64,000 bases of DNA from Thermodesulfobacteriota bacterium. GTDB lineage: Bacteria > Desulfobacterota_D > UBA1144 > Nemesobacterales > UBA2774. The stretch spans positions 21,286 to 85,285 of the forward strand of contig DAOKYU010000009.1 of assembly GCA_035325995.1 (NCBI GenBank). Reading direction: 5' to 3'. Each line of letters starts with the position of its first letter. Within the stretch, counting starts at the first letter, position 1. The notes beneath the pieces are model-generated. The model made no database searches. It saw nothing but the letters and a program-made list of their open reading frames with translations, and was not told the origin of the DNA. The position numbers and the translations under genes were made by a program. This document shows, one piece after another, positions 1-64,000 of the stretch.

Positions 1-1209
1 TTCCTGCCAGACGCCGATCTCGAAGAGGCGGACCGGCTCCTGGTCGATCTGCTGGTGGGCAACATGACCTGTCCACAGGGGGATCGCTTTCTCATCCTTT
101 CCTGGCTCTCCTGTTTCCTGCTGATCGATTTTGCCGGGACGCGGCCCATGACCCGTTTCGAGGGTTCGGCCGGATCGGGCAAGACCACCGCCAGCAAGAT
201 CACGTCGACGCTTCTTTACGGCGAGCCCCAGCACAAGAAGGCCACCGATGCGGCGAACTACACCGACGGCTCGCAGAACCCGCTCATCGTCCTCGACAAC
301 ATCGAGGTCAAGCAGATGACCGAGGATCTGACCACCTTCATGCTGACCAGCATCACCGGCATCGCCAAGGAGAAACGCAAGAGCGGCACCGACAGCGAGA
401 CCATCACCGAGCGGACCAAATGCCTGCTGAACACCACCGGCATCGAGCCGCTGTGCGGGGAGCTTTCGGAGATCCTGTCGAGGTCCTTCGTCATCAACTT
501 CGACCTCGCCAACCAGGCAAGCGACTGCTTTCTGGAATCGGAGGTCATTTCCGCCATCCAGCAGAACCGGGACCTGATCATCTCGGCCATCATGAAGCGA
601 ACCAGTCATGTTCTGGCGATGATCCGGGACGGAGCCCAGAAGCAGGTCATGCGCCTGCTGCACCGAACCATGCCGACCCATGGCAAGCGCCGTTGCAACG
701 ATTATCTGAGCCTGATGTACCTGATGATGCTGGCCGGGTCCGAGGAACACGAGGTAACCACCGGACTCGAGGATCTGAGCCCGCTGTTCATCGAGCAGAT
801 CCATTCCATCAACGACACCAGTCAGGAGATGGCGCGGGAGTCGAACCCCATTGCCACGGCGCTGGCGTCGCTCTTCCATGCCTACCGGAATGCGGTGGAG
901 CTGGACGAGAAGGCCCGCTACGGCGAGGACGACCGGGCAAACCACGTCGTCGGGTTCATCGAACGCTACCAGGTGCGGTTCGAAAACGAGAACACCATGG
1001 AGCCGGTGTCGGCTGGACGGCTGCTCGCGGCGCTGCGCAGGGTTGGCCGGGAATTCAACCTCGAATTCGAATACAAAAAGCCCGCCCAGCTCGGTCGGCG
1101 CATCAGCAACGACCTGGACGTCATCCGGGACGCCGGGTTCGACATCGACCGGCAGCGCAACGCCCACACCAAAAACTTCGAGTACCGGATCGGTCGTAGA
1201 GGTGCTTAA
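1..1209 (+). CDS. C-terminal part of a P-loop NTPase of the phage/plasmid primase-helicase (SF3/VirE-like) type; the 5' end lies outside the window
   Basis: ORF open from window start. Walker A GSAGSGKTT, Walker-B-like LIVLDNIE. Location upstream of iteron array. Family assignment is inference. Confidence 0.4.
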   Translation, partial: FLPDADLEEADRLLVDLLVGNMTCPQGDRFLILSWLSCFLLIDFAGTRPMTRFEGSAGSGKTTASKITSTLLYGEPQHKKATDAANYTDGSQNPLIVLDNIEVKQMTEDLTTFMLTSITGIAKEKRKSGTDSETITERTKCLLNTTGIEPLCGELSEILSRSFVINFDLANQASDCFLESEVISAIQQNRDLIISAIMKRTSHVLAMIRDGAQKQVMRLLHRTMPTHGKRRCNDYLSLMYLMMLAGSEEHEVTTGLEDLSPLFIEQIHSINDTSQEMARESNPIATALASLFHAYRNAVELDEKARYGEDDRANHVVGFIERYQVRFENENTMEPVSAGRLLAALRRVGREFNLEFEYKKPAQLGRRISNDLDVIRDAGFDIDRQRNAHTKNFEYRIGRRGA

Positions 1210-1230
1210 CGAGAAATTTTCTCTTTTGGA

Positions 1231-1259
1231 TTGACTTTCGAGCCGCCTATGCCTATATT
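1231..1259 (+). promoter_or_regulatory. sigma70-like promoter (TTGACT-17 bp-TATATT) for the ATPase/RloB operon
   Basis: TTGACT at 1231-1236, TATATT at 1254-1259. AT-rich leader, AGGAGG RBS 8 nt before ATG 1303. Confidence 0.45.
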
Positions 1260-1302
1260 AAAGGCATGATAAAGCGAATATTTCACTTTAGGAGGCGGTA
1301 AG

Positions 1303-2649
1303 ATGATAGTCAGTTTCTCACTCGAAAACTGGATGTCCTTCCGCAACCAGGTCACATTTTCGATGGTCGCCAGCAGGGAGCGCCAGCATGGAGACAGGGT
1401 TCCCAAGCTCGGCAAGTACCAGACGAGAGTTCTTCCGGTTGCGGCAATTTATGGCGGCAACGCGTCGGGCAAGACCAATTTTTTCAAGGCCCTGAGTTTC
1501 GCCAAGGCGCTGGTCGTCAAGGGCACCCAGCCCGACAGCCTGATTCCTGTCGAGCCGTTCCGGCTGGACGCCAAGGTGGCTGATCAGCCGTCACGGTTTG
1601 GCTTCGAGCTGCTGATCGACGAGATCATTTACGAGTTCAGCTTCGCGGTGACCCGCAAGGCGGTTCTGGAAGAGAAGCTGGTGGCCATTACCAGCACCAG
1701 TGAAAAGGTGCTCTACCACCGTCGGGACGGAAAGCCCAACTTCGATGATTCCCTGGCCAAGGACCAGTTCCTCCAGTTCGCCTTCAAAGGGACCCGGGAC
1801 AACCAACTCTTTCTGACCAACTCGGTTTCCCAGAAGGTCGACAATTTCCGGCCGGTCTACGACTGGTTCAAGGACACGCTCGAGCTGGTCGCGCCCGATT
1901 CCCGCTTCGAACCTTTCGAGCAGTTCCTCGACGAGGGGCACCCGCTCTACTCGACCATGAACGAGATGCTGCCGCAGCTCGACACCGGCATCGCGCACCT
2001 GGGTGGTGAGGAGATCCCTTTCGAGAACATTCCGCTGCCCGAGCCACTGAAGACCAAGCTGCAGGAAGACGTCAAGGAAGGCATGACCGTTCGTCTGCTG
2101 ACCGAGCCGATCAACGAGCGATTTGTGGTGACCCGCAAAGGTGGTGAACTGATCGCCAAGAAGCTGGTGACCTATCATCCGAAGGCGGACGGCACGGAAG
2201 CCAAGTTCGAGATCCGCCAGGAGTCGGACGGCTCACAGCGGGTGATCGATCTGCTGCCCGCGTTTCTTGAGCTGTCGGCCCAGGTCTCGAAGAAGGTCTA
2301 CGTGATCGACGAGGTCGACCGCAGCCTGCACACGCTGCTGACACGCAGATTGCTCGAAGCGTACCTCGCCAATTGCTCCACGGAAACCAGAACGCAGTTA
2401 CTGTTGACCACCCATGACGTGCTGCTCATGGATCAGCAACTGCTGCGCCGTGACGAGATGTGGGTAGCCGAAAGAGACGCCACCGGAGCTTCGAACCTGC
2501 TCTCTTTCAGCGAGTACAAGGATGTCCGGTACGACAAGGACATTCGCAAGAGCTACCTGCAGGGACGACTGGGTGGAATTCCCCGGATTCTGTTGGGAGG
2601 CGCTTTGACCAATCCCTGCCTCACCGAAGAAAGTGAGGGGGATAACTGA
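1303..2649 (+). CDS. AAA/ABC-type ATPase (AAA_21-like), defense-associated partner of RloB
   Basis: Walker [10 protein letters not shown] near N-terminus. ABC-type signature/D-loop region [12 protein letters not shown] and H-loop LLTTHDV. 4-bp ATGA overlap with downstream RloB-like gene. Confidence 0.7.
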
Positions 2650-3245
2650 TGCCACCGAATAGACGCAGATTCCAGAGACCCCTTGGCGAGCGTCGCTACC
2701 GCAAACTGTTCGTGATCGCGGTGGAAGGCGTGAAGACCGAGCCGCAGTATTTCGCCATCTTCAATGACCAGCAATCGGTGATCCGGGTGAACTGCCTCAA
2801 AGGCAGCCACGATAGCTCCCCGCCGCAGGTACTGAAGCGGATGGAGGACCATCTCCGGCAGGAGGAGCTGAGATCCTCCGACGAAGCCTGGCTCGTGGTG
2901 GACAAGGATCAGTGGACCGACGAACAGTTGGACCAGCTTCATGCCTGGGCTCAGGCACGCGACAATTACGGCTTCGCCCTCAGCAACCCCAAGTTCGAAT
3001 ACTGGTTGCTGCTTCATTTCGAGGACGGCACCGGCATCGCATCGTCACGGGATTGCAGCGACCGGCTGAAGCGGCATCTTCCCGGTTACGACAAGGGGAT
3101 CGACGCACGCAAGATCACCCGCGACCGAATCGATGAAGCCATCCGCCGCGGCAGGCTGCGCGACAATCCTCCTTGTGCCGACTGGCCACGAGCCCTTGGC
3201 GGCACCACGGTTTACAAGCTGGTCGAAAACATTCTCCAGGTCTGA
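2649..3245 (+). CDS. RloB-like TOPRIM-domain protein (putative nuclease partner of the ATPase)
   Basis: VIAVEGVKTEPQYF (TOPRIM Glu), WLVVDKDQW (DxD), NPKFEYWLLLHFE motif typical of the RloB/OLD-TOPRIM family. Translationally coupled to upstream ATPase. Confidence 0.65.
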   Translation: MPPNRRRFQRPLGERRYRKLFVIAVEGVKTEPQYFAIFNDQQSVIRVNCLKGSHDSSPPQVLKRMEDHLRQEELRSSDEAWLVVDKDQWTDEQLDQLHAWAQARDNYGFALSNPKFEYWLLLHFEDGTGIASSRDCSDRLKRHLPGYDKGIDARKITRDRIDEAIRRGRLRDNPPCADWPRALGGTTVYKLVENILQV

Positions 3246-3273
3246 ACCTCAACCAATTCGATCCCCAATCATC

Positions 3274-3302
3274 CAGGACGCTCTCGGGCGTCCTTTTCTT
3301 TT
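3274..3302 (+). terminator. rho-independent terminator after the RloB gene
   Basis: AGGACGC-TCTCGG-GCGTCCT hairpin followed by TTTCTTTT. Confidence 0.5.
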
Positions 3303-3660
3303 GCGGTGGTGCGGTGATCACCGCTGTCCCTTGCGGTGGATGACCACCGCACGCCAAACCCTTGCCAGACAAGGCTTTCATGGCCTTTGCGGTGGTTGCG
3401 GTGGTAAATCCAGAGGTCTCACCCCCTATGGGCTGAAATATTTTTTCGACCCACCGATCCGGCATTCCTCGCCAGAGAAATTCCGGCCAAGCGTGAGAGA
3501 CATTCCCCAAATACCACCGCAACCACCGCACTCTCTCTTCTCTTTCTTCATAACTATCTAAAAACAAATAACAAACAAAGAACTACCCCCTGCGGTGGGA
3601 CAAGAAAATCTTCCACCGCACGACCACCGCAGCCACCGCAGATATCCACCGCAGCGGGTG
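3300..3660. repeat. Iteron-like array: at least 12 copies of octamer TGCGGTGG/CCACCGCA plus one TGCGGTGA variant, in both orientations, flanking a ~50-bp AT-rich block (3541-3590); includes 14-bp perfect palindrome GCGGTGATCACCGC (3311-3324)
   Basis: Forward copies at 3302, 3342, 3388, 3397, 3591, plus the variant at 3310. Reverse copies at 3354, 3515, 3524, 3613, 3624, 3634, 3648. Two more copies at 3814 and 3823 inside the next ORF. Region is essentially non-coding. Confidence 0.7.
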
Positions 3661-3735
3661 GTCACCGACGGTTTCAGGGCAGCTCCGGTAAGTAACGGGA
3701 AAAGCGATTAACCCGTATTTCTGGAGCGTGAAGCC

Positions 3736-4506
3736 ATGAGCCTTCTGAAAACCATGATCAAGCACACCGCCGGAGGGCAGGAAGCCTCGGCCGGATGTGA
3801 ACCCCCCTCATTACCACCGCAACCACCGCAACCCGCCATCTATGTCTCCACCGGGCTCGATATCCACGACATCAAGGACGCCCGCGATTGGCCTGAAGAC
3901 AGGGAGATCGACGGCACGCTGTGTCGCCGTCTGTCGCCTGAATACTTTGCCTGGCTACGTTCCCGCATGGTCACGGCCCAAGCCGCGCACAAGGCCGGAA
4001 AATTCCCCGACGATGCCTGGAACACGCTGCGGCAGCGATTCAACGCCCTGCAGGAGCTGGCCATCCGGGAGTTCGGCAAGGAACACCTCCAGGAGGTCCT
4101 GCAATCCTTTTCCCCGAAAAACTACCGGCCACCTGCGCTTCGTCCCGAGCCCCAGGAGAAACCCGTCGAAGTTCCCAGAAAGGACTGGATTTATCCCGGG
4201 AACCAAGCTTGGAAATGTAAGCAGCCGGTGACTTCCCAGGCTGTCGCCAAGGTCGACGCCATCCGTGAGGAGGCCATGGCCAAGGGCTGGTCCGAGGCAC
4301 GCCTCTATCAGAACCAGGGCCGGTTTCGGTTTCCCTGCGGCGAGGACTACGGCTTGGTCTGCTTCGTCGATGGCGATCAGGAGATTGGCGAGGTCACCGA
4401 ACGTTCTATCGAAATTATCCACGGGCCGAAGTCCGGGCGTCCCAGCACGCTGCGGTTCTACAACCCGGACGTGCCGCAGCCGTGGATGAAGAAATTGGAG
4501 GATTGA
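3736..4506 (+). CDS. hypothetical phage protein (N-terminal PPQPPQP tract is encoded by iteron copies)
   Basis: Long ORF downstream of the iteron region. No recognisable domain. Confidence 0.45.
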   Translation: MSLLKTMIKHTAGGQEASAGCEPPSLPPQPPQPAIYVSTGLDIHDIKDARDWPEDREIDGTLCRRLSPEYFAWLRSRMVTAQAAHKAGKFPDDAWNTLRQRFNALQELAIREFGKEHLQEVLQSFSPKNYRPPALRPEPQEKPVEVPRKDWIYPGNQAWKCKQPVTSQAVAKVDAIREEAMAKGWSEARLYQNQGRFRFPCGEDYGLVCFVDGDQEIGEVTERSIEIIHGPKSGRPSTLRFYNPDVPQPWMKKLED

Positions 4507-4509
4507 GCC

Positions 4510-4788
4510 GTGAAGAAAAAGAAACGCTACGCCAACGCCAAGGATGTCCTGCCCGAGGAACTGTTCGAGCAGATCCAGAAGCACTACACCGGGATTCTCT
4601 GGGTCCCGGCACCGAGCCGGTTTTACCAGGAGCGCCGCGATCTGGTGCTTGCCCTTCACCTGCAGGGGATCAGCAGCCAGGAGATCTCCAACCTCGCCGG
4701 AGTGACCACCCGCCGGGTCAATCAGATCATCGCCGCCGAACGAAAACAGGATCGGGACCGACAGTTGGCCATCGCTTCCGGTAAGTAA
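4510..4788 (+). CDS. small HTH DNA-binding protein, Mor/C-like (sigma70 region-4-like) candidate late-gene activator
   Basis: 92 aa, Lys-rich N-terminus, C-terminal HTH ISSQEISNLAGVTTRRVNQII. Its 3' end carries the first copy of the conserved late motif. Confidence 0.5.
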   Translation: MKKKKRYANAKDVLPEELFEQIQKHYTGILWVPAPSRFYQERRDLVLALHLQGISSQEISNLAGVTTRRVNQIIAAERKQDRDRQLAIASGK

Positions 4789-4792
4789 CCCC
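4756..4792 (+). promoter_or_regulatory. copy 1 of conserved late-module motif (..CCGACAGTTGGCCATCGCTTCCGGTAAGTAACC), overlapping the stop of the HTH gene
   Basis: Shares CCGACA..GCC..CGCTTCCGGTAAGTAACC with five intergenic copies downstream. Confidence 0.45.
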
Positions 4793-4879
4793 TGAACCGG
4801 CGGGAGCGCGTTTGGAGGCTAAATCGGCCTCCCGCCCCGCATCCCGGCTTGGGAAAACAATATTCGGCAGGATTTCCAC

Positions 4880-5380
4880 GTGGCACTGAACAAACCGGAC
4901 AAAGAAACGCTGGACCGCTGGCACCGCAACGAGGGCAAGACCGAACCGCCCCGGCGCGGGCCTGGTGCGCCCGAGGGCAACCAGAACCGGCTGCGCCACG
5001 GCATCTTTGCCGACCGCTGTCTGACGCCGGAAGAGAAGGTCATGTTCGACGCGATCATTGACCGCCTCAACCAGGACTTCGAGTTCAACAAGTCCAGCGA
5101 CTTCCTGCAGGTGGAGCTGGTCGGCGTCTACTCGGTGAAGCTGGTCCGCGCCCAGATCGAAGGGAACACCGACGCCGCCGAAAAGCTCGACCGGATGATC
5201 CGCTGCCACATGAAGGATCTCAAGACCACCAAGATCGCCCGCGAGGGTGAGGAGCCGAAAGGACTGCAGACCTCTCCGGCGGAATGGGCGGCGGCGCTGC
5301 TTGAGAAGGTGGCCGAGGCCACCAACGCCCCGGGCGCGAAACCCTCCGGCCGCAAGAAACGCGGAAAGAATTGCGGATAA
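4880..5380 (+). CDS. putative terminase small subunit-like protein
   Basis: GNQNRLRHGIF motif resembling the GNxNAxKHG motif of some TerS families; basic C-terminus. Position in the genome is atypical, so this is a weak call. Confidence 0.3.
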   Translation: MALNKPDKETLDRWHRNEGKTEPPRRGPGAPEGNQNRLRHGIFADRCLTPEEKVMFDAIIDRLNQDFEFNKSSDFLQVELVGVYSVKLVRAQIEGNTDAAEKLDRMIRCHMKDLKTTKIAREGEEPKGLQTSPAEWAAALLEKVAEATNAPGAKPSGRKKRGKNCG

Positions 5381-5576
5381 CACCATGGAGGGCTTTTCCG
5401 ATGACCCCGGCACACGGCGACTTGCGGCAGACTGCTTCACCAGGAATTGCGGATAAGACGTGTTCCTTGCACTTTCGGAATCGGCATTCTCCGGCTGCCG
5501 ATCATCATTTCCACTCCTCGATTTCTTCCTGCAGCTCTCGATATCCGCTTGGCATGTGTGCGCATAAGCCGAGCCG

Positions 5577-5779
5577 CATAACCCAAGTAGATATTGGCAT
5601 GTTCGCGCCGGAGCTCTCTCACACAACCCAAGTAAATATTGGCATGTCGAGCCCCAGGCAGAACCGGCCAAGCCCCGCAAACAGCCATTCCTTCGGCAGC
5701 GGCCCTCACATAAGCCAAGCAGATATTGCCATGTGTGTTCCGCGCCTGGAGCGCACAAGCCAAGCAGTTATAGCCATGT
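5577..5779. repeat. Four 26-bp direct repeats in two pairs, each pair 45 bp apart; candidate recombinase binding sites
   Basis: Repeat consensus CA(T/C)AA(C/G)CCAAG(T/C)A(G/A)(A/T)TAT(T/A)G(G/C)CATGT, copies at 5577-5602, 5622-5647, 5709-5734 and 5754-5779. Nearby at 5555-5568 is a GTGCGCATAAGCC dif-like XerC-arm. The array lies immediately 3' of the Xer-like recombinase gene. Confidence 0.65.
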
Positions 5780-5980
5780 GCGGCCGACAGACAGCGAAGG
5801 AGAAATTACGGTCAATCGATATTTCCCGCTCCGCCCGGGAGGAAGAGACCCTCCGTCATGATCATTCATCATCGGCGGATGTGTTCTTCTGCGGGCACTG
5901 TCATTCACTGTCTTCGACACTGTCTCGGCCAACGAAAACAGGAGCAGCCGAGGCCGCTCCCATCGTCGGGTCCGGAAGGA

Positions 5981-6895
5981 TCAGAGGCGTTCGAGGGCTT
6001 CCTCGAGCTGACCGTCCACGAGGTGGGTATAGATCTGGGTGGTGGACACGTCGCGATGTCCCAAGGCCCGCTGCACCACGAGCAGGTCATTGGTCGCGCC
6101 GTAGAGGTGGGTGGCGAAGGTGTGACGCAGCCCGTGCGGCGTCAGTTCCTTTTCGATCCCGGCTTTCCGCAGCCAGTGGGCGAGCCGGTTTGCAATCTGC
6201 CGCTGGCAGAGTCTGCCGTCCCGGTTCGACAGGAACAGGGCTTCCATTTCCGGGCGGCCGTGTCGACGACGCTCGGCCAGGTAACGGCGCAGCAATGTGC
6301 GGAGGTCGGTCTTGATGAACTTGACCTGCGGCACATTCCCCTTGGCCCGCACCCGCAGATGCTTGGCGTCGAGGTCGATGTCATCCATGTCGAGCGCGGC
6401 CAGCTCGCCAAGCCTGATCCCGGTGCCCAGCAGCACCTCGATCATGGCGCGGTCGCGCAGCGCGGAGAAGTCGGTCCGTCCCTTGAGTTCCTTGAGGAGC
6501 CGTTTCTTTTCGGCGGCGGTCAGGAACACCGGCAGTTTTCTCGGCAGCCGATGCATGCGGATGGACCGGGCCGGATTGTCATCGACCACGCCCGCCTCGA
6601 CAGCCCAGGCGAAAAAGGCTCGTACCGCAGCCTTCATCCGATGGAGCGAAGCCGCCGAGCGAGGGCCGCGCTCACTCTCGATAACCACCTCGGCGGAGAA
6701 CACCTGGTCGAGGAGCCCGGCCGTGACCGCCCGGCAGACGATGCCCGGGGTCAGCTTCCCGGCCACGCGGGCCACCAGGGCGAGGTCCCGGCGGTATGCG
6801 GCTATGGTCGCAGGGGAGCGTCCTTCGGCCGACAGGCGGGCACAGAACGCCTCCGTCGCGCCCGTCAGGTCGAGGTCAGCCGTTCGGTTGCTCAT
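5981..6895 (-). CDS. tyrosine site-specific recombinase, XerC/XerD-like
   Basis: N-terminal SAM-like core-binding domain, and C-terminal catalytic motifs HGLRHTFATHL, LGHRDVSTTQIYTHL (R..HxxR..Y). Confidence 0.8.
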   Translation of the reverse strand: MSNRTADLDLTGATEAFCARLSAEGRSPATIAAYRRDLALVARVAGKLTPGIVCRAVTAGLLDQVFSAEVVIESERGPRSAASLHRMKAAVRAFFAWAVEAGVVDDNPARSIRMHRLPRKLPVFLTAAEKKRLLKELKGRTDFSALRDRAMIEVLLGTGIRLGELAALDMDDIDLDAKHLRVRAKGNVPQVKFIKTDLRTLLRRYLAERRRHGRPEMEALFLSNRDGRLCQRQIANRLAHWLRKAGIEKELTPHGLRHTFATHLYGATNDLLVVQRALGHRDVSTTQIYTHLVDGQLEEALERL

Positions 6896-7250
6896 CGCTG
6901 GACTCCTTCACCCGGCTGTGGCCCATGGGTGTGCTCTTGGGCAGAGGCAGCTCCGCGATGCGCCCCGATTCCCTGGCCCAGACCATCATCATGCGGAACA
7001 CCCGGACGGTCTTGGCGACGGTGCGCTCGGCCCGCTCCTTGCCGTCGGGGAGTTTGAGCAGCAGGTCGGACTTGTAGAACTTGCCGACCTGGGGGAGCCG
7101 GATCTCGGCGAGCTGGCGATCCGCGCCGAAGAAGGCCTCGACCACGTCGAGGTCCTTCCTGTAGGTGTAAAGGGTCCGCTCTTTCTTTCCGGATTCCCGC
7201 AGGTGGCCGATGAAAGCCTCGGCGGCTTGATGCACGGTGCATTCGGTCAT
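6876..7250 (-). CDS. stand-alone integrase N-terminal SAM-like (core-binding) domain protein
   Basis: 124 aa, different frame from the recombinase, resembles only the N-terminal domain (TLYTYRKDLDVVEAFF). Possible remnant or accessory. Confidence 0.4.
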   Translation of the reverse strand: MTECTVHQAAEAFIGHLRESGKKERTLYTYRKDLDVVEAFFGADRQLAEIRLPQVGKFYKSDLLLKLPDGKERAERTVAKTVRVFRMMMVWARESGRIAELPLPKSTPMGHSRVKESSDEQPNG

Positions 7251-7283
7251 GTCGATGTCTCCTTTGTCGGTGGCCCGGTGTGT

Positions 7284-7478
7284 TCAGGACAGGAACTCGT
7301 CCAGCTCCCGCAGCAGTTCCTCGACGTGGCCGAGGGAGCCGACGCTCGCCCAGGTGATGTCCGTCTGCTTCGCGTCCGCTTCGAGCTTGCCGCGAATGCC
7401 CTCGATCAGCCGGGTGATGTTTTCCTGCTTTTCTCGGTACGCCTTGAGTGCCTGCTGGCGGTTTCTGTCGTAGGTCAT
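7284..7478 (-). CDS. small hypothetical protein
   Basis: 64-aa ORF from internal Met upstream of the recombinase genes. Weak call. Confidence 0.2.
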   Translation of the reverse strand: MTYDRNRQQALKAYREKQENITRLIEGIRGKLEADAKQTDITWASVGSLGHVEELLRELDEFLS

Positions 7479-7618
7479 GGCCTGCCTCCGGTTCCGGTTT
7501 TCTTGGATGCGGGACCATCCCGCGTCACATCCAATGACGCTTCTATTTCGTTGGAAATCAAGTGCTTGCAGAGATCTTTCTGCATGTGCCCCAAACCCAT
7601 AAACCAAAGGAGATCAAC

Positions 7619-7891
7619 ATGTTGAAGAAGACCCTCGAATGGACCATCCCGCTGGTCCTGGCCGGGATCATGACCGGCTGCGCCACCTACCGGCCTCCGG
7701 CCCAGATCCAGTCGGCGGTGGCCACCGTCAACCGCCACACGCCCGAGTATGTGACCGAGGCCAACAAGGCGCTGCGCGAGGTCGGCCACCCGGACGCCGA
7801 GCGCCTGACCGGTGTCGGCCTGCGCCTGCAGACCGCCGTGGACGCCCTTGACCAATGGGCCAACGGCTCGAACCAGGAGGCAGGCCAATGA
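7619..7891 (+). CDS. small lipoprotein (signal peptide + lipobox)
   Basis: AAAGGAG RBS. N-terminus MLKKTLEWTIPLVLAGIMTGC matches signal peptide followed by lipobox Cys. Confidence 0.5.
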   Translation: MLKKTLEWTIPLVLAGIMTGCATYRPPAQIQSAVATVNRHTPEYVTEANKALREVGHPDAERLTGVGLRLQTAVDALDQWANGSNQEAGQ

Positions 7892-8166
7892 AAGAGATCC
7901 TTCAGGAAAACAGCGATGCCGTCCGCCAGGCCGGTGAGGCCCTGGTCGAAATCGGCACCGAGCTGGCGGCGGGACGGATCGAGAACGCCCTCGGCCGTCT
8001 GGAAGCGGCCCAGCAGCAGTACCTGGCCTGGGCGGAGTTGGACCAGGCCATCATCGACATTCAGGAAGCTGTCCACGACCGGAAGAACACCCTGGCCGTG
8101 CAGCAGATCCTGACGGAACTGGTGGGCACCATCCTCGGAAACGCCTTGAGGACAGGAATGCATTGA
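7888..8166 (+). CDS. small hypothetical phage protein
   Basis: GGAGG RBS. ATGA-coupled to lipoprotein gene and stop overlaps TerL start. Confidence 0.4.
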   Translation: MKEILQENSDAVRQAGEALVEIGTELAAGRIENALGRLEAAQQQYLAWAELDQAIIDIQEAVHDRKNTLAVQQILTELVGTILGNALRTGMH

Positions 8167-9689
8167 TGGCGGTAACCGACAAGGAGCGCAAACTCGCGGC
8201 GACCCTGAGCGATCCCGTGTTGTGGGGGCAAGCCTACCTCTACAACCGGGATGGCTCAGGCCGCGACTACTGGCCGCACCAGGTGGAGGACCTGCGCTGC
8301 CCTGCCAAGAACATCATCCACCTCGACGGCCGGGACGTGGGCAAGTCCATCGTGCTCTCGACCGACGCGCTCCATTACGCCTTCACCACCCGAGGCGGCC
8401 AGGGCCTCATCGCGGCTCCGCACCAGGGGCACCTTGATACCATCATCGAGGAGATCGAGTTCCAGCTCGACACCAACCCGGATCTGATGAACAGCATCGC
8501 CCTGACCAAGTACGGCAAGCCCAAGATCCACCGCAAACCCTACTTCCGGCTGGAGTTCACCAACGGTTCGGTGCTCTATTTCCGCCCGGCCGGGGCTTAT
8601 GGCGACGCCTTCCGGTCCCTGCACGTGAGCCGCGTCTGGGTCGATGAAGGAGCCTGGCTGACCGAGCGTGCCTGGAAGGCGCTGCGCCAGTGCCTCAAGG
8701 CCGGGGGGACGCTACGCATCTACTCCACGCCCAACGGCCTGCGCGACACCACCTATTACCGGCTCACCTCGTCGGATCAGTTCCATGTGTTCCGCTGGCC
8801 GTCCTGGCTCAATCCCCTGTGGACCGAGGAGCGCGAGGCCGAACTGCTGGAGTTCTACGGCGGCCGCGACAGCTCCGGCTGGCAACACGAGGTGGCCGGT
8901 GAACACGGCAAGCCCTCCTATGGGGCCTTCAATGTCGAGCAGTTCAACCTCTGTCGGCAGGATCTGCTGGAGTATCAGAAGATCGTCATCACCGATTCCG
9001 AGCTGCGCGACTGCGACACCGAGGAAGCGGCCCACGACCGGCTGGAGATGCTGCTCAACCTCACGCCCCGCAGCGGGCAGTTCTGGATCGGTGGCGACCT
9101 GGGCTACACCAACGACCCCACCGAGATCGTCGTATTCCAGGAGACGGAGATCGGCGAGCGGACGCTGCTGAAGATGATCCTGCGCGTGCATCTTGAACAC
9201 GTTTCCTATCCGCACATCGCCCAGATCATCGCGCTGCTGGAGCGTTACTACACCCCGGCGGGCATCGGCGTGGACAATGGCGGCAACGGTCTGGCCGTGG
9301 TTCAGGAGCTGCTCACCCTGGACAAGTACAAGGGGCTTGAGTTGGAAGGCAGGCTCAAAGGATACGATTTCGGCGGCATGACCCGGCTGGCGGTCCGCGA
9401 CGGCAAGGAAGTCAAGAAGCGCACCAAGGAGCTGATGACCAGCCTCATCAACGGAGCCCTGCAGCGCAAGCAGGTCATTTTCCCCTCGGACGACCTGGAA
9501 GTGGAAGACCAGTTCACCACCCACACCTACACCCTGCGGGACGGCAAGATCATCTATTCCAAGGGCAACGACCACATCATCGACGCGGTCCGCTGTGCCA
9601 TGCTGATCCGGGAAGAAGGCAACCTCGACCCGGTCGGCGAAGAGGTGGTTTCGCTCAAGCCCGTGCTCACCAATCCGGTCTTCATCTGA
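8166..9689 (+). CDS. terminase large subunit
   Basis: N-terminal ATPase (HLDGRDVGKS Walker-A-like). C-terminal RNaseH-like nuclease with GGDLGYTNDPTEIVVF ... DHIIDAVRCA. Position before portal. Confidence 0.75.
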   Translation: MAVTDKERKLAATLSDPVLWGQAYLYNRDGSGRDYWPHQVEDLRCPAKNIIHLDGRDVGKSIVLSTDALHYAFTTRGGQGLIAAPHQGHLDTIIEEIEFQLDTNPDLMNSIALTKYGKPKIHRKPYFRLEFTNGSVLYFRPAGAYGDAFRSLHVSRVWVDEGAWLTERAWKALRQCLKAGGTLRIYSTPNGLRDTTYYRLTSSDQFHVFRWPSWLNPLWTEEREAELLEFYGGRDSSGWQHEVAGEHGKPSYGAFNVEQFNLCRQDLLEYQKIVITDSELRDCDTEEAAHDRLEMLLNLTPRSGQFWIGGDLGYTNDPTEIVVFQETEIGERTLLKMILRVHLEHVSYPHIAQIIALLERYYTPAGIGVDNGGNGLAVVQELLTLDKYKGLELEGRLKGYDFGGMTRLAVRDGKEVKKRTKELMTSLINGALQRKQVIFPSDDLEVEDQFTTHTYTLRDGKIIYSKGNDHIIDAVRCAMLIREEGNLDPVGEEVVSLKPVLTNPVFI

Positions 9690-9693
9690 TCGC

Positions 9694-9732
9694 ATCCTCC
9701 GACGCTTTCCACCCCGCTCCGGTAAGTAACCG
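9694..9732 (+). promoter_or_regulatory. copy 2 of conserved late-module motif (CCTCCGAC..CTCCGGTAAGTAACC) upstream of portal
   Basis: Intergenic, 33 bp upstream of the portal ORF. Confidence 0.5.
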
Positions 9733-9764
9733 GCATCGAGCCGGGTTCGGCCCACACGGGCCGG

Positions 9765-11312
9765 ATGTGCGGCTGTCATGGCCGAAACTACCGAGAGGAT
9801 CACGTGGAAAGCACTGCCCATCAGGACGACCAACCCGAAAGCCTGGACACCACCGGCTTTGTCATCGCGCCGCTGGCCGCAGCGGCCGCGCTCGACTCGG
9901 CCGCCTTCAGCAAGGTCAACGCCACCGAAGCGATTCCGGCCACCTGGGAAGAACGCGCCCGCAAGGCCTGGGAATACTACGTCGAGGAGCCGTTGGTGAA
10001 GAACTGCGTCAACTCCTGGCGCACCTTCGCCGTGGGCGACGAGATCAAGATCACCAGCGATGACGAGACCCTTAAGGAGCAGGCCCTGGAGGCCGCCTGG
10101 CGGTTGAACATCACGCAGTTCATCAAGGACATGGTTCTTCAACTCCTGGTGAAAGGCGACGCCATCGGCTTCAAGCGCTTTACCAAGTCCGGCCAGGACA
10201 TCGAGGAACTGGTCTGCGTCAACCCGGTTTCGGTCAAGGTTAAATACGCCCAGGGCGAACTGATCGAGGCCCGGCAATTTCCCGAGGACACCCCCGGCGG
10301 CGGGGAATCCATCCCGCTGCCCGTCGAGCAGGTGGTCCACCTCAAATGGGACGCACCGGCCTTCTCGCCCCGGGGTAACTCCCTCGTGCTTCCCGCTTTT
10401 CAAGCCATCGAACTGCTGCGCGACTACCGCCGGGCCGAACAGGCCATCGCCAAACGCTGGGCCACGCCGTTTCGCCTGCTCAAGGTGGGCGGCGCGTTCG
10501 GCCAGAAGATGGTGATGCCGGACCAGCGGATGCTCGAACAGGTTCGCGACATGGTCAACAAGATGGACATGAAAAGCGGCCTGGTGGTCCCGTTCTACGT
10601 CAATGTCGAAACCCACGGCACCGACGGCCAGGTCCTCAACGTCGAGGACAAGGTCAAGGAGGTGAAGGAAGACATCGTGGTGGCCCTGGGTCTGTCACGC
10701 TCGCTGGTGACCGGCGATGGCCCTAATTTCGCCACCGCCTCGGTGAGCATGCAGAAGATGATGGTCATGATCCGCGAGATCAAACAGGCCGCACGCAAGC
10801 TCCTCGACTGGGTGTTCGATGACTGGATGGAGCTGAACGGCCACGGCGACAAAAGCATCCAGTTCATCTTCAACGACCTCGACCCCAGCGACGCGGTCGA
10901 TTTCAAGAAGCTCCTCATCGAACTCTACGACCGCAAACTCATCAGCCGCTCCAGCCTTCAGCTCAAGATGGACCTGGACCCGGACATCGAGGCTGCCAAC
11001 CGCGAGACAGAACGTAAGCAGATCGACCTGATGGACGAGAAACAGGTGAAGCCGGTGGTGGATATGGTCGTCTCCGGCATCCTGAGCGTGCCTCGCGCCC
11101 GGAAGATGCTCGGGATTCCGGCCGAGGACAATGAACCCACGGCGGAGGCTGCATTGGTCTGGTCGGGCGACCTGGAGTCCACCGGCGATGCGGCCGTGTG
11201 CGACGAGTGCAGCCACTTCATCGCTGACACCAACCACTGCCGGGTCCACAACAGCGAGCGCACTTTCGACGCCCCGGCCTGTCGTTTCATCGACCGTCGG
11301 GAGCCCCGCTGA
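9765..11312 (+). CDS. portal protein
   Basis: 515-aa ORF immediately after TerL and before MuF-like head protein. Start uncertain, with alternative GTG at 9804 after a GAGAGG RBS-like hexamer (9794-9799). Confidence 0.65.
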   Translation: MCGCHGRNYREDHVESTAHQDDQPESLDTTGFVIAPLAAAAALDSAAFSKVNATEAIPATWEERARKAWEYYVEEPLVKNCVNSWRTFAVGDEIKITSDDETLKEQALEAAWRLNITQFIKDMVLQLLVKGDAIGFKRFTKSGQDIEELVCVNPVSVKVKYAQGELIEARQFPEDTPGGGESIPLPVEQVVHLKWDAPAFSPRGNSLVLPAFQAIELLRDYRRAEQAIAKRWATPFRLLKVGGAFGQKMVMPDQRMLEQVRDMVNKMDMKSGLVVPFYVNVETHGTDGQVLNVEDKVKEVKEDIVVALGLSRSLVTGDGPNFATASVSMQKMMVMIREIKQAARKLLDWVFDDWMELNGHGDKSIQFIFNDLDPSDAVDFKKLLIELYDRKLISRSSLQLKMDLDPDIEAANRETERKQIDLMDEKQVKPVVDMVVSGILSVPRARKMLGIPAEDNEPTAEAALVWSGDLESTGDAAVCDECSHFIADTNHCRVHNSERTFDAPACRFIDRREPR

Positions 11313-14300
11313 TGCCGTCGGACCTCAAGCAGCGCATCCATGCTGCCACCCTAAAGAGCCTTACGGCCCGCAACCGCTACAACGACCAGGTCACGGCCCA
11401 GCTTACCCAGGCGCTGAAACAGGCCGAAGACGAGGTCGCCCGCGCCATCCTCCAGTACCGCTCCCTCGGCTCCCTGCCGGACAACAAGCTCGCCGCCCTC
11501 AAGGGGCTGGAAAAGCTCCAGCTCGAACTCGACGACACCATGAAGCGGCTCAAACGGGAGCAGACCCTGCTCTTTCGCAAGACGACCAAGGACTCCTTCA
11601 AGCTCGGCATCCAGCAGGGAATCGGAGAGCTCGCCGACTCAGCGCTGCCGTTCTACGCCGACCTGAAGCCCGAGGGCATCGACAAGCTGGCCACCAAGGT
11701 GTTCACCATCGTCGACACCAATGCCCTCGACTTCATGGCGCAGTACAACCTCACACTCGCCGGTGACGTCCACCGCGAACTCGCAGACGGCATCAAGCGC
11801 ACCATCCTGAACGGCGTCGCCACGGGCAAGGGAGCCGACGACATCGTCCGGGATATGGGCAAGGTGATCGTCGACAAGGACTCCTTTCGCCAGGCCGGAA
11901 GCCGGGTGTTCAGCAAGGCGCAGTACCGCATGGAGATGATCGCCCGCACCGAGGTTCTCCGCGCCCACAACATGGGCAGGCTCAAGTTCCACGAGCGGGT
12001 CGGCATCCAGAAGCTGGAATGGCTGGCTATGGAGGACGAGCGCATGTGCCCGGTCTGCGGCGGCCTGGACGGCAAGACCTTTCCCATCGACAAGTTCCCC
12101 CAGCAACCCGCGCATCCGCACTGCCGCTGCACCAACATCGTGGCCTGGCCGATGACCGTCTGCGGTAGCGAGATGGCCGCCAAGGCAGCCGCCCAGGCAT
12201 CGCAGGGGGACGCATGCATTCTCCCGCCCCATGTGCTGGAAGGCATGGCCGACGCCCAGGCCAAGGAGAACGCCAAGCTCAAGAGCGCCTTTGAAAACGG
12301 CGACATCGCCGACCTCGGTTCGCTGACGGTCAAACAGCTCCAGACCCTGGCGAAACAGAACGGCGTGGCCATTGCCCGGACCAAGGCCGATTTCATCAAG
12401 ATGCTCGATCTGGCCGAACCGGGGATCGATCACGGCGACCTGGCCGGAGCGGCACTCAGCGCCAAGCTCAAGGAACACAAGATCGGCCTGCTGCGGACCA
12501 AGGAAGAACTGGTCGAGCTGCTCGGACTGAAGCAGGCGGAACTCAAACAGGCCAAGCTGCTCGCCGCCCAGTTGGCGAAGATCCCTCCCGCCGAGGGGCT
12601 GGAGGGCATGACCGCTCAGCAGCTCAAGGAGATGGCGAAGGAGAACGGTATCTCCCTCAACATGACCAAGCAGGAGACCATCGAGCTGCTGGATAAGCTG
12701 GAACCCGGCGTGGATCACAGCGGCCTGATGGGCAAGGAACTCGCGGCGGCCAAACAGAAGCACGGCATCGGCATCCTCAAGAACAAGCAGCAGCTCGTTG
12801 AGGCGCTGCAGAAGAAGGCCGGTGCCGACATGGCCGAGTCGGTCAAGAAAAAGGCAGTCGACGAGGCCAAACAAAAGCTGCTCCTGAAACAGAAAACGGC
12901 ACTCGAAGACGCCGCCAAGGCCGTGGTCGTTCCCGACACGCCGACCGGCTACAAGGATTTCCTCGACGCGATTGCCAAGGTGGAACAGGCGGTTTCCGGC
13001 GGCACAGATCTACCCCAGGATCTGCTGGCGGCCCACAGCAAGGAAATCGCCCTCAAGAAACAGCTCTTTCAGGATCAGATCGGCAAGCTGAAATCGACGG
13101 AGCTCAAGACGCTCGCCAAGGAGACCAAGGTCCAGTATTGGCAGTGGGCCAACAAAGACGAGCTGGCCACGCTCTTCACCGAGACCGATCCCGCGAAAAT
13201 CAAAGCGGTTCAGGCCAGCATCGACACCAAGCACGCAGCCTGGGCCGAAAAACATGGCGGCAAGAAGAAAACCGCACCGGCCAAGCCCGCCACGCCGAAG
13301 AAAGAGCCACCGAAACCGGCTCCGCAGCCGATCCCGGTCAAGCCGCCCGAGCCCAAGATCGGCAAGAAAGGCGCGGAGTTCGCCACCGTCGATACCGCGT
13401 GGCAGCAGAAGGGCCTGTCTTCGAAATTCAAGAAATCCGGCAAGGCCGCTGTCGGCGGCGCACACGAAAAGGAGTTCTGGACCGACGAAAACGGCGACAA
13501 ATGGCTGTTCAAGCCCATTGGCCGCAAGGATGACGAGTTCATCGCTTTCGGAGAGGAAGCCGCGTACAAGATCGGTCGCCTGATCGACCCTCATTCCATC
13601 GAGGTGCGCACCATCCAGTTGAACGGCCGCACCGGCTCCATCCAGAAATGGCGCACCGATCTGCGGGACGACTTCGATTTTCGCAACATCCTGCCCCAGG
13701 ATCTGACCACCATCGAACTGGAGCAGATCCAGCGCGAGCATGTGGTCGACTGGCTGATCGCCAACCACGACGGACACTCCAAGCAATTCATCCGCGCCCG
13801 GGACGGTCGCGTCTACGGCATCGACAAAGGCCAGGCCTTCAAGTTTCTGGGTCAGGACAAGCTCTCGCTCGACTATCACCCCAACGGCGTCTGCGGCGAG
13901 GAAGAGCCGTTTTACAACAAGGTCTTCCGGGCGGCCAAGGAAGGGAAGGTACGGGTCGATCCGAACGCGACCCTGCGCTACATCCAGGAAGTCGAAAAGA
14001 TCGCCGACGAGGATTACCTCGATCTGCTGCGGCCTTACGCCGAGGGACGGTTCGCCAAGGACCCGGCCGGGCTGCGGCATTTCTACGATCTGGCCTTGGA
14101 GCGGAAACACAATCTCCGGCGGGACTTCGAGGGTTATTACGCCGATGTGCTGGGGGATCGGGGCTTCCGTTTCGACAAGCTGAGCGCCGCCACCGGCAAG
14201 AAAAAGCTGCTCTCCTCCGCCGAAGAGACCCTGGTCGAGGAGGCCCGCAAACTCGGCTGGCAAGGCAAGACGTTGCCCTTCGACAGCGGCGACGTGGAGG

Positions 14301-15901
14301 ACCAGAACGCGCTGATCTTCACTGAGAGCTTCAAGGGGAAGAAGCGCACCGTGGTGAAGATGAAGATCCGGCCGGACACCGACCGCCGCATCGACGAGGT
14401 GCTGCGCAGGTATGTGCAGACGGCTGCCGGGGAAAAGGGACAACCGCTGGTCGAAGACAGCTTCTTTCCGACGATTCTGGACGCCGTCAAAAACGTCAAT
14501 TTCCACGTGGGCGACGGCAAGTACAACCGGACCAAGATCGACAAGGCCCTGCGCCTGCGCAAGAAACTGGAGACCCTACAAAAGAGCGCCGACCCCAAGG
14601 TCAAGGAGATGGCGGACCATTATCTGAAATGGGTCAAGGAGATCGAAGAATCCGTCGACTGGGACCGGGCCACCAACGGCGTTTTTGAGCAGTATCTGCC
14701 CAAGCTCGACGCGCAGAAACCCAAGGAGAAACCGCCGTTCAAGGTGGAACGCGGCAAGGTGACCCACACCAAGCGCAGGATCAGTTCCGGCACCATCACC
14801 GTCGAGGCCGACGACATCGACAACCGGACGCTGTTCAATCACAACTCCCGCATGCAGGACGGGCACCAGTACACCGTCACCTTCGAGGACGGCACCCGGG
14901 TCCGCTATCGCCCCTGGTCGGACACCAACCTTTATGCCCAGCGCGGAGAGCTGGAAATGATCCTGGATGGCGATGCCACCCCCGGACGGGTCGAAGCGAT
15001 GCTGGAAAAGCTCGAACAGCTCGGCATCGACACCCGGGTGGCCACGGCGGAAAACGCGGAGCAGATGTATCTCGAAAAGCTCGCCTACATCCGCAAGACC
15101 GACAAGAGCGCCGACTACAAACGACTGCAGAAATCCCTCGACGACCGCAACGCCACCACCACCGAGCGGGTCCAGGCTCTGCGCGGCTATTGGCAAAAGG
15201 AACTTGGCGTCCAGGACATCACCCAGCTTTCCGGATACAACCCGCTGGGCGAATATCAGGCGGGCTTTCTGGACCGCGACGCCAAGGGCGGATACCGGCA
15301 CCAGCTCCGGTTCGACATCACTGAGGAGGACCTGGAAAAACAGATGAAGGGCTATTCGCTGGTCCACGATCTGACCAACGGCGAGAGTATGTCCGGCTTC
15401 ATCGACTTGATCATGGAGAACAACGGAGCCATGGTCAGCACGGTCGAGAAGATGCGCATGGGCGTGGCTCCGGGCGGAATGTCCCCGGTGGCTGACATGC
15501 AGACCGGCGGCGCGAGCTATTTCTTCACCCGGATCAAGAAGCAACCGGCCAGCGACGCCTCACCGGCCCTCTATTTCAAGAAACAGATGCTGCGGCGCAT
15601 GGACGCCATCAGCTACGACCATGACGCCTACGGCAAGGTGATTGATGACTACGTGCAGCGCAACCGGGGGGCCAGCATCGACGACTGGAAGCGGTTCTCG
15701 CAGCGCCATGGCAACGAGACCATCTTCAAATACTCGGTGACGCTGCTGGACAACATCGAATTCATCGTCGCCAGAAGCGACAACGAACGCCGGGAGATCA
15801 TCCAGAGTTTCACCCGGCGCGGCATCAAGAAACTGCCCGACGGGCGCAAGGTGGAGGACATCGTCCATACCCCGCAAAGCTGGAGCAAACGCAAACAATG
15901 A
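11312..15901 (+). CDS. MuF/SPP1-gp7-family minor head protein with a ~1,100-aa C-terminal extension (HeH/Rho-N-like repeats, P/K-rich linker, atypical-kinase-like core)
   Basis: MuF motif region MCPVCGGLDG...HPHCRC. Three to four ~45-aa HeH-like repeats (LTVKQLQTLAKQNGVAIARTKADFIKML...). Linker KKKTAPAKPATPKKEPPKPAPQPIPVKPPEPK. Then WLFKPIGRK / LIANHDGHSKQF / GIDKGQAF resembling the HipA/PI3-4K catalytic core. Confidence 0.7.
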   Translation: MPSDLKQRIHAATLKSLTARNRYNDQVTAQLTQALKQAEDEVARAILQYRSLGSLPDNKLAALKGLEKLQLELDDTMKRLKREQTLLFRKTTKDSFKLGIQQGIGELADSALPFYADLKPEGIDKLATKVFTIVDTNALDFMAQYNLTLAGDVHRELADGIKRTILNGVATGKGADDIVRDMGKVIVDKDSFRQAGSRVFSKAQYRMEMIARTEVLRAHNMGRLKFHERVGIQKLEWLAMEDERMCPVCGGLDGKTFPIDKFPQQPAHPHCRCTNIVAWPMTVCGSEMAAKAAAQASQGDACILPPHVLEGMADAQAKENAKLKSAFENGDIADLGSLTVKQLQTLAKQNGVAIARTKADFIKMLDLAEPGIDHGDLAGAALSAKLKEHKIGLLRTKEELVELLGLKQAELKQAKLLAAQLAKIPPAEGLEGMTAQQLKEMAKENGISLNMTKQETIELLDKLEPGVDHSGLMGKELAAAKQKHGIGILKNKQQLVEALQKKAGADMAESVKKKAVDEAKQKLLLKQKTALEDAAKAVVVPDTPTGYKDFLDAIAKVEQAVSGGTDLPQDLLAAHSKEIALKKQLFQDQIGKLKSTELKTLAKETKVQYWQWANKDELATLFTETDPAKIKAVQASIDTKHAAWAEKHGGKKKTAPAKPATPKKEPPKPAPQPIPVKPPEPKIGKKGAEFATVDTAWQQKGLSSKFKKSGKAAVGGAHEKEFWTDENGDKWLFKPIGRKDDEFIAFGEEAAYKIGRLIDPHSIEVRTIQLNGRTGSIQKWRTDLRDDFDFRNILPQDLTTIELEQIQREHVVDWLIANHDGHSKQFIRARDGRVYGIDKGQAFKFLGQDKLSLDYHPNGVCGEEEPFYNKVFRAAKEGKVRVDPNATLRYIQEVEKIADEDYLDLLRPYAEGRFAKDPAGLRHFYDLALERKHNLRRDFEGYYADVLGDRGFRFDKLSAATGKKKLLSSAEETLVEEARKLGWQGKTLPFDSGDVEDQNALIFTESFKGKKRTVVKMKIRPDTDRRIDEVLRRYVQTAAGEKGQPLVEDSFFPTILDAVKNVNFHVGDGKYNRTKIDKALRLRKKLETLQKSADPKVKEMADHYLKWVKEIEESVDWDRATNGVFEQYLPKLDAQKPKEKPPFKVERGKVTHTKRRISSGTITVEADDIDNRTLFNHNSRMQDGHQYTVTFEDGTRVRYRPWSDTNLYAQRGELEMILDGDATPGRVEAMLEKLEQLGIDTRVATAENAEQMYLEKLAYIRKTDKSADYKRLQKSLDDRNATTTERVQALRGYWQKELGVQDITQLSGYNPLGEYQAGFLDRDAKGGYRHQLRFDITEEDLEKQMKGYSLVHDLTNGESMSGFIDLIMENNGAMVSTVEKMRMGVAPGGMSPVADMQTGGASYFFTRIKKQPASDASPALYFKKQMLRRMDAISYDHDAYGKVIDDYVQRNRGASIDDWKRFSQRHGNETIFKYSVTLLDNIEFIVARSDNERREIIQSFTRRGIKKLPDGRKVEDIVHTPQSWSKRKQ

Positions 15902-16410
15902 CCATGAAGGACTTTATCGAGCAGGAGAAACGAAGGCTGCAGGAAGCGCTGCACTGGTTCAACAACCGGGGCAGCCGCATGACCCTAAGGGAATCCGGGG
16001 ATCTCTTTCTGGATACCCTGGTGGACAGCTTCACCGTCACCCGGATCGCACCCCATTTCGACGCCGTAGGCAACCATCTGCGCACCGATTTCTGGCTGTT
16101 GTGGAAGGCGCTTGGCTACGACGAAGGCTTTCAGCACGCCCACACCGTCAAGGTCGTCGATGTCCGGGTCGAAGATACCCTGACGGCCGAACATGACGGC
16201 AAGGAGGCCGAAGGCTGGCTGATTGTCGAGCTGACCGACGATCTGGGCCGGATTCACCATGTCGAAATGATGGAGCCGGTCTCGGAGCCCGAGCTCGCGG
16301 CGGACTGGCAACGCTGGATCGCCTACCGCCAGAAAAACGCCGAAAGATTCCGCCGGATCGACGCCCAGCTTCTGGCCGAGCATCTCCGGATCGCGGAGGA
16401 CTGGTCATGA
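15898..16410 (+). CDS. hypothetical phage protein
   Basis: ATGA-coupled ORF, no recognisable domain. Confidence 0.4.
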   Translation: MTMKDFIEQEKRRLQEALHWFNNRGSRMTLRESGDLFLDTLVDSFTVTRIAPHFDAVGNHLRTDFWLLWKALGYDEGFQHAHTVKVVDVRVEDTLTAEHDGKEAEGWLIVELTDDLGRIHHVEMMEPVSEPELAADWQRWIAYRQKNAERFRRIDAQLLAEHLRIAEDWS

Positions 16411-16760
16411 AACTGCGCTATATGCTCGACTCGATAATCGCAGACCGGCAAGCCACCGCCCCGGAATACGTGCCCGTGGGCGTCTGGGTTCAGGGGCCGG
16501 GTCCCGGTCTGGATGTGGAGATGTACTATCTCGACCGTGGGCCGAACGGGCTTGCCGACCGCAGGGACGAGGCCGCCTGGGTGGTCAACCGTCTGGTCGA
16601 GGCCGGGGCCACCTCGCTTCCGGCGGATTTTCTCGAATACCACCGGCTGTCCCGCTCCCCCTATGACGGGTTCTTTTCCGAGATCACCGAGAGCGACGAA
16701 TACCCCTCCCTCGACGCCTGCGGCAAGGCCGTTCTGACCCGTCTGAACCCCGCCCGCTGA
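16407..16760 (+). CDS. hypothetical phage protein
   Basis: ATGA-coupled ORF. Confidence 0.4.
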   Translation: MKLRYMLDSIIADRQATAPEYVPVGVWVQGPGPGLDVEMYYLDRGPNGLADRRDEAAWVVNRLVEAGATSLPADFLEYHRLSRSPYDGFFSEITESDEYPSLDACGKAVLTRLNPAR

Positions 16761-16772
16761 AATTCGCCGTCA

Positions 16773-16810
16773 CCCTCCGACACATCGCCGACGCTTCCGG
16801 TAAGTAACCG
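16773..16810 (+). promoter_or_regulatory. copy 3 of conserved late-module motif (CCTCCGACACATCGCCGACGCTTCCGGTAAGTAACC)
   Basis: Intergenic, 54 bp upstream of the MTase-protease-scaffold gene. Confidence 0.5.
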
Positions 16811-16863
16811 CTGAACGCTCCCCGCAGGTCGCGGAGAGCACAGCAAACTGACCGGAGACGTTG

Positions 16864-19260
16864 ATGGAACTGTTCGCCACAGACCTGGAAAGGCTGGCGT
16901 TTCTACTGGAGGCCGATGCGGCGCTGACTCTCGATCCCGACACGCTCGGGACCGAGGCCGCCGAACAGTCCGCTCCTGAAGAGCTCCCTCCCGAGAAACG
17001 CCCCAAGTACATCACCAACTACATCGGCAGTAAGCAGAAGCTCGTCGACTGGATCTGGAAGCATACCCCGGAAGGCACTGGCACGGTGCTGGACGCCTTT
17101 TCGGGGTCTGCGGTCGTGGCCTACATGTACAAGACCAAAGGCCTCCAGGTCATCGCCAACGACCGGCTCCGCTACTGCCATCACGCCGCCAAGGCGATCA
17201 TCGAGAACAACTCGGTTCGCCTGAGCGAGGACGAGATCGAGGCGCTCCTGGCCGACAACGCCAAGGCGGGCAGCTTCGTTCAGGACAACTTCAAGGGCAT
17301 CTTCTTCGCCAAGGGCGTCCATGCGCTGATCGACACCATCCGCGCCAACTGCGACAAGCTCTCCGGCTTCAAGAAAGATATCGCCCTGTTCGGCCTCGGC
17401 AAAACCTGCATGAGCGGCAAGGGTGGCTTCGGCCACTTCTCGTCGTCCACCGATTATGGCCGCCGCCAGGACACTCCCGACGAGTTCAAGGATCGCCTGC
17501 GCAAGAACCTGCAGCGCATCAACGCCCTGGTCTTCGACAACGACAAGGAGAACAAGGCATACCGGCAGGACATCAACGATCTGCTGCCGAAAGCCAAGGC
17601 GGATCTGGCCTACTTCGATCCGCCTTACGCCACCGAGTTTTCGACCACCAACTACGAGCGGGCCTACCACTTCGTGGAGGGGCTCATGACCTATTGGGAA
17701 GGGCTCGAAATCAAAGCCGACACCAAGGTCAAGTATTACGAGACCGACCACAAGACCGTCACCAAGGCCAACGCCAGCGAGTTCTTCCAGACCTTTCTCG
17801 GCAACGCCAAGCACATCCCGCACTGGCTGATCTCCTATCGCGATCACGCCTATCCCAACGAGCAGGAGATGAAGCGGATCATCGGCTCCTTTGGCAAGCA
17901 GAGCCGGATGAAGTCCAAGGATCACCACTACGCCATCACTTCCAAGCACGGCGAGGCTTCCAACGCCAAGGAGCGTCTGTTCGTCTGCGCTCCCGGGGCC
18001 AAGGCCAGCGCCGAGCGGGAGGAGAAACCCGTTCCGATGGCTGCCGCCGCGAACTTCCACACCAGCATCCCCGTGGACATCCGGCTGGGCGAAGGCGAAC
18101 GCCTCACGACCGAGGCCATGGATGTCGGCTCGGCGGGCGACCCCCAGTTCAGCTTCGTGCTCTGCCGCACCGGCACCAACAAGAACGGCGACCACTTCAC
18201 CGCCGAGGAGTTGTCCGGTCGGCACATGACGGCCGTGAACAAGAAGGTCGATCTGCAGCATTCGCAGGAGTTCAACGACATCGTTGGTGGCATCGTCGCC
18301 GCCGACTACCTGGAGGACGACAACGGGGGCCGCGTGGAATGCGTCGGCGAGCTGTACGTCCACGACACCCCGGCCGCCCGGCTGGCCTACAAGCTGATGA
18401 AGCGCGGGATCATCTCCCAGGTCTCCATGGAGTGCGACTACCAGGAAGGCGAATGCTCGGTCTGCCACAAGCGCTTCCAGAACAAGGCCGACTACTGCAC
18501 CCACCTGCGCAAATTCAAGGGCCGTGATTTCAACGGCCAACCCGTTTTCGAGATTCTGCACGGCGTCACTTTCACCGGACTGGGACTGCTCGACCGCAAA
18601 GGCGCGGACGAGAACGCCAGGATTCTGCAGGTGGCGTCCCTTCAGAGCCAGCCCGACCAATCCCAACCCGAAGGAGATTCCACGATGGAAGACAAAACCA
18701 AACCCACCGATGACCAGGCCGTCGAAGCGGCCAAGAAGAAACCGGCCCAGCAGGAAGGCGATCCTGCCCGCGTTACCGACCTGGAAAAGGAAAACCGGCA
18801 GCTCAAGGCCCAGGTCGCCGAGCTGCAGAAACGCGTCCAGGAACTGGAAGCCGAACAAAAGGCGGCCGCCTGCCGCTCCCGGGCCAAGAAGCTGCTCACC
18901 CGTCTGGAGAAGCAGGGACTCTCCTTCGCTTCCGAGGAGGACCGGGAAGCCGAACTGAAACGCCTGGCCGAACTGTCCGACGAAGCCTTCGCCGCCACCG
19001 AGGCTGCTTACGAACGCCTGCCCAAGTCGGCCAAAGCGGACAAGGACAAGGAAGAGAAACCCGCCGACAGCGACCAGGGCGGCAAGCCCGCCGCCAAGGC
19101 CTCGACGGAAACCCCGCTGCGCAGCGACGCCGGTGTCCGGCCCCACGATGTGGACGACCGCAAGGTGTCGCTCGAGGACCGCCTGCGCGACGGGTTCATG
19201 GCCGCTTACCGCAACCGTGTCGGCGAGGACTCTCCCGAACACTCGGAAATCAACGCATAA
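16864..19260 (+). CDS. fusion protein: Dam-like N6-adenine DNA methyltransferase + prohead protease + coiled-coil scaffold
   Basis: N-terminal KYITNYIGSKQKL and AYFDPPYATEF (DPPY motif IV). Middle GELYVHDT...IISQVSMEC resembling the HK97-type prohead protease. C-terminal coiled coil DLEKENRQLKAQVAELQKRVQELEAEQ typical of scaffold. Single uninterrupted ORF. Confidence 0.65.
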   Translation: MELFATDLERLAFLLEADAALTLDPDTLGTEAAEQSAPEELPPEKRPKYITNYIGSKQKLVDWIWKHTPEGTGTVLDAFSGSAVVAYMYKTKGLQVIANDRLRYCHHAAKAIIENNSVRLSEDEIEALLADNAKAGSFVQDNFKGIFFAKGVHALIDTIRANCDKLSGFKKDIALFGLGKTCMSGKGGFGHFSSSTDYGRRQDTPDEFKDRLRKNLQRINALVFDNDKENKAYRQDINDLLPKAKADLAYFDPPYATEFSTTNYERAYHFVEGLMTYWEGLEIKADTKVKYYETDHKTVTKANASEFFQTFLGNAKHIPHWLISYRDHAYPNEQEMKRIIGSFGKQSRMKSKDHHYAITSKHGEASNAKERLFVCAPGAKASAEREEKPVPMAAAANFHTSIPVDIRLGEGERLTTEAMDVGSAGDPQFSFVLCRTGTNKNGDHFTAEELSGRHMTAVNKKVDLQHSQEFNDIVGGIVAADYLEDDNGGRVECVGELYVHDTPAARLAYKLMKRGIISQVSMECDYQEGECSVCHKRFQNKADYCTHLRKFKGRDFNGQPVFEILHGVTFTGLGLLDRKGADENARILQVASLQSQPDQSQPEGDSTMEDKTKPTDDQAVEAAKKKPAQQEGDPARVTDLEKENRQLKAQVAELQKRVQELEAEQKAAACRSRAKKLLTRLEKQGLSFASEEDREAELKRLAELSDEAFAATEAAYERLPKSAKADKDKEEKPADSDQGGKPAAKASTETPLRSDAGVRPHDVDDRKVSLEDRLRDGFMAAYRNRVGEDSPEHSEINA

Positions 19261-19272
19261 GGAGGAAACACC

Positions 19273-19635
19273 ATGTCATTCATCAATCCGTGTCACCGCA
19301 GCCTCGCCTATGGCGACGGCCACATCCAGGGCGACGGCCAGCTTGGCCAGGTGGTCCGCGTGGTCGGCGACGACCTGTTCGCCGTCAACACCGATCCCAC
19401 CAAGCGTTCCTTCGGCATCCTGATCAAGGACTACGCCGGTGGCGAAATGCCCGGTATCTACTGCGATGGCGGCGTCTACGAGACCGACGCCTTCGAAGGG
19501 ACCGTCGTCGCCGGAGACGACCTGAAAGTTTCGGCGGGCGGTCGCCTGACCAACGGTGTCGCGGCCGGAGAGCACGTGGTCGCCCACGCCATTTCCGTAC
19601 AGAGCGGCGTCCTCAAATTTCGACTGCTCGTCTAA
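19273..19635 (+). CDS. small beta-rich head-associated protein (DUF2190-like) adjacent to capsid gene
   Basis: 120 aa, Gly/Val-rich, position immediately before major capsid gene. Confidence 0.45.
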   Translation: MSFINPCHRSLAYGDGHIQGDGQLGQVVRVVGDDLFAVNTDPTKRSFGILIKDYAGGEMPGIYCDGGVYETDAFEGTVVAGDDLKVSAGGRLTNGVAAGEHVVAHAISVQSGVLKFRLLV

Positions 19636-19653
19636 CCCAAGGAGCCAACGCAC

Positions 19654-20517
19654 ATGAAAACCAATCAGTTGAAGATCCACTCCCAGGAGTACATGGAAAC
19701 CATGGCGCGGCTCATGAGCGAGGCTCTCGAGTCGCCCGAAGGCATGCGGGCGCTTGCCGCCGCCATTGCCGCGCCCATCGAACAGGAGATCAAGCGCAAG
19801 GAGATCTCCTCGCTGCTGCTCACCAAGCACACGCTGCCCAAGGGCGAACGTCCGGTTTACCAGAAGAAACCGACCGTCAAGGCCCACTGGATCAGCAAGG
19901 ACGGCGACGCCCAGGAGCAGGAGGTGGGCAAGGACGAAGTCGAGTTCCCCACCAATCGCATCCACTCCAATCCGATGGTGGACGTGTCCGTCCTCAAGAA
20001 CGGCAACATCGGCACGCTGATGGACATCCAGACCAGCGCAGCCGACGCCATCCGCAAGGAGATGGACCGCCGCACCATCTCGGTGCTCTCCTCGGCCATC
20101 CCGGCGACCAACACCATCGAGGTCACCGGCGACCTGCTCACCGAAGAGGCGCTGAACGAAGCCATCTCGATCATCGAGGACCTGGAGCTGTCGGTGAAGT
20201 ACATCGTCATGCGCGGCCGCCGGTTCAACGACATGCGCGGCTGGAACCTCGATCCCCAGACCAAGCTCGAGCTGCGCCAGAAGGGTGTCATCAAGAACTA
20301 CGGCACCGGCGGCATTCTGCTGACCGCCTCCATGCCGCTGGACGAGATCATCATCGTCCCGGATGAAGAGGTCGGAAAGATGCCGGTGCGCGAAAACCTG
20401 AAGACGGAGTCCATCGATCAGAAGACCCGCTTCAAGACCGGCTGGCTGGTGTGGTCCGAGATCGGTCAGGGCATTACCCGCCCTGACATCATGGCCAAGG
20501 TCAAACTGGTTCCGTAA
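19654..20517 (+). CDS. major capsid protein
   Basis: 287 aa following protease/scaffold and decoration-like gene. Strong RBS. Confidence 0.65.
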   Translation: MKTNQLKIHSQEYMETMARLMSEALESPEGMRALAAAIAAPIEQEIKRKEISSLLLTKHTLPKGERPVYQKKPTVKAHWISKDGDAQEQEVGKDEVEFPTNRIHSNPMVDVSVLKNGNIGTLMDIQTSAADAIRKEMDRRTISVLSSAIPATNTIEVTGDLLTEEALNEAISIIEDLELSVKYIVMRGRRFNDMRGWNLDPQTKLELRQKGVIKNYGTGGILLTASMPLDEIIIVPDEEVGKMPVRENLKTESIDQKTRFKTGWLVWSEIGQGITRPDIMAKVKLVP

Positions 20518-20536
20518 TCTTAGGAGGTGACGTGAG

Positions 20537-20896
20537 ATGAATCGAATCAAGAACATCCGTCCCGGCGTTCTGGTGATCCCCGACGCCGGGCTGAAACTCA
20601 AGCCCGGCCAGGTGGTCGAGGTGGAACGCCTCACCAAGCAGATCCAGGCAGCACTCAAGAATGGCCGCCTGGCCATGGCCGACAAACCGAAGCAGGAACC
20701 GCTCGCCCCTCCAGAGCCCGATCAGGACGCGGAACCGGTGGACCTGAGCAAGCTCTCCGCCACCGACGCCATCTCCAGGGTCAACGAGGAAGCCAATCCG
20801 GAAACCCTTAAGGGCTACATGGAAACTGAAAAACGCCGCACGGTGATCGACGCGCTCAAGAGCCGTCTGGAGGGCCTGCAAGGTGCTGCTGAGTGA
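20537..20896 (+). CDS. hypothetical head-associated protein
   Basis: ORF with RBS GGAGGTGA. Confidence 0.4.
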   Translation: MNRIKNIRPGVLVIPDAGLKLKPGQVVEVERLTKQIQAALKNGRLAMADKPKQEPLAPPEPDQDAEPVDLSKLSATDAISRVNEEANPETLKGYMETEKRRTVIDALKSRLEGLQGAAE

Positions 20897-21347
20897 CCTG
20901 ATCGCCGACCTGCGGCTCGACCTGTCCGATCCGGGCGCATCTCTCTTCGAGGACCAGACTCTGGAGAGATGCGTCCGGAAGGCCGTTTTCCGGGTGAGCC
21001 GCGATCTCGACCAATCGCTGACGATCACGGCCGGAGAGATCACCCCTGATCCCACCGGCGAGGTCCGCGAGCTCCTGGTGATCATGGCGCAGATCCATGC
21101 CTGCCAGGTCATGCGTTCGGCCACCGCCAACACCTTCTCCTTTTCCAGCGGCGACAAGCGGGTGGACAAAACCGGCCAGCCCGGCCACTGGGCCAAGCTC
21201 GAGGCCGATCTGCTCGCCGACTACCGCCAGCGGCTCACCGAGCTGCGTCCGGACACCCAGCTCGATCAGGAAGCCTACATCCTGACCCCGAGCGGCCTTA
21301 CGCCGGTCATCTACGAACAAGGGATCGATCTCGATGTTGTTGAATGA
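20883..21347 (+). CDS. head-tail connector (gp6-like) protein
   Basis: N-terminus LSDLIADLRLDLSDPG...DQTLERCVRKA resembles Phage_connect_1 proteins. GTG start. Confidence 0.45.
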   Translation: MLLSDLIADLRLDLSDPGASLFEDQTLERCVRKAVFRVSRDLDQSLTITAGEITPDPTGEVRELLVIMAQIHACQVMRSATANTFSFSSGDKRVDKTGQPGHWAKLEADLLADYRQRLTELRPDTQLDQEAYILTPSGLTPVIYEQGIDLDVVE

Positions 21348-21693
21348 CCGGGAACGCGCCGAAGCCGTGGCCGACGTCGCCCGGCTGATCCTCTCCTCGG
21401 GCCAGACAGCACGCGTCCTGCGCGTGGTTCCCGGCGAGCGGCTCTACGGCACCGACGATGCCGAATACACGGAAATCTCCGTCATCCCCCTCGAACTGAA
21501 CGAAACCCCGCCGGAGGAGCTGAGCGGCAAGATCGACGCGCTTGCCTGTGTCCTTCCGGATGCCGATGTCCGGGGTGAAGACCGCCTGGCCTCAGACAGG
21601 GAAACCTATCGCATACAGAGTGTGGAAGAAGAACACTTCTTCGGCACCGTCACTCATAAGAACCTGCAACTGGTGAAGCTCAATGGGCGTTAG
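21334..21693 (+). CDS. head-tail joining/closure protein (putative)
   Basis: Small overlapping ORF in connector module. Confidence 0.35.
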   Translation: MLLNDRERAEAVADVARLILSSGQTARVLRVVPGERLYGTDDAEYTEISVIPLELNETPPEELSGKIDALACVLPDADVRGEDRLASDRETYRIQSVEEEHFFGTVTHKNLQLVKLNGR

Positions 21694-22168
21694 GCGGACC
21701 GGTGACTGGGACAAGGCCCGCGCCAAGCTGACCACCGGCATGGGGCCACGTCTGGCCACGGCCCTGCGACAGGCCACGATCCGCAACGCCCTTTTTCTGG
21801 TGCGCGAGATCCAGCGGGGGATTCGCTCCCAGGCCCCGGGCGGACAGGCCTTCGTGAAACTCGCCGCAAGCACCATCGAGCGCAAAGGTTCCAGCAAGGC
21901 GCTCATCGACACCGGCTTTCTCGTCAACGCCATCACCCAGAAGATCATGGCCGACAAGGCGTTCGTCGGCCTGCTGCGCGGCACCGTCAACAAGGACGGG
22001 GAAGACATGGTGAACATCGGTGCCGTCATGGAGTACGGGGCCACCATCAAACATCCGAACGGCGCGACCATCATCATACCCGCCAGACCATTTCTGCATC
22101 CGGTGATGGAGAAGTACCGCGAACAGATCCTCCAGAACTATCGCGAGGCGATCCGCTCCGCGCTTTGA
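21683..22168 (+). CDS. HK97 gp10-like tail-completion/virion morphogenesis protein
   Basis: 161 aa, position and size. Weak motif similarity. Confidence 0.45.
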   Translation: MGVRRTGDWDKARAKLTTGMGPRLATALRQATIRNALFLVREIQRGIRSQAPGGQAFVKLAASTIERKGSSKALIDTGFLVNAITQKIMADKAFVGLLRGTVNKDGEDMVNIGAVMEYGATIKHPNGATIIIPARPFLHPVMEKYREQILQNYREAIRSAL

Positions 22169-22206
22169 GCCTCCGACACATCGCCAGCGCTTCCGGTAAG
22201 TAACCA
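22169..22206 (+). promoter_or_regulatory. copy 4 of conserved late-module motif (CCTCCGACACATCGCCAGCGCTTCCGGTAAGTAACC)
   Basis: Begins right after stop of the gp10-like gene, 22 bp before the tail-module start codon. Confidence 0.5.
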
Positions 22207-22227
22207 GGCAGAAAACGGAGGCGTCCC

Positions 22228-22776
22228 TTGAGCACGATACAGACCGTCACAGAAACCCTGATCCGCCTGGCCAAACAGACCATCCACCCGGACACCGTGC
22301 TGGTGTTCCCGGATGACCTGTTCGAGGTCCAGCGTACCCCCAGCGTCATCCTCCAGGGGCCGAAGCTGGCGGAAGACCGTTTCCGCCGCAGCCAGAGCCG
22401 CCTGTTCGAGAAGAATGTCACGGAGCTGAGTTTCGAGGAGTGCCGGTTTCCCAGGCTCTATCACCTCGATTTCGACCTGGTGGTGACCGTGGACCGGGAG
22501 GCCGAACTGCTCGGTTTTCACGAATCGGTGTCGCGGTTCCTCCAGCTTTACCCGGAGATCGCCATCGCCGACCAGGGCAGCCTGAACCTTACCGAACTGG
22601 TTCCTCTGGGCGGCCTGGCCCGGGTGAACCTCTCCAACCTCCGGCAAAGCTCCGGACGCATTCGCATCGAATCCTGCCCGGTGTACGACGGCGACCTGCG
22701 CGACGGTCGGCTGATCCGGGACCGGACCTTCCAGTTTCACGGCGACGTGACAGAGCAACGAACCATTCAACCGTAA
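22228..22776 (+). CDS. hypothetical tail protein (TTG start)
   Basis: GGAGG RBS, first gene of tail module. Confidence 0.4.
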   Translation: MSTIQTVTETLIRLAKQTIHPDTVLVFPDDLFEVQRTPSVILQGPKLAEDRFRRSQSRLFEKNVTELSFEECRFPRLYHLDFDLVVTVDREAELLGFHESVSRFLQLYPEIAIADQGSLNLTELVPLGGLARVNLSNLRQSSGRIRIESCPVYDGDLRDGRLIRDRTFQFHGDVTEQRTIQP

Positions 22777-22788
22777 AGGAGAACAACC

Positions 22789-23046
22789 GTGATCGAGATC
22801 AGAAACCTGCAGTTCCAACCCCTGACGTTCAACCTCTCCGGCCAGGGAACCCTTCACCTCGGGCCGCGAGAACGCAAGAGCATCGCCCGCAAGGACCTCT
22901 CCGCCGAGATCAAGACCGCCGGAAAACGCGGCCTGGTGCGCATCACCGACCTGACCGGCGGCGCGGAACCGGAGCCGGAAAAGCCCACGGCAACCGATGA
23001 CGCCGCAGCCGATGAGGCCAAGACCACCAGCAAGCGGAGGAAATAA
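22789..23046 (+). CDS. small hypothetical protein (GTG start)
   Basis: AAAGGAG RBS. Confidence 0.35.
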   Translation: MIEIRNLQFQPLTFNLSGQGTLHLGPRERKSIARKDLSAEIKTAGKRGLVRITDLTGGAEPEPEKPTATDDAAADEAKTTSKRRK

Positions 23047-23048
23047 CC

Positions 23049-24578
23049 ATGCCGACCTATCTATCGCCCGGGATTTACACCCGGGAAACGGACTTCAGTT
23101 TTTATGTGAAGCAGATCTCGACCTCGTCGGCCGCCATGGTCGGGGTGGCCGAGAAAGGTCCGATCAACAAGCCGGTGCTGGTGACGAGCTGGGAACAGTT
23201 CATCAACCGTTTCGGCTCCTACATCAACGAGAGCTATCTGGCCTACGCCGCCCGGGCGTTTTTCGACAACGGCGGCTCGGTCCTTTACGTCACCCGCATC
23301 GCCCATCTCACCGATCCCACCGACCGTGACACCCTGACGGCGCTCAAGGCATCCGTCGTCCTGCAGAACCGGGAGGCGACCCCCGCCGACGCCCTGCGGA
23401 TCGAGGCCGTGAACGAAGGCGTCTGGGGCGACCGACTCTCCGTCTCCATCGAGGACGGCTCCCTTGACCCGGCCAACCATTTCAACCTGGTGGTCCGGCA
23501 TAAAGGCGATGTGGTCGAGGTGTTCAAGGATCTGAGCATGGACGAGACGCTGCCCAACCATGTGGAGCTGGCGATCAACGACCGTTCGGATTTCATCCTG
23601 GTCCAGGATCTGGCAGCCGTGTCGGGAACGCCCGGCGACCGTCCGGCATTGGGCGTGTTCACACTCACCGGCGGTGACAACGGGCTGGCCGATCTGGCCG
23701 ATGCCGATTTCATCGGCGATCCCTCGCAGCATACCGGCCTCTATGGCTTTGACGAGATCGACGCCCTGAACCTGCTGATGGTTCCCGGCGTCACGACGGT
23801 GCCGGTGATCAACGCCGGAATCGCCTATGCCGAAGGGCGCAAGGATCTGCTGTTCATCGCCGACATGCCCATGCACCTGGAGCCGCTCGAAGCGGTCGAC
23901 TTCCGCAAGGGACAAGGGATGTACAGCCACGCGGCCTTCAACTCCTCCTACGCGGCGCTCTACTACCCCTGGCTGGAGATCAGCGATCCGGTCAACTCGC
24001 GCAAGAAGCTGGTGCCGCCCTGCGGCGCGGTGGCGGGCTGCATCGCCCGCAGCGACCAGAAGACCAACGTCTGGAACGCGCCCGCCGGTATCGACCGGGG
24101 CCGCATCTTCAACACGCTCTCCCTGGCCTACAAGACCAGCCGTGGCGAGCGCGATGTGCTCTATCCGGAAGGGATCAACGTCATCGCCGTGTTCCCCGAC
24201 ACCGGCATCAACATCTGGGGGCAGAAGACACTGCAGAGCCAGCCCTCGGCCGTGGACCGCATCAACGTCCGCCGCCTGATGATGTACATGGAGGAAGCCA
24301 TCTCGGAATCCTCCCGCTTCGTGGTGTTCGAACCGAACCATCCCCAGACCTGGCGTGCCCTCGGCCGCCTGATCAATCCCTTCCTTCAGGACATCAAGGA
24401 CAAGGGCGGCCTCTACGACTTCGCATTCCAGTGCGACGAGGAGACCAATACCCCGGCGGTCATCGACCGCAACGAAATGGTGGCCCGCGTGTTCGTCAAG
24501 CCGACCAAGACGGCGGAGTTCATCGAGCTGAACTTCATCCTGACCAGCACCGGCGCGGACTTCAAAGAAATCATCTAA
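23049..24578 (+). CDS. contractile tail sheath protein
   Basis: N-terminus MPTYLSPGIYTRETDFS, classic sheath start. 509 aa. Confidence 0.85.
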   Translation: MPTYLSPGIYTRETDFSFYVKQISTSSAAMVGVAEKGPINKPVLVTSWEQFINRFGSYINESYLAYAARAFFDNGGSVLYVTRIAHLTDPTDRDTLTALKASVVLQNREATPADALRIEAVNEGVWGDRLSVSIEDGSLDPANHFNLVVRHKGDVVEVFKDLSMDETLPNHVELAINDRSDFILVQDLAAVSGTPGDRPALGVFTLTGGDNGLADLADADFIGDPSQHTGLYGFDEIDALNLLMVPGVTTVPVINAGIAYAEGRKDLLFIADMPMHLEPLEAVDFRKGQGMYSHAAFNSSYAALYYPWLEISDPVNSRKKLVPPCGAVAGCIARSDQKTNVWNAPAGIDRGRIFNTLSLAYKTSRGERDVLYPEGINVIAVFPDTGINIWGQKTLQSQPSAVDRINVRRLMMYMEEAISESSRFVVFEPNHPQTWRALGRLINPFLQDIKDKGGLYDFAFQCDEETNTPAVIDRNEMVARVFVKPTKTAEFIELNFILTSTGADFKEII

Positions 24579-24593
24579 CGGGAGAACACGGCT

Positions 24594-25055
24594 ATGAGAA
24601 GCGGAAATATGCCCAAGAGCCTTTACCAGAACTGGCAGTTCGCCATCGAGGTAAACGGCTTCGACGTGGCCCTGTTCCACAAGGGACAGGAGCCCAAAAC
24701 AGAATTCGAGGAAGTGGCCTTTGCCCCGGCCGGTTCGATGTTCGACCAGAAGGTGGCGGGGCGGGTCAAGTTCGAGGACATCACCCTCGAGAAAGGCACC
24801 CTGCAGGACGGCTCCGACGAGGCGGCACGCGAATGGATCAAGAAACAGGTGGACGTGAACGCCGTCACCGGCGGTCTTCCGGCCGACTACATGCGCGACA
24901 TCGACGTTGTCCGCTACGACCGCACCGGCAACGAGACTCGCCGCTGGACCCTGCACGGGGCCTGGGTGAAGGCGCTCGAATACGACGAGCTCGAAGGCGG
25001 CAACACCGAGAACACCATCGAGAAGCTCACCATCTGCTTCCAATACTGGACCTAA
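24594..25055 (+). CDS. tail tube protein
   Basis: 153 aa directly after sheath. Confidence 0.65.
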   Translation: MRSGNMPKSLYQNWQFAIEVNGFDVALFHKGQEPKTEFEEVAFAPAGSMFDQKVAGRVKFEDITLEKGTLQDGSDEAAREWIKKQVDVNAVTGGLPADYMRDIDVVRYDRTGNETRRWTLHGAWVKALEYDELEGGNTENTIEKLTICFQYWT

Positions 25056-25070
25056 ACCGGAGGATCGACC

Positions 25071-25748
25071 ATGTACAGCTTTGAACTGCCAAGCGGCACT
25101 GAACTCGAGCTTCGGGAAATGACCGGGGCCGAGGAAGAACTGCTCACCAACCAGCGCCTGATCCGCTCCGGAGAGGCGATCAACCAGGTGCTCCGCAACT
25201 GTTTTGTCCGGCTGGGCGAGAAGACCGACCCCGATCTTTCCGAGGTGATGAACCTGCTCTCGGGTGACCGGTTGTTCGCCCTGGTCCGCCTGCGCCAGAT
25301 TTCCCTCGGTGACGAGGTGGAGCTGGAGCTGAGCTGTCCGAACAGCTCCTGCCGCATGAGCAACTTTGTGACCATCAATCTCGAGGATCTCAAGGTCACC
25401 CCCTACGGCGAGGAGCGGGAGTTCGCCTTCAAGCTGCCCGGTTCGAAGAAAACCGTGCGCTTCGGATATCTCGACGGCCACAAGGAAAAGCGTCTGGCCA
25501 GCCTGCGCGAGCCCAACATCACCTCGGCCATGCTCATCCGCGTCCTCGACATCGACGGCAAGGCTCCCTCCAAGAAGAGCCTGGCGGAAATGTCGATGCG
25601 CGACCGCAACGCGCTGCGGCAGGAGATGTCGCGGGTCGACGCGGGAATCGACACCTCGGTCGAGACCGAATGCGATGGCTGCGGCACCAAGATCCGTACC
25701 CGCCTGGAGGCCGAACCGGCTTTTTTGTTCCCCGGAGTTCGCTTGTAA
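25071..25748 (+). CDS. tail assembly chaperone (G-like)
   Basis: Position between tube and tape measure. Slippery GGCTTTTTTG near its 3' end. Confidence 0.5.
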   Translation: MYSFELPSGTELELREMTGAEEELLTNQRLIRSGEAINQVLRNCFVRLGEKTDPDLSEVMNLLSGDRLFALVRLRQISLGDEVELELSCPNSSCRMSNFVTINLEDLKVTPYGEEREFAFKLPGSKKTVRFGYLDGHKEKRLASLREPNITSAMLIRVLDIDGKAPSKKSLAEMSMRDRNALRQEMSRVDAGIDTSVETECDGCGTKIRTRLEAEPAFLFPGVRL

Positions 25749-25891
25749 GCGACGCATTCTTTCTCGCTTACGGCGGACTGCACTGGGGCTGGTCGGAAAC
25801 CCGCTCGCTGACGCTCAGGGTCCGGCGTCAGTTCGTCGAGGCCCTCGAGCGGCAACTTGATTTTGAACGTGAGCAAACGGAACGGCGATAG
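25670..25891 (+). CDS. -1 frameshift extension (GT-like) of the tail assembly chaperone
   Basis: Overlapping -1 frame ORF ending at the tape-measure start, reachable via the T_TTT_TTG heptamer at ~25728-25734. Confidence 0.4.
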   Translation: MRWLRHQDPYPPGGRTGFFVPRSSLVSDAFFLAYGGLHWGWSETRSLTLRVRRQFVEALERQLDFEREQTERR

Positions 25892-28800
25892 ATGAACGGC
25901 GATCTCGGACTGGGCATAGTGGTATCGATGAAGGATGCGTTCTCGCAGAACGCGCAGCGCATCCGTGGTTCCATGATGGACCTCGATTCCACCGTGGCGG
26001 ATGCCAGCGAGCGGATGACCCGCAACCTGGACCGCATCCAGCAAGGGACCATGATGCTGGGGGCGGGACTGGCCCTGATGGCAGTACCCGCCGCCCTGGT
26101 CGCCTCCACCGCCGCGACCCAGAAAGCCCTGGGCGAGCTGGCGTCCCTCGGCGTGCAGGACCTCCGGGCCATCGAGGACGCCGCCGAATCCTTCACCAAC
26201 CAATGGTCCGGTGCCGACAAGGCCGCCTTCATCACCGCCACCTACGACGTGAAATCGGCCCTGTCCAACCTCAGCGACGAGGCGGTGGGCGTATTCACCT
26301 CCATGGCCGCCATGACCGCCAAGGCGACCAAGGCCACCACCCAGGAGATGGTCGGCACCTTCACCACGGCCTACGGGATCTTCAAGCCCATCATGGCCGA
26401 CATGAACGACATGGAATGGGCGACCGCCTTTTCCGGAGCCATGGCGCAAACCGTGGCCTCGTTCAAGACCAACGGCACCCAGATGGCCGACGCCATCAAG
26501 AACATCGGCGCGGTGGCGGCGGCGAGCAACATTCCCCTGAACGAGCAGCTCGCCGTGCTTGGCCAGCTTCAGACCACCATGCCCGGCTCCGAGGCGGGCA
26601 CGCTGTACAAGGCGTTCATCATGAAGGCGGCCGAGGCCGGGGACGAGCTTGGCCTGTCGTTCACCGACACCAGCGGCCGCCTCAAGGGCGTGGTTCCCAT
26701 CCTGCAGGAGATCAAACGCCAGTTCCCCGACCTCTCCAACGCCGCCGCCCAGGTGAAACTGAAGAAGGCCTTCGGTTCCGACGAGGCGGTCAAGTTCCTG
26801 CTGCAGATGTCGGCGGGCATGGAGAGCCTCGAAGGCAATATCCAGTCGGTGGGCCGGGCCATGAAGACCGGCACGGCAGTCACCGAGCAGATGGCCGACG
26901 CCATGAACCAGGACATCGGAGCCCGGTTCCTGCTTCTGCGCCAGCAGATGGCCAACCTCAGCGAAATCCTGGGCCGCACTCTGCTGCCGGTGGTCACGCC
27001 GATGATCAACGGGGTCTCCCGCTTCATTCTGTTCCTGCAGCGCATGGCCAAATCAATGCCGGGCGTGACCCGGGTGGTCCTGGGACTGTCCATGGCCCTC
27101 GGCACCATTCTGGTCGTGGCCGGAGCCGTCACCGCCGCCGTGGGCATGGTGGGACTCATGCTTCCCGCCATCAAGGCCGGGTTCGTGGCCATCAGCGCCG
27201 CGTTGGCCGGGGTGGGTTCGGCGGTCGCGACCTATTTTCTGCCCGTCACCGCGATCATCGCGGGCGTGATCCTCTCGGTGTATCTGCTCAAACGCGCCTG
27301 GGAAACCAACTTCGGCGGCATCCAGGACGTCATAACCGGGGCCTGGAACAAGGTCTCGCTGGTGTTCCGGGGGGTCAGAGAGCTGGTGGGTTCGCTCAGC
27401 GGCGGCGTCGGGCAGATGTCGGCCGAACTGGCCCAGAAGCTCGAATCCGCCGGACTGATGGGCTTCGTGGTCACCGTCTTCAAAGCCTATTACCGCGTTC
27501 GTGAGGCCCTGGCCGGATTGTGGGCCGCGTTCTCCCATGCCTTTGGCCGCATCCGCGCCATCCTCGAACCCACCGTCCGCACCCTGATGAGTGCCTATGC
27601 GGCGCTGGCCAGCGCGGTCTTTTCAGTGGTGGAGATCTTCGGCGTTGCCGCCAGCGCCACCGACGGGTCGTCCTGGCGCACCTTCGGCACGGTTATCGGC
27701 ACCGTCGCCGGTGTGCTTCTGCAGGGGCTGGCATTCGCGCTGAAGATCGTGGCCTGGAACCTGTCGCTCATCGTCCGAGCCCTGGCGGTGGTGGTGCGCA
27801 GCGTGGTCTGGGTCGGCAAGGTCATCGTCGGGTCCCTGGTCGGAGCAACCAAGTTCATCTACAAGTTCCTGCTGCCCGTGCGCATGATCGGCGAGGCCTT
27901 CGTGGCCGCCGGGAAGATCGTCTATGCGGTCTGGCAAGTGCTGACCGGCGACATTTCCCTGCTGGACGGTCTCAAGGCCATCGGCGGCGCGGTCTACGAT
28001 TTACTCGCCACCCCGTTCCGCTGGGCGCGGGATGTGGTGGTCGGTGTCTGGAATTTCATTTCCGGGATCTTCACCTCCATCGGACGCCTGGTGGCTGACG
28101 CCGCCGGACAGATCGGCCAGGCGATTCTGAATCTGCCGATCATCAGCACCCTGCGAGATCTGTTTGCCACCGTGCGCTCCTTCTTCGCCGGGGATACCAC
28201 CTTCTTCGAGGCGGGCAAGAAGCTACTGATCACCCTGGGAGAAGGGATCTGGTCGGCGGTGACCTATCCATTCACCATGCTTAAGAACGCCCTCGGCAAG
28301 TTGCGCAATCTGCTGCCGTTCTCCGATGCCCGCGAGGGACCACTCGCCAGCCTGACCGCCTCCGGTTCCGCGCTGCTCAAGACCCTCGCCGACGGCATGA
28401 GCCTTACCCAGTCGCTGCCCGCGAAAGTGTTCGGCTTCGCCGCTCGCGGGATTCTCTCGGCCGCTGCGGGAACCTGGCAGCAGATCAAAACGGCAGGCGG
28501 CAACCTCATGGATGCCGCCTCGGCTCCCTTCCGGATGGCCGGAAAACTCTGGGATGGGTTGACCTCCGGCGCTCAAACCGTCGCGGCCAAGGCCGGTGCC
28601 ATCTTCGGCGGTCTCAAACAATCCCTGTTTGGCAACACGCCCGAACTGGCGCTCACGCCGCCCCAGGTCAATGCCTGGGACGCGCTGGCCACAGGAGCCG
28701 TCAATCTCCGCGACCGGATCGTTGCCACGCTGTCTGCCGTCCCCGGGGCTGTCGGTCGAATCTTTGCCAGTGCCGGTACCGAGGGGCAATCCCTCTGGCA

Positions 28801-29527
28801 AAGGCTTTCCAGCGGCGCGAGCGCGGGCATCCAGGCACTCAAGGATCGCAGCACCGGGATCGCCAACGGTTTGCTCTCCTCCGCTCGCGCCATGCTGGGA
28901 GTCCAGACCCCGATTCCGCAGGTGGCCGAGCAGAAACAACCGCTCGGAGCTACGCCGCCCGCCGAATCGATTGGGCAACGCATCATCGAAAGCGTGCTCA
29001 GTCTCATGCCGCGTCTGGACGAGCGCCTGGTGCCCAAGGCTCTGAGCGCCATGCTGATGCTCCAGCCGGTCATGGCCACGGCCGCGCCGCATCCGCAACA
29101 GATGAACGGCACCGTGCAGACCGTCGCGGCAGCCGTTGAGCCGGTAAGTAAGAGCTATATCCAGCCGTTTGCGGTGGAACCGGCACCGGAAATCGGAAGT
29201 GCCTCTCTGGCTCCGGCCGGGATCGAGCGGCCCAAGACAACCGCGCCGACTCCGATAGCGAAGCCCCTGCAATCCGGACTCACCGAGACGGTGCCTTCCG
29301 AACGGTTGATTGCTCCGGCCCGCACCGCTCCCGCGATACTCCTGCGGGCAGAGGAAAGCGGTCCGGGTCTGCGCGAGCTGCTGGAATCGCTGCTCTCGCG
29401 CCTCGATGGCCTGGCCGAGCGCCCGGTGGAACTGAGCGTGACCACCAACATCGATGGCCGGAAGGTGGCCGAGGCAGTCTACAAGGACCTTCGCGAGCGG
29501 AAGATCAGAAATTACGAAACACTTTGA
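25892..29527 (+). CDS. tail tape measure protein
   Basis: 1211 aa, Ala/Gly-rich with hydrophobic segments, located after the frameshifted chaperone. Confidence 0.8.
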   Translation: MNGDLGLGIVVSMKDAFSQNAQRIRGSMMDLDSTVADASERMTRNLDRIQQGTMMLGAGLALMAVPAALVASTAATQKALGELASLGVQDLRAIEDAAESFTNQWSGADKAAFITATYDVKSALSNLSDEAVGVFTSMAAMTAKATKATTQEMVGTFTTAYGIFKPIMADMNDMEWATAFSGAMAQTVASFKTNGTQMADAIKNIGAVAAASNIPLNEQLAVLGQLQTTMPGSEAGTLYKAFIMKAAEAGDELGLSFTDTSGRLKGVVPILQEIKRQFPDLSNAAAQVKLKKAFGSDEAVKFLLQMSAGMESLEGNIQSVGRAMKTGTAVTEQMADAMNQDIGARFLLLRQQMANLSEILGRTLLPVVTPMINGVSRFILFLQRMAKSMPGVTRVVLGLSMALGTILVVAGAVTAAVGMVGLMLPAIKAGFVAISAALAGVGSAVATYFLPVTAIIAGVILSVYLLKRAWETNFGGIQDVITGAWNKVSLVFRGVRELVGSLSGGVGQMSAELAQKLESAGLMGFVVTVFKAYYRVREALAGLWAAFSHAFGRIRAILEPTVRTLMSAYAALASAVFSVVEIFGVAASATDGSSWRTFGTVIGTVAGVLLQGLAFALKIVAWNLSLIVRALAVVVRSVVWVGKVIVGSLVGATKFIYKFLLPVRMIGEAFVAAGKIVYAVWQVLTGDISLLDGLKAIGGAVYDLLATPFRWARDVVVGVWNFISGIFTSIGRLVADAAGQIGQAILNLPIISTLRDLFATVRSFFAGDTTFFEAGKKLLITLGEGIWSAVTYPFTMLKNALGKLRNLLPFSDAREGPLASLTASGSALLKTLADGMSLTQSLPAKVFGFAARGILSAAAGTWQQIKTAGGNLMDAASAPFRMAGKLWDGLTSGAQTVAAKAGAIFGGLKQSLFGNTPELALTPPQVNAWDALATGAVNLRDRIVATLSAVPGAVGRIFASAGTEGQSLWQRLSSGASAGIQALKDRSTGIANGLLSSARAMLGVQTPIPQVAEQKQPLGATPPAESIGQRIIESVLSLMPRLDERLVPKALSAMLMLQPVMATAAPHPQQMNGTVQTVAAAVEPVSKSYIQPFAVEPAPEIGSASLAPAGIERPKTTAPTPIAKPLQSGLTETVPSERLIAPARTAPAILLRAEESGPGLRELLESLLSRLDGLAERPVELSVTTNIDGRKVAEAVYKDLRERKIRNYETL

Positions 29528-29847
29528 GAGGACCGATGAAACGCATCTTTGTCTGCAGCCCGTTCGCGGGTGACATAGCCCGAAACGTCAAGGTAGCCGA
29601 GGCGCTTTGCCGACGGGTCATGAGAAACGGTCACGCGCCGTTCGCGCCGCACCTGTTGTATCCAACCTTTACCGATGACAGCGTTCCCGAGCAGCGGGAG
29701 ACGGGCATCGCCTGCGGCCTGGCCTACATGGAATGTTGCGACGAGGTGTGGGCGTTCACCGGCAACGGCATTTCCAGCGGCATGCGGCGGGAACTCGACC
29801 GGGCCGGACAACTGGGCAAGCCGATCCTCGAGATCGCCGAGGTGTAA
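29524..29847 (+). CDS. small nucleoside 2-deoxyribosyltransferase-like (DUF4406/DUF1937-like) protein
   Basis: RIFVCSPFAGD start typical of this fold. Inserted between tape measure and gpU-like gene. Confidence 0.35.
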   Translation: MRGPMKRIFVCSPFAGDIARNVKVAEALCRRVMRNGHAPFAPHLLYPTFTDDSVPEQRETGIACGLAYMECCDEVWAFTGNGISSGMRRELDRAGQLGKPILEIAEV

Positions 29848-29850
29848 GGA

Positions 29851-30321
29851 ATGGCCTGGGATCAACAGCCCATCAAGGGATATCTGGTGGACGCCGACAC
29901 GGGGGAGCGGCTCGAATTCCAGTACAACCCCAACTCCATCAGCGACGAGAAGTCGACCGACTACGCGACGATCAAGATCCCCGGCATGAGCCACCCGCGC
30001 TACCAGTATGTCGCCGGGGAACCGCGCCGGATCGCCTTCAAGGTCGAGCTGTTCAAGGGGCCGGTGAAGCAGAAGGTCGACTGGCTCCGCTCGCTGCAAT
30101 ATCCGGAACACGCCGGAACCATGCTCAAGAACGCGCCGCACCGTGTGCTGCTCATCTTCGGCGATCTCTACCCCGGCGTGACCTGCATCGTCCGGCAGGT
30201 GAAGGCGCGTTTCTTCGGCCTGTTCGACCGGGACAACCTGCTACCGCAACGGGCCGAGGTGGACATCGTCCTCGAAGAATACGTGGACCGCTCCATCAAC
30301 TGGTCGGAGGTACGTTTATGA
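29851..30321 (+). CDS. P2 gpU-like tail protein
   Basis: 156 aa immediately after tape measure; size and position. Confidence 0.4.
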   Translation: MAWDQQPIKGYLVDADTGERLEFQYNPNSISDEKSTDYATIKIPGMSHPRYQYVAGEPRRIAFKVELFKGPVKQKVDWLRSLQYPEHAGTMLKNAPHRVLLIFGDLYPGVTCIVRQVKARFFGLFDRDNLLPQRAEVDIVLEEYVDRSINWSEVRL

Positions 30322-30608
30322 TCGGCCGCGATTCCCGATACGCCCGCTGCCTTCTCTACCGGGACAGCGACGGCACCTCCCTCGGCATGCGCCAGCGCAT
30401 CGACAATACCCCCAGACACGACGACCGCCTACACACTGTGGTCGAGGGCGACCGCCTGGATCTGCTCGCGCACCGCTATCTGGGTGACGCCCGGCTCTGG
30501 TGGATCATCTGCGACTACAACGACATCTTTTTTCCGTTGGCGCTCGAGCCCGGTCTGGCGCTGCGCATTCCCTCCCGCGAACACGTCCAGATGCGCCTGC
30601 TCGACTGA
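30318..30608 (+). CDS. LysM-like tail protein X
   Basis: HTVVEGDRLDLLAHRYLGDARLWWIICDYNDI resembles the P2 gpX LysM-like motif. Confidence 0.5.
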   Translation: MIGRDSRYARCLLYRDSDGTSLGMRQRIDNTPRHDDRLHTVVEGDRLDLLAHRYLGDARLWWIICDYNDIFFPLALEPGLALRIPSREHVQMRLLD

Positions 30609-30646
30609 GGCGTCCGACACCTCGCCATGCCTTCCGGTAAGTAAGC
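30609..30646 (+). promoter_or_regulatory. copy 5 of conserved late-module motif (CGTCCGACACCTCGCCATGCCTTCCGGTAAGTAAGC)
   Basis: Intergenic, 29 bp upstream of the gpD-like gene. Confidence 0.5.
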
Positions 30647-30674
30647 AGGGAACTGCGAACCGCCGGAGAAACGC

Positions 30675-31958
30675 ATGGATCTGGATACATTCAAGCCGAC
30701 ATTTCTGATTCAGATCGAGGGGCAAGACCTTTCGAAGGACATCACCCAGGAGATCACCTCGTTCGTCTTCACCGACAACGAGGAGGAGCTGGATGTTCTC
30801 GAGCTGTCGGTGACCGACCGCAACCTGCAGTTCGTCGACGATCCGCTGTTCCAGGAAGGCAACGAGATCGTGGCCCGCTTCGGCTACGTGGGGAACCTCT
30901 CTCCGCGCAAGAAGGCGGTTATCAAGGACATCGATTACGACTTCCCGGAAAACGGCGATCCAACCATCCGCATCAAGGCCTACGACAAGGGCTTCAAACT
31001 CGCGGGCAAGGAGAACCAGAAAGTCTGGCAGAAACCCGCTCCCGGCGTCCTCTATTCGGAAATCGCCGAACAGATCGCCGCCGCCAACGGCCTCACGCCG
31101 GTGGTCACGGCCACCAAGGGAACCCATCTCCGCGTCACCCAGAGCAACATCTCGGACGCCCAGTTCCTCAAGGAGCTGGCGGAAAAGGCCCGCGACCGCG
31201 ATGGCGACGGCGTGAGCGGCTATGTCTTCTACATCCAGGACGACGAACTCCATTTCCATCCCCGCGAGCTCGACCAGACGCCGCTTCTGACCCTCGAATA
31301 TTTCACCGACACCAAGGGCCTGTTGCGCTCGTTCCGCCCCAGCACCCAATCCCAGGGAGCCAAGGGCGCAGGGGTCGAGACCAAGACGGTCGGCGTCGAT
31401 CCGCGCAAGAAGGACGTGGTCGAGCACAAGGCTAACAACGCCACCACGCCGGAGCGGACGGCCCTGGGCAAGCAGACTTATCTGGTCGACGGCAACACCG
31501 GCGAAGGCAGCTTCAAGGAACAGGAGACGGGGCAGATCGTGCCCAGCTTCGACCGTTCCGAAGGCTTTCACGAAGAGCCGCGCCAGGAGCCCGCCCAGGA
31601 CAGCGCCGAAGGCAAATTCCGCGAGGCCGAGCTGCGACAGGTCGAGGCGGACGCGGCCACCATCGGCATTCCCCAGCTACGCGCCAAGAAGAACGTCGAG
31701 ATCAAGGGCGTGGGACGGAAGTTTTCCGGCATCTACTACTGCCACTCGGTGCGCCACAGCATCAGCGGCGCTGGCTATCTCTGCGAACTCAAACTCAAGA
31801 AGAACGCCCTCGGCAAGGGCGCGGGCGACAAGTCCGCCGAGTCCCAGGGCAAACCCAACGACAAGGAGGCCCCGCCCACGCCGCAAAACGAGCCGCCAGC
31901 CATGGTGACCATCGACGCGGACTCCGGCGCGGTCACACAAGGAGGCGGCAATGGGTGA
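30675..31958 (+). CDS. late control D (gpD)-like baseplate hub protein
   Basis: 427 aa, position before spike. Confidence 0.55.
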   Translation: MDLDTFKPTFLIQIEGQDLSKDITQEITSFVFTDNEEELDVLELSVTDRNLQFVDDPLFQEGNEIVARFGYVGNLSPRKKAVIKDIDYDFPENGDPTIRIKAYDKGFKLAGKENQKVWQKPAPGVLYSEIAEQIAAANGLTPVVTATKGTHLRVTQSNISDAQFLKELAEKARDRDGDGVSGYVFYIQDDELHFHPRELDQTPLLTLEYFTDTKGLLRSFRPSTQSQGAKGAGVETKTVGVDPRKKDVVEHKANNATTPERTALGKQTYLVDGNTGEGSFKEQETGQIVPSFDRSEGFHEEPRQEPAQDSAEGKFREAELRQVEADAATIGIPQLRAKKNVEIKGVGRKFSGIYYCHSVRHSISGAGYLCELKLKKNALGKGAGDKSAESQGKPNDKEAPPTPQNEPPAMVTIDADSGAVTQGGGNG

Positions 31959-32325
31959 TCTCAGCAAGAATTTCAACCGTTCGGAATTCGCCTGCAAGGG
32001 CAAGAACTGCTGCGGCCATTCGGCTGCGGTCCATCCCGACCTGGTCGACGCCCTGCAGGCGTTGCGCGACCGCATCGGCAAACCGCTGTCCATCACCAGC
32101 GGCTTCCGCTGTAACCGGCACAATAAGGCGGTGGGCGGCGCGGAGCAGAGTTTCCACACGCTGGGCATGGCGGCCGACGTGAGCTGTCCGGCAGGCGTTT
32201 CGCCCGAGGAACTGGCGGTCATCGCCGAGGAGATTCCACTCTTCCGCGAGGGCGGCATCGGCGTCTACGCATCCTGGGTCCATCTCGACGTGCGCCAGTC
32301 GGGCAAAGCGAGGTGGCGGTCATGA
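31951..32325 (+). CDS. peptidase M15 (zinc D-Ala-D-Ala carboxypeptidase-like) cell-wall hydrolase
   Basis: SGFRCNRHNKAVGG ... SFHTLGMAADV ... WVHLDV, the HxxxxxxD...H zinc-binding pattern. Confidence 0.6.
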   Translation: MGDLSKNFNRSEFACKGKNCCGHSAAVHPDLVDALQALRDRIGKPLSITSGFRCNRHNKAVGGAEQSFHTLGMAADVSCPAGVSPEELAVIAEEIPLFREGGIGVYASWVHLDVRQSGKARWRS

Positions 32326-32741
32326 GCGCCGAAACCAAGACTCTGTTTTCCGGCACCGCGCTGGGACTGTCCGGGCCTCTTCGGGTGGAGATCCTGCCCA
32401 ATGGAATGACCGCCAGGCTGACCCAGCCGTTCCGTGTCCGCACCGCCACTGGCCGCATCATCGAAGTGCCCGCCGGGTTCGAGACCGACTTCGCCTCGGT
32501 GCCGCGCCTGTTCTGGCGCGTGGTGCCGCCCTGGGGGCGATATTCTCCGGCGGCCGTCGTTCACGACTACCTCTACCACTCCGGCAAGGTCTCGCGGCTT
32601 GCGGCCGACCGGCTCTTTCTCGAACTGATGGCGGCCCTGGGCGTGCCACTGTGGAAACGCCAGCTCATGTATTGGGCGGTTCGCCTGGGCGGCTGGCTGG
32701 CCTGGAACGCCAGTCGAAAGCGGGAGGCGGAGCATGCTTGA
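32313..32741 (+). CDS. DUF1353-family protein
   Basis: ETDFASVP and HDYLY motifs. Confidence 0.5.
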   Translation: MAVMSAETKTLFSGTALGLSGPLRVEILPNGMTARLTQPFRVRTATGRIIEVPAGFETDFASVPRLFWRVVPPWGRYSPAAVVHDYLYHSGKVSRLAADRLFLELMAALGVPLWKRQLMYWAVRLGGWLAWNASRKREAEHA

Positions 32742-33783
32742 AACCCGCGACCGTCAATCCGAGGAACGCTACCGCAACCGCTGGTACGGCAAGTACCGGG
32801 CCTTCGTGCGCGATAACAACGACCCCGAACGCCTCGGCCGGGTCCGCCTGGAAATCCCCGCCGTGCTCGGCAGTGGGCGGGAGAACTGGTCCGAATGGGC
32901 CGCGCCCTGTTTTCCCTACGGCGGTAACGACGACACCGGCATGTTCCTGGTCCCCGAGGAAGGGGCCTCGGTCTGGGCCGAGTTCGAGGGCGGCGTCGTC
33001 CAGCATCCGATCTGGACCGGGGTCTGGCTGGCCAAGAGCAATCCCGGTGAGCAGCCCGAGGAATCCAAGCGCACCTGCGCGAATGCCTTCTGTCATGACT
33101 GCGAGGACAAGGTCGAGCATCAGACCAACCGGCACGACGATCTCGAACACAAGAAGTACCACGGCCATCCGCCGTATTACTGCCCACGCCTGAAGGTCCT
33201 GCTCAAGACCGAAACCGGCCACACCATCCTTGCCGATGACCGCGACGGCGACGAGCTGCTGCGGATCATCGACCGCGCTGGACAGATCCTCACCATGGAA
33301 GGGAAGGTGAAGCCCGAGATACAGAGCGGCAACGCCCTGCGCCGAGGCACGAAGGACGCCGAGAAAGGCGACCAGCTCGACATCGCTTCGCAGATCGTCG
33401 GCTCCCGCGCCCGCATCCAGCTCACCGACCTCTGCCGCCAGCAGGTAATCCTCGAAGCCTGGCAGGACAAGGAGAAGGTCCACATCCTCTCGTGCGACAA
33501 GGGCCGCTCCCGCTGGCAGAAGATCCTCATCGATACCACCAAGGGTCGGGAGAAGGTTCACATCTGGGGGCTCAACGGCACCCAGGAAATCCTCGTCGAT
33601 TCCACCGCCGCCGCCGAACAGATCCGGCTCACCGACAAGGCCGGTCAGGTGGTGCGCATGAACGCCGCGCCCGGCCAGGAAAGCATCAGCGCCACCGACA
33701 AGTCCGGCAGCCTCGTGTTCATGGATGGGGTGGCCGGAAACATCATCATTCGCTCGACGAACACCGTCTTGATCAACACCTGA
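32734..33783 (+). CDS. baseplate central spike, gpV/VgrG-like (OB-fold + beta-helix)
   Basis: RAFVRDNNDPERLGRVRLEIP signature of Phage_base_V. Confidence 0.7.
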   Translation: MLETRDRQSEERYRNRWYGKYRAFVRDNNDPERLGRVRLEIPAVLGSGRENWSEWAAPCFPYGGNDDTGMFLVPEEGASVWAEFEGGVVQHPIWTGVWLAKSNPGEQPEESKRTCANAFCHDCEDKVEHQTNRHDDLEHKKYHGHPPYYCPRLKVLLKTETGHTILADDRDGDELLRIIDRAGQILTMEGKVKPEIQSGNALRRGTKDAEKGDQLDIASQIVGSRARIQLTDLCRQQVILEAWQDKEKVHILSCDKGRSRWQKILIDTTKGREKVHIWGLNGTQEILVDSTAAAEQIRLTDKAGQVVRMNAAPGQESISATDKSGSLVFMDGVAGNIIIRSTNTVLINT

Positions 33784-33795
33784 AGGAAGCATTGC

Positions 33796-34170
33796 ATGGG
33801 AGAAAGAACAACAACGCCCTCCGGACTCTCGGCCAGCGAGGAATTGCTGGCTCGGACCTTCGATCATTGGCGGGAGGAATTCCGCAGCATCCTCGAAAAC
33901 CATCGCCGGGAAATCCAGGACCGACTCGAGAAGATCGAGCGTGAAATCGAGAAGAAATCGGACAAGGAAAACGTCGAGGTGCTGGTCCGCTCGATCTATT
34001 CCGATCTGCACCGGCACGCCGAGGAGATCGACCGGTTGCACGCCCGGGTCGGCTCCAAGATGGGGACCGAGACCATGTGGAAGATCGTCGGCCTGGTGTT
34101 GACCATCGGCAGCACCATCGGCGGACTCGTCGGCTTTCTGATCCATCTGCTGCTAAAGGTGAATCCATGA
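33796..34170 (+). CDS. small coiled-coil protein with C-terminal transmembrane helix
   Basis: C-terminal MWKIVGLVLTIGSTIGGLVGFLIHLLL. Confidence 0.35.
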   Translation: MGERTTTPSGLSASEELLARTFDHWREEFRSILENHRREIQDRLEKIEREIEKKSDKENVEVLVRSIYSDLHRHAEEIDRLHARVGSKMGTETMWKIVGLVLTIGSTIGGLVGFLIHLLLKVNP

Positions 34171-34430
34171 GCTCCCAGGCGCGACTTGGCGACATCAGCA
34201 GTCACGGCGGCGTCATCATCACCGGGGCCAGTCGGACGCTGGACAACGGCATGCCGGTGGCCCGCATGGGGGATCTGCACGTCTGTCCCATCCCGGGGCA
34301 TGGCGTGACGCCCATCGTGACCGGCAGCTTCGACACCATCACCGAAGGATTGCCCAACGCCCGCATCGGCGACATCACCGCCTGCGGAGCCATCATCCTC
34401 ACCGGCAGTCCCGACACCATCGACAACTGA
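34167..34430 (+). CDS. PAAR-domain spike tip protein
   Basis: LGDISSHGGVII, ARMGDLHVCP, ARIGDITACGAII PAAR-like repeats. 87 aa. Confidence 0.65.
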   Translation: MSSQARLGDISSHGGVIITGASRTLDNGMPVARMGDLHVCPIPGHGVTPIVTGSFDTITEGLPNARIGDITACGAIILTGSPDTIDN

Positions 34431-34440
34431 GGGGGCCGCC

Positions 34441-34749
34441 ATGAACAATCTCGAACAGCCGCAGGAACCGCAATACTGGGATGTCTTCCCGAAACTGATC
34501 CGGGTCTCGCGATCCCCATTCGTCCAGCGTATTCCGCTCTCGATCCGGGGTCTGCCCGAAGCGCCTGTGTTCGAATCGTCCAATCCCGACGTGGCCAGTG
34601 TCGATGAGGACGGCAATGTCGAGTGCGGCTTCGTTCCCGGGGCAGCCATGATCCTGGTCTGGGATTCGCCCGAGCGGCTCAGCCTGCGGCACGTTCAGGT
34701 CGAGGTCTATGGCGGCGGCGTCTCCGCACCGGTGGAGGTCCCTTCATGA
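34441..34749 (+). CDS. Ig-like (BIG2-type) domain protein
   Basis: ~95-aa domain paralogous to N-terminus of next gene. Confidence 0.4.
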   Translation: MNNLEQPQEPQYWDVFPKLIRVSRSPFVQRIPLSIRGLPEAPVFESSNPDVASVDEDGNVECGFVPGAAMILVWDSPERLSLRHVQVEVYGGGVSAPVEVPS

Positions 34750-35756
34750 CGGATACCCCACCAGCCTTCAGCCACTGGGAGGTTCAGCCTCGCTCCATCC
34801 GGCTCTCCGCTGGCGAGTTCGAGCAAAGGGTTCCGCTCTCCCTGCGCGGCGACGTGGACGCCCCGGTTTTTGCCTCCAGCAATCCGGAGGTCGCGGAGAT
34901 CGGGCAGGATGGCGTCATTCGCTGCGGCTGGACCATCGGCAACGCCGTGCTCATGGTTTGGCGGTCTTCGGCCCGGGACAGCCTCCGCCATGTTCTGGTG
35001 GAGGTCCGCGATCCGTCCTGGTTCGCCGACCACCCGGACTTTGCCAGCGGAGCATCGGTTTTCCTCAGTGGCACGGTGGTCAACGCCATCAACACCAGCG
35101 GCGTCGGCAACGCGCTGATCGAATTCCGCCGCTCGGAAACCGGCCCTGCGGCGTTTCAGACCTTCGCCAACGCCTATGGCGGGTTTGAGCTGTCCGTGCC
35201 CGAGGGATTCTATTACGTGGAGGTCACAGCGCCGGGATACATCGCCTGGCATGGCTGGGTGAACGCCGACCCCAACACCTCCGGCGACATCCAGATCGTT
35301 CTTTCGCCCGAGCTCGACGGCCAGGTCGCCCGCATCGTGTTGCAGTGGGGCCTCAACCCCAGGGATCTCGATTCCCATCTCACCGGACCGACGCCATCGG
35401 GCGGTCGCTTCCATGTGTTCTATTCCCACACCATCGAAAACGAGGCGGCGGAATTGGACGTGGACGACACCAGCTCCTACGGGCCGGAGACCATCACCAT
35501 CCATCGGCTCATCCCAGGTGTCTACCGGTACGCGGTCCACGACTACACCAACCGCAACGCCAATCCGAGCACCGGCCTGGCGCAGTCCGGAGCCTCGGTG
35601 AAAGTATTCCTGAGCGATGGCCGTGAGCAGACCTTCACCGTTCCCAACGCCCCGGGCACGGTCTGGACCGTGTTCGAAATCGACGGCGCGACCGGAACAG
35701 TGACGCCGGTCAACGCCATGAGCTATCAATCCCAACCCGCCAATGTCGGCATGTAA
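34747..35756 (+). CDS. BIG2-like + carboxypeptidase-regulatory-like domain protein
   Basis: N-terminal domain is a paralog of the previous ORF. GTVVNAINTSGVGNALIEF...YYVEVTAPGY resembles CarboxypepD_reg. Confidence 0.45.
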
Positions 35757-35762
35757 TGGAGG

Positions 35763-36659
35763 TTGTCCATGATTTCCGAAGAACCCGCCGACTTGCAGGC
35801 CACCATCGAACAGACCGATTCTGGGGAACAGCAGTATGTGCTGCGGGCGCTCTGCGATCACCTGTCAGGCATTCGTGAGGAGCTTTCCGGCATCCGCACG
35901 CTGCTGGAGGCCGGTCACGCCGCCTCTGAGGCGATGCGCGGCCAGGCCCAGGCCTATCTTGAGGCCCAGCAGGCCAGGACCCAGGAGTACCTGGAGCAGG
36001 TACAGATCGAGCCGGAGCCCGATTTCTATCCCTTCGTCGAACTGCCTGCGGGCACCGAACCCCGGGATCTGCCGGATGGCAACCGGCTCTTCACCTTGCC
36101 CGACGGCATGATCCTGCGAACCACGGACGACCAGCGAATCTGCGTTATCGACGGCGGGGAACAGCGGGTCATCACCCCCGGACCCGGCACGGCCATCGAG
36201 GTCGCCCCGGGACGCCTTTACACCCTGGTCGAGTCCTATCTGCGTTCGCCCCAGGAGGCGGCCGGTATCAGCGGACTGCCTGCCGGGATCGAGCCGACCG
36301 CCATGGGCGCGGAACGCTTCGCGGTGGTTCTGCCCGAGGGCATCCGCCTCGACGTCGATCACCGGGAGCGGTTCATCACCCTGATCAACCCGGCCGGACC
36401 TATCGACATCATCGGCATCGGCCGTATCGAGGGTATCGGCGAAACCATCGCTGTTCGTCTGCTGTCCGGCGGAGCCAAGGGATTCCAGTGCGGCCAGTCC
36501 GGCCATGGCGGGCTGATCGAGGCGGACGGAACCATCCACCTGGGTCTGAAAAATGGTCTGGATCTGGTGGTCCGGTTCCAGGGAGAAGCCATCGACGACG
36601 GCACTTCGAAAAATGGCTGCGCCGCTCAGTGCGGCCTCGACTGCGAGGAGCGTACCTGA
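35763..36659 (+). CDS. hypothetical baseplate-module protein
   Basis: 298-aa ORF, no recognisable domain. Confidence 0.4.
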   Translation: MSMISEEPADLQATIEQTDSGEQQYVLRALCDHLSGIREELSGIRTLLEAGHAASEAMRGQAQAYLEAQQARTQEYLEQVQIEPEPDFYPFVELPAGTEPRDLPDGNRLFTLPDGMILRTTDDQRICVIDGGEQRVITPGPGTAIEVAPGRLYTLVESYLRSPQEAAGISGLPAGIEPTAMGAERFAVVLPEGIRLDVDHRERFITLINPAGPIDIIGIGRIEGIGETIAVRLLSGGAKGFQCGQSGHGGLIEADGTIHLGLKNGLDLVVRFQGEAIDDGTSKNGCAAQCGLDCEERT

Positions 36660-37588
36660 TGAGCTATGACTTTCTCGGCAAGGGGCTGCGTTACCCGTTC
36701 CGGTTTCAGTCGCTATCCGGCGGCACCCAGGTCTCGACCGCCACCTCACGGGAGCACGAGCATATTCGCGAAAGCATCCTGCAGATCCTCGGCACCCGGA
36801 TCGGCGAACGGTTCATGAATCCGGAGTTCGGCTCCCGGCTGAAGGATCTGGTGTTCGAACAGAACGACGAGGTGCTCAAGGGCCTGCTGCGCCATTACGT
36901 GATCGACGCCATCAAGCGCTGGGAAAAGCGGGTGATCATCACGGAGGTGCGCTTCGACGACCGGCCGCTGAACATCGACGGCAACCTGCTGCTGGTGCAT
37001 ATCGCCTACCGGGTGATCCAGAGCCAAGTGGACGGCAACCTGGTCTATCCCTTCTACAGAGAAGACCCGAACAATCCCGCGCCCAGCTATCCCCAGCCGG
37101 AGCCCGAGCCGGAACCCGAGCCGGAACCGCCGCCGGTGCGCAGCGTGCGCCTGTCGCCGGACGTGCGCTCGCTGTTCAATCTGCTCTGGTTCGACGCGGC
37201 CGAGATGAGCCCCGATCCGGCGGATTCCTTGATCTGGCCAGCCGGGAAATACGAAGTCGCCTACATCGAGGGAGCCTTTCAGGACCGCAACGGCAAGTGG
37301 ATCGTCAGCGATCCGGGTGACAACCACGGCCATTACCTGACATTCGAGGGAGCGCCAGAAACGGAAGCGCCCCAAGCCGAGCACGCCCTCTATCTGGCCG
37401 CGAGCGGTCTGGGCTTCGACACCCCGAGTCAGGCGGAAGACAACGCCGCTGGCACCGTTCACCGGATCAGCACCCTGGAGCCGGGCCGCATCGGTCTGTT
37501 CTATTTCGAGGGCAAGAAGGAATCCCACTACCTCAACAACATCTCCGGGCAGCCCAATCCCGTCTGGCAACTGCGCGGCCCGCTCTGA
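36659..37588 (+). CDS. baseplate wedge protein gpW/gp25-like with PEPEPEPEPEP linker and extra C-terminal domain
   Basis: ILQILGTRIGERFMNPEFGSRL (GPW_gp25 signature). Unusual ~170-aa C-terminal extension after a Pro-Glu repeat. Confidence 0.65.
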   Translation: MSYDFLGKGLRYPFRFQSLSGGTQVSTATSREHEHIRESILQILGTRIGERFMNPEFGSRLKDLVFEQNDEVLKGLLRHYVIDAIKRWEKRVIITEVRFDDRPLNIDGNLLLVHIAYRVIQSQVDGNLVYPFYREDPNNPAPSYPQPEPEPEPEPEPPPVRSVRLSPDVRSLFNLLWFDAAEMSPDPADSLIWPAGKYEVAYIEGAFQDRNGKWIVSDPGDNHGHYLTFEGAPETEAPQAEHALYLAASGLGFDTPSQAEDNAAGTVHRISTLEPGRIGLFYFEGKKESHYLNNISGQPNPVWQLRGPL

Positions 37589-37597
37589 GGCATCCCG

Positions 37598-37633
37598 CCT
37601 CCGACACATCCAGGCCCCTTCCGGTAAGTAACC
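37598..37633 (+). promoter_or_regulatory. copy 6 of conserved late-module motif (CCTCCGACACATCCAGGCCCCTTCCGGTAAGTAACC)
   Basis: Intergenic, 55 bp upstream of baseplate J gene. Confidence 0.5.
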
Positions 37634-37687
37634 GGCGTGGCGAGAGCATCAGGCGCTCTCGCATAACCGCCGAAAACCGGAGAGACC

Positions 37688-39097
37688 ATGGGCCGCGCAA
37701 GCATCGGATACATCAACAAGGACTACGAATCGATCCGCCAAGAGCTGCTGGCGAAGATCCCGCAGCTCACCGACCGCTGGACCGATTTCAACCACTCCGA
37801 TCTCGGCGTCGTCCTGCTCGATCTGTTCTGCGGCGTGGGCGACATGCTGGCCTACTACCTGGACGCCCAGGCGGCGGAGGCCTTTCTGCCCACGGCCCGC
37901 CAGCGCCAGAACGTCATCAACCTTTGCAAGCTCATCGGCTACCGGCTGGATTCGCCGGTGGCCTCCACCACCACGCTGCGTTTCCGCATCTCCGCCCCGC
38001 TCGGCAAGGACCTGACCATTCCGGCGGGGACGGCCTGCCGCGCCTTGCTGAGTGACGGCGAGGCGGATTTCGAGACGGTCGAGGACGGCCTGATCCCGCG
38101 AGGCGTGCTCTCGGTGGACATCCCGGCCCGGCAAGGCGTGCGCCGCACCGAGACCTTCACGTCGACGGGGTTGCCATTCCAGCGCATCCGCCTGACCGGC
38201 GACGTTATCGCCCAGAGCACGATCACCGTTACGGTGGGGGACGACGCCTGGAGCGAGGTCGATCATTTCCAGGACAGCCTGGCCGACAGCCGCCATTTCA
38301 TGGCCGACCTGGACGCCCTCGACATCTCCACGCTGATTTTCGGCGACGGGCAAAGCGGCGCTGTACCGGTTCAGGGAAGCGCCATCACCGTCAGCTATCT
38401 GCAGACCATCGGAGACCAGGGCAATCTCGGTCCGAACCGGATCACCCAACTGCTGAGCCCGGTCTACCTTGACGGAGGCCAGGTCTCCCTGACCGTCACT
38501 AACCCGGTGCCCGCCACCGGTGGCGCTTCGCGGGAAGCCCTCGAACACGCCCGCCGACAGGCACCGGCGGAGCTGCGCAGTCTCTGGAAGGCCGTCACCC
38601 TGGAGGATTACCAGGCCCTCGCCGAGGGTTACCCCGGCGTCGCCAAGGCCAAGGTGCTCGACACCAATGCCTGTCAGAACATCCGCTATTACAACGTTCA
38701 ACTGGCCATCGCCCCCAATGGCGGCGGAATGCCCTCGGCGTTGCTCAAGCGGGACCTCGCGGAGTTTCTCGAACGCCGCAAGGTCATCACGGTCGAGATC
38801 AACCTGTTCGACCCGATCTACCGACCCGTCTCCATAGACGCCGAGGTCTATGTCTGGCCCGGTGAACCGCTGGAAAACGTGCGCAGCCGCATCGAAGCCG
38901 CGCTCACCGATTTCTTTTCCTTCGACCGGGTCTCCTTCGGGCAGACCGTTCACTTCTCCGACCTGGTGGCCCTGATCGACGGCGTGCGCGGCGTCAGCCA
39001 CATGCACCTGTACGCGCCCCAGCAGGACATCGAGCTTCGCCACGGCGAAATCCCGGTTCTCGGCAGCGTCAACCTCGATCTGCGGAGGGCCGGTTGA
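37688..39097 (+). CDS. baseplate J-like protein
   Basis: 469 aa; start IGYINKDYESIRQELLAKIPQLTDRWTDFNHSDLGVVLLDLF typical of Baseplate_J. Confidence 0.7.
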   Translation: MGRASIGYINKDYESIRQELLAKIPQLTDRWTDFNHSDLGVVLLDLFCGVGDMLAYYLDAQAAEAFLPTARQRQNVINLCKLIGYRLDSPVASTTTLRFRISAPLGKDLTIPAGTACRALLSDGEADFETVEDGLIPRGVLSVDIPARQGVRRTETFTSTGLPFQRIRLTGDVIAQSTITVTVGDDAWSEVDHFQDSLADSRHFMADLDALDISTLIFGDGQSGAVPVQGSAITVSYLQTIGDQGNLGPNRITQLLSPVYLDGGQVSLTVTNPVPATGGASREALEHARRQAPAELRSLWKAVTLEDYQALAEGYPGVAKAKVLDTNACQNIRYYNVQLAIAPNGGGMPSALLKRDLAEFLERRKVITVEINLFDPIYRPVSIDAEVYVWPGEPLENVRSRIEAALTDFFSFDRVSFGQTVHFSDLVALIDGVRGVSHMHLYAPQQDIELRHGEIPVLGSVNLDLRRAG

Positions 39098-40671
39098 TGT
39101 CGGATTGGTTCAAGGACAATCTGCTCGGCCTGCTGCCGCCGCTTTACGATCATAACGACGAAGCCGGTGACCTGCGCACCTTTCTGAGCCTTCCCGCTGG
39201 AACGCTCGACGAACTTAAGCAGGCCATCGACGAGTTCCCGACCATCTTCGATGTGGATCATTGCGACGAGCGTTTCCTGCCGCTGCTGGCGAGACTCGTC
39301 GGCCTCGAAGTGGACGGCACCTGTTCGCCGGACTGCCAGCGCCGCCGTGTGCGGGAGGCGGTCGAAATCTATCGTCGCAAGGGCACCATTCCGGCCATCG
39401 AGCGCGACTTCAACACGCTCGGCTGGAAGGGGGAACTGCAGGAGACCTTCCGCTCGGCGTTGCGTCTCAATGTCCGCTCCCGACTCAGCAACGCCAAGCT
39501 GCCCGGGCTGGTGTTCAGCCTCGGCGTGTTTCGCGTGCTGTGTCTCAACCAGACCGAAGGGCTGCGCGACGCCCTGGTGTTTCACCACCCGGCTGCCACA
39601 CGCTGTTTCTGGCTCCAGTTTCTCCTGGAATGGATCGAAGGCGGCGCGATGCTCGACTTCGGGCATGCCAACGCCGTGCGCCGGATCGTATTGGCGTTTC
39701 TCGACGAAACCTTCGTCCTTGGCCGCTCCTCGCTCGGTTCCTGCCGTCACCTGACCAGCAAGCAGAGGGCCTGGGAGCTGCTGCAACTCACCAGCACCAC
39801 GGAGATGCTCCCGGAAATCGACCGGGCCGCCGTGAAGGTCTCCCGTTTTCACGGCCGCCAGAACCGGATGCGCCTGAACCACAAGGCCCTCAACGACTGG
39901 CGGCTTCCGTACACCCGTGTCGGCGAGGATCGGGTTTCCTTCTGCACGCCCATCTACACCGGCCGCGATTTCGAGGGGGATGTGCTGGAAAGCGGCTTCG
40001 GGCTGGGCGAGAGCCATCTCAACCGTAAATCGCTGACCCATGGCGAGACCGCGCTGCGGTACTGCTTCCGGCAGAAGGATTTCTTTTTCGACACGCAGGC
40101 GGAACCGGTCGAGCGGGTGGAGGCCAAGTACGACCTGCGCCTGCCCTTGGAATCCCGGCACCGTCTCTGCTTCCAGCTCGGCCGCGCCAGGCTCAACGCT
40201 GGTCTCGACCTCACCGCCAACCAGGGCGGCATCAGCAATCTGCTGCTCGCCTCCACCGCTGGCTGCGACGCGGACGTCACCCTGGCCGTCGACCGGATCG
40301 ACCGATGGCGGCGGAGAGGGCCTGTGTTCCGGCTCAACGCGAACACCCTGAACACCCGGTATCTGAGCAATGCGAATCTGACCGGCGAACGGGCCTCGCT
40401 TGAAGTCTACGTGGACACGGGCTCTCTCCAGCGCCATCGGGTCGAGACCATGAAGCTGGGCGCAAGCCCGCTCAACACCACCGGCCTGCGTCTCTCTGTG
40501 GACCGGACCCGCCCCCTGCGCGTCAGCCGCATGCGCCTCAACCAGGCCGGATTCCGCTGGTCGCGGCCTTCCTATCGCTGGCTGTTCCGTCAGCAGGATC
40601 TGCACGCGCCGACGCAGGCCGGGTTCGAGGCCGCCAACAACAACTATCGCGCCACCCAGTGGCCCATCTGA
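39094..40671 (+). CDS. phage tail protein I (P2 gpI-like)
   Basis: LLPPLYDHND...RRRVREAVEIYRRKGT matches the Tail_P2_I pattern. Extra C-terminal domain. Confidence 0.6.
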   Translation: MMSDWFKDNLLGLLPPLYDHNDEAGDLRTFLSLPAGTLDELKQAIDEFPTIFDVDHCDERFLPLLARLVGLEVDGTCSPDCQRRRVREAVEIYRRKGTIPAIERDFNTLGWKGELQETFRSALRLNVRSRLSNAKLPGLVFSLGVFRVLCLNQTEGLRDALVFHHPAATRCFWLQFLLEWIEGGAMLDFGHANAVRRIVLAFLDETFVLGRSSLGSCRHLTSKQRAWELLQLTSTTEMLPEIDRAAVKVSRFHGRQNRMRLNHKALNDWRLPYTRVGEDRVSFCTPIYTGRDFEGDVLESGFGLGESHLNRKSLTHGETALRYCFRQKDFFFDTQAEPVERVEAKYDLRLPLESRHRLCFQLGRARLNAGLDLTANQGGISNLLLASTAGCDADVTLAVDRIDRWRRRGPVFRLNANTLNTRYLSNANLTGERASLEVYVDTGSLQRHRVETMKLGASPLNTTGLRLSVDRTRPLRVSRMRLNQAGFRWSRPSYRWLFRQQDLHAPTQAGFEAANNNYRATQWPI

Positions 40672-40681
40672 AGGAGAACCC

Positions 40682-41275
40682 ATGGCGATACATCTCTATC
40701 TTGACGAAGCGCTGACCCAGCAGATTTCCGAGGGGGATTTCAGCCGCCCCGAGGCCGAGAGCTACAACGGCACCGACGGCGACATCAAGGATCGGCAGCT
40801 CTACGTCGCTAACGAGCAGACGAGCCTCGCCTCGGCCATCGACGCGTCGCAGACATCCATCGCCCTGGCCGAACCGCGTTTTGCCGACGGCGAGCTCATC
40901 ATCATCGACGGCGAGCAGATGCTCGTCGAAAGCGGTGGCGGCACCGTCAATCTCACCGTGCAGCGGGGCGTGGCCAACACCGCTCCGGCCGCGCACGACG
41001 CCGGGACGACCGTCTATTCCGGCTACGACTACACCGGTCTGGTGCTCGATCCCATCGACGAAACCGGCACCGACGAATCGGTCTGGTACCGCCTGGCCCT
41101 GACCCAGGCCGAACTCGACACCGCCACCCAGGGCGCACCGCTCAATCTCGGCGACAAGGCATTCCAGCAGACGCTGTCCTTCTGGCGGCGCTGCACCGTG
41201 CTCCCGGGCACCCCGGTGCAAAACAAACTCGACATCAAGCTGCGCCTGACCGGCACGGAAAACCCGATTCTCTAA
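40682..41275 (+). CDS. hypothetical tail fiber-module protein
   Basis: AAGGAG RBS, ORF. Confidence 0.4.
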   Translation: MAIHLYLDEALTQQISEGDFSRPEAESYNGTDGDIKDRQLYVANEQTSLASAIDASQTSIALAEPRFADGELIIIDGEQMLVESGGGTVNLTVQRGVANTAPAAHDAGTTVYSGYDYTGLVLDPIDETGTDESVWYRLALTQAELDTATQGAPLNLGDKAFQQTLSFWRRCTVLPGTPVQNKLDIKLRLTGTENPIL

Positions 41276-41285
41276 GGAGGCCGCC

Positions 41286-42275
41286 ATGGCATACAACAGC
41301 ATTCAAGGACTTGCCCACGGTCGGCTCGACCTGCTCAATCAACTGCGGACCTTTCTGGTGACCACTACCGGCTGGACCCTGCACGACGACCAGTCGGCCG
41401 ACCCGCAGCCGTATTTCGTCTTCAAGTCGCACGGGGAATCCGGGGCCGAGGACGTCTATCTGCAGTTCCGTATCAGCGCCACCTCCGGGCGGATTCACGT
41501 CGCGGCATTCCAGTATTGGGACGCGGCCACCCACACCGGCGTCAACGAGGCTTCGCACACCAGTTACACCTACCTGCGGGTGGAGGACAGCGCCGACTTC
41601 ATCTTCTGGCTGTTCGCCGACCTGGACCACGTCTTCGTGGTGACCAAGCTCGTCTCCACCTACTACGGCCATTACAGCGGCTTGCTGAAACGGTTCTGGT
41701 CCGGGGCCGTCGCGCTCACGCAGGCTGCGGTCACCGCCGGAAGCGGCGTGGTGCTTCAGGTCAACGACGCCACCGTGGTCACGCCCGGACAGGACTATGT
41801 GATCAAGGACGACGCGGGCATCGAACGCGTGCGGGTGAGCGCCATCGACACCGCCGTCACGCCGAACACCATCACCGTCGAAACCCTCGTTCGGGATTAC
41901 GCCTCGGGAGCCAAGATCGGCGAGGACCCGCAGCCGGTCGTCAACAGCTACTACAACGCGCCGGGCACCTTCTACGCCGTGAACAAGTTCGACGGCTGGA
42001 CTTCCGCGTCCGGCCAGCAGGGCCGCTGCGGCGCGGCCCACGGCGGGCTCCAGGGTGAAACCGATCCGGAGATGCGCTACGGCACCACCATCCTCTTTCC
42101 CTGGCTCGCCTCGATGTCCGGTTCCGCCGTCTACCAGGAACTGCGCGGCGAACTCATCGAGATCTTCTCCGTGGGCGGCGGCAATGTCGCCTCGGAAGAC
42201 ACCATTCAAATCGGAACGGACAGCTACCGCGTGTTCAACCTGACCACCGGCGGCTGGTGCGCGGTGAAGGAGTAA
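41286..42275 (+). CDS. hypothetical tail fiber-module protein
   Basis: AAGGAGG RBS, 329 aa. Confidence 0.4.
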   Translation: MAYNSIQGLAHGRLDLLNQLRTFLVTTTGWTLHDDQSADPQPYFVFKSHGESGAEDVYLQFRISATSGRIHVAAFQYWDAATHTGVNEASHTSYTYLRVEDSADFIFWLFADLDHVFVVTKLVSTYYGHYSGLLKRFWSGAVALTQAAVTAGSGVVLQVNDATVVTPGQDYVIKDDAGIERVRVSAIDTAVTPNTITVETLVRDYASGAKIGEDPQPVVNSYYNAPGTFYAVNKFDGWTSASGQQGRCGAAHGGLQGETDPEMRYGTTILFPWLASMSGSAVYQELRGELIEIFSVGGGNVASEDTIQIGTDSYRVFNLTTGGWCAVKE

Positions 42276-42361
42276 CGCCATGGCAAATCAAAACGGAAAG
42301 CTCAAAACCGTCACCACGATCACCGGCCAGCGTCGCCCGGGAACGCTTGTGTCCATGAACC

Positions 42362-42859
42362 GTGGTCAGGCACTCAAGCTCAGCGGGAGGATTCGCCGTG
42401 GCCGTGCATAAGGGACAACTGGCATCCATCACCACCCGCAGAGGCATCCGGCGGCCGGAACTGCTCGCCATCGGCGCGGCGCAACCAGGAACGCTCTTCG
42501 AGCTGTTTTCCGGGGCACCGGCCAGGCGCACGGTGATGGTCCGGGCCGACAGCGCGGTGCGGGTCGCCCATCGGCTCGAACGTCGATCAGACCTCGCGCT
42601 TCGAGTGAACAACCGCCTGAACCGGAGCGCCGACCTGTGGCTCGTCGTCCATGGCCGTCTGGGCGTCGATGCCGACGTGGCGGTGCGGGTGACGAGTCCC
42701 TGGCAGCGGAGCATCGACACCAGCGTCCGGACATCCGGCGCACACATCAGCCGATCCGACACCGTTCAGCGCATCGCGATCCCGGCCGGACTGCTGGCCG
42801 ACACGCGCCAGATCCTGTTCGCGGTGCTCATCCATCAAGACCACGAAATTCAGACCTAA
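42362..42859 (+). CDS. hypothetical protein (start uncertain, GTG)
   Basis: ORF in gap between fiber-module genes. Arg-rich, weak. Confidence 0.25.
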   Translation: MVRHSSSAGGFAVAVHKGQLASITTRRGIRRPELLAIGAAQPGTLFELFSGAPARRTVMVRADSAVRVAHRLERRSDLALRVNNRLNRSADLWLVVHGRLGVDADVAVRVTSPWQRSIDTSVRTSGAHISRSDTVQRIAIPAGLLADTRQILFAVLIHQDHEIQT

Positions 42860-42871
42860 AGGAGAACAGCA

Positions 42872-43405
42872 ATGGCACTGGGACTCATCGTCAAAACCGG
42901 CCGGATACTGACGGCCAAACTCCTCCTCGGCCAGGCCGTGGACGGCATCACCCACTGCGCCATCGGCGACGGGGATGCCAGCTTCACCGACCCGCAGAAT
43001 CCGCCCGCGCCGGATATCGGCCAGACCGGGCTCAGAAACGAACGCGCCCGCAAGCGCTACTACAAGCGGACCTTCCTCAAGGAGGACGCCGAAGGGGCGC
43101 TCCTGGTCAATGGCGTGCGCTATCTCGAAACCGGCGAGGAGACCAACACCATCGGTGTCTTCTTCCGCTTCGACGAGGCCGAGGCCAACGGCATCACTAT
43201 CCGCGAATACGGCTTCTTCGGCGGCGACGTGCAGTACACGGCCAGCGTCACCGGGGATCTCGCCATGGGCGGCGTGTTCCATCAGGACACCAACCCGACC
43301 GGCGAGGTGCTGCGCCCGGGCTACCTGTACGAGGTGAAGAACATTCCCGACTTCAACAAGATTTCCGACACCCGCGTGGAGCTGGTCGGGATCATCAAGA
43401 TCTAA
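42872..43405 (+). CDS. hypothetical tail protein
   Basis: AAGGAG RBS, 177 aa preceding large fiber gene. Confidence 0.4.
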   Translation: MALGLIVKTGRILTAKLLLGQAVDGITHCAIGDGDASFTDPQNPPAPDIGQTGLRNERARKRYYKRTFLKEDAEGALLVNGVRYLETGEETNTIGVFFRFDEAEANGITIREYGFFGGDVQYTASVTGDLAMGGVFHQDTNPTGEVLRPGYLYEVKNIPDFNKISDTRVELVGIIKI

Positions 43406-43420
43406 CTGGAGGATTCAAAC

Positions 43421-46400
43421 ATGAGCATCTCACGCGAGACATTCGACCCGACCAAGAATTACAAGCGCATCCGTTACCATCAGGATCGCGACCTGCTGGA
43501 TTCCGAACTCAACGAGCAGCAGGACATCATCAATCTGGAGCGGCGCAAGATCGCCGACATCCTGTTCAAGGAAGGCTCCATCATCATGGGCCTCGAGGTC
43601 AGGGCGGCCGCCAACGTCCTGACCCTGGCCCCGGGCGTGGTCTACATCGACGGCCATCTGGAACAGGTGAGCGGCGCGACTCTGACCTATGACCCGGCCA
43701 CCACCAGCGGGGCCGACTACGTCTATGTGGAGCTGCTGAAGTACAACTACGGCTACACCCAGGACCCGGCCCTGATCAATCCGGCCACCGGCGAGCCCAC
43801 CGCCGAACGGGAAAAATGGGTTCTTTCTCTCAAGGCGACGGATACCAGCGGCCAGACGCTGCCCAACAACGTGGCCGAGCGCCGGGTGATCCCGATCTAC
43901 AAGTTCGACCGCGAGAGCGGAGACGTCACGCCCACGGTGCAGGAGAAGTCCAACCTCTACCTGCGGGATCTGCTGGGCACGCTGCCGGGCAGTCGGATCA
44001 CCGTCTCCTCGATCACCGAGGACCAGCTCTCCTTCGCCGCCGCAGAGGGGCTCAATTCCCTGATTCAGAACCTGGCCGAGCGCACCTTCGACCAGGCAGG
44101 AAGCTATCTGGTGCGGGGTTTCGACACCTTCATCGGCGGGGTCGACGACGACAGCGTGGAGGCGATCACCAACGCCGGACGCGCCTACATCCAGGGCTTC
44201 CGGCATCAGCGCGATCTGCCCACCTCGACCCTGGTGCCTAAATCCATCGCCACCAAGACGGTGCGCGGCGAGCAGAAGACCTTCGACATCAACAAGCGCC
44301 GCTATCCGGTCAACTCCACCCCGCTCAAGGAGACGACCCAGGTGGAGGCCATCGTCGAGATCACTCGCAACGTCACTCGCGGCTCGGTGGGCGGCGGCGA
44401 AGACCTGCTCGACCCCAATCCCGTGGTGGATATCCTCGAGGTCAGTCAGGGGGCGACCATCTTCCAGGAGGGCGTGGACTGGCAGCAGTCGGGCAACCAT
44501 GTCGATTGGCTCGGCTCCGGCAACGAACCGGCCATCGGCACCACCTACACGGTGCGCTGGACCTACACCAAGCAGATGATCAAGGGCACCGACTACGTGG
44601 ACAGCGGCTGGTTCGGGCAGGCCAACCATCCGGCGGCCGGAAACTACTTCTATCTGGTGACCGCCTACAACGCCACCGGCGAGACGGCCTTCAACGCCGC
44701 TGCGGTCATTGCCCGGGCCACCGCCGCCGGGGAGATGAACAAGCTCTCCTGGCTGCCGGTCAGCGGCGCGACCGGCTATCGCGTCTACCGGGCCGCCACC
44801 AACGGCGCACGGACCGACTACAAGCGCCTGATGGAACTGGGCAGCGAGGCGCTCTCCTACGTCGACGACGGCGTCGAGGAGATCGGCACCGCTTCGCCTC
44901 CGGCCACCAACACGGCCGGACTCACCATGTCGCCGGTCCAGCTCGAGATGGGCAACCTCAACGTGATTAACTTCGGGCGCGGCAGCCTCGGCGACCAGCC
45001 GGTGAACGGTTCCAATTGCAGCCTGGACTACGACTATTACCTTGGCCGCCGCGACATCGTTTACGCCACCACCACCGAGATCAAGCGGCTGGAAGGGGCT
45101 CCGGCGGATTTCCCGAAGCTTCCCATCGTGCCGGAAAACGCCCTGGGACTGTGCAGCATCGATTGCCCGCCCAACTCCACCGACATGGAGATCCGCAACT
45201 TCGGCCTGACCCGCATCACCATGGACCAGATCCACGACATCATTCAGGACGTCGAGGACCTGAAGTACAACGATGCCCAGTACCAGATGAACAACGAGCT
45301 GCAAAACCGGGACGCCCAGACCAAAAAAGGCATCTACTCGGACGACTTCTCGAACACCGCCCAGTCGGACATCTACCACGCCGAATGGGACGCCCGGGTC
45401 AACGAGATCGCCCGCTTCGTCGCGCCGGACCGCATTCCGCACTCTACGGTGCTCTCGGTCGATCAGGCGGGCAGCAACGCCAGCTTCTTCGGCAGCCTGG
45501 CGCTGCTGCCGGGCAATGAGACGGTGCTGGTGGAACAGAACGACTGGTCCGAAGAGCGCAACATCAACCCCTACGCGGTGTTCGACAAGCCCCCGGCCAT
45601 GCTGCAGATCACGCCCAACCTCGGGCGGCGCGGCCAGACCGGCATCGCCGTCACCGGCATCAACTTCACCCCGAGCAAATCCGGCATCGTGCTGCGCTGC
45701 GACGGCCAGGTGATGGCCAGCAACCTGATCAGCGACGAGGCCGGTCGGGTCAGCGCCTCCTTCACCATCCCGACCAACGCCCGCAATGGCAACCGTATCG
45801 TGGAGATGGCCGACGGCGTCTACTCGGCCCGGGCCAGCCTGCAGATCAACGATCCGCTGGTCATCACCCGCATCGAGCGCATCATCGAGAACCGCATCAT
45901 CCGCGTACCCGTGGTGCAGGTGGTCTGGCGCACCCAGACCATCTTCGTGCCCCGCGATCCACTGGCCCAGACCTTCAGCTTCACTCAAAACCAGGTGATC
46001 TCCAGCATCGGGCTGCAGTTTACCGCCAGGGACCCGAGCATCCCGGTCACGGTGCAGATTCGCGGCGTCACCACCGGTCTGCCCAACGGCGTGGTGTTCG
46101 CCGAGAAGGTGCTGGCCCCGAACGAGATCAGTCTGAGCGGCGAGACCCGCATTCGTTTCGACGACCCGTTCTACGCCGAGGCCAACACCAGCTATTCCGT
46201 GGTGCTGCTGACCAACAGCACCAATTACAAGGTGCGCACCGCCACTCTCGGCAAGATGGGCCGCTGGGGCATCATCACCCGCCAGACCTACATGGAAGGC
46301 GTGCTGCTGGAGAGCTCCAACGCCGAGACCTGGACGCCGCTCAACGGTTCCGACCTGGCGATGAAGATCTACGGTTACAACTTCCAGTCCGAGGGGATGA

Positions 46401-46969
46401 TCCGCTTCCAGCCGGTCACCGGCGTGCAGTTCTCCGACATCAACCTCGACGAATACTCGGCCATCCCCCAGGGCACCGGTCTCGACTGGGAATACTCCAC
46501 CGACGGCGGCGTGACCTGGGACGCCATGGTTCCCGCAGAGGAGGAGCGGCTGCCCAACCTCGCCACCCGGGTCCAGATCCGCGTGCGTCTGAGCAGCTCG
46601 CTCTCCAACGACACCCCGGCCATCAACTTCCGCGACGTCAACCTGGTGGGCTACCTCAATAAGACCACCGGGGCCTACCTGACCCGCGAGAACGAGCTGA
46701 CCCAGGGGGTGGAATCGACCAAGGCCTATGTGCAGATGCAAATCCCCAGCGGCACCACCCTGCAATGGTTCGCCAGCAACGACGGCGGCCTGACCTGGGA
46801 GGCGATGACCATCCAGGACACCCGGCCCATCGACGAGAACTGGACCGAGTACACCCTGGTGCGCACCTTCACCGACAACACCGGCAACAAGGTCCGTTAC
46901 AAGGCCGAGATGACCGGCACGCCGCTGATCTACCCGCGCATCCATTCGCTGGGCGCGACCCTGAGCTAA
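43421..46969 (+). CDS. large tail fiber / host-specificity protein (contains FN3-like segment)
   Basis: 1182 aa at distal end of tail module. LSWLPVSGATGYRVYRA FN3-like. Confidence 0.55.
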   Translation: MSISRETFDPTKNYKRIRYHQDRDLLDSELNEQQDIINLERRKIADILFKEGSIIMGLEVRAAANVLTLAPGVVYIDGHLEQVSGATLTYDPATTSGADYVYVELLKYNYGYTQDPALINPATGEPTAEREKWVLSLKATDTSGQTLPNNVAERRVIPIYKFDRESGDVTPTVQEKSNLYLRDLLGTLPGSRITVSSITEDQLSFAAAEGLNSLIQNLAERTFDQAGSYLVRGFDTFIGGVDDDSVEAITNAGRAYIQGFRHQRDLPTSTLVPKSIATKTVRGEQKTFDINKRRYPVNSTPLKETTQVEAIVEITRNVTRGSVGGGEDLLDPNPVVDILEVSQGATIFQEGVDWQQSGNHVDWLGSGNEPAIGTTYTVRWTYTKQMIKGTDYVDSGWFGQANHPAAGNYFYLVTAYNATGETAFNAAAVIARATAAGEMNKLSWLPVSGATGYRVYRAATNGARTDYKRLMELGSEALSYVDDGVEEIGTASPPATNTAGLTMSPVQLEMGNLNVINFGRGSLGDQPVNGSNCSLDYDYYLGRRDIVYATTTEIKRLEGAPADFPKLPIVPENALGLCSIDCPPNSTDMEIRNFGLTRITMDQIHDIIQDVEDLKYNDAQYQMNNELQNRDAQTKKGIYSDDFSNTAQSDIYHAEWDARVNEIARFVAPDRIPHSTVLSVDQAGSNASFFGSLALLPGNETVLVEQNDWSEERNINPYAVFDKPPAMLQITPNLGRRGQTGIAVTGINFTPSKSGIVLRCDGQVMASNLISDEAGRVSASFTIPTNARNGNRIVEMADGVYSARASLQINDPLVITRIERIIENRIIRVPVVQVVWRTQTIFVPRDPLAQTFSFTQNQVISSIGLQFTARDPSIPVTVQIRGVTTGLPNGVVFAEKVLAPNEISLSGETRIRFDDPFYAEANTSYSVVLLTNSTNYKVRTATLGKMGRWGIITRQTYMEGVLLESSNAETWTPLNGSDLAMKIYGYNFQSEGMIRFQPVTGVQFSDINLDEYSAIPQGTGLDWEYSTDGGVTWDAMVPAEEERLPNLATRVQIRVRLSSSLSNDTPAINFRDVNLVGYLNKTTGAYLTRENELTQGVESTKAYVQMQIPSGTTLQWFASNDGGLTWEAMTIQDTRPIDENWTEYTLVRTFTDNTGNKVRYKAEMTGTPLIYPRIHSLGATLS

Positions 46970-46981
46970 GGAGGCACGGCC

Positions 46982-47239
46982 ATGATCGTTCGACGCAAAG
47001 GCGGCCTGACCGAGTTCATCCCCACGCCGCAGGAGAAGCGCGACGGCCTGATCCGCGACAACGCCCTGGGCCTGCTGGAGAATCTGCACCAGCGCCTGGC
47101 GCGGCTGGAACGGGCGTCAAAGCTTCCGGCCACCGAAGCGGAGGCCTTCACGGCGCTGCTGGCGCGGATGCGGGCCGACGAGTCGCGCAACCTCGAGCTG
47201 CACGCCAGTCTGATCACCGGCGAAACTGCTTCCGGCTGA
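46982..47239 (+). CDS. small protein (possible fiber assembly factor)
   Basis: AAGGAGG RBS, last gene before terminator. Confidence 0.35.
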   Translation: MIVRRKGGLTEFIPTPQEKRDGLIRDNALGLLENLHQRLARLERASKLPATEAEAFTALLARMRADESRNLELHASLITGETASG

Positions 47240-47263
47240 CCGGCTCACTGCCACCGCCACCCC

Positions 47264-47301
47264 AGAAACCCCGGATACGGCCAGCCCGTTCCGGGGTTTC
47301 T
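47264..47301 (+). terminator. stem-loop terminator ending the phage late region
   Basis: AGAAACCCCGG...CCGGGGTTTCT 11-bp stem, followed by AT-richer intergenic region. Confidence 0.45.
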
Positions 47302-47488
47302 GCCGTCTTTGCTTCGCCCAATCCGGACAAACTCGCAAATCATTGAAAATAAACGTGTTAAATGTCGGCTTCGGCTGTTCTTCTACTTGATTTGTGTCCG
47401 GAAAGAAGCATTCATTCATGGTGTAAGCAGAGGCTGAAAAGCCTTGCCAGACAACGACTTAGAAGCGCCATGAACGACGGAGGCACGC

Positions 47489-48448
47489 ATGAACCTGAAA
47501 GAGATCCACTACGGGATCGAGATCGAGACCGTAAAACGCACCCGGGAACAGATCGCCTGGGCCATCCACTCGGTAGTGGGCGGCACGGTCCGCCATGTCG
47601 GCATCCCCAGCAGCTATGACCCCTGGGAGGTCGAGGACCTGCGCGGCCGCGTCTGGAAGGTGGTGGGGGACGCTTCCCTGACCAGCGTCCCGGCCCATCT
47701 GCGGGCCGAGGTGGTCAGCCCGGTGCTCGGCTACGACGACATCCCTCAACTGCAGGAGGTGGTCCGGGCCATCCGCCGCGCCGGAGGCAAGATCAACAGC
47801 CAGTGCGGCATTCACATCCATATCGACGCCGCGCCCTTCGACGGCAGACACCTGGGTAACCTGGCCAAGATCATCTACAAGCAGGAGCCGCTGATCCTTC
47901 ACGCCCTCGGCATCAGCCGCGACAGGCTCAATCGCTACACCCGGCCGGTCAGCGACGAACTGATCCAGCGTATCGAACAGCATCGCCCCCGCACCAAGGA
48001 CCAGCTCAACCGCATCTGGTACGGCTACCACAACCGCCAGCCCCAGCACTACGACAACAGCCGCTACCACGGGGTCAACCTGCACAACGTCTGGTACCGG
48101 GGCACGGTGGAGTTCCGCTGGTTCGAGGCGACCCTCCATGCGGGACGGATCAAGGCTTACCTGCAATTCTGCCTCGCCGTCGCCGCCAAGGCGCTCAATG
48201 GTCGGGCAGCCTCCAGCCGCAAGCGGGACTTCGATCCTCAGAGCGCCAAGTACGACTTCCGGGTCTTCTTGCTCCACCTCGGCCTGATCGGCGACGAGTT
48301 CAAGACCGCCCGCAAGCATCTGATGACCAACATGCCGGGTGACGCCGCCTTCAAGAACGGACGGCCCAAACCGGAGGACGTCCTTCCGGACGAAACGACC
48401 ACCAATCTCACCAACGAGGCCGGGCAAGTTCCCGGCCTCACTGTTTAA
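47489..48448 (+). CDS. amidoligase (Amidoligase_2 / glutamine-synthetase-like fold)
   Basis: N-terminal YGIEIE (GxExE) motif, GIHIHID, and size ~320 aa. Confidence 0.6.
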
Positions 48449-48459
48449 GGAGGTGCCCC

Positions 48460-48981
48460 ATGAAGATTCTGATCCGCTCCACCACGCTGGACGGCGAACC
48501 GATTCCCGGCAGTGGGGAAACCATCCAGGCCGCCGACTGCCTCGAAGTTGTCGAGCTGATGCGCGGCCAGACGCCGTTTACCGCCAGCCGAGCGCCCCGG
48601 GACTACATGACCGAAGTGCTTTCCGGCATCGAAGGCGGGCCGCCCCAGCCATTGCCGGAGGAAGTAGCCGCTGCGGCCGCCGAGTTTCTCACCCGTCTGG
48701 CGCGGCACGGCCTGATCGAATTCCTGCCCGACGACAAGGCCAGCGATCCCTGGCCGGAACGCTTCCTCGAAGCTCTGGAAACGGTGCGGCTCTCCGGGCG
48801 CACCAACATGCTCGACCACCCGGAGGTGACCCGGCTGACCGCCGATATGGGCTACCCGGAGGTGGCCGAGTGGCTGGCGGACCACCGGCGCGAATACGCG
48901 GCCTTCGTCCTCGAAGGGACGAGACCGCTCGGTAAGAACTTCGGCGGCAAGGAGGACCCGGCTCCATGTGCGGACAAGTAG
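48460..48981 (+). CDS. hypothetical protein of the amidoligase operon
   Basis: Sandwiched and overlapping (16 nt) with the GATase gene. Confidence 0.4.
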   Translation: MKILIRSTTLDGEPIPGSGETIQAADCLEVVELMRGQTPFTASRAPRDYMTEVLSGIEGGPPQPLPEEVAAAAAEFLTRLARHGLIEFLPDDKASDPWPERFLEALETVRLSGRTNMLDHPEVTRLTADMGYPEVAEWLADHRREYAAFVLEGTRPLGKNFGGKEDPAPCADK

Positions 48982-49763
48982 GCATCATCTTCGGCCGCAA
49001 GCGCAGACGGCCCGACGAGCGGGATTACCTGCGCGAGCTCTTCATCCGCATGCTGCTGCACAGCGAGGAGCGCGGACCGCACGCCTCCGGTCTGGCCTGG
49101 CTCAAGACTGACGGCAGCCACCGCATCTTCAAACGGCCGATGCGGGCGCACGAGCTGGTCTACGAGAAGCCGTTCCAGGAGCTGCTCGGACAGGTCGACA
49201 ACGAGACTACCATCCTCATGGGGCACACCCGCTGGCGCACCCGGGGCAACGAGTTCAACAACCGCAACAACCATCCCATCCGGGCCGGGATCGTCATCGG
49301 CACCCACAACGGCACCATCTACAACGCCGATTATCTGTTCCGCCGTCTCGGGCTGCCGCGCTACGCCGAGGTGGACAGCGAGCTGATCTTCCGTCTGGCC
49401 GACCGCTTCGCGCCCGAAGGCCCCATCGACCAGGAGGGCCTGAAGAAGGCGCTTGCCCTCTGTCGCGGTCAGATGAGCGCCGTGCTGGCCTCACGGCTCG
49501 ACCCCGGCACCATCACCGTACTCAAGGGCAACAAGCCACTCTGCCTGCGCATCCACCGCCAACACCGGGTGGTGCTCTACGCCTCGGACGACGCCTTCAT
49601 CGACTTCGCCGTGGACTTTGATCCGGGCTGGCGCGAGCTGGAGGTGCCGCCCATGACCATGCTCACCATCCGCCACGAGGATGTGCGGGCCATCGACAAC
49701 AGCGAATTCCGCTTCATACCCCAGGAGCGCAAAGGGACACTGCCCGAAGGAGTGAATGCATGA
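48966..49763 (+). CDS. class-II (Ntn) glutamine amidotransferase-like protein
   Basis: N-terminal MCGQVGI (Cys2 nucleophile), Ntn-hydrolase-like layout. Confidence 0.65.
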   Translation: MCGQVGIIFGRKRRRPDERDYLRELFIRMLLHSEERGPHASGLAWLKTDGSHRIFKRPMRAHELVYEKPFQELLGQVDNETTILMGHTRWRTRGNEFNNRNNHPIRAGIVIGTHNGTIYNADYLFRRLGLPRYAEVDSELIFRLADRFAPEGPIDQEGLKKALALCRGQMSAVLASRLDPGTITVLKGNKPLCLRIHRQHRVVLYASDDAFIDFAVDFDPGWRELEVPPMTMLTIRHEDVRAIDNSEFRFIPQERKGTLPEGVNA

Positions 49764-50299
49764 ACATTGGAGACAGCGTAAAGCTGAACACAAACCCGGA
49801 AGACAGTCCCGAGACCATCCTCCGACTCTTCGTCTACGGCACCCTGAAACGGGGCTACTGGAACCATCAACGCTTCTGCGCCCAGGCCCGCAGCATCGAA
49901 CCGGCCGTGGTCTGGGGCAGACTCTATCATCTCCACGCCGGATTCCCGGCCCTCGAGGTGCCCGAAGGTCTGATCCTGGCCAGGGGCACCGCCGATCCAC
50001 TGGCCGACGCCCGCAGGCAGCAGGAGATCGACACGCCACGCTTCGGCCGCCCGACTGGGGACTGGGATCTGATCCATGGGGAACTGGTGACCTTCACCGA
50101 TCCGCAGCGCGACCTGCCGCCCATCGACCTGCTGGAAGGCTTCCGACCCGGCGGGCACAGCATGTACCAGCGGGTGATGGTGGCTTCGCTACAAGGCACA
50201 ACCGCATGTGCGGTATGGGTTTACATCATGTGTGCGCCTCAAAACGGCCACCGGGTCACCAACGACAATCAGGCCGTTTTTTGGAAAAGTCGGCACTAA
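49760..50299 (+). CDS. gamma-glutamyl cyclotransferase (GGCT/AIG2-like)
   Basis: FVYGTLKRGYWNH motif. ATGA-coupled to the GATase gene. Confidence 0.7.
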   Translation: MNIGDSVKLNTNPEDSPETILRLFVYGTLKRGYWNHQRFCAQARSIEPAVVWGRLYHLHAGFPALEVPEGLILARGTADPLADARRQQEIDTPRFGRPTGDWDLIHGELVTFTDPQRDLPPIDLLEGFRPGGHSMYQRVMVASLQGTTACAVWVYIMCAPQNGHRVTNDNQAVFWKSRH

Positions 50300-50436
50300 T
50301 CGGCACAAAACGCTTGATTTTGGTAATCCGCCAATGTAATTTGTGGAGGTTAATTTGCGGCACTGTGTCCGGATTTCGGGTTTCCCGGAGACCTTCGGGC
50401 TTTTACCGAAAACATGATGAACGAAGGACGAAGGCT

Positions 50437-50640
50437 ATGGATGAGAGATGGCTGACGGTCGATGACATTTGCAAATATCTGAATGTAAGCAACGAGACGG
50501 TCTACAAGTGGATCGAACAACGGGCTATGCCCGGTCATCGCGTCGGCCGTCGCTGGATGTTCAAACAAGACGAAGTGGACGAATGGGTCCGCTCCGGCGG
50601 TGCGGCTGACAAATCCGATAAGCCGGACACCGAGCAGTAA
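50437..50640 (+). CDS. excisionase/AlpA-family HTH DNA-binding protein
   Basis: 67 aa, LTVDDICKYLNVSNETVYKWIEQRAMPGHRVGRRWMF. Direct repeats (G/T)TAATTTG(T/C)GG upstream. Confidence 0.6.
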   Translation: MDERWLTVDDICKYLNVSNETVYKWIEQRAMPGHRVGRRWMFKQDEVDEWVRSGGAADKSDKPDTEQ

Positions 50641-50649
50641 GGAGCGACC

Positions 50650-54899
<4,250 letters not shown>

Positions 54900-54946
54900 A
54901 TGGGTCACGGGTCGCGAGTCATGAGTCACGAGTCGAAGGATTGAAG

Positions 54947-55321
54947 ATGGCAAGGATTGAAAAGTTCGAGGATATCGAAGCATGGCAGCGGGCAAGACAG
55001 CTCGCCAAAGCCGTGTATGCCGTTACATCGGAAGGAAAGTTCGCTCGTGATTTCGGACTGCGTGACCAGATTCAAAGAGCAGCCGTTTCGGTGATGTCCA
55101 ACATTGCCGAAGGATTTGAGCGTGGTGGTGATGTTGAATTCCGGCGATTCCTTGCCATCGCAAAAGGCTCTGCCGGTGAAGTCAAAGCGCAGCTTTATGT
55201 GGCTCTCGATGCCGGGCTGATTGACCAGACTGCTTTCGACTCGCTTTACAAATCAGCCACAGAAACAGGAAACCTCATTGGCGGTTTCATGAAATATCTG
55301 AGCAAAGGGATTAACAAATGA
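54947..55321 (+). CDS. four-helix-bundle protein (23S rRNA-intervening-sequence protein family)
   Basis: FEDIEAWQRARQLAKAVY...SNIAEGFERG...AKGSAGEV family hallmarks. Confidence 0.6.
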   Translation: MARIEKFEDIEAWQRARQLAKAVYAVTSEGKFARDFGLRDQIQRAAVSVMSNIAEGFERGGDVEFRRFLAIAKGSAGEVKAQLYVALDAGLIDQTAFDSLYKSATETGNLIGGFMKYLSKGINK

Positions 55322-58164
55322 GCAGACATCAAGACCAGCCAACGCTGTTTCCGACAGAAGGACCCGCGACCCGCGACTCGGGACCCGTGACCTGCTTAGG
55401 CATGACATTCGAGAACGACGAAACCCGCCGCGCCCACTTTACCGAGGAGCTGCGTAAGAAGCTGCAGGACCCGGAGTTCCGCAAGATCGAAGGCTTTCCC
55501 ATCGGCAGCGATGAGGACATCCTGAACCTGAGCGATCCGCCGTATTACACCGCCTGTCCGAATCCGTGGATCGCCGACTTCATCACCGAGTGGGAGGCGC
55601 AGAAGCCGGAACAGCCCGAAGGCAATCACTACCACCGTGAGCCTTTTGCGACCGACGTGAGCGAAGGAAAAACCGATCCAATTTATCAGGCACATGCATA
55701 TCACACAAAGGTGCCTCATAAAGCCATCATGCGTTACATCCTCCACTACACCCAACCAGGAGATATCGTTTTTGATGGCTTTGCTGGAACTGGTATGGCT
55801 GGCGTTGCTGCTCAACTTTGTTCAGATAAAAATGCAGTAGCAAGCCTGGGATACAGAATTGGTGCTGATGGCATCGTGTTTAAAACAGAGGAAGATGAAA
55901 ACGGGAAACAAATTAGCTCGCCATTCTCAAAGATAGGGCTTCGTTATAGCATCTTGAACGATTTATCTACAGTTGCAGCATTTGTTGCCTCAAATTACAC
56001 GATCCCTTTCGACACAGGAATCTTCAAAAAAGAATCTTCCAGTCTCCTGAAAACACTGCGGAAAAGAATAGGCTGGATGTACGAAACCCTCCATAGTGAT
56101 GGGAAGACCAAAGGCATAATTAACTTTACTGTATGGAGCGAGGTTTTTGCGTGTCATCAATGTGGTTCTGACATCGTTTTTGTGGATGAAGCATTTGACC
56201 ATGATGAAAAGAAGGTCAGAGATGTTTTTCCATGTCCCTCTTGCGCGGCTGAGTGCTCAAAAAACAGTCTGCAGCTACTCTACGAATCTGTTTTTGATGC
56301 TGCCTTAAATGAAACTATTCAAGCGCCTAAGCGAGTACCTGTCTTAATAAACTACAGCATTGGAAAAAACAAATACGACAAAAAACCAGATAGCTTGGAC
56401 CTGGAGATTATTGCGAAGATTAACTCCATCGACCGACATCCAAACGTCCCAACAATGGAACTCCCACCGATGCAGATGACTCGTGTGGGAAGAATGCAAC
56501 CAGCGAAAATTACACATATCCACCATTTCTTTAACAAAAGAGCCTCGCATGCTTTGGGCGAAATGTGGAAAATTGCGTTAGAGTCACCTACGCATCGAAT
56601 GAAAAACATGATGCTGTTTTTTGTCGAGCAAGCAATATGGACTGCATCTGTCTTAAATAGATATCGTCCGTCTGGATACTCACAAGTCAATCAGTATCTA
56701 GCTGGAGTTTTTTATGTCCCATCTCAAAACGCAGAACCAAGTCCTTGGTATGTACTGAACGGAAAATCGACTCGATTGCCGAAGGCTTTTACTGAATTTG
56801 AGCAGTCTCATTCAACTTTAATCAACAATGGGGATTGCGGCGCTTTGCCAGTGCCAGATGCATGCATTGATTACATCTTCACGGACCCACCTTTTGGCGA
56901 AAACATCTACTATTCAGACCTGAACATACTCATAGAGTCTTGGCATAAAGTTAAGACTAACGAAAAGCCTGAAGCTATTGTCGACCGAGTTCGAGGTAAG
57001 TCACTAATTGACTACCAGAAACTAATGACCGATTGCTTCAAGGAGTATTATCGAATCCTTAAACCTGGACGATGGATGACGGTTGAGTTTCACAACTCAA
57101 AAAATAGCGTCTGGAATACTATACAAGAAGCTTTGCAGCATGCAGGATTTGTTGTTGCTGATGTAAGGACCCTTGATAAAAAACAAGGTTCTTTTCAGCA
57201 GGTAAGCAGCGCAAGCGCCGTCAAACAGGATTTGGTCATTTCTGCATATAAGCCAAATGGTGGTCTTGAAAATCGATTTAAGAGCGAAGCTGGCACAGAA
57301 AGTGGTGTATGGGATTTTGTTCGGACACACTTAAAGCAACTTCCAGTTTTTTCCTACAAAGGCGGAAGAGCGGAAGCAATTGTTGAACGTCAAAATTACC
57401 TCTTGTTTGACCGAATGGTCGCCTTTCACGTCCAACGAGGTGTACCTGTCCCAATCTCTTCTTCTGAGTTTTACCTTGGGCTTGCGCAGCGATTTGCTGA
57501 GCGTGATGGAATGTTCTTCCTCGCAGACCAGGTTGCTGAATATGATAGAAAGCGGATGCTGTGCAAAGAACTGATTCAAATCTCGCTGTTCGTATCTGAT
57601 GAAGCATCTGCAATACAGTGGCTACGAAACTCTCTAAAAAGCAAGCCGCAGACATTCCAGGAACTACACCCCCTGTTTATGCGCGAAATTAATGGTTGGA
57701 ACAAAAACGAGCAACCGTTGGAATTATCGCTTTTACTCGAACAAAACTTTCTGCGCTACGACGGCAAAGGCCCCGTGCCCGAGCAGATCCACGCCTACCT
57801 CTCCACCAACTGGAAAGAGCTGCGTAACCTGCCGAAGGATGATCCGACCCTGGTCGCCAAGGCTCGTGACCGTTGGTACGTGCCCGACCCCAACAAGGCG
57901 GGCGACCTGGAGAAGCTGCGCGAGAAGGCGCTGCTCAAGGAGTTCGAGGAATACAAAGAGGTCAAGAAGAAGCTCAAGGTCTTCCGCCTGGAAGCTGTCC
58001 GCGCCGGATTCAAGAAAGCCTGGCAGGAACGCGACTACGCCGTCATCGTCGCCGTGGCCGACAAAATTCCCAACAACGTCCTGGAAGAAGATCCCAAGCT
58101 GCTCATGTGGTACGACCAGGCGGTAACAAGAATGGGCGATGGTAATGAAGGGAGGCTGTTATGA
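55318..58164 (+). CDS. N6-adenine DNA methyltransferase with internal Zn-ribbon (COG1743-like); mosaic GC composition
   Basis: FDGFAGTGMAG (motif I), CHQCGSD...CPSCAAEC Zn ribbon, FTDPPFGENIYYSD (motif IV). Core 55.67-57.74 kb is AT-rich, both ends GC-rich. Confidence 0.7.
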   Translation: MSRHQDQPTLFPTEGPATRDSGPVTCLGMTFENDETRRAHFTEELRKKLQDPEFRKIEGFPIGSDEDILNLSDPPYYTACPNPWIADFITEWEAQKPEQPEGNHYHREPFATDVSEGKTDPIYQAHAYHTKVPHKAIMRYILHYTQPGDIVFDGFAGTGMAGVAAQLCSDKNAVASLGYRIGADGIVFKTEEDENGKQISSPFSKIGLRYSILNDLSTVAAFVASNYTIPFDTGIFKKESSSLLKTLRKRIGWMYETLHSDGKTKGIINFTVWSEVFACHQCGSDIVFVDEAFDHDEKKVRDVFPCPSCAAECSKNSLQLLYESVFDAALNETIQAPKRVPVLINYSIGKNKYDKKPDSLDLEIIAKINSIDRHPNVPTMELPPMQMTRVGRMQPAKITHIHHFFNKRASHALGEMWKIALESPTHRMKNMMLFFVEQAIWTASVLNRYRPSGYSQVNQYLAGVFYVPSQNAEPSPWYVLNGKSTRLPKAFTEFEQSHSTLINNGDCGALPVPDACIDYIFTDPPFGENIYYSDLNILIESWHKVKTNEKPEAIVDRVRGKSLIDYQKLMTDCFKEYYRILKPGRWMTVEFHNSKNSVWNTIQEALQHAGFVVADVRTLDKKQGSFQQVSSASAVKQDLVISAYKPNGGLENRFKSEAGTESGVWDFVRTHLKQLPVFSYKGGRAEAIVERQNYLLFDRMVAFHVQRGVPVPISSSEFYLGLAQRFAERDGMFFLADQVAEYDRKRMLCKELIQISLFVSDEASAIQWLRNSLKSKPQTFQELHPLFMREINGWNKNEQPLELSLLLEQNFLRYDGKGPVPEQIHAYLSTNWKELRNLPKDDPTLVAKARDRWYVPDPNKAGDLEKLREKALLKEFEEYKEVKKKLKVFRLEAVRAGFKKAWQERDYAVIVAVADKIPNNVLEEDPKLLMWYDQAVTRMGDGNEGRLL

Positions 58165-59240
58165 AAAAAGGCCGCGATATACCTATTAAGATCAGGCGGA
58201 TAACAATACGCAATTACAAGGGAATCGACGAGCTTGAGATGGATTTCCCGACGCCCAGAATGCCCGACGATCCGGATATTCTTGTCATGGGCAGCAGAAA
58301 CGGCTTGGGCAAGACGTCGATTATTGAATGCTGCTCATTGTTGTTGCTCGCGCTCACTTTGAGGGAAGAGCGATTCAAGCTGCGGGACCGGTACTCGATT
58401 GTCGACGTTCCTGACTTGCTCATTAAGGCTGGGTCTCATTTTGCCGAGATTGGCGGCGACATCGTTATTGGTGATGAATCAATAGCCGTTCAAATCAGGA
58501 TAGATCGCCACGGAGTCGTGAAAATATCCGGCGAATCGCTCCGCGAAAAGGTGCTCGAGAACGAGCTGTTCGACCCCGAAAGCGAAACAGACGATTTCAT
58601 CAAGGCGATTTGTGGGTTCACGCCAAATCCCGTTGTAGAAAATACATTTCTGTTGTTCCACAGCTATCGGAAGGTTCAAGAAGGAAATCCGGAGCTTGGG
58701 ATGATGGTTGATCGAGGACGATCACCGAGACGCCCGCCGTTCCCGCGCTATGAATTTCCGATGAGCGCCTTCAAGTTAAGGATACTGCGTTCCCTGATGG
58801 GCAAGGCCAACCTGTTCGAGTTTGTGGAGGACCAGGAGCCAGACGAGACCATCGAAAAACTCAACGAGCTTGTGCGGTTTTATGCGGGTGGCACGATCAG
58901 CAAGCTACGGCCTTCGTCGGACAATACCGTTGATTTCCGAGTTAAGCCTATAAATGGAGATGAGTCTTTTACTTTTGATGGCTTGAGTTCCGGCCAGAAG
59001 GAGATTATCTCCACGCTTTTCCTTATTTGGTATCACACCAAAAACAACCCCTCTGTGGTGTTCATCGACGAACCAGAGCTTCATCTTAATGCACAATGGC
59101 ATCGCAGCTTCGTTAAAAATCTCGTGAGCCTGGCACCGCAAAACCAGTACGTCATGGCGACTCATTCCGAAGATGTTATGGATTCGGTCGGTGAGGATCG
59201 CCGCGTTCTCCTTCTGAACAACCAGGAGGGGGATAAATGA
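58161..59240 (+). CDS. AAA_15/21 ABC-type ATPase (AriA-like)
   Basis: Walker A GSRNGLGKTS, D/H-loop VVFIDEPELHLN...MATHSEDV. Low-GC gene. Confidence 0.55.
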   Translation: MKKGRDIPIKIRRITIRNYKGIDELEMDFPTPRMPDDPDILVMGSRNGLGKTSIIECCSLLLLALTLREERFKLRDRYSIVDVPDLLIKAGSHFAEIGGDIVIGDESIAVQIRIDRHGVVKISGESLREKVLENELFDPESETDDFIKAICGFTPNPVVENTFLLFHSYRKVQEGNPELGMMVDRGRSPRRPPFPRYEFPMSAFKLRILRSLMGKANLFEFVEDQEPDETIEKLNELVRFYAGGTISKLRPSSDNTVDFRVKPINGDESFTFDGLSSGQKEIISTLFLIWYHTKNNPSVVFIDEPELHLNAQWHRSFVKNLVSLAPQNQYVMATHSEDVMDSVGEDRRVLLLNNQEGDK

Positions 59241-60130
59241 TCAGCGTAAAAACAGGCATTCGTGCGGAAGAGGTTCGGCTCCAAAGTCAGCATGTGCTTT
59301 TTGTCGAAGGAAAGGACAGGAACTCGGTCGATCCTAATGTTTTGGGTGAACTGTTTGACCGGAGCATAAAAATTGAGACTCTTGGACCATCGTTTTCCGT
59401 AAGAAGTGTTGCGGAAGCTCTCTTCAGCTACCACCCAACCTACTATTTTTTGATCGACCGAGATCATCACGATAATGACTTCATAGATCGTTGCTGGGGA
59501 AACTTTCCTGACCCCGCAACACACAATCTCTTGGTTTGGCGTCGTCGTGAGATTGAGAACTACTTCTTGGAGCCGGAGTACCTGTTCCAATCGAAGTTTT
59601 GTCGTGTCAGCCAGGACGAGTTGGAACGGAAGGTTCTGCAGTGCGCCAATGAGCGATTATTTCTCGATGCGGCTAACCATGTAGTGACGTCAATTCGTGA
59701 AGAGCTCAAGCGGAACTGGATTCAGAAGTTCTCCAACCCTGCAGAATTTTCAAGTAGGGAAACAGCCCTGCAGAGGCTGAAAAGCGCCAATGAATTCGAT
59801 CAGCATCGCACGAATGTGGATCAAAAAGTCTCTGCCGATGAGGTGGAACGTCGTTTCCACGAATACCTTGGAATCATGACGGGCGGGCAAGAGCAACTCG
59901 CTTTCGGGGTTGGCGATTGGCTTCATATGGTCCAGGGCAAGAAGGTTCTTGCTCAAGTCATCAATTCGGGCTGCTTTCAAGTGCAGGCAACTGATGGGAC
60001 GTCCGTTACGGGTCGAGAGAAAATCAATGAAGTCGTAAAGGATCTACTTCAAAAAGATCCCAGCATACAACCCGCCGACTTTGTTGCCCTGAAGCAGCTC
60101 ATCGACACAAGAATCAATGGAGCGAGCTGA
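59237..60130 (+). CDS. TOPRIM (DUF4435-like) nuclease partner (AriB-like)
   Basis: VLFVEGKD, YFLIDRD (DxD), REIENYFLEPEYL motifs. ATGA-coupled to the ATPase gene. Confidence 0.5.
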   Translation: MISVKTGIRAEEVRLQSQHVLFVEGKDRNSVDPNVLGELFDRSIKIETLGPSFSVRSVAEALFSYHPTYYFLIDRDHHDNDFIDRCWGNFPDPATHNLLVWRRREIENYFLEPEYLFQSKFCRVSQDELERKVLQCANERLFLDAANHVVTSIREELKRNWIQKFSNPAEFSSRETALQRLKSANEFDQHRTNVDQKVSADEVERRFHEYLGIMTGGQEQLAFGVGDWLHMVQGKKVLAQVINSGCFQVQATDGTSVTGREKINEVVKDLLQKDPSIQPADFVALKQLIDTRINGAS

Positions 60131-60227
60131 CTATGAGGCGCGTTACATTCAAAACCTCACCAATAATCGACATAAACTTGTCCGACATGGGTGCTTGTAA
60201 TTGCTTAGCGTGGATTGGAGGGGAATA

Positions 60228-62063
60228 ATGTTTCTCAGGGAAGTCATTCTAAAAAATTTTCGAGGATACAAAAACGAACACCGAATCCCCATCGACCAGC
60301 TAACAGCGTTTATCGGGAAAAATGATGCTGGGAAGTCCTCCATCTTTGATGCTTTGGCCGTCTTTTTTGATCATCCATTGGGAAAAATCGACGCTTCAGA
60401 TATCTGTGTTCACGCCGGGGCCAACGGCGAATTAAGAATCGGCTGCGTTTTTTCGGATTTTCCTGATTCGATCACAATTGACGCATCTTCGGTCACAACG
60501 CTTGCAGACGAATATCTGCTGAATGTCGGTGGTGCGCTTGAGATCCATAAAGTCTACGAATTTTCGGACGGAACGCTAAAGAAGCCAAAAGTATTTGCAA
60601 TTGCCAACCATCCAACGGCAAATGGCTTCGATGGCTTGTTATCAAAAAAGAACGCTGAATTGAAAAAAGCGGGCGAAGCCGCGAATATCGATGCCGGAGT
60701 CGATAAACGTTCTAATGCAGCCCTTAGAAGGGCCATTTGGGGAAGTGCAGACGATTTGAAATTGGGCCATTCCGAAATCCAACTGGATAAGGAAGATGCC
60801 AAAGCCATCTGGGAACAGCTCTCCAAATACCTGCCCGAATACGCCCTTTTCCGAGCAGACCGCCCGTCAACAGACGAAGACTCAGAAGTCCAGGACCCAC
60901 TAAAGGTCGCCATAAAACAGGCAATCGAAGAAGTACAAGCTGAACTGGACGCGGTGAAGGAAAAGGTTAAAGCACGCACGCTTGATGTGGCCAATCGTAC
61001 CATCACGAAGCTTGCTGATTTTGATAGTACGCTTTCATCGCAGCTCAACCCGAATTTCAAATCTGATCCAAAATGGGACGGCCTTTTCAAACTCTCTCTA
61101 ACTGGAGACGATGAAATACCAATCAATAAGAGGGGCAGCGGTGTCCGGAGATTGGTTCTATTCAGCTTTTTCCGCGCTGAAGCTGAACGGCTTCGAGAAG
61201 AGCATAAAAAAGGGAATATTATTTACGCAGTGGAAGAGCCGGAGACTGCGCAGCATCCAGACAACCAGCGAAAAGTAATCGAAGCATTGCAGGCTATCGC
61301 CGAGGCGGATGGCTGCCAAGTTATGCTTACCACGCACGTCCCGGCATTGGCGTCACTACTTCCAATCAATTCAATTCGATATGTATGTTCTCACGACCTA
61401 AATGGCAGAGATGTCTGTATCGCAGACGATGATGTAATCAAGACCGTTGTCGCTGACCTGGGAATCATACCTGACAAGCGCGCAAAGGTTTTGGTGTGTG
61501 TAGAAGGTCCGCATGACCTTCAATTTTTAAGACGGATCAGTAGCTTGCTCCGGGCGGAGGACGACTCCGTCATTGATATGTTTGTCGACCCAAGAGTCGC
61601 TCTGGTCGTCTTGGGTGGAAGCACTTTGAAGGAATGGGTAAATCAGCATTACTTGAAAAATGTAGGACTTCCAGAGGTCCACATTTACGACCGTGATGAG
61701 CTGAAAAATGGGAAGTACAAATATCAGGACGATAAAGATGCGGTAAACGCAAGAGGTGACGGATCTATTGGGTTCCTGACCGCAAAGCGGGAGATGGAGA
61801 ATTACCTCCACATTGATGCAATTAGTGAAGCGTTGCAGCCTGTTGTTGGCTTCAACTTCACTTTTGCGCTTTCAGACGACTGCGATGTTGAAACCGAGAT
61901 AAAAACACTGCTGAACGGTCAAGGAAAGATTCAGAGGCGTTCGATTAAACATTGGCTTAACGAAGACGCGGCAAGTCGAATGAACATAGATCGCTTGAAA
62001 GAGCGAAACGGCTATGACGAGATCAAAGGTTGGTTTACCGAGATCGCAAATAGGGTCGTTTGA
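60228..62063 (+). CDS. class-1 OLD-family ATP-dependent endonuclease (ABC ATPase + TOPRIM)
   Basis: Walker A GKNDAGKSSIFDAL. C-terminal TOPRIM VLVCVEGPHDLQFL ... REMENYLH. Low-GC. Confidence 0.7.
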   Translation: MFLREVILKNFRGYKNEHRIPIDQLTAFIGKNDAGKSSIFDALAVFFDHPLGKIDASDICVHAGANGELRIGCVFSDFPDSITIDASSVTTLADEYLLNVGGALEIHKVYEFSDGTLKKPKVFAIANHPTANGFDGLLSKKNAELKKAGEAANIDAGVDKRSNAALRRAIWGSADDLKLGHSEIQLDKEDAKAIWEQLSKYLPEYALFRADRPSTDEDSEVQDPLKVAIKQAIEEVQAELDAVKEKVKARTLDVANRTITKLADFDSTLSSQLNPNFKSDPKWDGLFKLSLTGDDEIPINKRGSGVRRLVLFSFFRAEAERLREEHKKGNIIYAVEEPETAQHPDNQRKVIEALQAIAEADGCQVMLTTHVPALASLLPINSIRYVCSHDLNGRDVCIADDDVIKTVVADLGIIPDKRAKVLVCVEGPHDLQFLRRISSLLRAEDDSVIDMFVDPRVALVVLGGSTLKEWVNQHYLKNVGLPEVHIYDRDELKNGKYKYQDDKDAVNARGDGSIGFLTAKREMENYLHIDAISEALQPVVGFNFTFALSDDCDVETEIKTLLNGQGKIQRRSIKHWLNEDAASRMNIDRLKERNGYDEIKGWFTEIANRVV

Positions 62064-64000
62064 TGAATCAATCGCTTTGGCAATATAGCACCGTTCATAA
62101 CAGCGCCTGCAAGGTCATCGAGGAACAGATCTTGTGGGGGCAGACGGTGTGCCGTGTCTGGTTGCCGAACCAGGACGCGGTGGTGCGCGTGCCCCGCTCC
62201 GCTTTGCGGCCGCTGAGTGCCGACCTGCAGCCGGAGATCGAGGCCGGACGCATTGCCTATGTGGCCGCCGCAGCCAAGGTAGCCGAGGTGCTTGAAGGCT
62301 CCACCAGCGCCACCGACGGTCATGTGCTGCTGGCTCCCATGGAGTCCAACGTCATTCCGCTGCCGCACCAGATCCACGCCTTGTCCCGTGCCATCTCCGG
62401 CGACCGCGTGCGCTACCTGCTGGCCGACGAGGTGGGTCTCGGTAAGACCATCGAGGCCGGTCTGGTCATGCGCGAGCTAAAACTGCGCGGGCTGGTTCGG
62501 CGAATCCTGGTCGTCTCTCCCAAAGGTATCGCTACCCAGTGGGTTGCGGAAATGCAGACCCATTTCAACGAGCAGTTCCAGCTTGTGCTGGGCGACGACA
62601 TCGGCACCTTGCAGCGTCTGGCTCCAGGGGCTGACCAGCGGAACTCAGCCTGGTCGATGTTCGATCAGGTCATCGTTTCCCTGGATTCGGTCAAGCCCAT
62701 GGACAAGCGGCGCGGTTGGACCGCCGAGCGCGTTGCCGAATACAACCGCAGCCGGTTCGAGGATCTGATTACCGCCGGTTGGGATCTGGTGGTGGTGGAC
62801 GAAGCGCACCGCCTGGGCGGCAGCACCGATCAGGTCGCCCGCTACAAACTCGGCAAGGGCCTGGCGGAAGCCGCGCCCTATGTGCTGCTCCTTTCGGCGA
62901 CTCCCCACCAGGGGAAGACCGACGCCTTTCATCGCCTGATGAACCTGCTGGATGACGACGCCTTTCCGGATATGGACAGCGTCTCCCGTGAGCGGGTGGC
63001 CCCGTATGTCATCCGCACCGAAAAGCGCAAGGCCATCGATGCCGACGGCAAGCCGCTCTTCAAACCCCGGCGCACGCAGATGGCCCCGGTGGCCTGGGAG
63101 AGCCGTCATCACCTGCAGCAACTCCTCTACGAGGCAGTGACCGACTATGTGCGCGAGGGCTACAACCAGGCCCTGCGCGAGAAGAAGCGCCACATCGGCT
63201 TCCTGATGATCCTGATGCAGCGTCTGGTGGTCTCCAGCACCCGGGCGATCCGCACTACGCTGGAACGGCGACTTGCCGCACTCAAGGAAGGCGAACAGCA
63301 GGCCAGCCTGCGCCTGGCGGAGCTGGAAAACGGTACGGGGGGATCGGAAAGCCCAGACGATGAAATGGCCGAGCTCTACGACATGGACGGCCAGGAGCTG
63401 CTCGATGAGCTGCTGAAGTCTCATGTGTCGGCTCTGCAGAGCGAAGGCAGCCATGTAGAGACCCTGCTCGATGCGGCGGTTCGCTGTGAACAGGCTGGAC
63501 CGGACGCCAAGGCCGAGGCGTTGATCGAGTGGGTCTACGAGCTGCAAGCCGAGGAAAACGAGCCGGACCTGAAGGTGTTGATCTTCACCGAGTTCGTGCC
63601 CACCCAGCAGATGCTGAAGGAGTTTCTGGAAGCCCGGGGCATATCGGTCGTCACCCTGAACGGCTCCATGGATATGGAGGAACGCAAGCAGGCCCAGGAC
63701 GCCTTCCGCAAATCGCACCGCGTGCTGGTTTCCACCGACGCGGGCGGTGAGGGTCTGAACCTGCAGTTTGCCCATGTCATCATCAACTACGACATCCCCT
63801 GGAACCCGATGCGGCTGGAACAGCGAATCGGCCGTGTGGACCGTATCGGGCAGCCCAAGAAGGTGCGGGCAATCAATTTCGTGTTTGAGGATTCGGTCGA
63901 GTTCCGGGTCCGCGAAGTGCTGGAGCAGAAGCTCTCGGTGATCTTCGACGAGTTCGGTATCGACAAGACCGGCGACGTACTCGACTCCGCCCAAGCCGGT
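62063..64000 (+). CDS. SNF2-family helicase (3' end beyond window)
   Basis: LLADEVGLGKT (motif I), VVDEAHRL (DEAH), LLLSATP (III). Helicase-C region with INYDIPWNP...QRIGRVDRIGQ. Confidence 0.75.
   Translation, partial: MNQSLWQYSTVHNSACKVIEEQILWGQTVCRVWLPNQDAVVRVPRSALRPLSADLQPEIEAGRIAYVAAAAKVAEVLEGSTSATDGHVLLAPMESNVIPLPHQIHALSRAISGDRVRYLLADEVGLGKTIEAGLVMRELKLRGLVRRILVVSPKGIATQWVAEMQTHFNEQFQLVLGDDIGTLQRLAPGADQRNSAWSMFDQVIVSLDSVKPMDKRRGWTAERVAEYNRSRFEDLITAGWDLVVVDEAHRLGGSTDQVARYKLGKGLAEAAPYVLLLSATPHQGKTDAFHRLMNLLDDDAFPDMDSVSRERVAPYVIRTEKRKAIDADGKPLFKPRRTQMAPVAWESRHHLQQLLYEAVTDYVREGYNQALREKKRHIGFLMILMQRLVVSSTRAIRTTLERRLAALKEGEQQASLRLAELENGTGGSESPDDEMAELYDMDGQELLDELLKSHVSALQSEGSHVETLLDAAVRCEQAGPDAKAEALIEWVYELQAEENEPDLKVLIFTEFVPTQQMLKEFLEARGISVVTLNGSMDMEERKQAQDAFRKSHRVLVSTDAGGEGLNLQFAHVIINYDIPWNPMRLEQRIGRVDRIGQPKKVRAINFVFEDSVEFRVREVLEQKLSVIFDEFGIDKTGDVLDSAQAG

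What the first reader, a model, noticed from the sequence alone, without database searches (positions are those of the whole stretch)
3300..3830. Iteron array with AT-rich core: candidate plasmid-type origin next to a primase-like gene
At least 12 copies of TGCGGTGG/CCACCGCA (plus a TGCGGTGA variant) in both orientations, including a perfect 14-bp palindrome, flank a 50-bp AT-rich block. This is the classic iteron-plus-DNA-unwinding-element layout. The array lies downstream of a primase/helicase-like gene. Together with an internal (not terminal) Xer-like recombinase, it suggests the element may replicate as a phage-plasmid rather than only as an integrated prophage.
Basis: partly seen in the sequence, partly recalled or inferred. 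Interest (0 to 1): 0.6.

Follow-up and report, generated by a model that had tools for sequence, protein, structure and literature searches.

The report
Prophage replication origin with primase-matched iterons
This is a real cluster of short protein-binding repeats around an AT-rich core, most likely the replication origin of an integrated prophage and read by the tail end of the neighbouring primase; it is a well-known kind of origin, not evidence for a phage-plasmid.

Summary
There are 14 exact TGCGGTGG/CCACCGCA copies plus 2 variants in window 3302-3830. Only 3.8 are expected in the whole 64 kb window. They flank the most AT-rich 50 bp of the first 55 kb.

Relatives from 130 loci carry the same array immediately after the primase gene, with the same site order, orientation, spacing and AT-rich block. 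The octamer itself differs: at least 10 versions exist. Each version goes with its own sequence at the tip of a beta-hairpin in the primase's C-terminal winged-helix-like domain. No other neighbouring protein tracks the octamer.

Two close relatives (95% identical primase C-terminal regions) differ by KRY/NHR in that tip. Their arrays differ by TA/CC at about 10 sites, while the spacers are conserved.

My best reading is a phage origin bound by its own DnaG-type primase/P-loop/winged-helix protein. It works like phage P4 alpha with ori/crr, or SaPI Rep with its ori, but shows no sequence relationship to either.

The phage-plasmid idea is not supported. Relatives sit inside megabase chromosomes, there are no close plasmid relatives, and I found no par genes or Xer-like recombinase among the ORFs scanned.

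In this window an AbiL defence pair is inserted between the primase gene and the origin.

The parts
1..1209 (+). C-terminal 402 aa of a ~1100-aa DnaG-type primase fusion, cut by the window start. The fragment holds a P-loop NTPase region (GSAGSGKTT), a helical region and a C-terminal winged-helix-like domain.
   Evidence: phrog_47 DNA primase, E 1.4e-205. Full-length relatives carry Zn_ribbon_DnaG + DNAG_N + Toprim + a weak AAA_23 hit and TIGR01391 dnaG. Translation.
1012..1197 (+). Winged-helix-like domain of the primase (fragment aa 338-399): three helices followed by a beta-hairpin wing.
   Evidence: AlphaFold2 model m9dcd48d2f0c9, mean pLDDT 89.3, elements H56-69, H79-88, H90-95, E98-104, E111-117. 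The best Foldseek matches are winged-helix DNA-binding domains (IRF4, ORC1/Cdc6) and C-termini of phage helicases and primases, but all are weak (E >= 0.02).
1159..1176 (+). Tip of the beta-hairpin (NAHTKN, fragment aa 387-392). This is the proposed determinant of octamer specificity.
   Evidence: It is the only segment near the array that tracks the octamer type. In L024 versus L026 the tip reads KRY versus NHR while the 400-aa C-terminal region is 95% identical.
1303..3245 (+). AbiLi (1303-2649) and AbiLii/RloB (2649-3245) defence gene pair. This is cargo inserted between the primase gene and the origin; it is not part of the origin.
   Evidence: Pfam AAA_21 2e-48 and RloB 2e-38. PADLOC AbiLi 1.8e-76 and AbiLii 2.4e-23. 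The pair is absent from 59 relatives, in which the array directly follows the primase gene.
3275..3299 (+). Terminator-like hairpin plus T-run at the end of the cargo, just before the first iteron.
   Evidence: Consensus scan only.
3302..3351 (.). Iteron module 1. Sites at 3302(+), 3310(+, variant TGCGGTGA), 3318(-, variant), 3332(+) and 3344(-). It contains the 14-bp palindrome at 3311-3324 and the head-to-head pair TGCGGTGG-ATGA-CCACCGCA.
   Evidence: The equivalent head-to-head palindrome is present in the other octamer types, for example TGCGAAGGGTACCCTTCGCA.
3388..3404 (+). Iteron module 2: a tandem pair, TGCGGTGG T TGCGGTGG.
   Evidence: A tandem pair sits at the same offset (+77 to +105) in most of the 14 representative arrays; in L086 and L078 only one of the two copies matches exactly.
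3409..3502 (.). Central spacer of about 110 bp. It holds two conserved non-iteron blocks (TCCAGAGGTCTCACCCCCT at 3409-3427, and CCAAGCGTGAGAGACA at 3487-3502) and an A/T run. Its role is unknown.
   Evidence: The blocks are conserved across octamer types in alignment A3.
3514..3530 (-). Iteron module 3: a tandem pair in inverted orientation (CCACCGCA A CCACCGCA), abutting the AT-rich block.
3531..3590 (.). AT-rich block: a pyrimidine tract followed by an A-rich tract. This is the proposed DNA-unwinding element.
   Evidence: GC is 0.24-0.32, the lowest in window 1-55000. The equivalent block is at or near the most AT-rich 40 bp of each of 14 related loci (fraction of windows as low: <= 0.002) and sits in the second half of every array, at offsets +169 to +290.
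3591..3653 (.). Iteron module 4: sites at 3591(+), 3613(-), 3624(-), 3633(-) and 3646(-).
3684..3701 (+). TCCGGTAAGTAACGGGAA, a late-promoter-like motif. It is adjacent to the origin but probably not part of it.
   Evidence: It recurs at 9718 (before the portal gene) and 37620 (before the baseplate gene). There are 3 matches at <= 3 mismatches against 0.03 expected. It is conserved upstream of the ORF256 homologue across octamer types.
3814..3830 (-). Two further exact octamers inside ORF256 (3736-4506), encoding PPQPPQ. They are seen only in the close clade. Whether they act as binding sites is unknown.
   Evidence: They are absent from L077, a more distant relative with the same octamer.

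Best explanation
The array at window 3302-3653 is the prophage's replication origin.

- Binding sites. Its TGCGGTGG octamers are binding sites (iterons) for the C-terminal winged-helix-like domain of the phage's own ~1100-aa protein. That protein is a DnaG-type primase fused to a P-loop NTPase region and this domain; its last 402 aa are window 1-1209.
- Specificity. The tip of the domain's beta-hairpin (NAHTKN) sets which octamer is read.
- Assembly and melting. Copies of the protein bind the inverted iteron pairs on both sides of the AT-rich block (modules 3 and 4). They probably assemble as oligomers through the P-loop region and open the AT-rich DNA.
- Priming and elongation. The protein's own primase domain lays down primers there. 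The RecD2-like helicase, SSB-like and recombination proteins encoded just upstream in relatives, together with host polymerase, do the rest.
- Upstream modules. The palindrome and tandem pair (modules 1 and 2) are likely auxiliary sites, comparable to P4 crr.

Shown: the sites are real, clustered, non-coding, conserved in architecture, and co-vary with the hairpin.
Inferred: direct binding, melting, and origin function.
For: 1. Enrichment. There are 14 exact octamers in 529 bp, against 3.8 expected in the whole 64 kb.

2. Conserved architecture. Fourteen representative arrays share one plan despite different octamers: a head-to-head pair, then a tandem pair, then a spacer of roughly 110-135 bp, then an inverted tandem pair, then the AT-rich block, then a final inverted set. 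A few copies are missing or shifted in individual arrays.

3. The octamer changes with the primase hairpin:
- TGCGGTGG goes with N(A/T)HTKN.
- GTAGAAAG goes with KRYGTK, in three different backgrounds.
- GCCGAAAG goes with NHRG, NRNG or DHKG.
- ACCGAAAG goes with DCHG.
- TGCGAAGG goes with SxSxRRTA.
- GGCGGGTG goes with NKKQKSW.
- GTTAGAGG goes with RRANxR.
- GTGAAAGG goes with HAHRVR and the like.

4. Control for relatedness. Among pairs whose remaining C-terminal 330 aa are >= 90% identical, hairpin identity is 0.94 for same-octamer pairs and 0.50 for different-octamer pairs. At 80-90% it is 0.79 versus 0.48. The hairpin is the top-scoring 14-aa window of the primase, with a delta of 0.53 against a median of 0.10.

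5. Closest contrast. L025 and L026 keep the spacer sequence but switch octamer positions 2-3 from TA to CC at about 10 sites. Their primases differ mainly in the last 20 residues.

6. Other proteins are excluded.
- The HTH and TerS-like proteins are 98-99% identical between TGCGGTGG and GCCGAAAG elements.
- ORF256 is nearly identical between L077 (TGCGGTGG) and L117 (GCCGAAGG).
- Ten upstream protein segments (nine upstream proteins plus the primase N-terminal part) show no tracking segment. The one apparent hit, the AAA_24 tail, is identical across different octamer types.

7. The covarying residues map to the tip of a confidently modelled hairpin (pLDDT 89) in a helix-helix-helix-hairpin domain.

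8. The AT-rich block is the most AT-rich spot of the phage region and is conserved in position.

9. The array sits at the 3' end of a complete replication module: PD-(D/E)XK nuclease, AAA_24, DUF669, ERCC4, RecD2-like helicase, primase.

10. A 32%-identical homologue on plasmid NC_020305 is likewise followed by 8 copies of GGTGCARG and an AT-rich block.

11. Precedent. SaPI Rep proteins bind iterons immediately downstream of rep through a C-terminal winged-helix domain, with an AT-rich centre and opposed iterons on each side (PMC9371898). P4 alpha is a DnaG-type primase plus SF3 helicase plus winged-helix protein (PMC2777425).
Against: - No experiment or read-coverage data shows that replication initiates here.
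- The winged-helix assignment rests on topology and weak Foldseek matches (best E 0.02-0.2).
- No sequence similarity to the P4 alpha origin-binding domain, SaPI Rep or any PDB chain was found.
- The P-loop region could not be classified as a helicase. Pfam gives only a weak AAA_23 hit, and the AlphaFold model of that part is poor (pLDDT < 50).
- The array and the primase 3' end are physically linked, so part of the covariation could be hitch-hiking. The pairs in the analysis are also not phylogenetically independent.
- The hairpin-to-octamer relation is not one-to-one: three different tips go with GCCGAAAG.
- GC skew is uninformative, falling monotonically across the window.
- The array lies directly upstream of the packaging and late genes, which is where a pac site or a late regulatory region could also lie.
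Confidence: 0.7

Rival explanations
1. The array is a packaging (pac/cos) recognition site. The repeats bind the small terminase or another packaging protein, and cleavage occurs in the spacer between the repeat sets, as at phage P1 pac (from my own knowledge of that system).
For: The array lies immediately upstream of the late/packaging block: ORF256, an HTH protein, a TerS-like protein at 4880-5380, and TerL at 8163-9689. Repeat sets flanking a central region of about 110 bp resemble known pac sites.
Against: The TerS-like and HTH proteins are 98-99% identical between elements with different octamers, for example the window versus L028/L029. ORF256 is nearly identical between L077 and L117, which have unrelated octamers. 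Recombination breakpoints separate the array from the late genes but never from the primase 3' end. The only covarying protein segment is in the primase.
Confidence: 0.07
2. The array is mainly a transcriptional control region. The primase C-terminal domain, or another factor, bound at the octamers gates the late promoter-like motif at 3684-3701 and so couples late gene expression to replication, without the array being the initiation site itself.
For: Module 4 ends about 30 bp before the motif TCCGGTAAGTAACGGGAA. That motif recurs before two other late operons and is conserved at this position across octamer types.
Against: The other two copies of the motif, at 9718 and 37620, have no octamers nearby. 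An extreme AT-rich block flanked by opposed iterons, conserved in position, is not needed for an operator. The array stays attached to the primase module, not to the late module, in mosaics. This role could coexist with origin function.
Confidence: 0.1
3. This is the first reader's reading: a plasmid-type origin that lets the element persist as an extrachromosomal phage-plasmid.
For: The iteron-plus-AT-rich layout is shared with iteron plasmids. A distant homologue with its own array lies on a 36.7-kb plasmid, NC_020305.
Against: Near-identical elements are embedded in complete chromosomes and megabase contigs of many hosts. No DNA match was found in PLSDB. No ParA/ParB or plasmid Rep was found among the ORFs scanned. 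The array has no DnaA or IHF boxes. The NC_020305 plasmid has its own Rep and ParA.
Confidence: 0.04
4. The repeats are a chance or compositional feature, or the repeats of a real coding gene.
For: ORFs of 142-150 aa overlap the array in the window (3133-3561 on the plus strand, 3115-3567 on the minus strand). The genome has high GC content.
Against: None of 100 shuffles reaches the observed count. No frame stays open across the array in relatives; in L127 every frame is <= 48 aa. The alignment is full of indels. The octamer differs between relatives while positions and orientations are kept.
Confidence: 0.01

Closest known systems
SaPI (Staphylococcus aureus pathogenicity island) Rep / PriRep and the SaPI ori
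   Same: The initiator reads short iterons through a C-terminal winged-helix domain. There are 6-12 iterons immediately downstream of the initiator gene, an AT-rich region near the centre, and at least two iterons on each side pointing in opposite directions. Specificities differ between related elements, and in SaPI5 the primase and Rep are fused (PMC9371898). All of these layout features are seen here.
   Different: There is no detectable sequence similarity to any solved structure, SaPI Reps included. The sites here are octamers rather than penta- or hexamers. The protein is a ~1100-aa DnaG-type (CHC2 zinc ribbon + Toprim) fusion whose P-loop region I could not classify. The host element is a full-size temperate myovirus of anaerobic and sediment bacteria, not a satellite. 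A separate RecD2-like helicase is encoded next to it. There are extra upstream modules and a conserved non-iteron spacer of about 110 bp.
Bacteriophage P4 alpha protein with ori and crr
   Same: One polypeptide combines a DnaG-type primase, an NTPase region and a C-terminal winged-helix DNA-binding domain (PMC2777425). From my own knowledge, not tested here: P4 alpha binds octameric type I iterons (TGTTCACC) in ori and in crr, and crr lies just downstream of the alpha gene.
   Different: No Pfam D5_N or SF3-helicase hit was found, and there is no sequence match to the P4 origin-binding domain 1KA8. Here there is a single composite array rather than two loci 4.5 kb apart. No second octamer cluster exists within the window, or within the 10 kb on each side of the primase C-terminal segment held for relatives.
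Iteron plasmids (pSC101, RK2, F, P1 type): Rep initiator, iterons, DnaA boxes, AT-rich DUE
   Same: Clustered iterons next to an AT-rich unwinding element, with specificity differing between related replicons (PMC4980987 is a review).
   Different: There are no DnaA or IHF boxes in the array. The putative initiator is a primase fusion, not a Rep. The iterons occur in both orientations, as palindromes and inverted sets, rather than as one direct-repeat run. The element is integrated in chromosomes.

Membership tests
Iteron-type origin (general: repeated initiator sites plus AT-rich DUE plus cognate initiator gene nearby) | Several copies of one short sequence clustered in non-coding DNA | tested here: met
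   14 exact and 2 variant octamers in 3302-3830, against 3.8 expected per 64 kb. No conserved ORF crosses the array.
Iteron-type origin (general) | AT-rich unwinding element flanked by or next to the iterons | tested here: met
   3525-3593 has GC 0.24-0.32 and is unique in window 1-55000. An equally extreme AT-rich block sits at offsets +169 to +290 in all 14 related arrays.
Iteron-type origin (general) | A cognate initiator whose specificity matches the iterons | tested here: met
   The primase hairpin tip co-varies with the octamer across at least 10 types, including after a control for overall relatedness. Other proteins are excluded. This is covariation, not a binding assay.
Iteron-type origin (general) | Supports initiation of replication (autonomous replication, melting, marker-frequency peak) | not testable with these tools
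   Needs cloning, induction sequencing, or in vitro melting and binding assays.
Plasmid iteron origin (Rep/DnaA-dependent) | DnaA boxes and/or IHF site in the origin | tested here: not met
   No TTWTNCACA or WATCAANNNNTTR at <= 1 mismatch in 3246-3735.
Plasmid iteron origin (Rep/DnaA-dependent) | The element is an extrachromosomal replicon with partition genes | tested here: not met
   Relatives lie inside chromosomes. There is no PLSDB DNA match. No ParA/ParB was found among the scanned ORFs; not every small ORF was scanned.
P4 alpha-type primase-helicase initiator | N-terminal DnaG-type/Toprim primase domain | tested here: met
   Zn_ribbon_DnaG, DNAG_N and Toprim_2 in full-length relatives L017, L040 and L044. 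TIGR01391 dnaG, 3.5e-27. This part lies outside the window.
P4 alpha-type primase-helicase initiator | Central superfamily-3 (D5-like) helicase domain | tested here: inconclusive
   A Walker A motif (GSAGSGKTT) is present, but Pfam gives only a weak AAA_23 hit and no D5_N or SF3 family. The AlphaFold model of this part is unreliable (pLDDT < 50).
P4 alpha-type primase-helicase initiator | C-terminal winged-helix origin-binding domain homologous to 1KA8 | tested here: inconclusive
SaPI Rep-ori system | Iterons immediately 3' of the initiator ORF, an AT-rich centre, and opposed iterons on each side | tested here: met
   The array starts < 400 bp after the primase stop codon in 59 loci. In the window, 3514(-) and 3523(-) lie left of the AT block, and 3591(+) plus four (-) sites lie right of it.
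SaPI Rep-ori system | Sequence homology of the initiator to SaPI Rep/PriRep | tested here: not met
   Neither the phmmer search nor the profile search of all PDB sequences, which include the SaPI Rep structures cited in PMC9371898, gave a relevant hit.

The most novel reading that the evidence does not exclude
In this prophage lineage a six-residue tip of a winged-helix 'wing', rather than the recognition helix, sets recognition of an 8-bp site. The lineage has re-targeted its origin at least ten times by rewriting all 10-14 sites of an otherwise fixed scaffold in concert with that tip. Intermediates are still visible: one leftover old-type site in L026 and one new-type site in L025. The drive may be the frequent co-residence of sister prophages in one chromosome, so that each keeps a private origin and avoids cross-activation or hijacking.
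Probability: 0.3. Interest if true: 0.6.

Novelty: new member of a known kind. Interest (0 to 1): 0.4.

Why it matters
It pins down the probable origin and initiator of an unstudied group of prophages, copies of which about 96% identical to this window lie in genomes from several classes and phyla of anaerobic and sediment bacteria. It also gives a ready-made natural table pairing at least 10 octamers with hairpin sequences. That table could be used to test how a winged-helix wing encodes DNA specificity, and to build orthogonal origin/initiator pairs. On the practical side, it corrects the phage-plasmid idea and shows that the gap between primase and origin is a hot spot for defence-gene cargo.

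Tried and rejected
- Phage database. Megablast and tblastn against 50,697 phage records found no relative of the region or the primase. The methyltransferase found only remote hits. No named phage relative can therefore be given.
- PDB sequence searches. A single-sequence search and a profile search gave only spurious hits (OxyR, tropomyosin).
- Structure of the whole 402-aa fragment. The P-loop part came out at pLDDT < 50, so I did not use it.
- Rfam on 3100-3900. Only a sub-threshold istR match, taken as chance.
- Sigma-70 promoter scan. No hit in 3200-3800.
- DnaA and IHF boxes. None found.
- Literature search for the octamer. Only unrelated primer sequences. A search for the host combination found nothing relevant.
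- GC skew. It falls monotonically across the window because all genes are on one strand, so it says nothing about an origin.
- ORF256 as the binding protein. An automated scan flagged its N-terminal low-complexity segment. That signal comes from the PPQPPQ-coding octamers of the TGCGGTGG clade. The segment is unchanged in the closest contrasts, and ORF256 is shared between unrelated octamer types, so I rejected it.
- AAA_24 C-terminal tail. Also flagged by the scan, but it is identical across different octamer types, so I rejected it.
Not found in any ORF I scanned. I did not scan every small ORF.
Full report

Yes. TGCGGTGG occurs 18 times in the window on both strands. Dinucleotide-preserving shuffles give 3.82 on average (largest 9), and none of 100 reaches 18. 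Fourteen copies fall in 3302-3830.

The variant TGCGGTGA (3310) and its inverted partner form the perfect palindrome GCGGTGATCACCGC at 3311-3324. The AT-rich block is also real. GC drops to 0.24-0.32 in 3525-3593, and this is the only 50-bp stretch that low in window 1-55000, where the mean is 0.63.

Twelve exact copies are intergenic. Two (3814-3830) lie inside the next gene and encode PPQPPQ.

**2. Context**

The window begins inside a gene whose last 402 aa match phrog_47 'DNA primase' (E 1e-205). Full-length relatives are about 1100 aa. They carry a CHC2 zinc ribbon, the DnaG catalytic core and Toprim, then a P-loop region and a C-terminal part with no Pfam family.

Downstream of the primase gene, in order:
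- an AbiLi/AbiLii (AAA_21 + RloB) defence pair at 1303-3245;
- the array;
- an unknown 256-aa ORF at 3736-4506;
- a small HTH protein, a weak TerS-like protein, TerL and portal;
- a contractile-tail module.

Upstream of the primase in relatives lies a full replication/recombination module: a sigma-like protein, PD-(D/E)XK nuclease, AAA_24, DUF669, ERCC4 and a RecD2-like helicase. The array therefore sits at the junction between the replication module and the late genes.

**3. Related loci**

Scans seeded with the primase C-terminal region returned 51 viral contigs and 80 genome loci.

All close relatives (96-100% primase identity) that have enough downstream sequence keep the TGCGGTGG array. 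In 59 loci the array starts less than 400 bp after the primase stop codon. In the others, 0.65-3.2 kb of variable sequence is inserted between the primase gene and the array; where I annotated it, it encodes cargo genes.

More distant relatives (55-77% identity) have an array in the same place built from a different octamer. The versions seen are GTAGAAAG, GCCGAAAG, ACCGAAAG, TGCGAAGG, GCCGAAGG, TGCGGAGG, TGGGAAGG, GGCGGGTG, GCGGGGGT, GTTAGAGG and GTGAAAGG.

Site order, orientation and spacing follow one plan in 14 representatives:
- a head-to-head pair at about 0/+12, often a perfect 20-bp palindrome;
- a tandem pair at about +80/+88;
- a spacer of roughly 110-135 bp holding two conserved non-iteron blocks;
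- an inverted tandem pair at about +205/+213;
- an AT-rich block of about 50 bp;
- a final set of sites in opposed orientations.

A few copies are missing or shifted in individual arrays.

In each locus the AT-rich block is at or near the most AT-rich 40 bp. No reading frame is conserved across the array.

**4. Which protein reads the octamers?**

Mosaicism among the loci allows a genetic-style exclusion.
- The HTH and TerS-like proteins are 98-99% identical between the window (TGCGGTGG) and L028/L029 (GCCGAAAG).
- ORF256 is nearly identical between L077 (TGCGGTGG) and L117 (GCCGAAGG). Its N-terminus is unchanged between L024 (GTAGAAAG) and L026 (GCCGAAAG).
- Ten upstream protein segments (nine upstream proteins plus the primase N-terminal part) show no segment that tracks the octamer. 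The one apparent signal, the low-complexity AAA_24 tail, is identical across octamer types.

The last ~20 residues of the primase behave differently. Every octamer type has its own sequence there, and the same octamer in divergent backgrounds keeps a similar sequence. For example, KRYGTK goes with GTAGAAAG in three backgrounds, and N(A/T)HTKN goes with TGCGGTGG even at 75% overall identity.

I controlled for relatedness using the identity of the remaining C-terminal 330 aa:

| Identity of the rest | Hairpin identity, same octamer | Hairpin identity, different octamer |
|---|---|---|
| >= 0.9 | 0.94 | 0.50 |
| 0.8-0.9 | 0.79 | 0.48 |
| 0.7-0.8 | 0.72 | 0.44 |

. The hairpin is the best-scoring 14-residue window of the protein.

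The closest contrast is the most telling. The L025 and L026 primase C-terminal regions are about 95% identical, with differences concentrated in the last 20 residues; in the hairpin tip, KRY becomes NHR. Their arrays align base for base in the spacers. At about 10 sites, octamer positions 2-3 read TA in one and CC in the other. Each array also retains one site of the other type.

**5. Structure**

An AlphaFold2 model of the last 120 aa has mean pLDDT 89. It shows three helices followed by a two-stranded hairpin. The covarying residues (window aa N387-N392, nt 1159-1176) form the hairpin tip.

Foldseek finds only weak matches. The top ones are winged-helix DNA-binding domains (IRF4, archaeal and yeast ORC1/Cdc6) and the C-termini of phage helicases and primases. 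I therefore call the domain 'winged-helix-like' and treat the fold as supported but not proven.

Sequence searches of all PDB chains find nothing, including the P4 alpha origin-binding domain and the SaPI Reps. The P-loop part could not be modelled reliably, so I cannot say whether it is a helicase.

**6. Mechanism**

The best-supported reading is an origin of replication recognised by the phage's own primase fusion through the hairpin of its C-terminal domain. [quoted passage not shown]

This matches what is described for the SaPIs: a C-terminal winged-helix domain, 6-12 iterons immediately downstream of rep, an AT-rich centre, opposed iterons on each side, and element-specific specificities (PMC9371898). 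It also matches the domain logic of P4 alpha (PMC2777425).

- Shown here: the sites, their conservation, and the covariation.
- Inferred: binding, melting and initiation.

The absence of DnaA and IHF boxes fits a self-sufficient phage or satellite type of origin rather than a classical plasmid one.

A 32%-identical homologue on a Desulfocapsa sulfexigens plasmid is also followed by 8 copies of GGTGCARG and an AT-rich block. The gene-array association therefore extends well beyond this lineage.

**7. Rivals**

- **Pac site.** This is the most natural alternative given the position just before the packaging genes. However, none of the packaging-side proteins tracks the octamer, and recombination separates the array from them but not from the primase.
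- **Regulatory role.** The motif TCCGGTAAGTAACGGGAA at 3684-3701 recurs before the portal and baseplate operons and is probably a late promoter element. A role for the array in controlling it cannot be excluded and could coexist with origin function. The other two copies of the motif have no octamers nearby.
- **Chance or coding repeats.** Excluded.

**8. The phage-plasmid idea**

Elements about 96% identical at the DNA level to window 1-12000 lie inside complete chromosomes and megabase contigs. Examples are Syntrophus buswellii, Desulfosarcina alkanivorans, Desulfocarbo, Desulforhopalus, Desulfobulbus and Ectothiorhodospira, plus several MAGs. There is no DNA match in PLSDB. I found no partition genes, plasmid Rep or tyrosine recombinase in the ORFs scanned. 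The element is an integrated prophage, and the origin most likely serves lytic replication after induction.

**9. Novelty and score**

The kind of system is known: an iteron origin next to, and read by, a primase-type initiator with a C-terminal DNA-binding domain. This protein family and its origin have not, as far as I could find, been described, and they share no detectable sequence similarity with the known examples. I file it as a new member of a known kind.

The added value is the unusually clean natural series of at least 10 matched octamer/hairpin pairs on a fixed scaffold. Interest is 0.4.

Noticed in passing
window 1-12000; L052-L072: The element is about 96% identical at the DNA level (92% for one MAG) to copies in genomes of very different hosts. 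Isolates include Desulfocarbo, Syntrophus, Desulfosarcina, Desulforhopalus, Desulfobulbus (Thermodesulfobacteriota and relatives) and Ectothiorhodospira shaposhnikovii DSM 243 (Gammaproteobacteria). MAGs carrying it are labelled Verrucomicrobiota, Hydrogenedentales, Acidobacteriota and Anaerolineales. Some MAG labels may reflect mis-binning, but the isolates alone span two phyla. This is an unusually wide distribution for a near-identical temperate myovirus.
   Followed up: partly
window 1210-3300; the same gap in L023, L024, L025, L032, L034, L078, L089, L123: The gap between the primase stop codon and the first iteron is a cargo hot spot. It is empty in 59 loci. Elsewhere it holds AbiLi/AbiLii pairs (this window), a 503-aa ABC-type ATPase, Fic-domain proteins on the opposite strand, a PLD/NgoFVII-like nuclease, or unknown ORFs.
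   Followed up: partly
window 3684-3701, 9718-9735, 37620-37637: The motif TCCGGTAAGTAAC(G/C)GG occurs three times (0.03 expected), each time just upstream of a late gene block: ORF256, portal, baseplate wedge. It is conserved before the ORF256 homologue in distant relatives. It is probably the late promoter, possibly for the phage's own sigma-like factor seen upstream in relatives.
   Followed up: partly
window 49756-62063: A defence island resembling a methylation-associated defence system (MADS). It comprises a MAD1-type HTH protein (49756-50640), a small AAA protein, a 1245-aa DUF6079 protein (51162-54899), a 948-aa N6/N4 methyltransferase, and AAA_15/AAA_21 ATPases. From 55 kb, GC drops to 43-51% against 62% elsewhere.
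   Followed up: no
window 47489-49763: Adjacent Amidoligase_2 and GATase_6 genes lie after the tail genes. I did not pursue their role.
   Followed up: no
L061/L099; L078/L080; L116/L119/L127; L073/L077: Several genomes carry two or three related elements close together, 48-150 kb apart on one chromosome. In the informative pairs their octamers differ (TGCGGTGG with TGCGAAGG; GCGGGGGT with TGCGGTGG). One contig (L046/L051) carries two elements with the same octamer. This may bear on why origin specificity diversifies.
   Followed up: partly
L025:13090-13310 and L026:11540-11700: Each of two closely related arrays retains one site of the other's type: a CTTTCTAC in the GCCGAAAG array and a CTTTCGGC in the GTAGAAAG array. 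These look like intermediates of a specificity switch, or traces of recombination.
   Followed up: no
window 3409-3427 and 3487-3502: Two non-iteron blocks in the central spacer (TCCAGAGGTCTCACCCCCT followed by an A/T run, and CCAAGCGTGAGAGACA) are conserved across all octamer types. No Rfam family, sigma-70 promoter, DnaA box or IHF box matches. Their role is unexplained.
   Followed up: partly
L132 (NC_020305.1) 18533-23115: On a 36.7-kb Desulfocapsa sulfexigens plasmid, a 992-aa CHC2 primase homologue is followed by a GGTGCARG array with an AT-rich block, and then by a tyrosine recombinase. The plasmid also has its own Rep and ParA. The primase-array-integrase unit might be a separate mobile island.
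   Followed up: partly
L073, L076, L079, L130, L122, L118, L125, L126, L128: Some more distant primase homologues, mostly in Acidobacteriota/Bryobacterales and Armatimonadota MAGs, have no detectable octamer cluster anywhere in the 10-21 kb held for each locus. They may be decayed elements, or the array may be displaced by large cargo, as in L129 where it lies 8 kb downstream.
   Followed up: partly
window 16861-19260: A 799-aa DNA methyltransferase (phrog_27806, full-length match) is embedded among the head and tail genes.
   Followed up: no

What the first reader, a model, noticed from the sequence alone, without database searches (positions are those of the whole stretch)
4756..37633. Conserved ~36-bp motif before every late-gene module (six copies)
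CCTCCGACACATCGCC-N4-5-CTTCCGGTAAGTAACC, with small variations, occurs at 4756, 9694, 16773, 22169, 30609 and 37598. Each copy sits 22-55 bp upstream of the first gene of a packaging, head, tail or baseplate module. The first copy overlaps the stop codon of a Mor/C-like HTH gene. There is no hairpin, so these are not terminators. The pattern fits activator-dependent late promoters or operators of a Mu-C/Ogr-like regulator, though RNA processing sites are an alternative. The embedded GGTAAGTAAC is striking but is most likely a -10-proximal element.
Basis: seen in the sequence. Interest (0 to 1): 0.65.

Follow-up and report, generated by a model that had tools for sequence, protein, structure and literature searches.

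The report
Phage sigma-factor promoters before each module
A 32-base signal repeated eight times in this prophage is most likely the promoter read by the phage's own sigma factor; that is a known kind of phage control, found here in an unstudied prophage family that occurs in many bacterial phyla.

Summary
The motif is real but was described imprecisely. It is ungapped and two-part: CCGAC-N15-CCGGTAAGTAA(C/G). An eighth, conserved CCGTC variant lies inside the tape-measure gene. All eight are on the coding strand (0.07 expected by chance).

The same motif sits at the same syntenic sites in more than 200 related prophage loci from many phyla. It persists where flanking DNA no longer aligns.

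Its geometry is that of a -35 and a -10 element. One relative has a start codon only 4 nt after the motif, so the core promoter must lie inside it.

Relatives, including one near-identical to the window over the region compared, encode an ECF-like sigma factor. Among the loci inspected, nearly all have the motif, or a clade-specific variant, beginning within about 20 nt after the sigma stop codon or overlapping the gene's 3' end. The variants recur within each phage and track changes in the sigma region-4 recognition helix.

The sigma gene lies outside the window. The Mor/C-like 92-aa protein is only a weak, N-terminally short relative. It is missing from its usual position in one clade that keeps the motif, and the motif lacks Mu-type features.

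Verdict: phage-sigma-dependent middle and late promoters, a new member of a known kind.

The parts
3665..3696 (+). It lies 39 nt upstream of the 256-aa gene. Predicted promoter of the p256-p92 operon.
   Evidence: Exact pattern match. PWM score 38 bits. The same site is occupied in relatives down to 46% p256 identity.
4758..4789 (+). Motif copy 2. It overlaps the last 31 nt of the 92-aa HTH gene, including its stop codon, and lies 90 nt upstream of the 166-aa gene (a weak terminase-small-subunit-like match).
   Evidence: The C-terminal residues RQ....SGK* of p92 are encoded by the motif itself.
9699..9730 (+). Motif copy 3, between the large terminase gene (which ends at 9689) and the portal gene.
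   Evidence: Present at the terL-portal junction for 34 motif instances in related loci.
16777..16808 (+). Motif copy 4, before the 799-aa gene that is followed by the major head protein gene.
22173..22204 (+). Motif copy 5, 23 nt before the 182-aa gene that opens the tail-sheath module.
29121..29152 (+). Motif copy 6, a variant with CCGTC as the -35 element. It lies inside the 3' part of the tape-measure gene and is a probable weaker internal promoter for the genes from 29524 onward.
   Evidence: One mismatch to the pattern. The element is kept in relatives despite synonymous changes around it, and it is a full canonical CCGAC copy in L025 at 36% amino-acid identity. The same CCGTC variant is used upstream of the recombinase operon in relatives.
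30614..30645 (+). Motif copy 7 (ends in AAG), 29 nt before the 427-aa tail protein gene.
   Evidence: In relative L169 the orthologous ATG is only 4 nt after the motif.
37601..37632 (+). Motif copy 8, 55 nt before the baseplate wedge gene. It is the last copy in the window.
3736..4506 (+). The 256-aa gene (p256), first gene of a motif-driven operon at the junction of the early and late regions. Function unknown. It is a candidate co-regulator.
   Evidence: More than 287 homologous clusters, none with a Pfam domain. AlphaFold model of two domains with no PDB fold match.
4510..4788 (+). The 92-aa HTH gene (p92), a weak and N-terminally short relative of Mu Mor/C. It is a possible accessory regulator, not the main reader of the motif.
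   Evidence: phrog_836 'late transcriptional activator', E=1.9e-5. hhalign against Mu C gives E=0.0057 and against Mor 0.0075, both in the same register over the beta-linker and HTH. The fold is a generic sigma-4/LuxR/resolvase-type HTH.
3173..3340 (+). Remnant of the C-terminus of the Sak4-like (AAA_24) gene. It anchors synteny: in relatives the order is sigma, motif, m111, exonuclease, Sak4, variable genes, p142, motif, p256. This places the sigma gene upstream of window position 1.
   Evidence: tblastn hit at 64% identity. Gene order in L072/L281 and L241.

Best explanation
The motif is the promoter recognised by host core RNA polymerase carrying a phage-encoded ECF-like sigma factor of about 194 aa.

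**How the parts are read (inferred)**
- (T)CCGAC(R) acts as the -35 element and is read by sigma region 4.
- (CTY)CCGGTAAGTAAC contains the -10 element and is read by sigma region 2.
- Transcription starts about 4-6 nt after the motif.

**Gene layout**
- In this phage family the sigma gene ends a rightward early operon that begins with a LexA-like small repressor gene.
- The first cognate promoter usually begins within about 20 nt after the sigma stop codon or overlaps the gene's 3' end.

**Predicted cascade**
- Once sigma is made, it turns on, from identical promoters, the recombination genes (m111, exonuclease, Sak4).
- It also turns on the p256-p92 operon, the leftward operon of a small 80-aa gene (r80), DUF2924 and the serine recombinase, and each packaging, head, tail and baseplate module.

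**Shown**
- The motif exists at eight sites, always oriented with the genes downstream.
- The sites are syntenic and strongly conserved across relatives.
- The sigma gene and the motif are linked, and they vary together between clades.

**Inferred**
- That sigma binds the motif, and where transcription starts.
- That this phage's own sigma gene lies just upstream of the window.

**Role of p256 and p92**
- They may adjust timing or strength, as gp79 does for the phiEco32 sigma, but the motif does not require them.
For: **1. Real and non-random**
- 8 matches on one strand against 0.07 expected.

**2. Promoter geometry**
- The motif is asymmetric, with a 5-6 nt box and a 12-nt box at fixed spacing.
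- Information content falls to about zero outside positions -1 to +33.

**3. Placement and orientation**
- Every copy points toward the downstream genes. This includes the minus-strand copies before the recombinase operon in relatives.

**4. Conservation at syntenic sites**
- Copies sit before p256, p166, portal, p799, p182, p427 and p469 in relatives with only 46-70% protein identity, where the flanks do not align.

**5. The core promoter lies inside the motif**
- In L169 the orthologous ATG is 4 nt after the motif. That puts it 7 nt after TAAGTA, the usual distance from a -10 element to a start site.

**6. A sigma factor is present in the family**
- L241:6804-7388 matches phrog_1740 'RNA polymerase sigma factor' at E=3.5e-25.
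- It matches Pfam Sigma70_r2 at 8e-5 and Sigma70_r4_2 at 2.5e-4.
- Its best PDB match is an ECF SigE, E=1.2e-4, with both domains in the right order.
- JGI names homologs ECF-subfamily sigma-70 factors, and NCBI names them sigma-70 family sigma factors.

**7. Sigma and motif are linked**
- The contig of L072 and L281 carries sigma, motif, m111, exonuclease and Sak4 upstream of p142, motif and p256. Over the region it shares with the window its proteins are 94-100% identical.
- I inspected 44 loci retrieved by sigma homology alone (29-99% identity). Nearly all show an element of the same architecture after the sigma gene. In most it begins within about 20 nt of the stop codon or overlaps the gene's 3' end.

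**8. Sigma and motif vary together**
- Clade-specific variants recur within a phage. Examples are TCGTC-N15-CCGGTATGTATC (three copies in L298), CCGGC-N15-CCAGTAAATATC (L301, L305) and GYGAC-N15-CCGGTAGAGAAC (L317).
- The -35 variant tracks the region-4 helix: RxT[LIV]Y goes with CCGAC, TLD/TLA with TCGTC, and RHKID with CCGGC.

**9. No competing promoter signal**
- Each 20-kb scan (3.0-23.0 kb and 23.0-43.0 kb) found one sigma-70-like match, below the 2.3-2.4 expected by chance. Neither match lies at a motif site.

**10. Specific to this phage family**
- 115 of 120 viral loci and 87 of 120 genome loci with an exact motif also carry homologs of this phage's genes.

**11. Precedent**
- phiEco32 gp36 has six promoters and phage 7-11 gp47 has eight bipartite promoters, placed before middle or late gene clusters (PMC8948821).
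Against: - The sigma gene is not in the window. Its presence in this genome is inferred from synteny with closely related loci.
- No transcription start, binding or expression data exist for any member of the family.
- Twelve invariant bases around the -10 element, plus partial conservation in the spacer (T at +8 and +19, C-rich stretches), exceed what a typical ECF promoter shows. A second factor could therefore also contact the DNA.
- Pfam scores for this particular sigma fall just below the curated cut-offs.
- The link between the region-4 helix and the -35 element rests on about three independent clade changes.
- A Mor/C-like gene sits right beside two copies, so a role for it cannot be excluded.
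Confidence: 0.75

Rival explanations
1. Activator-dependent promoters of the Mu type. The Mor/C-like p92, alone or with p256, would bind the motif and recruit host sigma-70 polymerase.
For: - p92 matches the PHROG 'late transcriptional activator' family (E=1.9e-5).
- It aligns with Mu C and Mor in the same register.
- Its gene sits at the junction of the early and late regions and overlaps one motif copy.
Against: - The motif has no dyad symmetry, and nothing is conserved upstream of it where Mor/C tetramers bind (bioRxiv 10.1101/2025.05.02.651988).
- No sigma-70-like -10 hexamer is present.
- p92 lacks most of the Mor/C dimerisation domain.
- The p92 family is narrow, 36 clusters, all at least 57% identical over the aligned part.
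- In L289, which keeps the canonical motif, the next motif copy overlaps the 3' end of p256, leaving no room for a p92 gene there.
- The motif also drives p92's own operon and the m111 operon that lies upstream of it.
Confidence: 0.1
2. An RNA-level element in long read-through transcripts. It could be a processing site, an antitermination signal, or an anti-Shine-Dalgarno sequence that masks the ribosome-binding site of the next gene.
For: - Upstream genes end 5-17 nt before most copies with no terminator, so read-through RNA would contain the motif.
- CUUCCGG can pair with CCGGAG ribosome-binding sites. Several sites fold better than shuffled sequence, with z-scores of -3 to -4.
Against: - The invariant CCGAC and GGTAAGTAAC pair with nothing conserved.
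- There is no Rfam match at any copy.
- Pairing with ribosome-binding sites is no stronger overall than with those of internal genes, and it is lost in distant relatives.
- An RNA element would not explain the link to a sigma gene, the co-variation with its DNA-binding helix, or the start codon 4 nt after the motif in L169.
Confidence: 0.04
3. A DNA site for another protein. Examples are an operator for the prophage repressor that silences every operon, or a site-specific nick or recombination site.
For: - The motif is long and highly conserved.
- It lies at the start of every operon, including the divergent control region next to the LexA-like repressor gene.
Against: - The motif is asymmetric and strictly oriented with transcription, whereas repressor operators are usually dyads. 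No inverted repeat lies within it.
- An operator would not explain why the motif follows the sigma gene's stop codon in nearly all of the sigma-selected relatives inspected, or why it varies with sigma.
Confidence: 0.05
4. A promoter for a host alternative sigma factor rather than the phage sigma.
For: - The -35/-10 geometry fits any sigma-70-family factor.
- The phage sigma gene is not in the window.
Against: - The identical motif occurs in prophages of at least six phyla, which share no single specialised host sigma.
- Nearly all exact matches lie in this phage family and not elsewhere in host genomes.
- The motif varies with the phage sigma.
Confidence: 0.04

Closest known systems
Promoters of phage-encoded sigma factors in phiEco32 (gp36) and Salmonella phage 7-11 (gp47) (PMC8948821)
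   Same: - A phage sigma redirects host core polymerase to 6-8 near-identical promoters placed before middle and late gene clusters.
- Phage 7-11 uses a bipartite element with a 16-nt spacer.
- The phiEco32 element tAATGTAtA resembles the GGTATGTAT variants seen here. I noted this resemblance but did not test it.
- phiEco32 also has a small co-factor, gp79, a possible analogue of p92 or p256.
   Different: - Those are lytic podoviruses of enterobacteria.
- Here the phage is a temperate myovirus-type prophage that integrates with a serine recombinase and occurs in many phyla.
- The consensus is different and much longer.
- The first promoter usually begins at or just after the end of the sigma gene, and the same promoter also drives the recombinase operon.
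Bacterial ECF (group 4) sigma factors and their promoters
   Same: - A sigma of about 190 aa with two domains (region 2 and region 4).
- A bipartite promoter with a spacer of about 16-17 nt.
- High promoter specificity, with clade-specific promoter variants.
   Different: - ECF sigma genes usually sit behind their own promoter and next to an anti-sigma gene. Here the promoter follows the gene and no anti-sigma is recognisable.
- The element sequences (CCGAC and GGTAAGTAA) differ from the common GGAAC and CGTC type. That last comparison is from my own knowledge.
Mu Mor/C-dependent middle and late promoters
   Same: - A small phage HTH protein is encoded at the junction of the early and late regions.
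- Several late operons each have their own promoter.
- The head module has a Mu-like order (terminase, portal, a Mu F-like protein).
   Different: - Mu promoters have a sigma-70 -10 hexamer and an imperfect dyad upstream of -35, bound by a Mor/C tetramer. None of these features is present here.
- p92 lacks most of the dimerisation domain.
- This phage integrates with a serine recombinase and no transposase was seen in the parts examined.
Late sigma systems of Bacillus phage SPO1 (gp28, gp33/34), the PBSX element (Xpf) and phage T4 (gp55)
   Same: A phage sigma replaces the host sigma and sets up a cascade. This comparison is from my own knowledge and was not tested.
   Different: The sigma families, hosts and promoter sequences differ. 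T4 gp55 reads only a -10 element and depends on the sliding clamp.

Membership tests
Promoter of a sigma-70-family (ECF-like) sigma factor | Two conserved boxes at fixed spacing of about 16-18 nt, asymmetric in sequence | tested here: met
   CCGAC-N15-CCGGTAAGTAAC aligns without gaps in all copies. The spacing from the CCGAC box to GGTAAG is 17 nt.
Promoter of a sigma-70-family (ECF-like) sigma factor | Located upstream of genes and oriented with them | tested here: met
   Eight of eight copies in the window are on the coding strand. Minus-strand copies in relatives precede minus-strand operons.
Promoter of a sigma-70-family (ECF-like) sigma factor | A cognate sigma gene with region 2 and region 4 in the same element | tested here: inconclusive
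   Met in relatives, including L072/L281, whose proteins in the shared region are 94-100% identical to the window's. The window itself lacks the gene, and synteny places it upstream of position 1.
Promoter of a sigma-70-family (ECF-like) sigma factor | The promoter sequence changes when the sigma DNA-binding residues change | tested here: met
   Clade-specific variants recur within a phage. The -35 variant tracks the region-4 helix. This rests on about three independent changes.
Promoter of a sigma-70-family (ECF-like) sigma factor | Transcription starts about 5-9 nt downstream of the -10 element, and the sigma holoenzyme transcribes the template | not testable with these tools
   Indirect support only: in L169 the ATG lies 7 nt after TAAGTA.
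Mu Mor/C-dependent promoter | Activator with an N-terminal dimerisation domain, a beta-strand linker and a C-terminal HTH | tested here: inconclusive
   The linker and HTH align weakly. Only about 20 residues precede the aligned part, against 58 in Mor. The fold search was not significant.
Mu Mor/C-dependent promoter | An imperfect dyad-symmetry binding site upstream of, or overlapping, the -35 element | tested here: not met
   The motif has no dyad. Positions -40 to -2 carry at most 0.6 bits of information.
Mu Mor/C-dependent promoter | A recognisable sigma-70 -10 hexamer with a poor -35 element | tested here: not met
   TAAGTA lacks the T at -7. The sigma-70 scan finds nothing at any copy.
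P2 Ogr / P4 Delta-dependent late promoter | A TGT-N12-ACA dyad near -55 and a zinc-finger activator (features recalled from my own knowledge) | tested here: not met
   Nothing is conserved upstream of the motif. I did not search specifically for an Ogr-like protein.
Intrinsic terminator | A GC-rich hairpin followed by a T-run | tested here: not met
   No terminator-like site lies at any copy. The motif is mostly unpaired in predicted folds.
Known structured RNA family (Rfam) | A covariance-model match at the gathering score | tested here: not met
   The only match in the window is at 34265-34336, which is not a motif site.

The most novel reading that the evidence does not exclude
The sigma and promoter pair could be a transcription module that works independently of the host, letting one temperate phage lineage operate across phyla. 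Prophages about 95-97% identical in nucleotide sequence to this window occur in isolates of Gammaproteobacteria (Ectothiorhodospira) and Desulfobacterota (Desulfobulbus, Desulfocarbo). If so, the clade-specific variants would be a natural set of orthogonal sigma/promoter pairs. In addition, p256 and p92 could be a new kind of co-factor that separates middle from late expression among promoters that look identical.
Probability: 0.25. Interest if true: 0.75.

Novelty: new member of a known kind. Interest (0 to 1): 0.5.

Why it matters
- The result gives a testable regulatory map for a large, uncultivated family of prophages found in sulfate reducers, purple sulfur bacteria, Acidobacteriota, Nitrospirota and other groups.
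- The map is simple: one phage sigma and one 32-nt promoter ahead of nearly every operon outside the early one.
- The promoter is easy to recognise, so it can mark operon boundaries and flag members of this family in metagenomes.
- The sigma and promoter variants are candidate orthogonal expression parts that may work in many phyla.
- Closely related copies in distant hosts raise the question of how wide this phage's host range is.

Tried and rejected
- **Close cultured relative.** megablast of 24 kb against GenBank phages found nothing. tblastn with p92 found nothing. The 1529-aa head protein gave only remote domain matches.
- **Literature search for GGTAAGTAAC.** It returned only unrelated eukaryotic and herpesvirus papers.
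- **p256 as a split or novel sigma.** I was prompted by a YFAWLRSRM stretch that looks like sigma region 2.3. The model is of moderate quality (mean pLDDT 75) and has no PDB fold or sequence match, so I dropped the idea.
- **p92 as a clear Mor/C member.** There is no Pfam hit and the fold search was not significant. Only weak profile evidence remains.
- **Anti-Shine-Dalgarno pairing of CUUCCGG with downstream ribosome-binding sites.** It looked suggestive in the window, where 3 of 7 motif-preceded genes use CCGGAG against 1 of about 41 internal genes. Across relatives the duplex energies are no better than with the ribosome-binding sites of internal genes, so I dropped it as a general function.
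- **Extra weak copies after 37.6 kb.** Relaxed patterns found none.
- **Separate middle and late promoter classes.** The per-site consensus sequences differ mainly by their own ancestry and show no shared class-specific feature.

Full report
**1. The observation**

All six reported copies are real. The motif is better written as an ungapped two-part element, CCGAC-N15-CCGGTAAGTAA(C/G).

The pattern, allowing up to 3 mismatches, matches eight times in the window, always on the + strand. Dinucleotide-preserving shuffles give 0.07 matches.
- The eighth, 29121-29152, has CCGTC and lies inside the tape-measure gene.
- A position weight matrix and relaxed patterns find nothing else, and nothing after 37.6 kb.

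The copy at 4758-4789 overlaps the end of the 92-aa gene. Its stop codon is the second TAA of GGTAAGTAAC. The C-terminal residues RQ....SGK, which look conserved in that protein family, are simply the motif read as codons.

The genes downstream of the copies are as follows:
- a 256-aa and a 92-aa gene;
- a 166-aa gene with a weak terminase-small-subunit-like match;
- the portal gene;
- a 799-aa gene followed by the major head protein gene;
- a 182-aa gene followed by the tail sheath gene;
- a tail protein gene;
- a baseplate wedge gene.

**2. Conservation elsewhere**

An exact-pattern scan hit the 120-locus ceiling in the viral collection and again in the genome collection. A 17-base pattern is expected by chance roughly 100 times in 596 Gb (my estimate), so I checked the context of the hits.
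- 115 of 120 viral loci and 87 of 120 genome loci also encode homologs of this phage's proteins.
- Loci without such homologs match the unsearched consensus positions less well.
- From 115 distinct viral instances, the extended consensus is T-CCGAC-R-C-W-T...C-Y-T-CCGGTAAGTAAC-C. Information content falls to about zero outside positions -1 to +33.

The copies occupy the same syntenic sites in relatives: before p256, p166, portal, p799, p182, p427 and p469. This holds down to 46-70% protein identity, where the intergenic flanks no longer align.

The eighth, internal site is also conserved. Synonymous positions around it vary while both boxes stay fixed. In L025, at 36% amino-acid identity, it is a full canonical copy.

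Hosts named in the genome records span several phyla and classes:
- Gammaproteobacteria
- Desulfobacterota
- Acidobacteriota
- Nitrospirota
- Planctomycetota
- Kiritimatiellota
- other groups

**3. Why it is a core promoter**

- The element is asymmetric and always points toward the genes that follow. This includes minus-strand copies ahead of minus-strand operons in relatives.
- Its two boxes are spaced like -35 and -10 elements.
- In L169 the orthologous start codon of the tail gene, confirmed by N-terminal homology, is only 4 nt after the motif. That is 7 nt after TAAGTA. A promoter further downstream is therefore impossible there, and the transcript would be leaderless.
- No hairpin with a T-run lies at any copy, and no Rfam family matches there.
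- Each 20-kb scan (3.0-23.0 kb and 23.0-43.0 kb) found one sigma-70-like site, against 2.3-2.4 in shuffles. Neither site lies at a motif copy.

**4. Who reads it**

The left arm of the phage is visible in relative L241, a defective prophage that was still informative. Its gene order is:
- leftward: serine recombinase, DUF2924 and an 80-aa gene;
- then, rightward: a LexA-like small repressor gene, early genes, an 89-aa gene and a 194-aa gene;
- then a motif copy, followed by a 111-aa gene, a PD-(D/E)XK exonuclease and a Sak4-like gene;
- then another motif copy, followed by p256.

The 194-aa protein is a sigma factor.
- It matches phrog_1740 at E=3.5e-25.
- It matches Pfam Sigma70_r2 and Sigma70_r4_2, just under the curated cut-offs.
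- Its best PDB match is an ECF SigE, with both domains in the right order.
- JGI names homologs ECF-subfamily sigma-70 factors, and NCBI names them sigma-70 family sigma factors.

The window does not contain this gene. It starts in the variable region downstream of Sak4, of which only a remnant remains at 3173-3340. Contig IMGVR_UViG_2648501453_000002 carries the sigma gene upstream in the expected order. Its p166, p92 and p256 are 100%, 98% and 94% identical to the window's.

I then fetched loci by sigma homology alone (29-99% identity) and inspected 44 of them.
- Nearly all show an element of the same architecture after the sigma gene.
- Where my pattern located it, it usually began within about 20 nt of the stop codon or overlapped the gene's 3' end.

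Distant clades carry their own variants, and each variant recurs within the same phage:
- TCGTC-N15-CCGGTATGTATC
- CCGGC-N15-CCAGTAAATATC
- GYGAC-N15-CCGGTAGAGAAC
- CCGAC-N15-CCGGTAGGTGAC

The -35 variant follows the region-4 recognition helix:
- RxT[LIV]Y goes with CCGAC.
- TLD or TLA goes with TCGTC.
- RHKID goes with CCGGC.

This co-variation is the strongest comparative evidence for direct recognition. It rests on about three independent changes.

**5. The Mor/C-like gene**

p92 has only weak Mor/C similarity.
- It matches phrog_836 at E=1.9e-5.
- It aligns with Mu C and Mor in one consistent register over the beta-strand linker and the HTH, but with low probability.
- Only about 20 residues precede that region, against 58 in Mor, so most of the dimerisation domain is missing.
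- The predicted fold is a generic HTH of the sigma-4, LuxR or resolvase type.

Mor and C bind an imperfect dyad upstream of -35, as tetramers, at promoters that keep a sigma-70 -10 hexamer (bioRxiv 10.1101/2025.05.02.651988). The motif has none of these features.

The p92 family is small, 36 clusters. In L289, which keeps the canonical motif, the next motif copy overlaps the 3' end of p256, so there is no room for a p92 gene at its usual position.

p256 has no recognisable fold or family.

Both genes are themselves behind a motif copy, so they are products of the sigma regulon. They may tune it, as gp79 does in phiEco32 (PMC8948821), but I have no evidence for that.

**6. Comparison with known systems, and verdict**

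The closest described systems are the phiEco32 and 7-11 phage sigma factors. They have six and eight near-identical promoters placed before middle or late genes (PMC8948821). This case works the same way, in a different and unstudied setting: a temperate, contractile-tailed prophage that integrates with a serine recombinase.

Points of difference:
- the consensus is unusually long;
- the first promoter usually begins at or just after the end of the sigma gene;
- the same promoter also drives the recombinase operon.

I class it as a new member of a known kind, with confidence 0.75 in the sigma-promoter reading.

What remains unexplained:
- the extra conservation in the spacer and around the -10 element;
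- the role of p256 and p92;
- how middle and late timing could differ among promoters that look identical.

Separately, the window is about 95-97% identical in DNA to prophages in isolates from different phyla. That deserves its own follow-up.

Noticed in passing
whole window, compared with L121/L130, L128/L145/L162, L152 and L167: The window is about 95-97% identical in nucleotide sequence, over 5-8 kb stretches, to prophages in Ectothiorhodospira shaposhnikovii DSM 243 (Gammaproteobacteria), Desulfobulbus rhabdoformis DSM 8777 and Desulfocarbo indianensis (Desulfobacterota), and to several MAGs. This suggests a very broad host range or recent spread. I did not check host flanks or rule out contamination.
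   Followed up: partly
L241:6339-6608 and L241:7493-7828, with homologs in most sigma-bearing loci: An 89-aa gene just upstream of sigma and a 111-aa gene just downstream of the first promoter are conserved across the family, down to about 30-45% identity. Neither has a Pfam or PHROG match. They could be sigma partners, for example an anti-sigma factor or a co-factor.
   Followed up: no
window 1303-3245 (also 55-1209): An AAA_21 ATPase and an RloB-like protein form a defence-type pair in the variable region between Sak4 and p142. A terminator-like hairpin follows at 3275-3294. Relatives carry different cargo at this position.
   Followed up: partly
window 5981-7607, minus strand: A tyrosine integrase (304 aa), a 124-aa gene and possibly a third small gene lie on the opposite strand, inside the late region between p166 and the terminase gene. 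The same cassette occurs in L241. It may be a nested mobile element or a second recombinase.
   Followed up: partly
window 11312-15901: The 1529-aa protein after the portal gene has a Mu F/SPP1 gp7-like minor head domain at its N-terminus. It also has a stretch resembling endonuclease VII and a region similar to the ADP-ribosyltransferase part of mycobacteriophage capsid fusion proteins. It may be a head-packaged effector.
   Followed up: no
window 9731-9770, 16809-16860 and 37633-37690, and the same sites in relatives: Stable hairpins lie directly downstream of several motif copies, in the predicted 5' leaders. At the portal site the stem differs between relatives but still pairs: GGCCC/GGGCC in one and CCCC/GGGG in another. 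They could stabilise the mRNA or control translation.
   Followed up: partly
window 34265-34336, + strand: A borderline Rfam match to Pseudomonas sRNA P10 (37.7 bits against a gathering score of 37) lies within the tail/baseplate gene region. It is probably a chance match.
   Followed up: no
window 51162-62063: The right end carries a DUF6079 protein (1245 aa), a 23S rRNA intervening-sequence-type protein, a 948-aa DNA methylase and several AAA_15/AAA_21 ATPases. GC content there falls to 45-50%. It looks like a defence island at or beyond the prophage end.
   Followed up: partly
L144:6409-6509, L161:1480-1580 and L183:179-283: In some genome loci with no detectable homologs of this phage's genes, two exact motif copies lie in tandem 69-73 bp apart. 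They may belong to more distant family members with a doubled promoter.
   Followed up: no
L241 and L243, about 14.6-16.9 kb in L241: This relative is a deleted, probably defective prophage. Portal residues 1-227 are joined to p1529 residues 173-265 and then to p799 residues 343-799, and both p92 and the C-terminus of p256 are lost. The motif copies remain intact.
   Followed up: partly
window 16861-19260: The 799-aa gene that opens the head module matches a PHROG annotated as DNA methyltransferase over its full length (1739 bits). That is an unexpected gene to find just before the gene pair that ends in the major head protein.
   Followed up: no

What the first reader, a model, noticed from the sequence alone, without database searches (positions are those of the whole stretch)
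5540..7250. Xer-like tyrosine recombinase with paired 26-bp repeats and a dif-like arm in the middle of the phage map
Two pairs of 26-bp direct repeats with 45-bp intra-pair spacing, plus a GTGCGCATAA dif-like XerC-arm, lie just 3' of a minus-strand XerC/D-like recombinase. This recombinase is the only long minus-strand gene in the phage region. A separate ORF encodes only the integrase N-terminal domain. The location, between early genes and TerL, is not where an integrated prophage carries int/att. It could be a dimer-resolution (Cre/lox-like) system of a phage-plasmid, an attP with arm-type sites, or a nested mobile insertion.
Basis: partly seen in the sequence, partly recalled or inferred. 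Interest (0 to 1): 0.55.

Follow-up and report, generated by a model that had tools for sequence, protein, structure and literature searches.

The report
Internal Xer-like recombinase module in prophage
A temperate phage that integrates with a serine integrase at its end also carries, between its two DNA-packaging genes, an intact Xer-type recombinase with a small helper-like paralog; the 26-bp repeats next to it are real, but they are an optional, variable-copy add-on and not the recombinase's conserved target.

Summary
Four ~27-nt direct repeats lie at 5577, 5622, 5709 and 5754, spaced 45/87/45 bp, and are unique in the window. They sit 200 bp 3' of a minus-strand operon: p64, N124 (a stand-alone core-binding domain) and Rec304 (Xer-like, catalytic residues intact). 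The prophage (~65 kb) has a large serine recombinase at its left end, outside the window. In 147 of 151 related loci, including complete chromosomes, Rec304 stays internal between TerS and TerL. So it is not the integrase, this is not a phage-plasmid, and it is not a recent insertion: synteny holds down to 56% Rec identity. The repeats are non-coding dyads (10-7-10) and vary from 1 to 4 copies among near-identical phages. They are absent from many clades that keep Rec and N124. GTGCGCATAA is an orphan half-site of this repeat family, not a dif site. The universally conserved elements of the spacer are a single AT-rich palindrome (5799-5827) and a duplicated TerS-end motif. My best guess, which is inferred, is a pac-proximal, Cre/lox-like resolution or cyclization module acting at the palindrome, with the repeats as dispensable accessory binding sites. 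This is a new variant of a known kind, of moderate interest.

The parts
4880..5380 (+). TerS-like gene (166 aa), convergent with the recombinase
   Evidence: Weak hits to terminase small subunit families: phrog_1889 at E=1e-4 and NF040601 at E=0.005. It keeps its position before the TerL/portal genes in all relatives. Substitutions show coding periodicity, 15/15/89 by codon phase.
5368..5383 (+). 'Copy A' motif GAATTGCGGATAACAC at the TerS 3' end
   Evidence: It is repeated at 5444 (family D11). Both copies change together between clades.
5444..5466 (+). 'Copy B' motif GAATTGCGGATAAGACGTGTTCC, present in all clades
   Evidence: The block 5443-5488 is almost invariant among 31 distinct sequences. 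It is present in all clades. In L164, L040 and L053 it forms the 5' end of a 263-aa REase_MTES_1575-like ORF.
5541..5570 (+).
   Evidence: No dif-type partner arm is present.
5577..5603 (+). Dyad repeat 1 (CATAACCCAAGTAGATATTGGCATGTT)
5622..5648 (+). Dyad repeat 2
5709..5735 (+). Dyad repeat 3 (CATAAGCCAA-GCAGATA-TTGCCATGTG)
5754..5780 (+). Dyad repeat 4
5799..5827 (.). AT-rich palindrome GGAGAAATTACGGTCAATCGATATTTCCC (family consensus GGAAATTT-N10-AAATTTCC). Single copy. Candidate core site of Rec304.
   Evidence: It occurs once in the window. It is present in nearly all clades. Dyad symmetry is kept, with changes on both sides in 5 of 10 pairs and a covariation score of 0.18 versus 0.116, reached by 3 of 500 shuffles. 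That Rec304 binds here is inferred.
5855..5925 (.). Near-invariant block 'M3': GTGTTC plus three CACTGTC repeats (5896, 5906, 5918). Function unknown.
5941..5960 (-). Hairpin GGAGCAGCC-GAG-GCCGCTCC followed by a T-rich run on the minus strand: likely terminator of the Rec operon
   Evidence: Read from the sequence. The hairpin is conserved in other clades.
5981..6895 (-). Rec304, a Xer-family tyrosine recombinase with intact catalytic residues
   Evidence: Purifying selection is shown by variable sites of 135/33/49 by codon phase.
6876..7250 (-). N124, a stand-alone core-binding-domain paralog. It overlaps the Rec304 start by 20 nt, and Rec304 has its own RBS.
   Evidence: Variable sites are 47/8/12 by codon phase.
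7284..7478 (-). p64, a small helical protein and first gene of the operon. Function unknown. Not detected in some clades.
7479..7618 (.). Divergent control region between p64 and the p90-p92b-TerL genes, with a conserved (A)TCAAGT motif

Best explanation
The region is a conserved, phage-borne site-specific recombination module. It is not the phage's integrase.

The operon p64-N124-Rec304 encodes an active-looking Xer-family tyrosine recombinase and a paralog that consists only of the core-binding domain. It sits between TerS and TerL of a ~65-kb temperate myovirus-like prophage. The integrase of that prophage is most likely the large serine recombinase at its left end.

The convergent TerS-Rec spacer is a dense cis-acting region. 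Its universal elements are a duplicated TerS-end motif (copies A and B; likely packaging-related, inferred) and one AT-rich dyad (5799-5827). The dyad has roughly the half-site spacing I recall for Xer-type core sites (from memory, not tested here).

I infer that Rec304 acts at this single dyad when two copies are present, that is, in replication dimers or in the terminal redundancy of a headful started at a nearby pac site. The outcome would be resolution or circularisation of the phage genome without host recombination functions, as Cre/loxP does for P1.

The four 27-nt repeats are a clade-specific array of 10-7-10 dyad sites with arm TGCGCATAAGCCAA. The array is non-coding, stable but expandable (1-4 copies), and dispensable. 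They are most likely accessory protein-binding sites of this region, comparable to the dispensable DR1/DR2 motifs of TnpI/IRS, and not the essential crossover site.

Shown here: the anatomy, conservation, non-coding nature, copy-number variation, dispensability of the repeats, internal position of the module, and the serine recombinase at the prophage end. Inferred: which protein binds which site, and the resolution or cyclisation role.
For: Recombinase and paralog:
- Rec304 has Xer-like sequence with an intact active site.
- N124 is a stand-alone core-binding domain, kept at ~120-134 aa in the 120 hits listed of 348.
- Both genes are under purifying selection.
- Module synteny is conserved down to 56% Rec identity.

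Not the integrase:
- A serine recombinase plus DUF2924 sits at the left prophage end, and the right end is near window 50184.
- 147 of 151 loci keep TerS/p92a/p256 next to Rec.

The palindrome:
- It is nearly universal, single-copy, and its symmetry is maintained by compensatory changes.

The spacer and repeats:
- The spacer is non-coding (variable sites 56/66/47 by phase) yet more conserved than synonymous sites.
- Among 52 distinct window-clade spacers, repeat copy number is 4 in 40, 3 in 1, 2 in 3 and 1 in 7. Junctions are unit-precise and copy-specific signatures are conserved.
- The repeats are absent in many clades, and L036 versus L150 differ in the module despite near-identical Rec and N124.
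- A related 11-7-11 dyad (CATAAGAAAAT-CAACTTT-ATTGGCTTATG) occurs in the L036 clade.

Packaging and precedent:
- TerL is of the Terminase_6 (T4-like) type, with a Mu-type portal.
- The TnpI/IRS precedent for dispensable accessory direct repeats is in PMC2847244.
Against: - No experiment or read-level data show recombination at any of these sites.
- The palindrome could instead be a terminase or other protein site, or a hairpin.
- The repeats share no motif with the palindrome arms, whereas in TnpI/IRS all motifs share 9 bp.
- The candidate site lies downstream of the recombinase gene, whereas from memory lox, IRS and res sites lie upstream.
- A phage that packages from concatemers does not obviously need dimer resolution.
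- The pac site and terminal redundancy of this phage are unknown.
- A four-gamete scan shows recombination everywhere and no hotspot at the palindrome.
Confidence: 0.4

Rival explanations
1. The 27-nt repeats, perhaps together with copies A and B and block M3, are terminase recognition elements (pac or cosB-like TerS binding sites). The recombinase next to them is functionally unrelated.
For: - They lie directly after the TerS-like gene, in the only long non-coding stretch near the terminase genes.
- From memory, repeated sites tens of bp apart are typical of lambda cosB R sites and of P1 and SPP1 pac.
- All these motifs occur only here in ~78 kb of phage DNA.
- TerL is of a headful type.
Against: - The repeats are absent in clades that keep a very similar TerS.
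- Presence of the module does not follow TerS N-terminal alleles: L042 carries the module yet has an N-terminus like that of L150, which lacks it.
- The TerS assignment itself is weak.
- The units are 10-7-10 dyads, a geometry more typical of tyrosine-recombinase sites than of TerS boxes.
Confidence: 0.2
2. In this clade the repeats themselves are the crossover sites of Rec304 (a lox-like site present in several copies). The 1-4 copy variants are products of Rec304-mediated deletion.
For: - Each unit is an imperfect 10-7-10 dyad, and the L036-type relative has a 9/11-matched 11-7-11 dyad.
- Copy-number variants have junctions inside the repeat unit.
- The arm ends in GCGCATAA, which resembles Xer-type arms (from memory).
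Against: - 40 of 52 distinct spacers keep all four copies with copy-specific sequence signatures, so the array is stable.
- Close relatives with 93% and 98% identical Rec and N124 lack the module.
- Many clades lack it altogether.
- Pervasive homologous recombination in this population can explain the deletions.
- From memory, 45-bp spacing is too short for intramolecular synapsis by such enzymes.
Confidence: 0.15
3. Rec304 is a second integrase, and the spacer (palindrome or repeats) is an alternative attP, used in hosts or replicons where the serine integrase has no target.
For: - Int and attP are usually adjacent, with attP 3' of int, as here.
- The phage occurs in very different hosts.
- From memory, dual-integrase phages exist.
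Against: - No locus shows the split (attL/attR) arrangement. 147 of 151 loci are unsplit, three of the remaining four are explained otherwise, and one (L191) was not followed up.
- Rec304 has no arm-binding domain.
- No tRNA or host-like sequence is present in the spacer.
Confidence: 0.08
4. The Rec304 module is an old selfish insertion (a recombinase-borne element) that settled between TerS and TerL and has no role for the phage. The repeats are scars or its former ends.
For: - It is the only opposite-strand block in the late region.
- The spacer is an insertion hotspot carrying Phd/Doc toxin-antitoxin cassettes and a nuclease-like ORF.
Against: - The module is present in every clade and is missing only in clearly decayed copies (L114, L180, L194).
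- There is strong purifying selection on Rec304 and N124.
- No flanking duplicated ends were found. GAATTGCGGATAA is repeated only 76 bp apart, on one side.
Confidence: 0.07

Closest known systems
Cre/loxP of phage P1 (what it may work like)
   Same: A phage-encoded tyrosine recombinase that is not used for chromosomal integration. One dyad site per genome. The site is close to the packaging genes, so it could fall within the terminal redundancy (P1 biology from memory).
   Different: P1 is a plasmid prophage, whereas this phage is integrated through a serine recombinase. loxP is 13-8-13 and lies upstream of cre; here the candidate is about 8-10-8 and lies 3' of the gene. Cre has no core-binding-only partner. 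By sequence Rec304 is closer to XerC/D. Nothing here is shown experimentally.
XerC/XerD-dif chromosome dimer resolution
   Same: These are the best-scoring sequence families (TIGR02224 at 226 bits, TIGR02225 at 208 bits; PDB XerD at 9e-37), with the same catalytic residues. Both the candidate palindrome and the repeat units are dyads with half-sites about 17-18 bp apart (read), which from memory is roughly the dif spacing.
   Different: Scores are below the equivalog cut-offs (335 and 330 bits). There is one full recombinase plus a paralog without a catalytic domain, instead of two recombinases. There is no dif-like site. It is phage-borne, and no FtsK link is known.
TnpI/IRS of Tn4430 (core IR1-IR2 plus dispensable accessory direct repeats DR1 and DR2; PMC2847244)
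   Same: A small tyrosine recombinase without an arm-binding domain. A dyad core with directly repeated, dispensable sites beside it. Toxin-antitoxin cassettes also gather next to Tn3-family res sites (title of PMC7157771; paper not read).
   Different: In the IRS all four motifs share a 9-bp sequence, whereas here the repeats and the palindrome share none. The IRS is 116 bp and lies upstream of tnpI. Binding of Rec304 to the repeats is untested.
Lambda-type Int/attP with arm-type sites
   Same: Direct repeats lie next to the 3' end of a tyrosine recombinase gene.
   Different: There is no arm-binding N-domain. The phage is never split at this place in lysogens. A serine recombinase sits at the prophage end.
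Terminase recognition regions (lambda cosB R sites, P1 and SPP1 pac)
   Same: Several repeated sites in a non-coding stretch beside the small terminase gene.
   Different: The repeats are dyads, are absent in close relatives, and do not follow TerS alleles.

Membership tests
XerC/XerD (bona fide chromosome dimer resolvases) | Score above the equivalog cut-off of TIGR02224 or TIGR02225 | tested here: not met
   226 bits against a cut-off of 335, and 208 bits against 330.
XerC/XerD (bona fide chromosome dimer resolvases) | Tyrosine recombinase fold with SAM-like core-binding domain and the R-K-H-R-H/W-Y active site | tested here: met
   Pfam PF02899 plus PF00589. The alignment to XerD 1a0p shows all motifs.
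XerC/XerD (bona fide chromosome dimer resolvases) | Acts at a 28-bp dif site with XerC and XerD arms around a 6-bp centre | tested here: not met
   No match to GCGCATAA-N6-TTATGNNAA with up to 3 mismatches in 64 kb. GTGCGCATAA is followed by GCCGAG and then CCGCATAA in direct orientation.
Lambda-type phage integrase with attP | N-terminal arm-binding domain in addition to the core-binding and catalytic domains | tested here: not met
   In the 304-aa protein the SAM-like domain starts at residue 16.
Lambda-type phage integrase with attP | In lysogens the prophage is split at attP, so int lies at a prophage end | tested here: not met
   147 of 151 loci, including complete chromosomes, keep TerS-spacer-Rec intact. 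The prophage ends are a serine recombinase on the left and about window 50184 on the right.
Cre/lox-like single-site resolution or cyclisation system | One dyad-symmetric recombination site per genome next to the recombinase gene | tested here: inconclusive
   A single conserved palindrome lies at 5799-5827, but binding and cleavage are untested.
Cre/lox-like single-site resolution or cyclisation system | Recombination between two directly repeated copies of the site (dimer or terminal redundancy) | not testable with these tools
   This needs in vitro or in vivo assays, or read-level data.
Phage-plasmid | Prophage maintained as an extrachromosomal replicon, with partition and plasmid replication genes | tested here: not met
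   The element is embedded in a 788-kb contig and in chromosomes of 3.25 and 7.3 Mb. No partition genes were seen in the gene calls.
TnpI/IRS-type resolution site | Core and accessory motifs share one recognition sequence bound by the same recombinase | tested here: not met
   There is no motif common to the repeats and the palindrome arms. GATATT occurs in only some copies and is lost from the palindrome in the 93% subclade.
TnpI/IRS-type resolution site | Accessory direct repeats are dispensable | tested here: met
   Relatives with 1-4 copies, and relatives with none, keep Rec and N124.
CRISPR or mini-array | Near-identical repeats separated by unrelated spacers of about 30 nt | tested here: not met
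   The copies are 78-89% alike. The 18-nt linkers of the two pairs are themselves homologous (45-nt family D2).
Protein-coding repeat | Three-base periodicity of substitutions | tested here: not met
   Variable sites are 29/20/27 in the repeat region and 56/66/47 in the whole spacer, against 15/15/89 in TerS.

The most novel reading that the evidence does not exclude
Rec304 works only together with N124, a paralog reduced to the core-binding domain, on asymmetric dyad sites. This would be a 'half-catalytic' Xer-like machine. Placed just inside the packaging start, it would circularise or resolve the phage genome without any host factor, which would help a phage that is found nearly unchanged in hosts of different phyla. 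The expandable array of 27-nt dyads would tune or buffer this reaction.
Probability: 0.1. Interest if true: 0.75.

Novelty: new variant of a known kind. Interest (0 to 1): 0.45.

Why it matters
If the model holds, this is a Cre/lox-like system from an uncultivated, very widespread phage family. It would have an unusual two-protein make-up (a full recombinase plus a paralog with only the core-binding domain) and a short AT-rich target. That bears on how temperate phages with serine integrases handle genome topology. It could also yield a new host-independent recombination tool. The finding additionally shows that direct repeats next to a recombinase gene cannot be assumed to be its att or arm sites: here they are optional.

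Tried and rejected
- Coding repeats. All indels (45, 87, 132, 177, 75, 66 bp) are multiples of three, and an ORF runs through the spacer (5371-6315; a small ORF starts in copy B in the L036 clade). Rejected, because substitutions show no codon periodicity.\n- Known RNA. Rfam gave only chance-level hits. Folding z-scores were modest, -2.1 and -2.7, and are explained by the inverted half-site.\n- Promoters and terminators. There are no sigma-70-like promoters in 5200-7700. Sigma-54 and ECF patterns read by eye did not fit.\n- dif site. No match.\n- Defence system. There are no PADLOC hits for Rec304, N124, p64, p90, p92b or TerS.\n- Operator of an early regulator. None of the motifs occurs elsewhere in ~78 kb of phage DNA.\n- Link between the repeats and TerS alleles. 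None found.\n- Recombination hotspot at the palindrome. The four-gamete test gave Rm = 86 across 190 informative sites, spread evenly, so it is not informative.\n- Contigs ending in the spacer as evidence for genome ends. The end points are inconsistent and partly reflect trimming at gene boundaries.\n- Candidate split loci. L165 and L168 are toxin-antitoxin insertions, L181 is a rearranged remnant with an IS-like ORF, and in L191 unrelated sequence follows Rec directly and was not followed up. L114 is a random deletion from 5920 to 8399 in a decayed copy. L182 is not a hybrid.\n- Literature. Searches for this phage, or for a core-binding-only partner protein, found nothing relevant.\n- GenBank phages. 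There is no DNA relative. The closest TerL is 28% and the closest Rec 37% identical.
Full report
**What is there**

The stretch 5381-5980 is a 600-bp spacer between two convergent genes. On the left is a TerS-like gene (4880-5380, plus strand). On the right is a minus-strand operon of three genes: p64 (7284-7478), N124 (6876-7250) and Rec304 (5981-6895).

Four direct copies of a ~27-nt unit lie at 5577, 5622, 5709 and 5754, spaced 45/87/45 bp. A degenerate 26-mer finds exactly these four sites in 64 kb, with none in 100 shuffles. A partial or inverted element lies at 5541-5558.

**The proteins**

- Rec304 carries Phage_int_SAM_1 and Phage_integrase domains.
- It scores best with the XerC, XerD and XerA models of NCBIfam, all below their cut-offs.
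- Its best solved relative is E. coli XerD (9e-37). The alignment shows the Arg, Lys, His-x-x-Arg, His and Tyr motifs in place.
- N124 is 25% identical to the first 120 residues of Rec304.
- A database search for N124 gave 348 hits. The 120 listed are ~98-211 aa, nearly all 119-134 aa, so N124 is not a gene fragment.
- The AlphaFold model of N124 (pLDDT 88) matches only core-binding domains of tyrosine recombinases.
- Both genes show the codon-phase pattern of purifying selection: variable sites of 135/33/49 for Rec304 and 47/8/12 for N124.
- None of the proteins matches a defence-system model.

**The element around it**

Gene calls on the source contig (an ENA metagenome assembly, 788 kb) show a myovirus-like prophage. 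Upstream are a primase and helicase. Downstream are TerL, a Mu-type portal, a 1529-aa MuF-domain protein, sheath, tube, baseplate and fibre genes.

Walking left in related IMG/VR contigs gave the following gene order (right to left from the primase):
- ERCC4, DUF669, AAA_24 and a PD-(D/E)XK nuclease;
- a sigma-like protein and a LexA-like repressor;
- at the end, DUF2924 and a 528-aa large serine recombinase with Resolvase, Recombinase and Zn_ribbon_recom domains.

On the right, similarity between relatives stops at about window 50184. The prophage is therefore about 65 kb. Its likely integrase is the serine recombinase, and Rec304 lies about 21 kb inside.

**Is Rec304 ever at an end?**

Scans of viral and genome collections gave over 200 loci. 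The order p256-p92a-TerS-spacer-Rec-N124-p64-(p90-p92b)-TerL-portal holds down to 56% Rec identity.

Of 151 loci with at least 2.5 kb beyond Rec, 147 have TerS, p92a or p256 next to it. The four others are:
- two toxin-antitoxin insertions (L165, L168);
- one rearranged remnant (L181);
- one locus (L191) where unrelated sequence follows Rec directly, not followed up.

Several of these loci are in complete chromosomes or Mb-sized contigs. This rules out attP at this place, a phage-plasmid lifestyle, and a recent nested insertion.

**The repeats**

- Copy number. Among 52 distinct spacers of the window's clade, 40 have four copies, one has three, three have two and seven have one. The junctions fall inside the unit, and each of the four positions keeps its own sequence signature.
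- Not coding. All length differences are multiples of three and an ORF spans the spacer, so I tested for coding. Substitutions show no codon periodicity (56/66/47), whereas TerS gives 15/15/89. The spacer is non-coding, yet it is more conserved than synonymous sites.
- Dyad structure. Each unit is an imperfect 10-7-10 dyad (CATAAGCCAA-GCAGATA-TTGCCATGTG).
- A related module. Part of the 72% clade (L036 type) has a related module with a 9/11-matched 11-7-11 dyad (CATAAGAAAAT-CAACTTT-ATTGGCTTATG) and further GCGCATAA motifs. It lies on the other side of the palindrome described below.
TGCGCATAAGCC at 5559 is an orphan arm of this family. No dif-type partner exists.
- Absent in relatives. The module is missing in L150/151, L148/166, L156/158, L160, L169/171/177, L172 and L058. 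L150 lacks it although its Rec and N124 are 93% and 98% identical to those of L036.
- No link to TerS. Presence of the module does not follow TerS N-terminal alleles either.

The repeats are therefore optional.

**What is universal in the spacer**

1. A motif at the TerS 3' end (copy A, 5368-5383) is repeated 76 bp downstream (copy B, 5444-5466). The two copies change together between clades.
2. One AT-rich palindrome (5799-5827 here; family consensus GGAAATTT-N10-AAATTTCC) is single-copy in the window and present in nearly all clades. Across 15 clade representatives, 83% of arm positions are complementary. Five of ten pairs show changes on both sides, for example GGAAGGATT/AATCCTTCC in L172. 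The covariation score is 0.18 against 0.116 in shuffles, reached by 3 of 500 shuffles, and the slid controls score lower.
3. In many clades a near-invariant block holds three CACTGTC repeats (5855-5925).
4. A hairpin serves as the likely terminator of the Rec operon (5941-5960).

None of these motifs occurs elsewhere in ~78 kb of phage DNA. The spacer is also an insertion hotspot. Phd/Doc cassettes and a nuclease-like ORF sit on either side of the palindrome in various relatives.

**How it most likely works (inferred)**

A recombinase kept in every clade should have a target kept in every clade. The single palindrome next to the gene is the best candidate.

A single site per genome fits a reaction that happens only when two copies meet. 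That occurs in replication dimers, or in the terminal redundancy of a headful started at a nearby pac site. The TerL is of the Terminase_6 type, and copies A and B overlap the TerS end. This is the logic of Cre/loxP in P1 (from memory).

The 27-nt dyads would then be accessory binding sites. TnpI/IRS offers a precedent, where DR1 and DR2 are dispensable and give selectivity (PMC2847244). However, the repeats and the palindrome share no motif, so that comparison fails one defining test. Which protein binds the repeats is open.

I put 0.4 on this overall model. The rivals are:
- terminase recognition sites, 0.2;
- the repeats as the real crossover sites, 0.15;
- a second integrase, 0.08;
- an old selfish insertion, 0.07.

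**Comparison and novelty**

No GenBank phage record is close. There is no DNA match, and the closest TerL is at most 28% and the closest Rec at most 37% identical. Literature searches found no description of this phage or of a core-binding-only partner.

By sequence Rec304 is Xer-like but is not a XerC or XerD equivalog. By position and inferred logic it resembles Cre/lox. The stand-alone core-binding paralog is the unusual part. I rate it a new variant of a known kind, with interest 0.45.

**Limits**

There is no binding, cleavage or read-level evidence. The TerS assignment is weak. A recombination scan was uninformative, because homologous exchange is pervasive.

Noticed in passing
whole phage part of the window (1-50184); loci L131-L149: The same prophage occurs at 92-96% nucleotide identity (most at 95-96%) over 9-17 kb in isolates of different classes and phyla. 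These are Desulfofustis, Desulforhopalus, Desulfobulbus (two copies), Desulfocarbo, Desulfosarcina alkanivorans PL12, Syntrophus buswellii DM-2 and the gammaproteobacterium Ectothiorhodospira shaposhnikovii DSM 243. It also occurs in MAGs labelled Verrucomicrobiota, Planctomycetota and Hydrogenedentales. This is an unusually broad distribution for a temperate phage.
   Followed up: partly
outside the window, about 15-19 kb left of it; L208:431-3019: The left prophage end carries a 150-aa ORF, a 528-aa large serine recombinase and a DUF2924 protein, followed by a LexA-like repressor. This is the likely integration module.
   Followed up: yes
window 5368-5383 and 5444-5466: The TerS 3'-end motif is duplicated 76 bp downstream, and both copies co-vary between clades. 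In the window clade TerS stops inside copy A (..KNCG*), whereas other clades read through it (..SSDNT..). A +1 frame would end with the same NCG* at copy B. Possibly a packaging signal. Unexplained.
   Followed up: partly
window 5855-5925: The block with GTGTTC and three CACTGTC repeats is almost invariant among 31 distinct sequences, although synonymous sites nearby vary at about 50%. It is present in several distant clades. Function unknown.
   Followed up: partly
L164:600-2530; L157, L163, L165, L168, L040, L053 spacers: The TerS-Rec spacer is an insertion hotspot. Phd/Doc-type toxin-antitoxin pairs and a 263-aa REase_MTES_1575-like ORF that begins in copy B are inserted on either side of the palindrome in different relatives.
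   Followed up: partly
window 50437-62063: A low-GC (45-50%) defence island lies just right of the prophage end. It holds an HTH_17 protein, a small AAA protein, a 1245-aa BrxC/PglY-like protein, a 948-aa N6_N4 methylase, an AAA_15 protein with a weakly DUF4435-like protein, and a 620-aa AAA_15 protein. One relative (L225) shares this flank up to window 54490 while lacking most of the phage.
   Followed up: partly
window 1303-3245: An AAA_21/AAA_15 ATPase (448 aa) and an RloB-like protein (198 aa) sit inside the phage between the primase and the late genes. This pair is present in only some relatives. It looks like a phage-carried abortive-infection-like pair.
   Followed up: no
window 11312-15901 and 16861-19260: There is a 1529-aa protein with a Mu F domain and a 798-aa protein with a D12-class methyltransferase domain in the head region.
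   Followed up: no
window 47489-50299: An Amidoligase_2, DUF5049, GATase_6 and GGACT gene set lies at the right end of the prophage. The similarity between relatives ends inside or at the last of these genes.
   Followed up: no
window 4880-7250 compared with 30 relatives: The four-gamete test gives at least 86 recombination events across 190 informative sites in 2.4 kb. Homologous exchange within this phage population is pervasive.
   Followed up: partly
L181:1-7000 (Acidobacteriota MAG): Rec is followed by copy B, copy A, a methylase fragment, an IS-like ORF and then the serine-recombinase block, in the opposite relative orientation to the usual map. Probably a rearranged remnant.
   Followed up: partly

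Follow-up and report, generated by a model that had tools for sequence, protein, structure and literature searches.

The open reading frame (ORF) that directly follows the portal gene in the window, a 64,000-nucleotide stretch of contig DAOKYU010000009.1 from a Thermodesulfobacteriota bacterium, probably encodes a virion-associated, co-injected effector with two enzymes, of the "polyvalent protein" type and belonging to a temperate contractile-tailed phage. The ORF starts with ATG, its start overlaps the portal stop codon (junction TGATG), and it lies in a terminase-portal head module in which the terminase gene (8163-9689) and the portal gene are followed by the 1529-amino acid (aa) ORF, two small genes, a methyltransferase/protease gene and the capsid gene, and then by the sheath and tape measure genes (Table 1). 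Two or more effector-type domains on one virion- or transfer-associated polypeptide mark a polyvalent protein, and this chain combines MuF, HeH, kinase and ADP-ribosyltransferase (ART) domains. An earlier note on this DNA had described a MuF head protein with DNA-binding repeats and a kinase-like core and had compared it with carriers of polymorphic toxins; its anatomy and, as a prediction, its kinase stand, whereas the ART had been missed and the polymorphic toxin tip is not borne out.

Table 1. Features of the 1529-aa ORF and its neighbours, in window coordinates
Feature	Residues	Position	Strand	Basis or remark
Portal protein gene		9765..11312	+	Pfam Phage_portal / Portal_Mu
Whole ORF, 1529 aa		11312..15901	+	MuF - HeH repeats - Pro/Lys linker - kinase - middle domains - ADP-ribosyltransferase
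MuF / SPP1 gp7 minor head protein domain	1-290	11312..12181	+	Pfam PF04233, TIGR01641, PHROGs, invariant residues
Two tandem 74-aa units	334-407 and 429-502	12311..12817	+	Self-alignment; Rho_N/SAP matches
Possible fifth, degenerate HeH-like motif, LKSTELKTLAKETKV...	593-622	13088..13177	+	By eye only
Pro/Lys-rich low-complexity linker	~645-690	13244..13381	+	Sequence
Atypical kinase domain (predicted)	~700-960	13409..14191	+	
Middle region	961-1305	14192..15226	+	AF2 secondary structure
DarT-like ADP-ribosyltransferase domain (predicted)	1306-1529	15227..15898	+	Predicted structure
orf170, small conserved gene		15898..16410	+	Directly downstream of the 1529-aa ORF in nearly all relatives
orf117, second small conserved gene		16407..16760	+	Start overlaps orf170 stop (ATGA)
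799-aa head gene: Dam-type N6-adenine DNA methyltransferase and prohead protease/scaffold-like region		16861..19260	+	

The N-terminal domain is MuF/SPP1 gp7, as had been proposed, with matches above the curated cut-offs to both Pfam Phage_Mu_F (PF04233; aa 160-275, E=8.3e-16, 59.2 bits against 29.6) and TIGR01641 phageSPP1_gp7 (E=2e-18, 66.7 bits against 39.65). It also matches many "head morphogenesis" PHROGs, and its Cys/His cluster (C246/C249...H268/C271/C273, or CPVC...HPHCRC) is invariant in an alignment of 32 family sequences, as are all of the motifs quoted in the earlier note. Each of the two 74-aa units that follow contains a full HeH/Rho_N/SAP-like motif and a shorter helix-hairpin motif, and the two units are a tandem duplication, with a local alignment score of 169 against 29.7 +/- 5.6 for shuffled sequences. 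Rho_N and SAP match at aa 430-455 of the protein, and across the family Rho_N matches 23 of the 32 members (best E 3.7e-8) and SAP 15 of the 32, confirming the DNA-binding repeats that had been suggested. The possible fifth motif scores 37 and 30 against the two units, no better than chance. The Pro/Lys-rich linker, also anticipated, is present.

For the segment beyond the linker, the predicted structure is a bilobal kinase fold with its Lys and two Asp conserved, which answers the earlier call for a structural check, and we predict an atypical kinase of the PI4K-II/HipA kind. Its glycine-rich loop reads GGAHEK (G716, H718, K720), followed by K734 and Q778, a catalytic loop H819-D820-G-H822-x-K-Q825 that aligns with the DRHxxN of VPS34, and a metal site I-D838-K-G-Q841 that aligns with its IDF. 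W731/F733/K734/P735 (WLFKP), N818-H819-D820-H822 (NHDGH) and G836/D838/Q841 (GIDKGQ) are invariant in the 32-sequence alignment, and across 228 sequences the predicted catalytic residues are 97-100% conserved, with K734, D820 and D838 at 100%. The DxHxxN and DFG-like motifs read from the sequence are present as a conserved loop and metal site, but the Asn is replaced by Q825 in the close family; the wider family, like PI3K and HipA, has Asn at this place in the catalytic loop. HipA/HipT, H. pylori CtkA and the type II PI4-kinases share the bilobal atypical fold, the catalytic-loop Asp and the DFG-like Asp, and HipA shares the GxxxK glycine-rich loop as well. In contrast to these enzymes, the catalytic loop of the close family ends in Gln, and the protein does not reach the cut-off of Pfam HipA_C (13.9 bits against 30.5; best relative E 1.6e-4, still sub-cut-off). 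Pfam PI3_PI4_kinase gave no match, and neither a HipA N-terminal domain nor a HipB-type partner was detected with the protein.

The C-terminal region of ~850 aa, previously read as kinase-like, does include the predicted kinase, but its last ~225 residues form a separate, overlooked domain that is predicted to adopt a DarT-like ART fold. Two programs both place the DNA-base ARTs DarT1 and DarT2 nearest among solved structures, and the protein ARTs SopF, OspC3 and CteC also match by fold. The candidate triad is H1352/Y1403/E1469, and R1382 and D1395 are conserved; at the level of secondary structure, H1352, Y1403, E1469 and R1382 lie on the expected elements. All three triad residues are unchanged throughout the close family; among the ART sequences that diverge most, about one-fifth lack the His. 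The proton-abstracting Arg of DarT2, R51, stands 20 residues ahead of Y71 (PMC11543638); here the near-invariant R1382 stands 21 residues ahead of Y1403 and, mapped by spacing only, is a candidate counterpart. The DarT toxins of DarTG (PMC11543638, PMC5179494) resemble the predicted domain in structure and would share with it the ARTD-type His-Tyr-Glu arrangement and the conserved Arg between His and Tyr, but sequence similarity is undetectable and the ORF has no DarG/NADAR partner nearby. Moreover, DarT stands alone and defends the host against phages; here the domain is carried by a phage, at the C-terminal end of a head protein. No Pfam model, DUF4433/DarT included, matched the domain in any of the 32 members, a profile of the domain matched none of the PDB chains at E<=10, and the whole protein and the family profile returned nothing meaningful against PDB chains. 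Searches of Pfam, PHROGs and NCBIfam detected no DarG macrodomain, NADAR or ARH eraser beside the gene, and the same was true of distant-relative contexts. Between the two enzymes, the AF2 model starts with a helical/beta-hairpin part, which is followed by a beta-sandwich and then by a helical bundle, all conserved along with the flanking enzymes. These 345 residues, two domains without an assigned fold, have no Pfam or PDB sequence matches; weak matches to an Hsp70 substrate-binding domain (probability <=0.23) were discarded.

The kinase-middle-ART block is found in more than 2000 representatives at 50% clustering (2172 at E<=1e-3, 763 at E<=1e-30), mostly as one C-terminal stretch of proteins of 800-3200 aa. 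Some of these proteins are fused to portal and MuF, and relatives add portal, ART-PolyVal or DUF3626 domains; in other relatives the block is a separate gene adjoining MuF. It occurs in head-gene modules throughout, including those of unrelated phage lineages, and in prophages of many phyla. The same prophage, at ~96% DNA identity, is present in isolates of two bacterial phyla; our literature search found no report of this cross-phylum prophage. Among phages, the 12-kb head region had no megablast match in 50,697 GenBank genomes, tblastn of GenBank phages gave partial, domain-wise matches, all below 35% identity, and a scan of viral contigs with a closer ART alignment returned close relatives only. 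One relative is gp15 of cyanophage Pan1, and the main text of the Pan1 paper is silent on its presence in the virion. The sole variants found were disruption by an insertion sequence (IS) and deletion/replacement. An apparent C-terminal swap at one locus proved to be an IS element (DDE_3 transposase) inside the ART domain and not a toxin exchange. One near-identical prophage copy (L073) lacks aa 500-1529, having lost the enzyme block and both small genes together, with a restriction-modification system in their place; therefore either the phage may be able to do without the enzymes or this copy may be defective.

Several of these observations fit a DNA-directed role acting in cis, which we regard as possible but doubtful. 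The ART would ADP-ribosylate phage or host DNA at entry or packaging, the HeH repeats would fix the enzyme on the genome, the kinase would target the adduct or host proteins bound to DNA, and together with a neighbouring capsid-targeted Dam methyltransferase the protein would shield the entering genome from restriction, like P1 Dar. The fold similarity to DarT1 and DarT2, the spacing of R1382 and the DNA-binding repeats in the same protein are in keeping with such a role, as is the appearance of a restriction-modification system in L073. So is the neighbouring 799-aa head protein, which matches Pfam MethyltransfD12 (E=9e-26, aa 54-294) and, weakly, HK97 prohead protease (aa 458-524); its homolog in a distant relative carries MethyltransfD12 and Peptidase_S78_2, and the fusion is kept in 30%-identity relatives. 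However, the fold does not fix the substrate, since SopF, OspC3 and CteC match as well; the substrate of DarT is single-stranded DNA, but DNA in the capsid is double-stranded; C3/VIP2-type ARTs, which modify proteins, are also paired with this kinase family; and no macrodomain, NADAR or ARH eraser was detected with the gene. A bolder combination, to which we give a somewhat smaller chance, is a capsid-borne nucleic-acid ART, a DarT relative turned phage weapon or shield, with an obligatory PI4K/HipA-like kinase partner and the capsid-targeted Dam methyltransferase alongside, all modifying DNA or DNA-bound proteins at entry; being independent of the host, such a kit would help to explain the ~96%-identical prophage across phyla.

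Competition between bacteria, with a prophage-released MuF-type polymorphic toxin killing neighbouring cells and with orf170 and orf117 as cognate immunity proteins, one for each toxin domain, appears improbable. The N-terminal MuF domain suits it, and the families of the two enzyme folds have HipA and DarT, toxins of toxin-antitoxin systems, among their members. Directly 3', orf170 and orf117 evolve faster and overlap by their start and stop codons (ATGA at the junction of the ORF and orf170), and the joint loss in L073 points the same way. There are also precedents in the MuF polymorphic toxins (Jamet et al. 2017, PMC5576092) and in Bxa of Bacteroides stercoris, a prophage MuF-ART with two immunity proteins (PMC11699363), which, like the protein described here, are prophage-encoded, join an N-terminal MuF to a C-terminal enzyme of toxin type and have small genes after them. 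In contrast to those systems, the C-terminal block here is non-polymorphic, 1200 aa long, made up of two enzymes and conserved lineage-wide, with no recognisable immunity or ADP-ribosylhydrolase gene by the ORF. The variable, swapped C-terminus that defines such toxins is missing: no tip is exchanged between close relatives, and the block is kept from 99% down to ~30% identity, even where MuF is its own gene. Because the block is conserved, always in a head module and sometimes stand-alone beside MuF, it is not a swappable toxin tip, contrary to the comparison drawn in the earlier note. Furthermore, orf170 and orf117 resemble no known immunity, antitoxin or ADP-ribose hydrolase family (no match in Pfam, PHROGs, NCBIfam or PDB profiles), and their HMMs did not recognise the two small genes that occupy this place in a relative at 30% identity. 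Since HipA and DarT are both growth-arresting toxins, the protein may nevertheless have a role as a toxin against other bacteria, and orf170 is a candidate inhibitor, immunity protein or chaperone.

That this is a purely structural or morphogenetic head protein with enzyme-like domains left as inactive relics is very unlikely. MuF/gp7 proteins do have structural roles, the enzyme activity is predicted from sequence and model, and the usual catalytic-loop Asn is replaced by Q825; against this stand the near-complete conservation of the kinase catalytic residues and the ART triad of the close family. In addition, purifying selection acts strongly on each domain of the protein (dN/dS = 0.05-0.07 in 12 near-identical copies), the ART domain having the lowest value in the protein (0.052) and the Pro/Lys linker the highest (0.20). 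An assembly or frameshift artefact fusing separate genes, a concern of the earlier note that draws some support from MuF and the kinase-ART block being adjacent genes in some distant relatives, is already refuted for this lineage by codon-level purifying selection across all junctions, by a frame of 1509-1550 aa that runs uninterrupted in complete chromosomes of isolates and in over 100 clusters independent of one another, and by full-length relatives in more than 120 independent 90%-identity clusters (45-99% identity), with copies in dozens of isolate genomes and metagenome-assembled genomes and in IMG/VR viral contigs.

The explanation that we prefer remains a two-enzyme effector carried in the virion and injected with the DNA; packaging, ejection and the activity of both enzymes are predictions. 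The MuF domain would place a few copies in the procapsid beside the portal, like SPP1 gp7, and the HeH repeats would anchor the protein to packaged DNA. Upon infection it would leave the capsid together with the DNA, and the kinase, using ATP, and the ART, using NAD+, would modify host targets near the incoming genome ahead of phage gene expression, so that host functions are shut down or redirected, or defences disarmed. A nucleic-acid target is possible because of the DarT-like fold and the DNA-binding repeats. The products of orf170 and orf117 could plausibly silence the enzymes in the producing cell or aid loading.

Precedents exist for MuF-fused and head-packaged effectors, for kinases and ARTs in polyvalent proteins, and in T4 Alt (PMC5512222, PMC9503650). 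T4 Alt and P1 DarB are head-packaged, co-injected enzymes that act at DNA entry, the delivery predicted here. However, Alt is an R-S-E ART whose loading depends on a capsid-targeting sequence rather than MuF, DarB is a methyltransferase-helicase that acts in cis on incoming DNA, and both are without a kinase. The polyvalent proteins of phages and conjugative elements (Iyer, Burroughs, Anand, de Souza, Aravind 2017, PMC5512222) likewise are large virion-associated strings of effectors on a MuF or portal anchor, and the components named in that paper include kinases, ARTs and Rho-N/SAP HEH domains, with kinase-bearing cases in Verrucomicrobia prophages. Its kinase is protein-kinase-like and has lost the C-terminal lobe, whereas the model here is closest to PI4K-II, HipA and CtkA, a distinction made by description; its ARTs are H-Y-D "ART-PolyVal", whereas ours is H-Y-E, DarT-like and without a Pfam ART-PolyVal match. 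Gp54 of the Mycobacterium prophage McProf and its relatives ("minor capsid and ADP-ribosyltransferase fusion") have a kinase-like domain homologous to that of the ORF (31-33% identity over aa 718-975) in a portal-adjoining head protein that also ends in an ART, but the N-terminus is VG15 (Pfam) instead of MuF and the ART is an unrelated C3/VIP2-type ADPrib_exo_Tox. The recurrence of the kinase with a second, unrelated type of ART therefore suggests that the two activities work together.

Studies of head-packaged enzymes are very few and chiefly concern T4 Alt and the P1 Dar proteins. The family described here is very large, unstudied and hidden from current annotation, in which its members are labelled "head morphogenesis protein" or fall into a PHROG of unknown function, and their last 700 residues have no Pfam model. 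On one capsid anchor it brings together relatives of HipA and of DarT, both of them classic toxins that arrest growth. DarT2 already serves as a DNA-editing tool (PMC13368585), and therefore new DarT-like enzymes are of practical interest. Should the target of the ART be DNA or RNA, this would be the first case of a phage delivering a counterpart of DarT, a toxin used in defence. Enzymes packaged in the head act ahead of phage gene expression and therefore decide whether infection starts.

The gene for the 1529-residue head protein overlaps both of its neighbors: at the 5' end its ATG and the portal stop codon share bases (TGATG), and at the 3' end its stop codon runs into the start of orf170 (170 codons; ATGA), which overlaps orf117 (117 codons) in like manner. 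A search of 5.8 billion proteins recovered the same full-length architecture in more than 120 clusters (1509-1550 aa, 45-99% identity), and the uninterrupted gene is also found in complete isolate chromosomes, many MAGs and dozens of IMG/VR viral contigs. Ratios of dN/dS, computed by domain on 12 near-identical copies, indicate that every part of the protein is translated and constrained. In addition, all of the motifs quoted in an earlier note on this DNA are present and invariant in an alignment of 32 sequences (46-90% identity). That note had allowed that the reading frame might be an assembly or frameshift artefact joining separate genes; the full-length clusters, the isolate chromosomes and the low dN/dS speak against this, and we consider the chance of it negligible.

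Features of the window and domains of the 1529-residue head protein (nucleotide positions are those of the window; aa, residues of the head protein)
Feature	Position	Strand	dN/dS	Basis or description
DNA primase fragment	55-1209			
AAA_21 ATPase and overlapping gene	1303-3245	+		448 aa ('putative AbiEii toxin' family, E 2e-48), then 198 aa (phrog_16255, unknown function)
Large terminase	8163-9689			
Portal	9765-11312			
Head protein	11312-15901	+		1529 residues
MuF/SPP1 gp7 domain	aa 1-290		0.069	Pfam 59.2 bits (cut-off 29.6); TIGR01641 66.7 (cut-off 39.65)
DNA-binding (HeH) repeats	aa 334-502		0.063	Two tandem 74-residue units, score 169 (shuffles 29.7 +/- 5.6)
Pro/Lys linker	aa ~645-690		0.20	
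Predicted kinase	aa ~700-960		0.071	Core pLDDT about 85-97 (AlphaFold2 model, aa 685-1135)
Middle region	aa 961-1305		0.071	Well-predicted: beta-hairpin/helical part, then beta-sandwich and helical bundle
Predicted ADP-ribosyltransferase (ART) fold	aa 1306-1529		0.052	
orf170	15898-16410	+		
orf117	16407-16760	+		
Fusion protein, next head gene	16861-19260	+		799 aa: Dam-type N6-adenine DNA methyltransferase (aa 54-294) and prohead-protease/scaffold-like region
Tail sheath	23049-24578			
Tape measure	25892-29527			
Low-G+C region	~54000-62000			G+C falls from ~0.63 to 0.45-0.50
Large ORFs in low-G+C region	55318-58164, 58161-59240, 59237-60130, 60201-62063	+		

The N-terminal half is arranged as had been proposed from the sequence, with a MuF/SPP1-gp7 domain followed by Rho-N/HeH-like repeats and then a Pro/Lys linker. 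The first of these exceeds both the Pfam and TIGR01641 cut-offs and is also matched by many 'head morphogenesis' PHROGs. The repeats are borne out by a tandem duplication, in which each unit consists of one full HeH motif and one shorter one, and by matches of relatives to Rho_N (23 of 32, best E 3.7e-8) and SAP (15 of 32). A possible fifth HeH motif, at aa 593-622, resembles the others by eye only.

The resemblance to atypical kinases of the HipA/PI3-4K type that the earlier note had recognized in the C-terminal region is upheld by the AlphaFold2 model. Among the fold likenesses listed, the highest scores were to PI4K type II-alpha (15.9 and 15.5), H. pylori CtkA (14.2), Fam20 (13.4) and Legionella MavQ (13.0), followed by a HipA_C protein (11.9), PI3K-alpha (11.6), CotH (11.5) and HipA (11.0 and 9.7). 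Relatives of PI4K and Fam20B transfer phosphate to hydroxyl groups on substrates other than proteins. In 228 family sequences, residues K734, Q778, D820 and D838 never vary, and G716, H718, K720, H819 and Q841 are kept in 95-99%. A profile of 14 diverse kinase family members aligned GS-Q ... DW-hDxHxxN ... IDK of the family with GSIQ ... GDRHLDN ... IDF of VPS34, in register at the catalytic loop and DFG site despite a weak E-value of 0.07; Fam20B and HipA came next, at the same loop. By sequence the domain scores below the Pfam HipA_C cut-off (13.9 bits versus 30.5), and the same weak match recurs in 28 of the 32 relatives. Given these fold likenesses, the residue conservation and the sub-threshold HipA_C score, the predicted domain probably works in the manner of a HipA/PI4K-type kinase, and it lies outside any curated family.

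In the C-terminal region the earlier note described a kinase-like core and overlooked a separate predicted ADP-ribosyltransferase fold at the C-terminus. The likenesses listed for this domain are all to NAD+-using ART folds: DarT1 of E. coli C7 (10.9), the DarT entries of Thermus sp. 2.9, Thermosipho africanus DarTG and M. tuberculosis DarTG (9.6, 9.6 and 9.2), SopF (8.2), OspC3 (6.9), Tpt1 (5.9), CteC (5.1) and CopC (5.0). Independently, the top five Foldseek matches were DarT entries (best probability 0.99, E 0.016, TM 0.52, DarT-normalized). In the predicted structure, H1352 lies at a strand end, and Y1403 (GGASYFFTR) and E1469 (NETIFK) lie at strand starts; this is where an ARTD-type enzyme has its H-Y-E triad, and the three residues are candidates for it. 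All three are invariant in the close family and, like R1382 and D1395, are largely retained at 35% mean identity. Y1403 follows R1382 by 21 residues, and in DarT2 the catalytic R51 is 20 residues ahead of Y71 (PMC11543638); R1382 may be the counterpart of R51, judging from spacing rather than superposition. No Pfam match to the ART domain was obtained in 32 members, and its profile retrieved no PDB chain at E<=10; the domain escapes every sequence method used.

When aa 685-1529 were searched exhaustively with HMMER against 1.84 billion cluster representatives, 2172 proteins matched at E<=1e-3, of which 763 also pass E<=1e-30. In most of the matches kinase, middle region and ART form one stretch at the C-terminus of a protein of 800-3200 aa, and some have added portal, MuF, ART-PolyVal or DUF3626 domains. 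The two predicted enzymes and the region between them are conserved as one unit and are not a swappable tip. In a relative of ~31% identity (L163), a 657-aa gene in terminase position without a Pfam match is followed by the portal, a 345-aa gene in MuF position (no Pfam match, MuF-like CxxC motif) and, adjoining it, the kinase-ART as its own 815-aa gene (the last two at L163 3948-7448), then two small genes and a methyltransferase-protease fusion. This gene order indicates that the neighborhood is conserved and that the kinase-ART part may or may not be fused to the gene in MuF position; the fusion in the window is one of two natural arrangements. Lineages whose terminase is of another type have a kinase-ART gene between portal and MuF.

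The departures found among close relatives are limited to one IS insertion and one replaced copy. In a Bryobacterales MAG, an IS element (DDE_3 transposase and HTH protein, minus strand; L047 11115-12163) breaks the ART domain after the equivalent of about aa 1409, and this prophage copy is decaying. In a second prophage copy of Desulfobulbus rhabdoformis (97-98% identical; L073 7567-10430), a minus-strand XhoI-like restriction endonuclease, an Eco57I/TaqI-type methyltransferase and an HTH protein stand in place of aa 500-1529, orf170 and orf117.

In Mycobacterium prophage McProf gp54 (L001) and its relatives, a kinase of this family is fused with an ART of the unrelated C3/VIP2 type (ADPrib_exo_Tox), and the combination is seen again in another phage lineage, in a 781-aa protein on at least 24 contigs (P0252; L165 4001-6346). 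Cyanophage Pan1 gp15 has MuF and the middle/ART part with no kinase detected, and one subfamily has a tandem pair of kinase domains (for example P0208, P0214 and P0238). Because the pairing recurs with the type of ART exchanged, we infer a suggestion that the two activities cooperate.

The window encodes a contractile-tailed phage or prophage. Both orf170 and orf117 are clearly coding, lie downstream of the head-protein gene in almost all relatives (42-100% identity) and have no match in Pfam, PHROGs, NCBIfam or PDB; homology to them was not detected for the two small genes at the same place in the ~31%-identity relative. The pattern is compatible with proteins that inhibit the predicted enzymes, confer immunity to them or act as chaperones in their loading. 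The methyltransferase-protease fusion is kept in a ~30%-identity relative (MethyltransfD12 and Peptidase_S78_2), and its composition suggests a DNA methyltransferase targeted into the capsid. Elsewhere in the window, the AAA_21 ATPase pair, in the early region past the primase fragment, may serve the prophage in defence or exclusion, and the low-G+C region may be cargo or a prophage boundary.

Domain composition, catalytic-residue conservation, selection on every domain and head-module context are observed for the big protein. By analogy with SPP1 gp7/MuF, T4 Alt, P1 DarB and comparative polyvalent-protein work (PMC5512222, PMC9503650), we lean toward a loaded, DNA-held and co-ejected two-enzyme effector: MuF would bring a small number of copies close to the portal, the HeH repeats would bind packaged DNA, the protein would leave the capsid together with the DNA, and kinase and ART would afterwards act on host targets, or on nucleic acid, in the vicinity of the incoming genome. 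A DNA-directed variant that protects in cis is rather unlikely. Still less likely is a competition toxin with immunity genes, with which the two small genes would be compatible, but the enzyme block is not polymorphic. Inactive relics are very improbable in view of the residue conservation.

Effectors of the kind that we favor, MuF-anchored and head-packaged, are already known as polyvalent proteins, and those of Verrucomicrobia prophages include a kinase (Iyer et al. 2017, PMC5512222) that may be the same domain. The family itself is uncharacterized: the only names given to it in the sources are 'head morphogenesis' and 'minor capsid protein', its PHROG (phrog_6577, 1454 bits) is annotated 'unknown function', and the last 700 residues have no Pfam coverage. 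In the literature searched, we found no phage head protein described as bearing a DarT-like ART, and no account of such an ART being constantly paired with a PI4K/HipA-like kinase. Isolates of two phyla carry the 16.6-kb head region (window 5312-21900) with nucleotide identities of 95.7-97.7%, namely the Desulfobacterota Desulfosarcina alkanivorans PL12 (complete chromosome), Desulfocarbo indianensis, Desulfofustis glycolicus DSM 9705, Desulfobulbus rhabdoformis DSM 8777 and Desulforhopalus, and the gammaproteobacterium Ectothiorhodospira shaposhnikovii DSM 243. Further copies lie in MAGs that bear the labels Verrucomicrobiota, Ca. Thiosymbion and Rhodospirillaceae, in many IMG/VR contigs and, at 91.8%, in a Hydrogenedentales MAG. 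Because the copies (loci L004-L017, L040, L050, L052 and L058) differ by 3-4%, they do not represent one single contaminant, and such breadth is unusual for one prophage.
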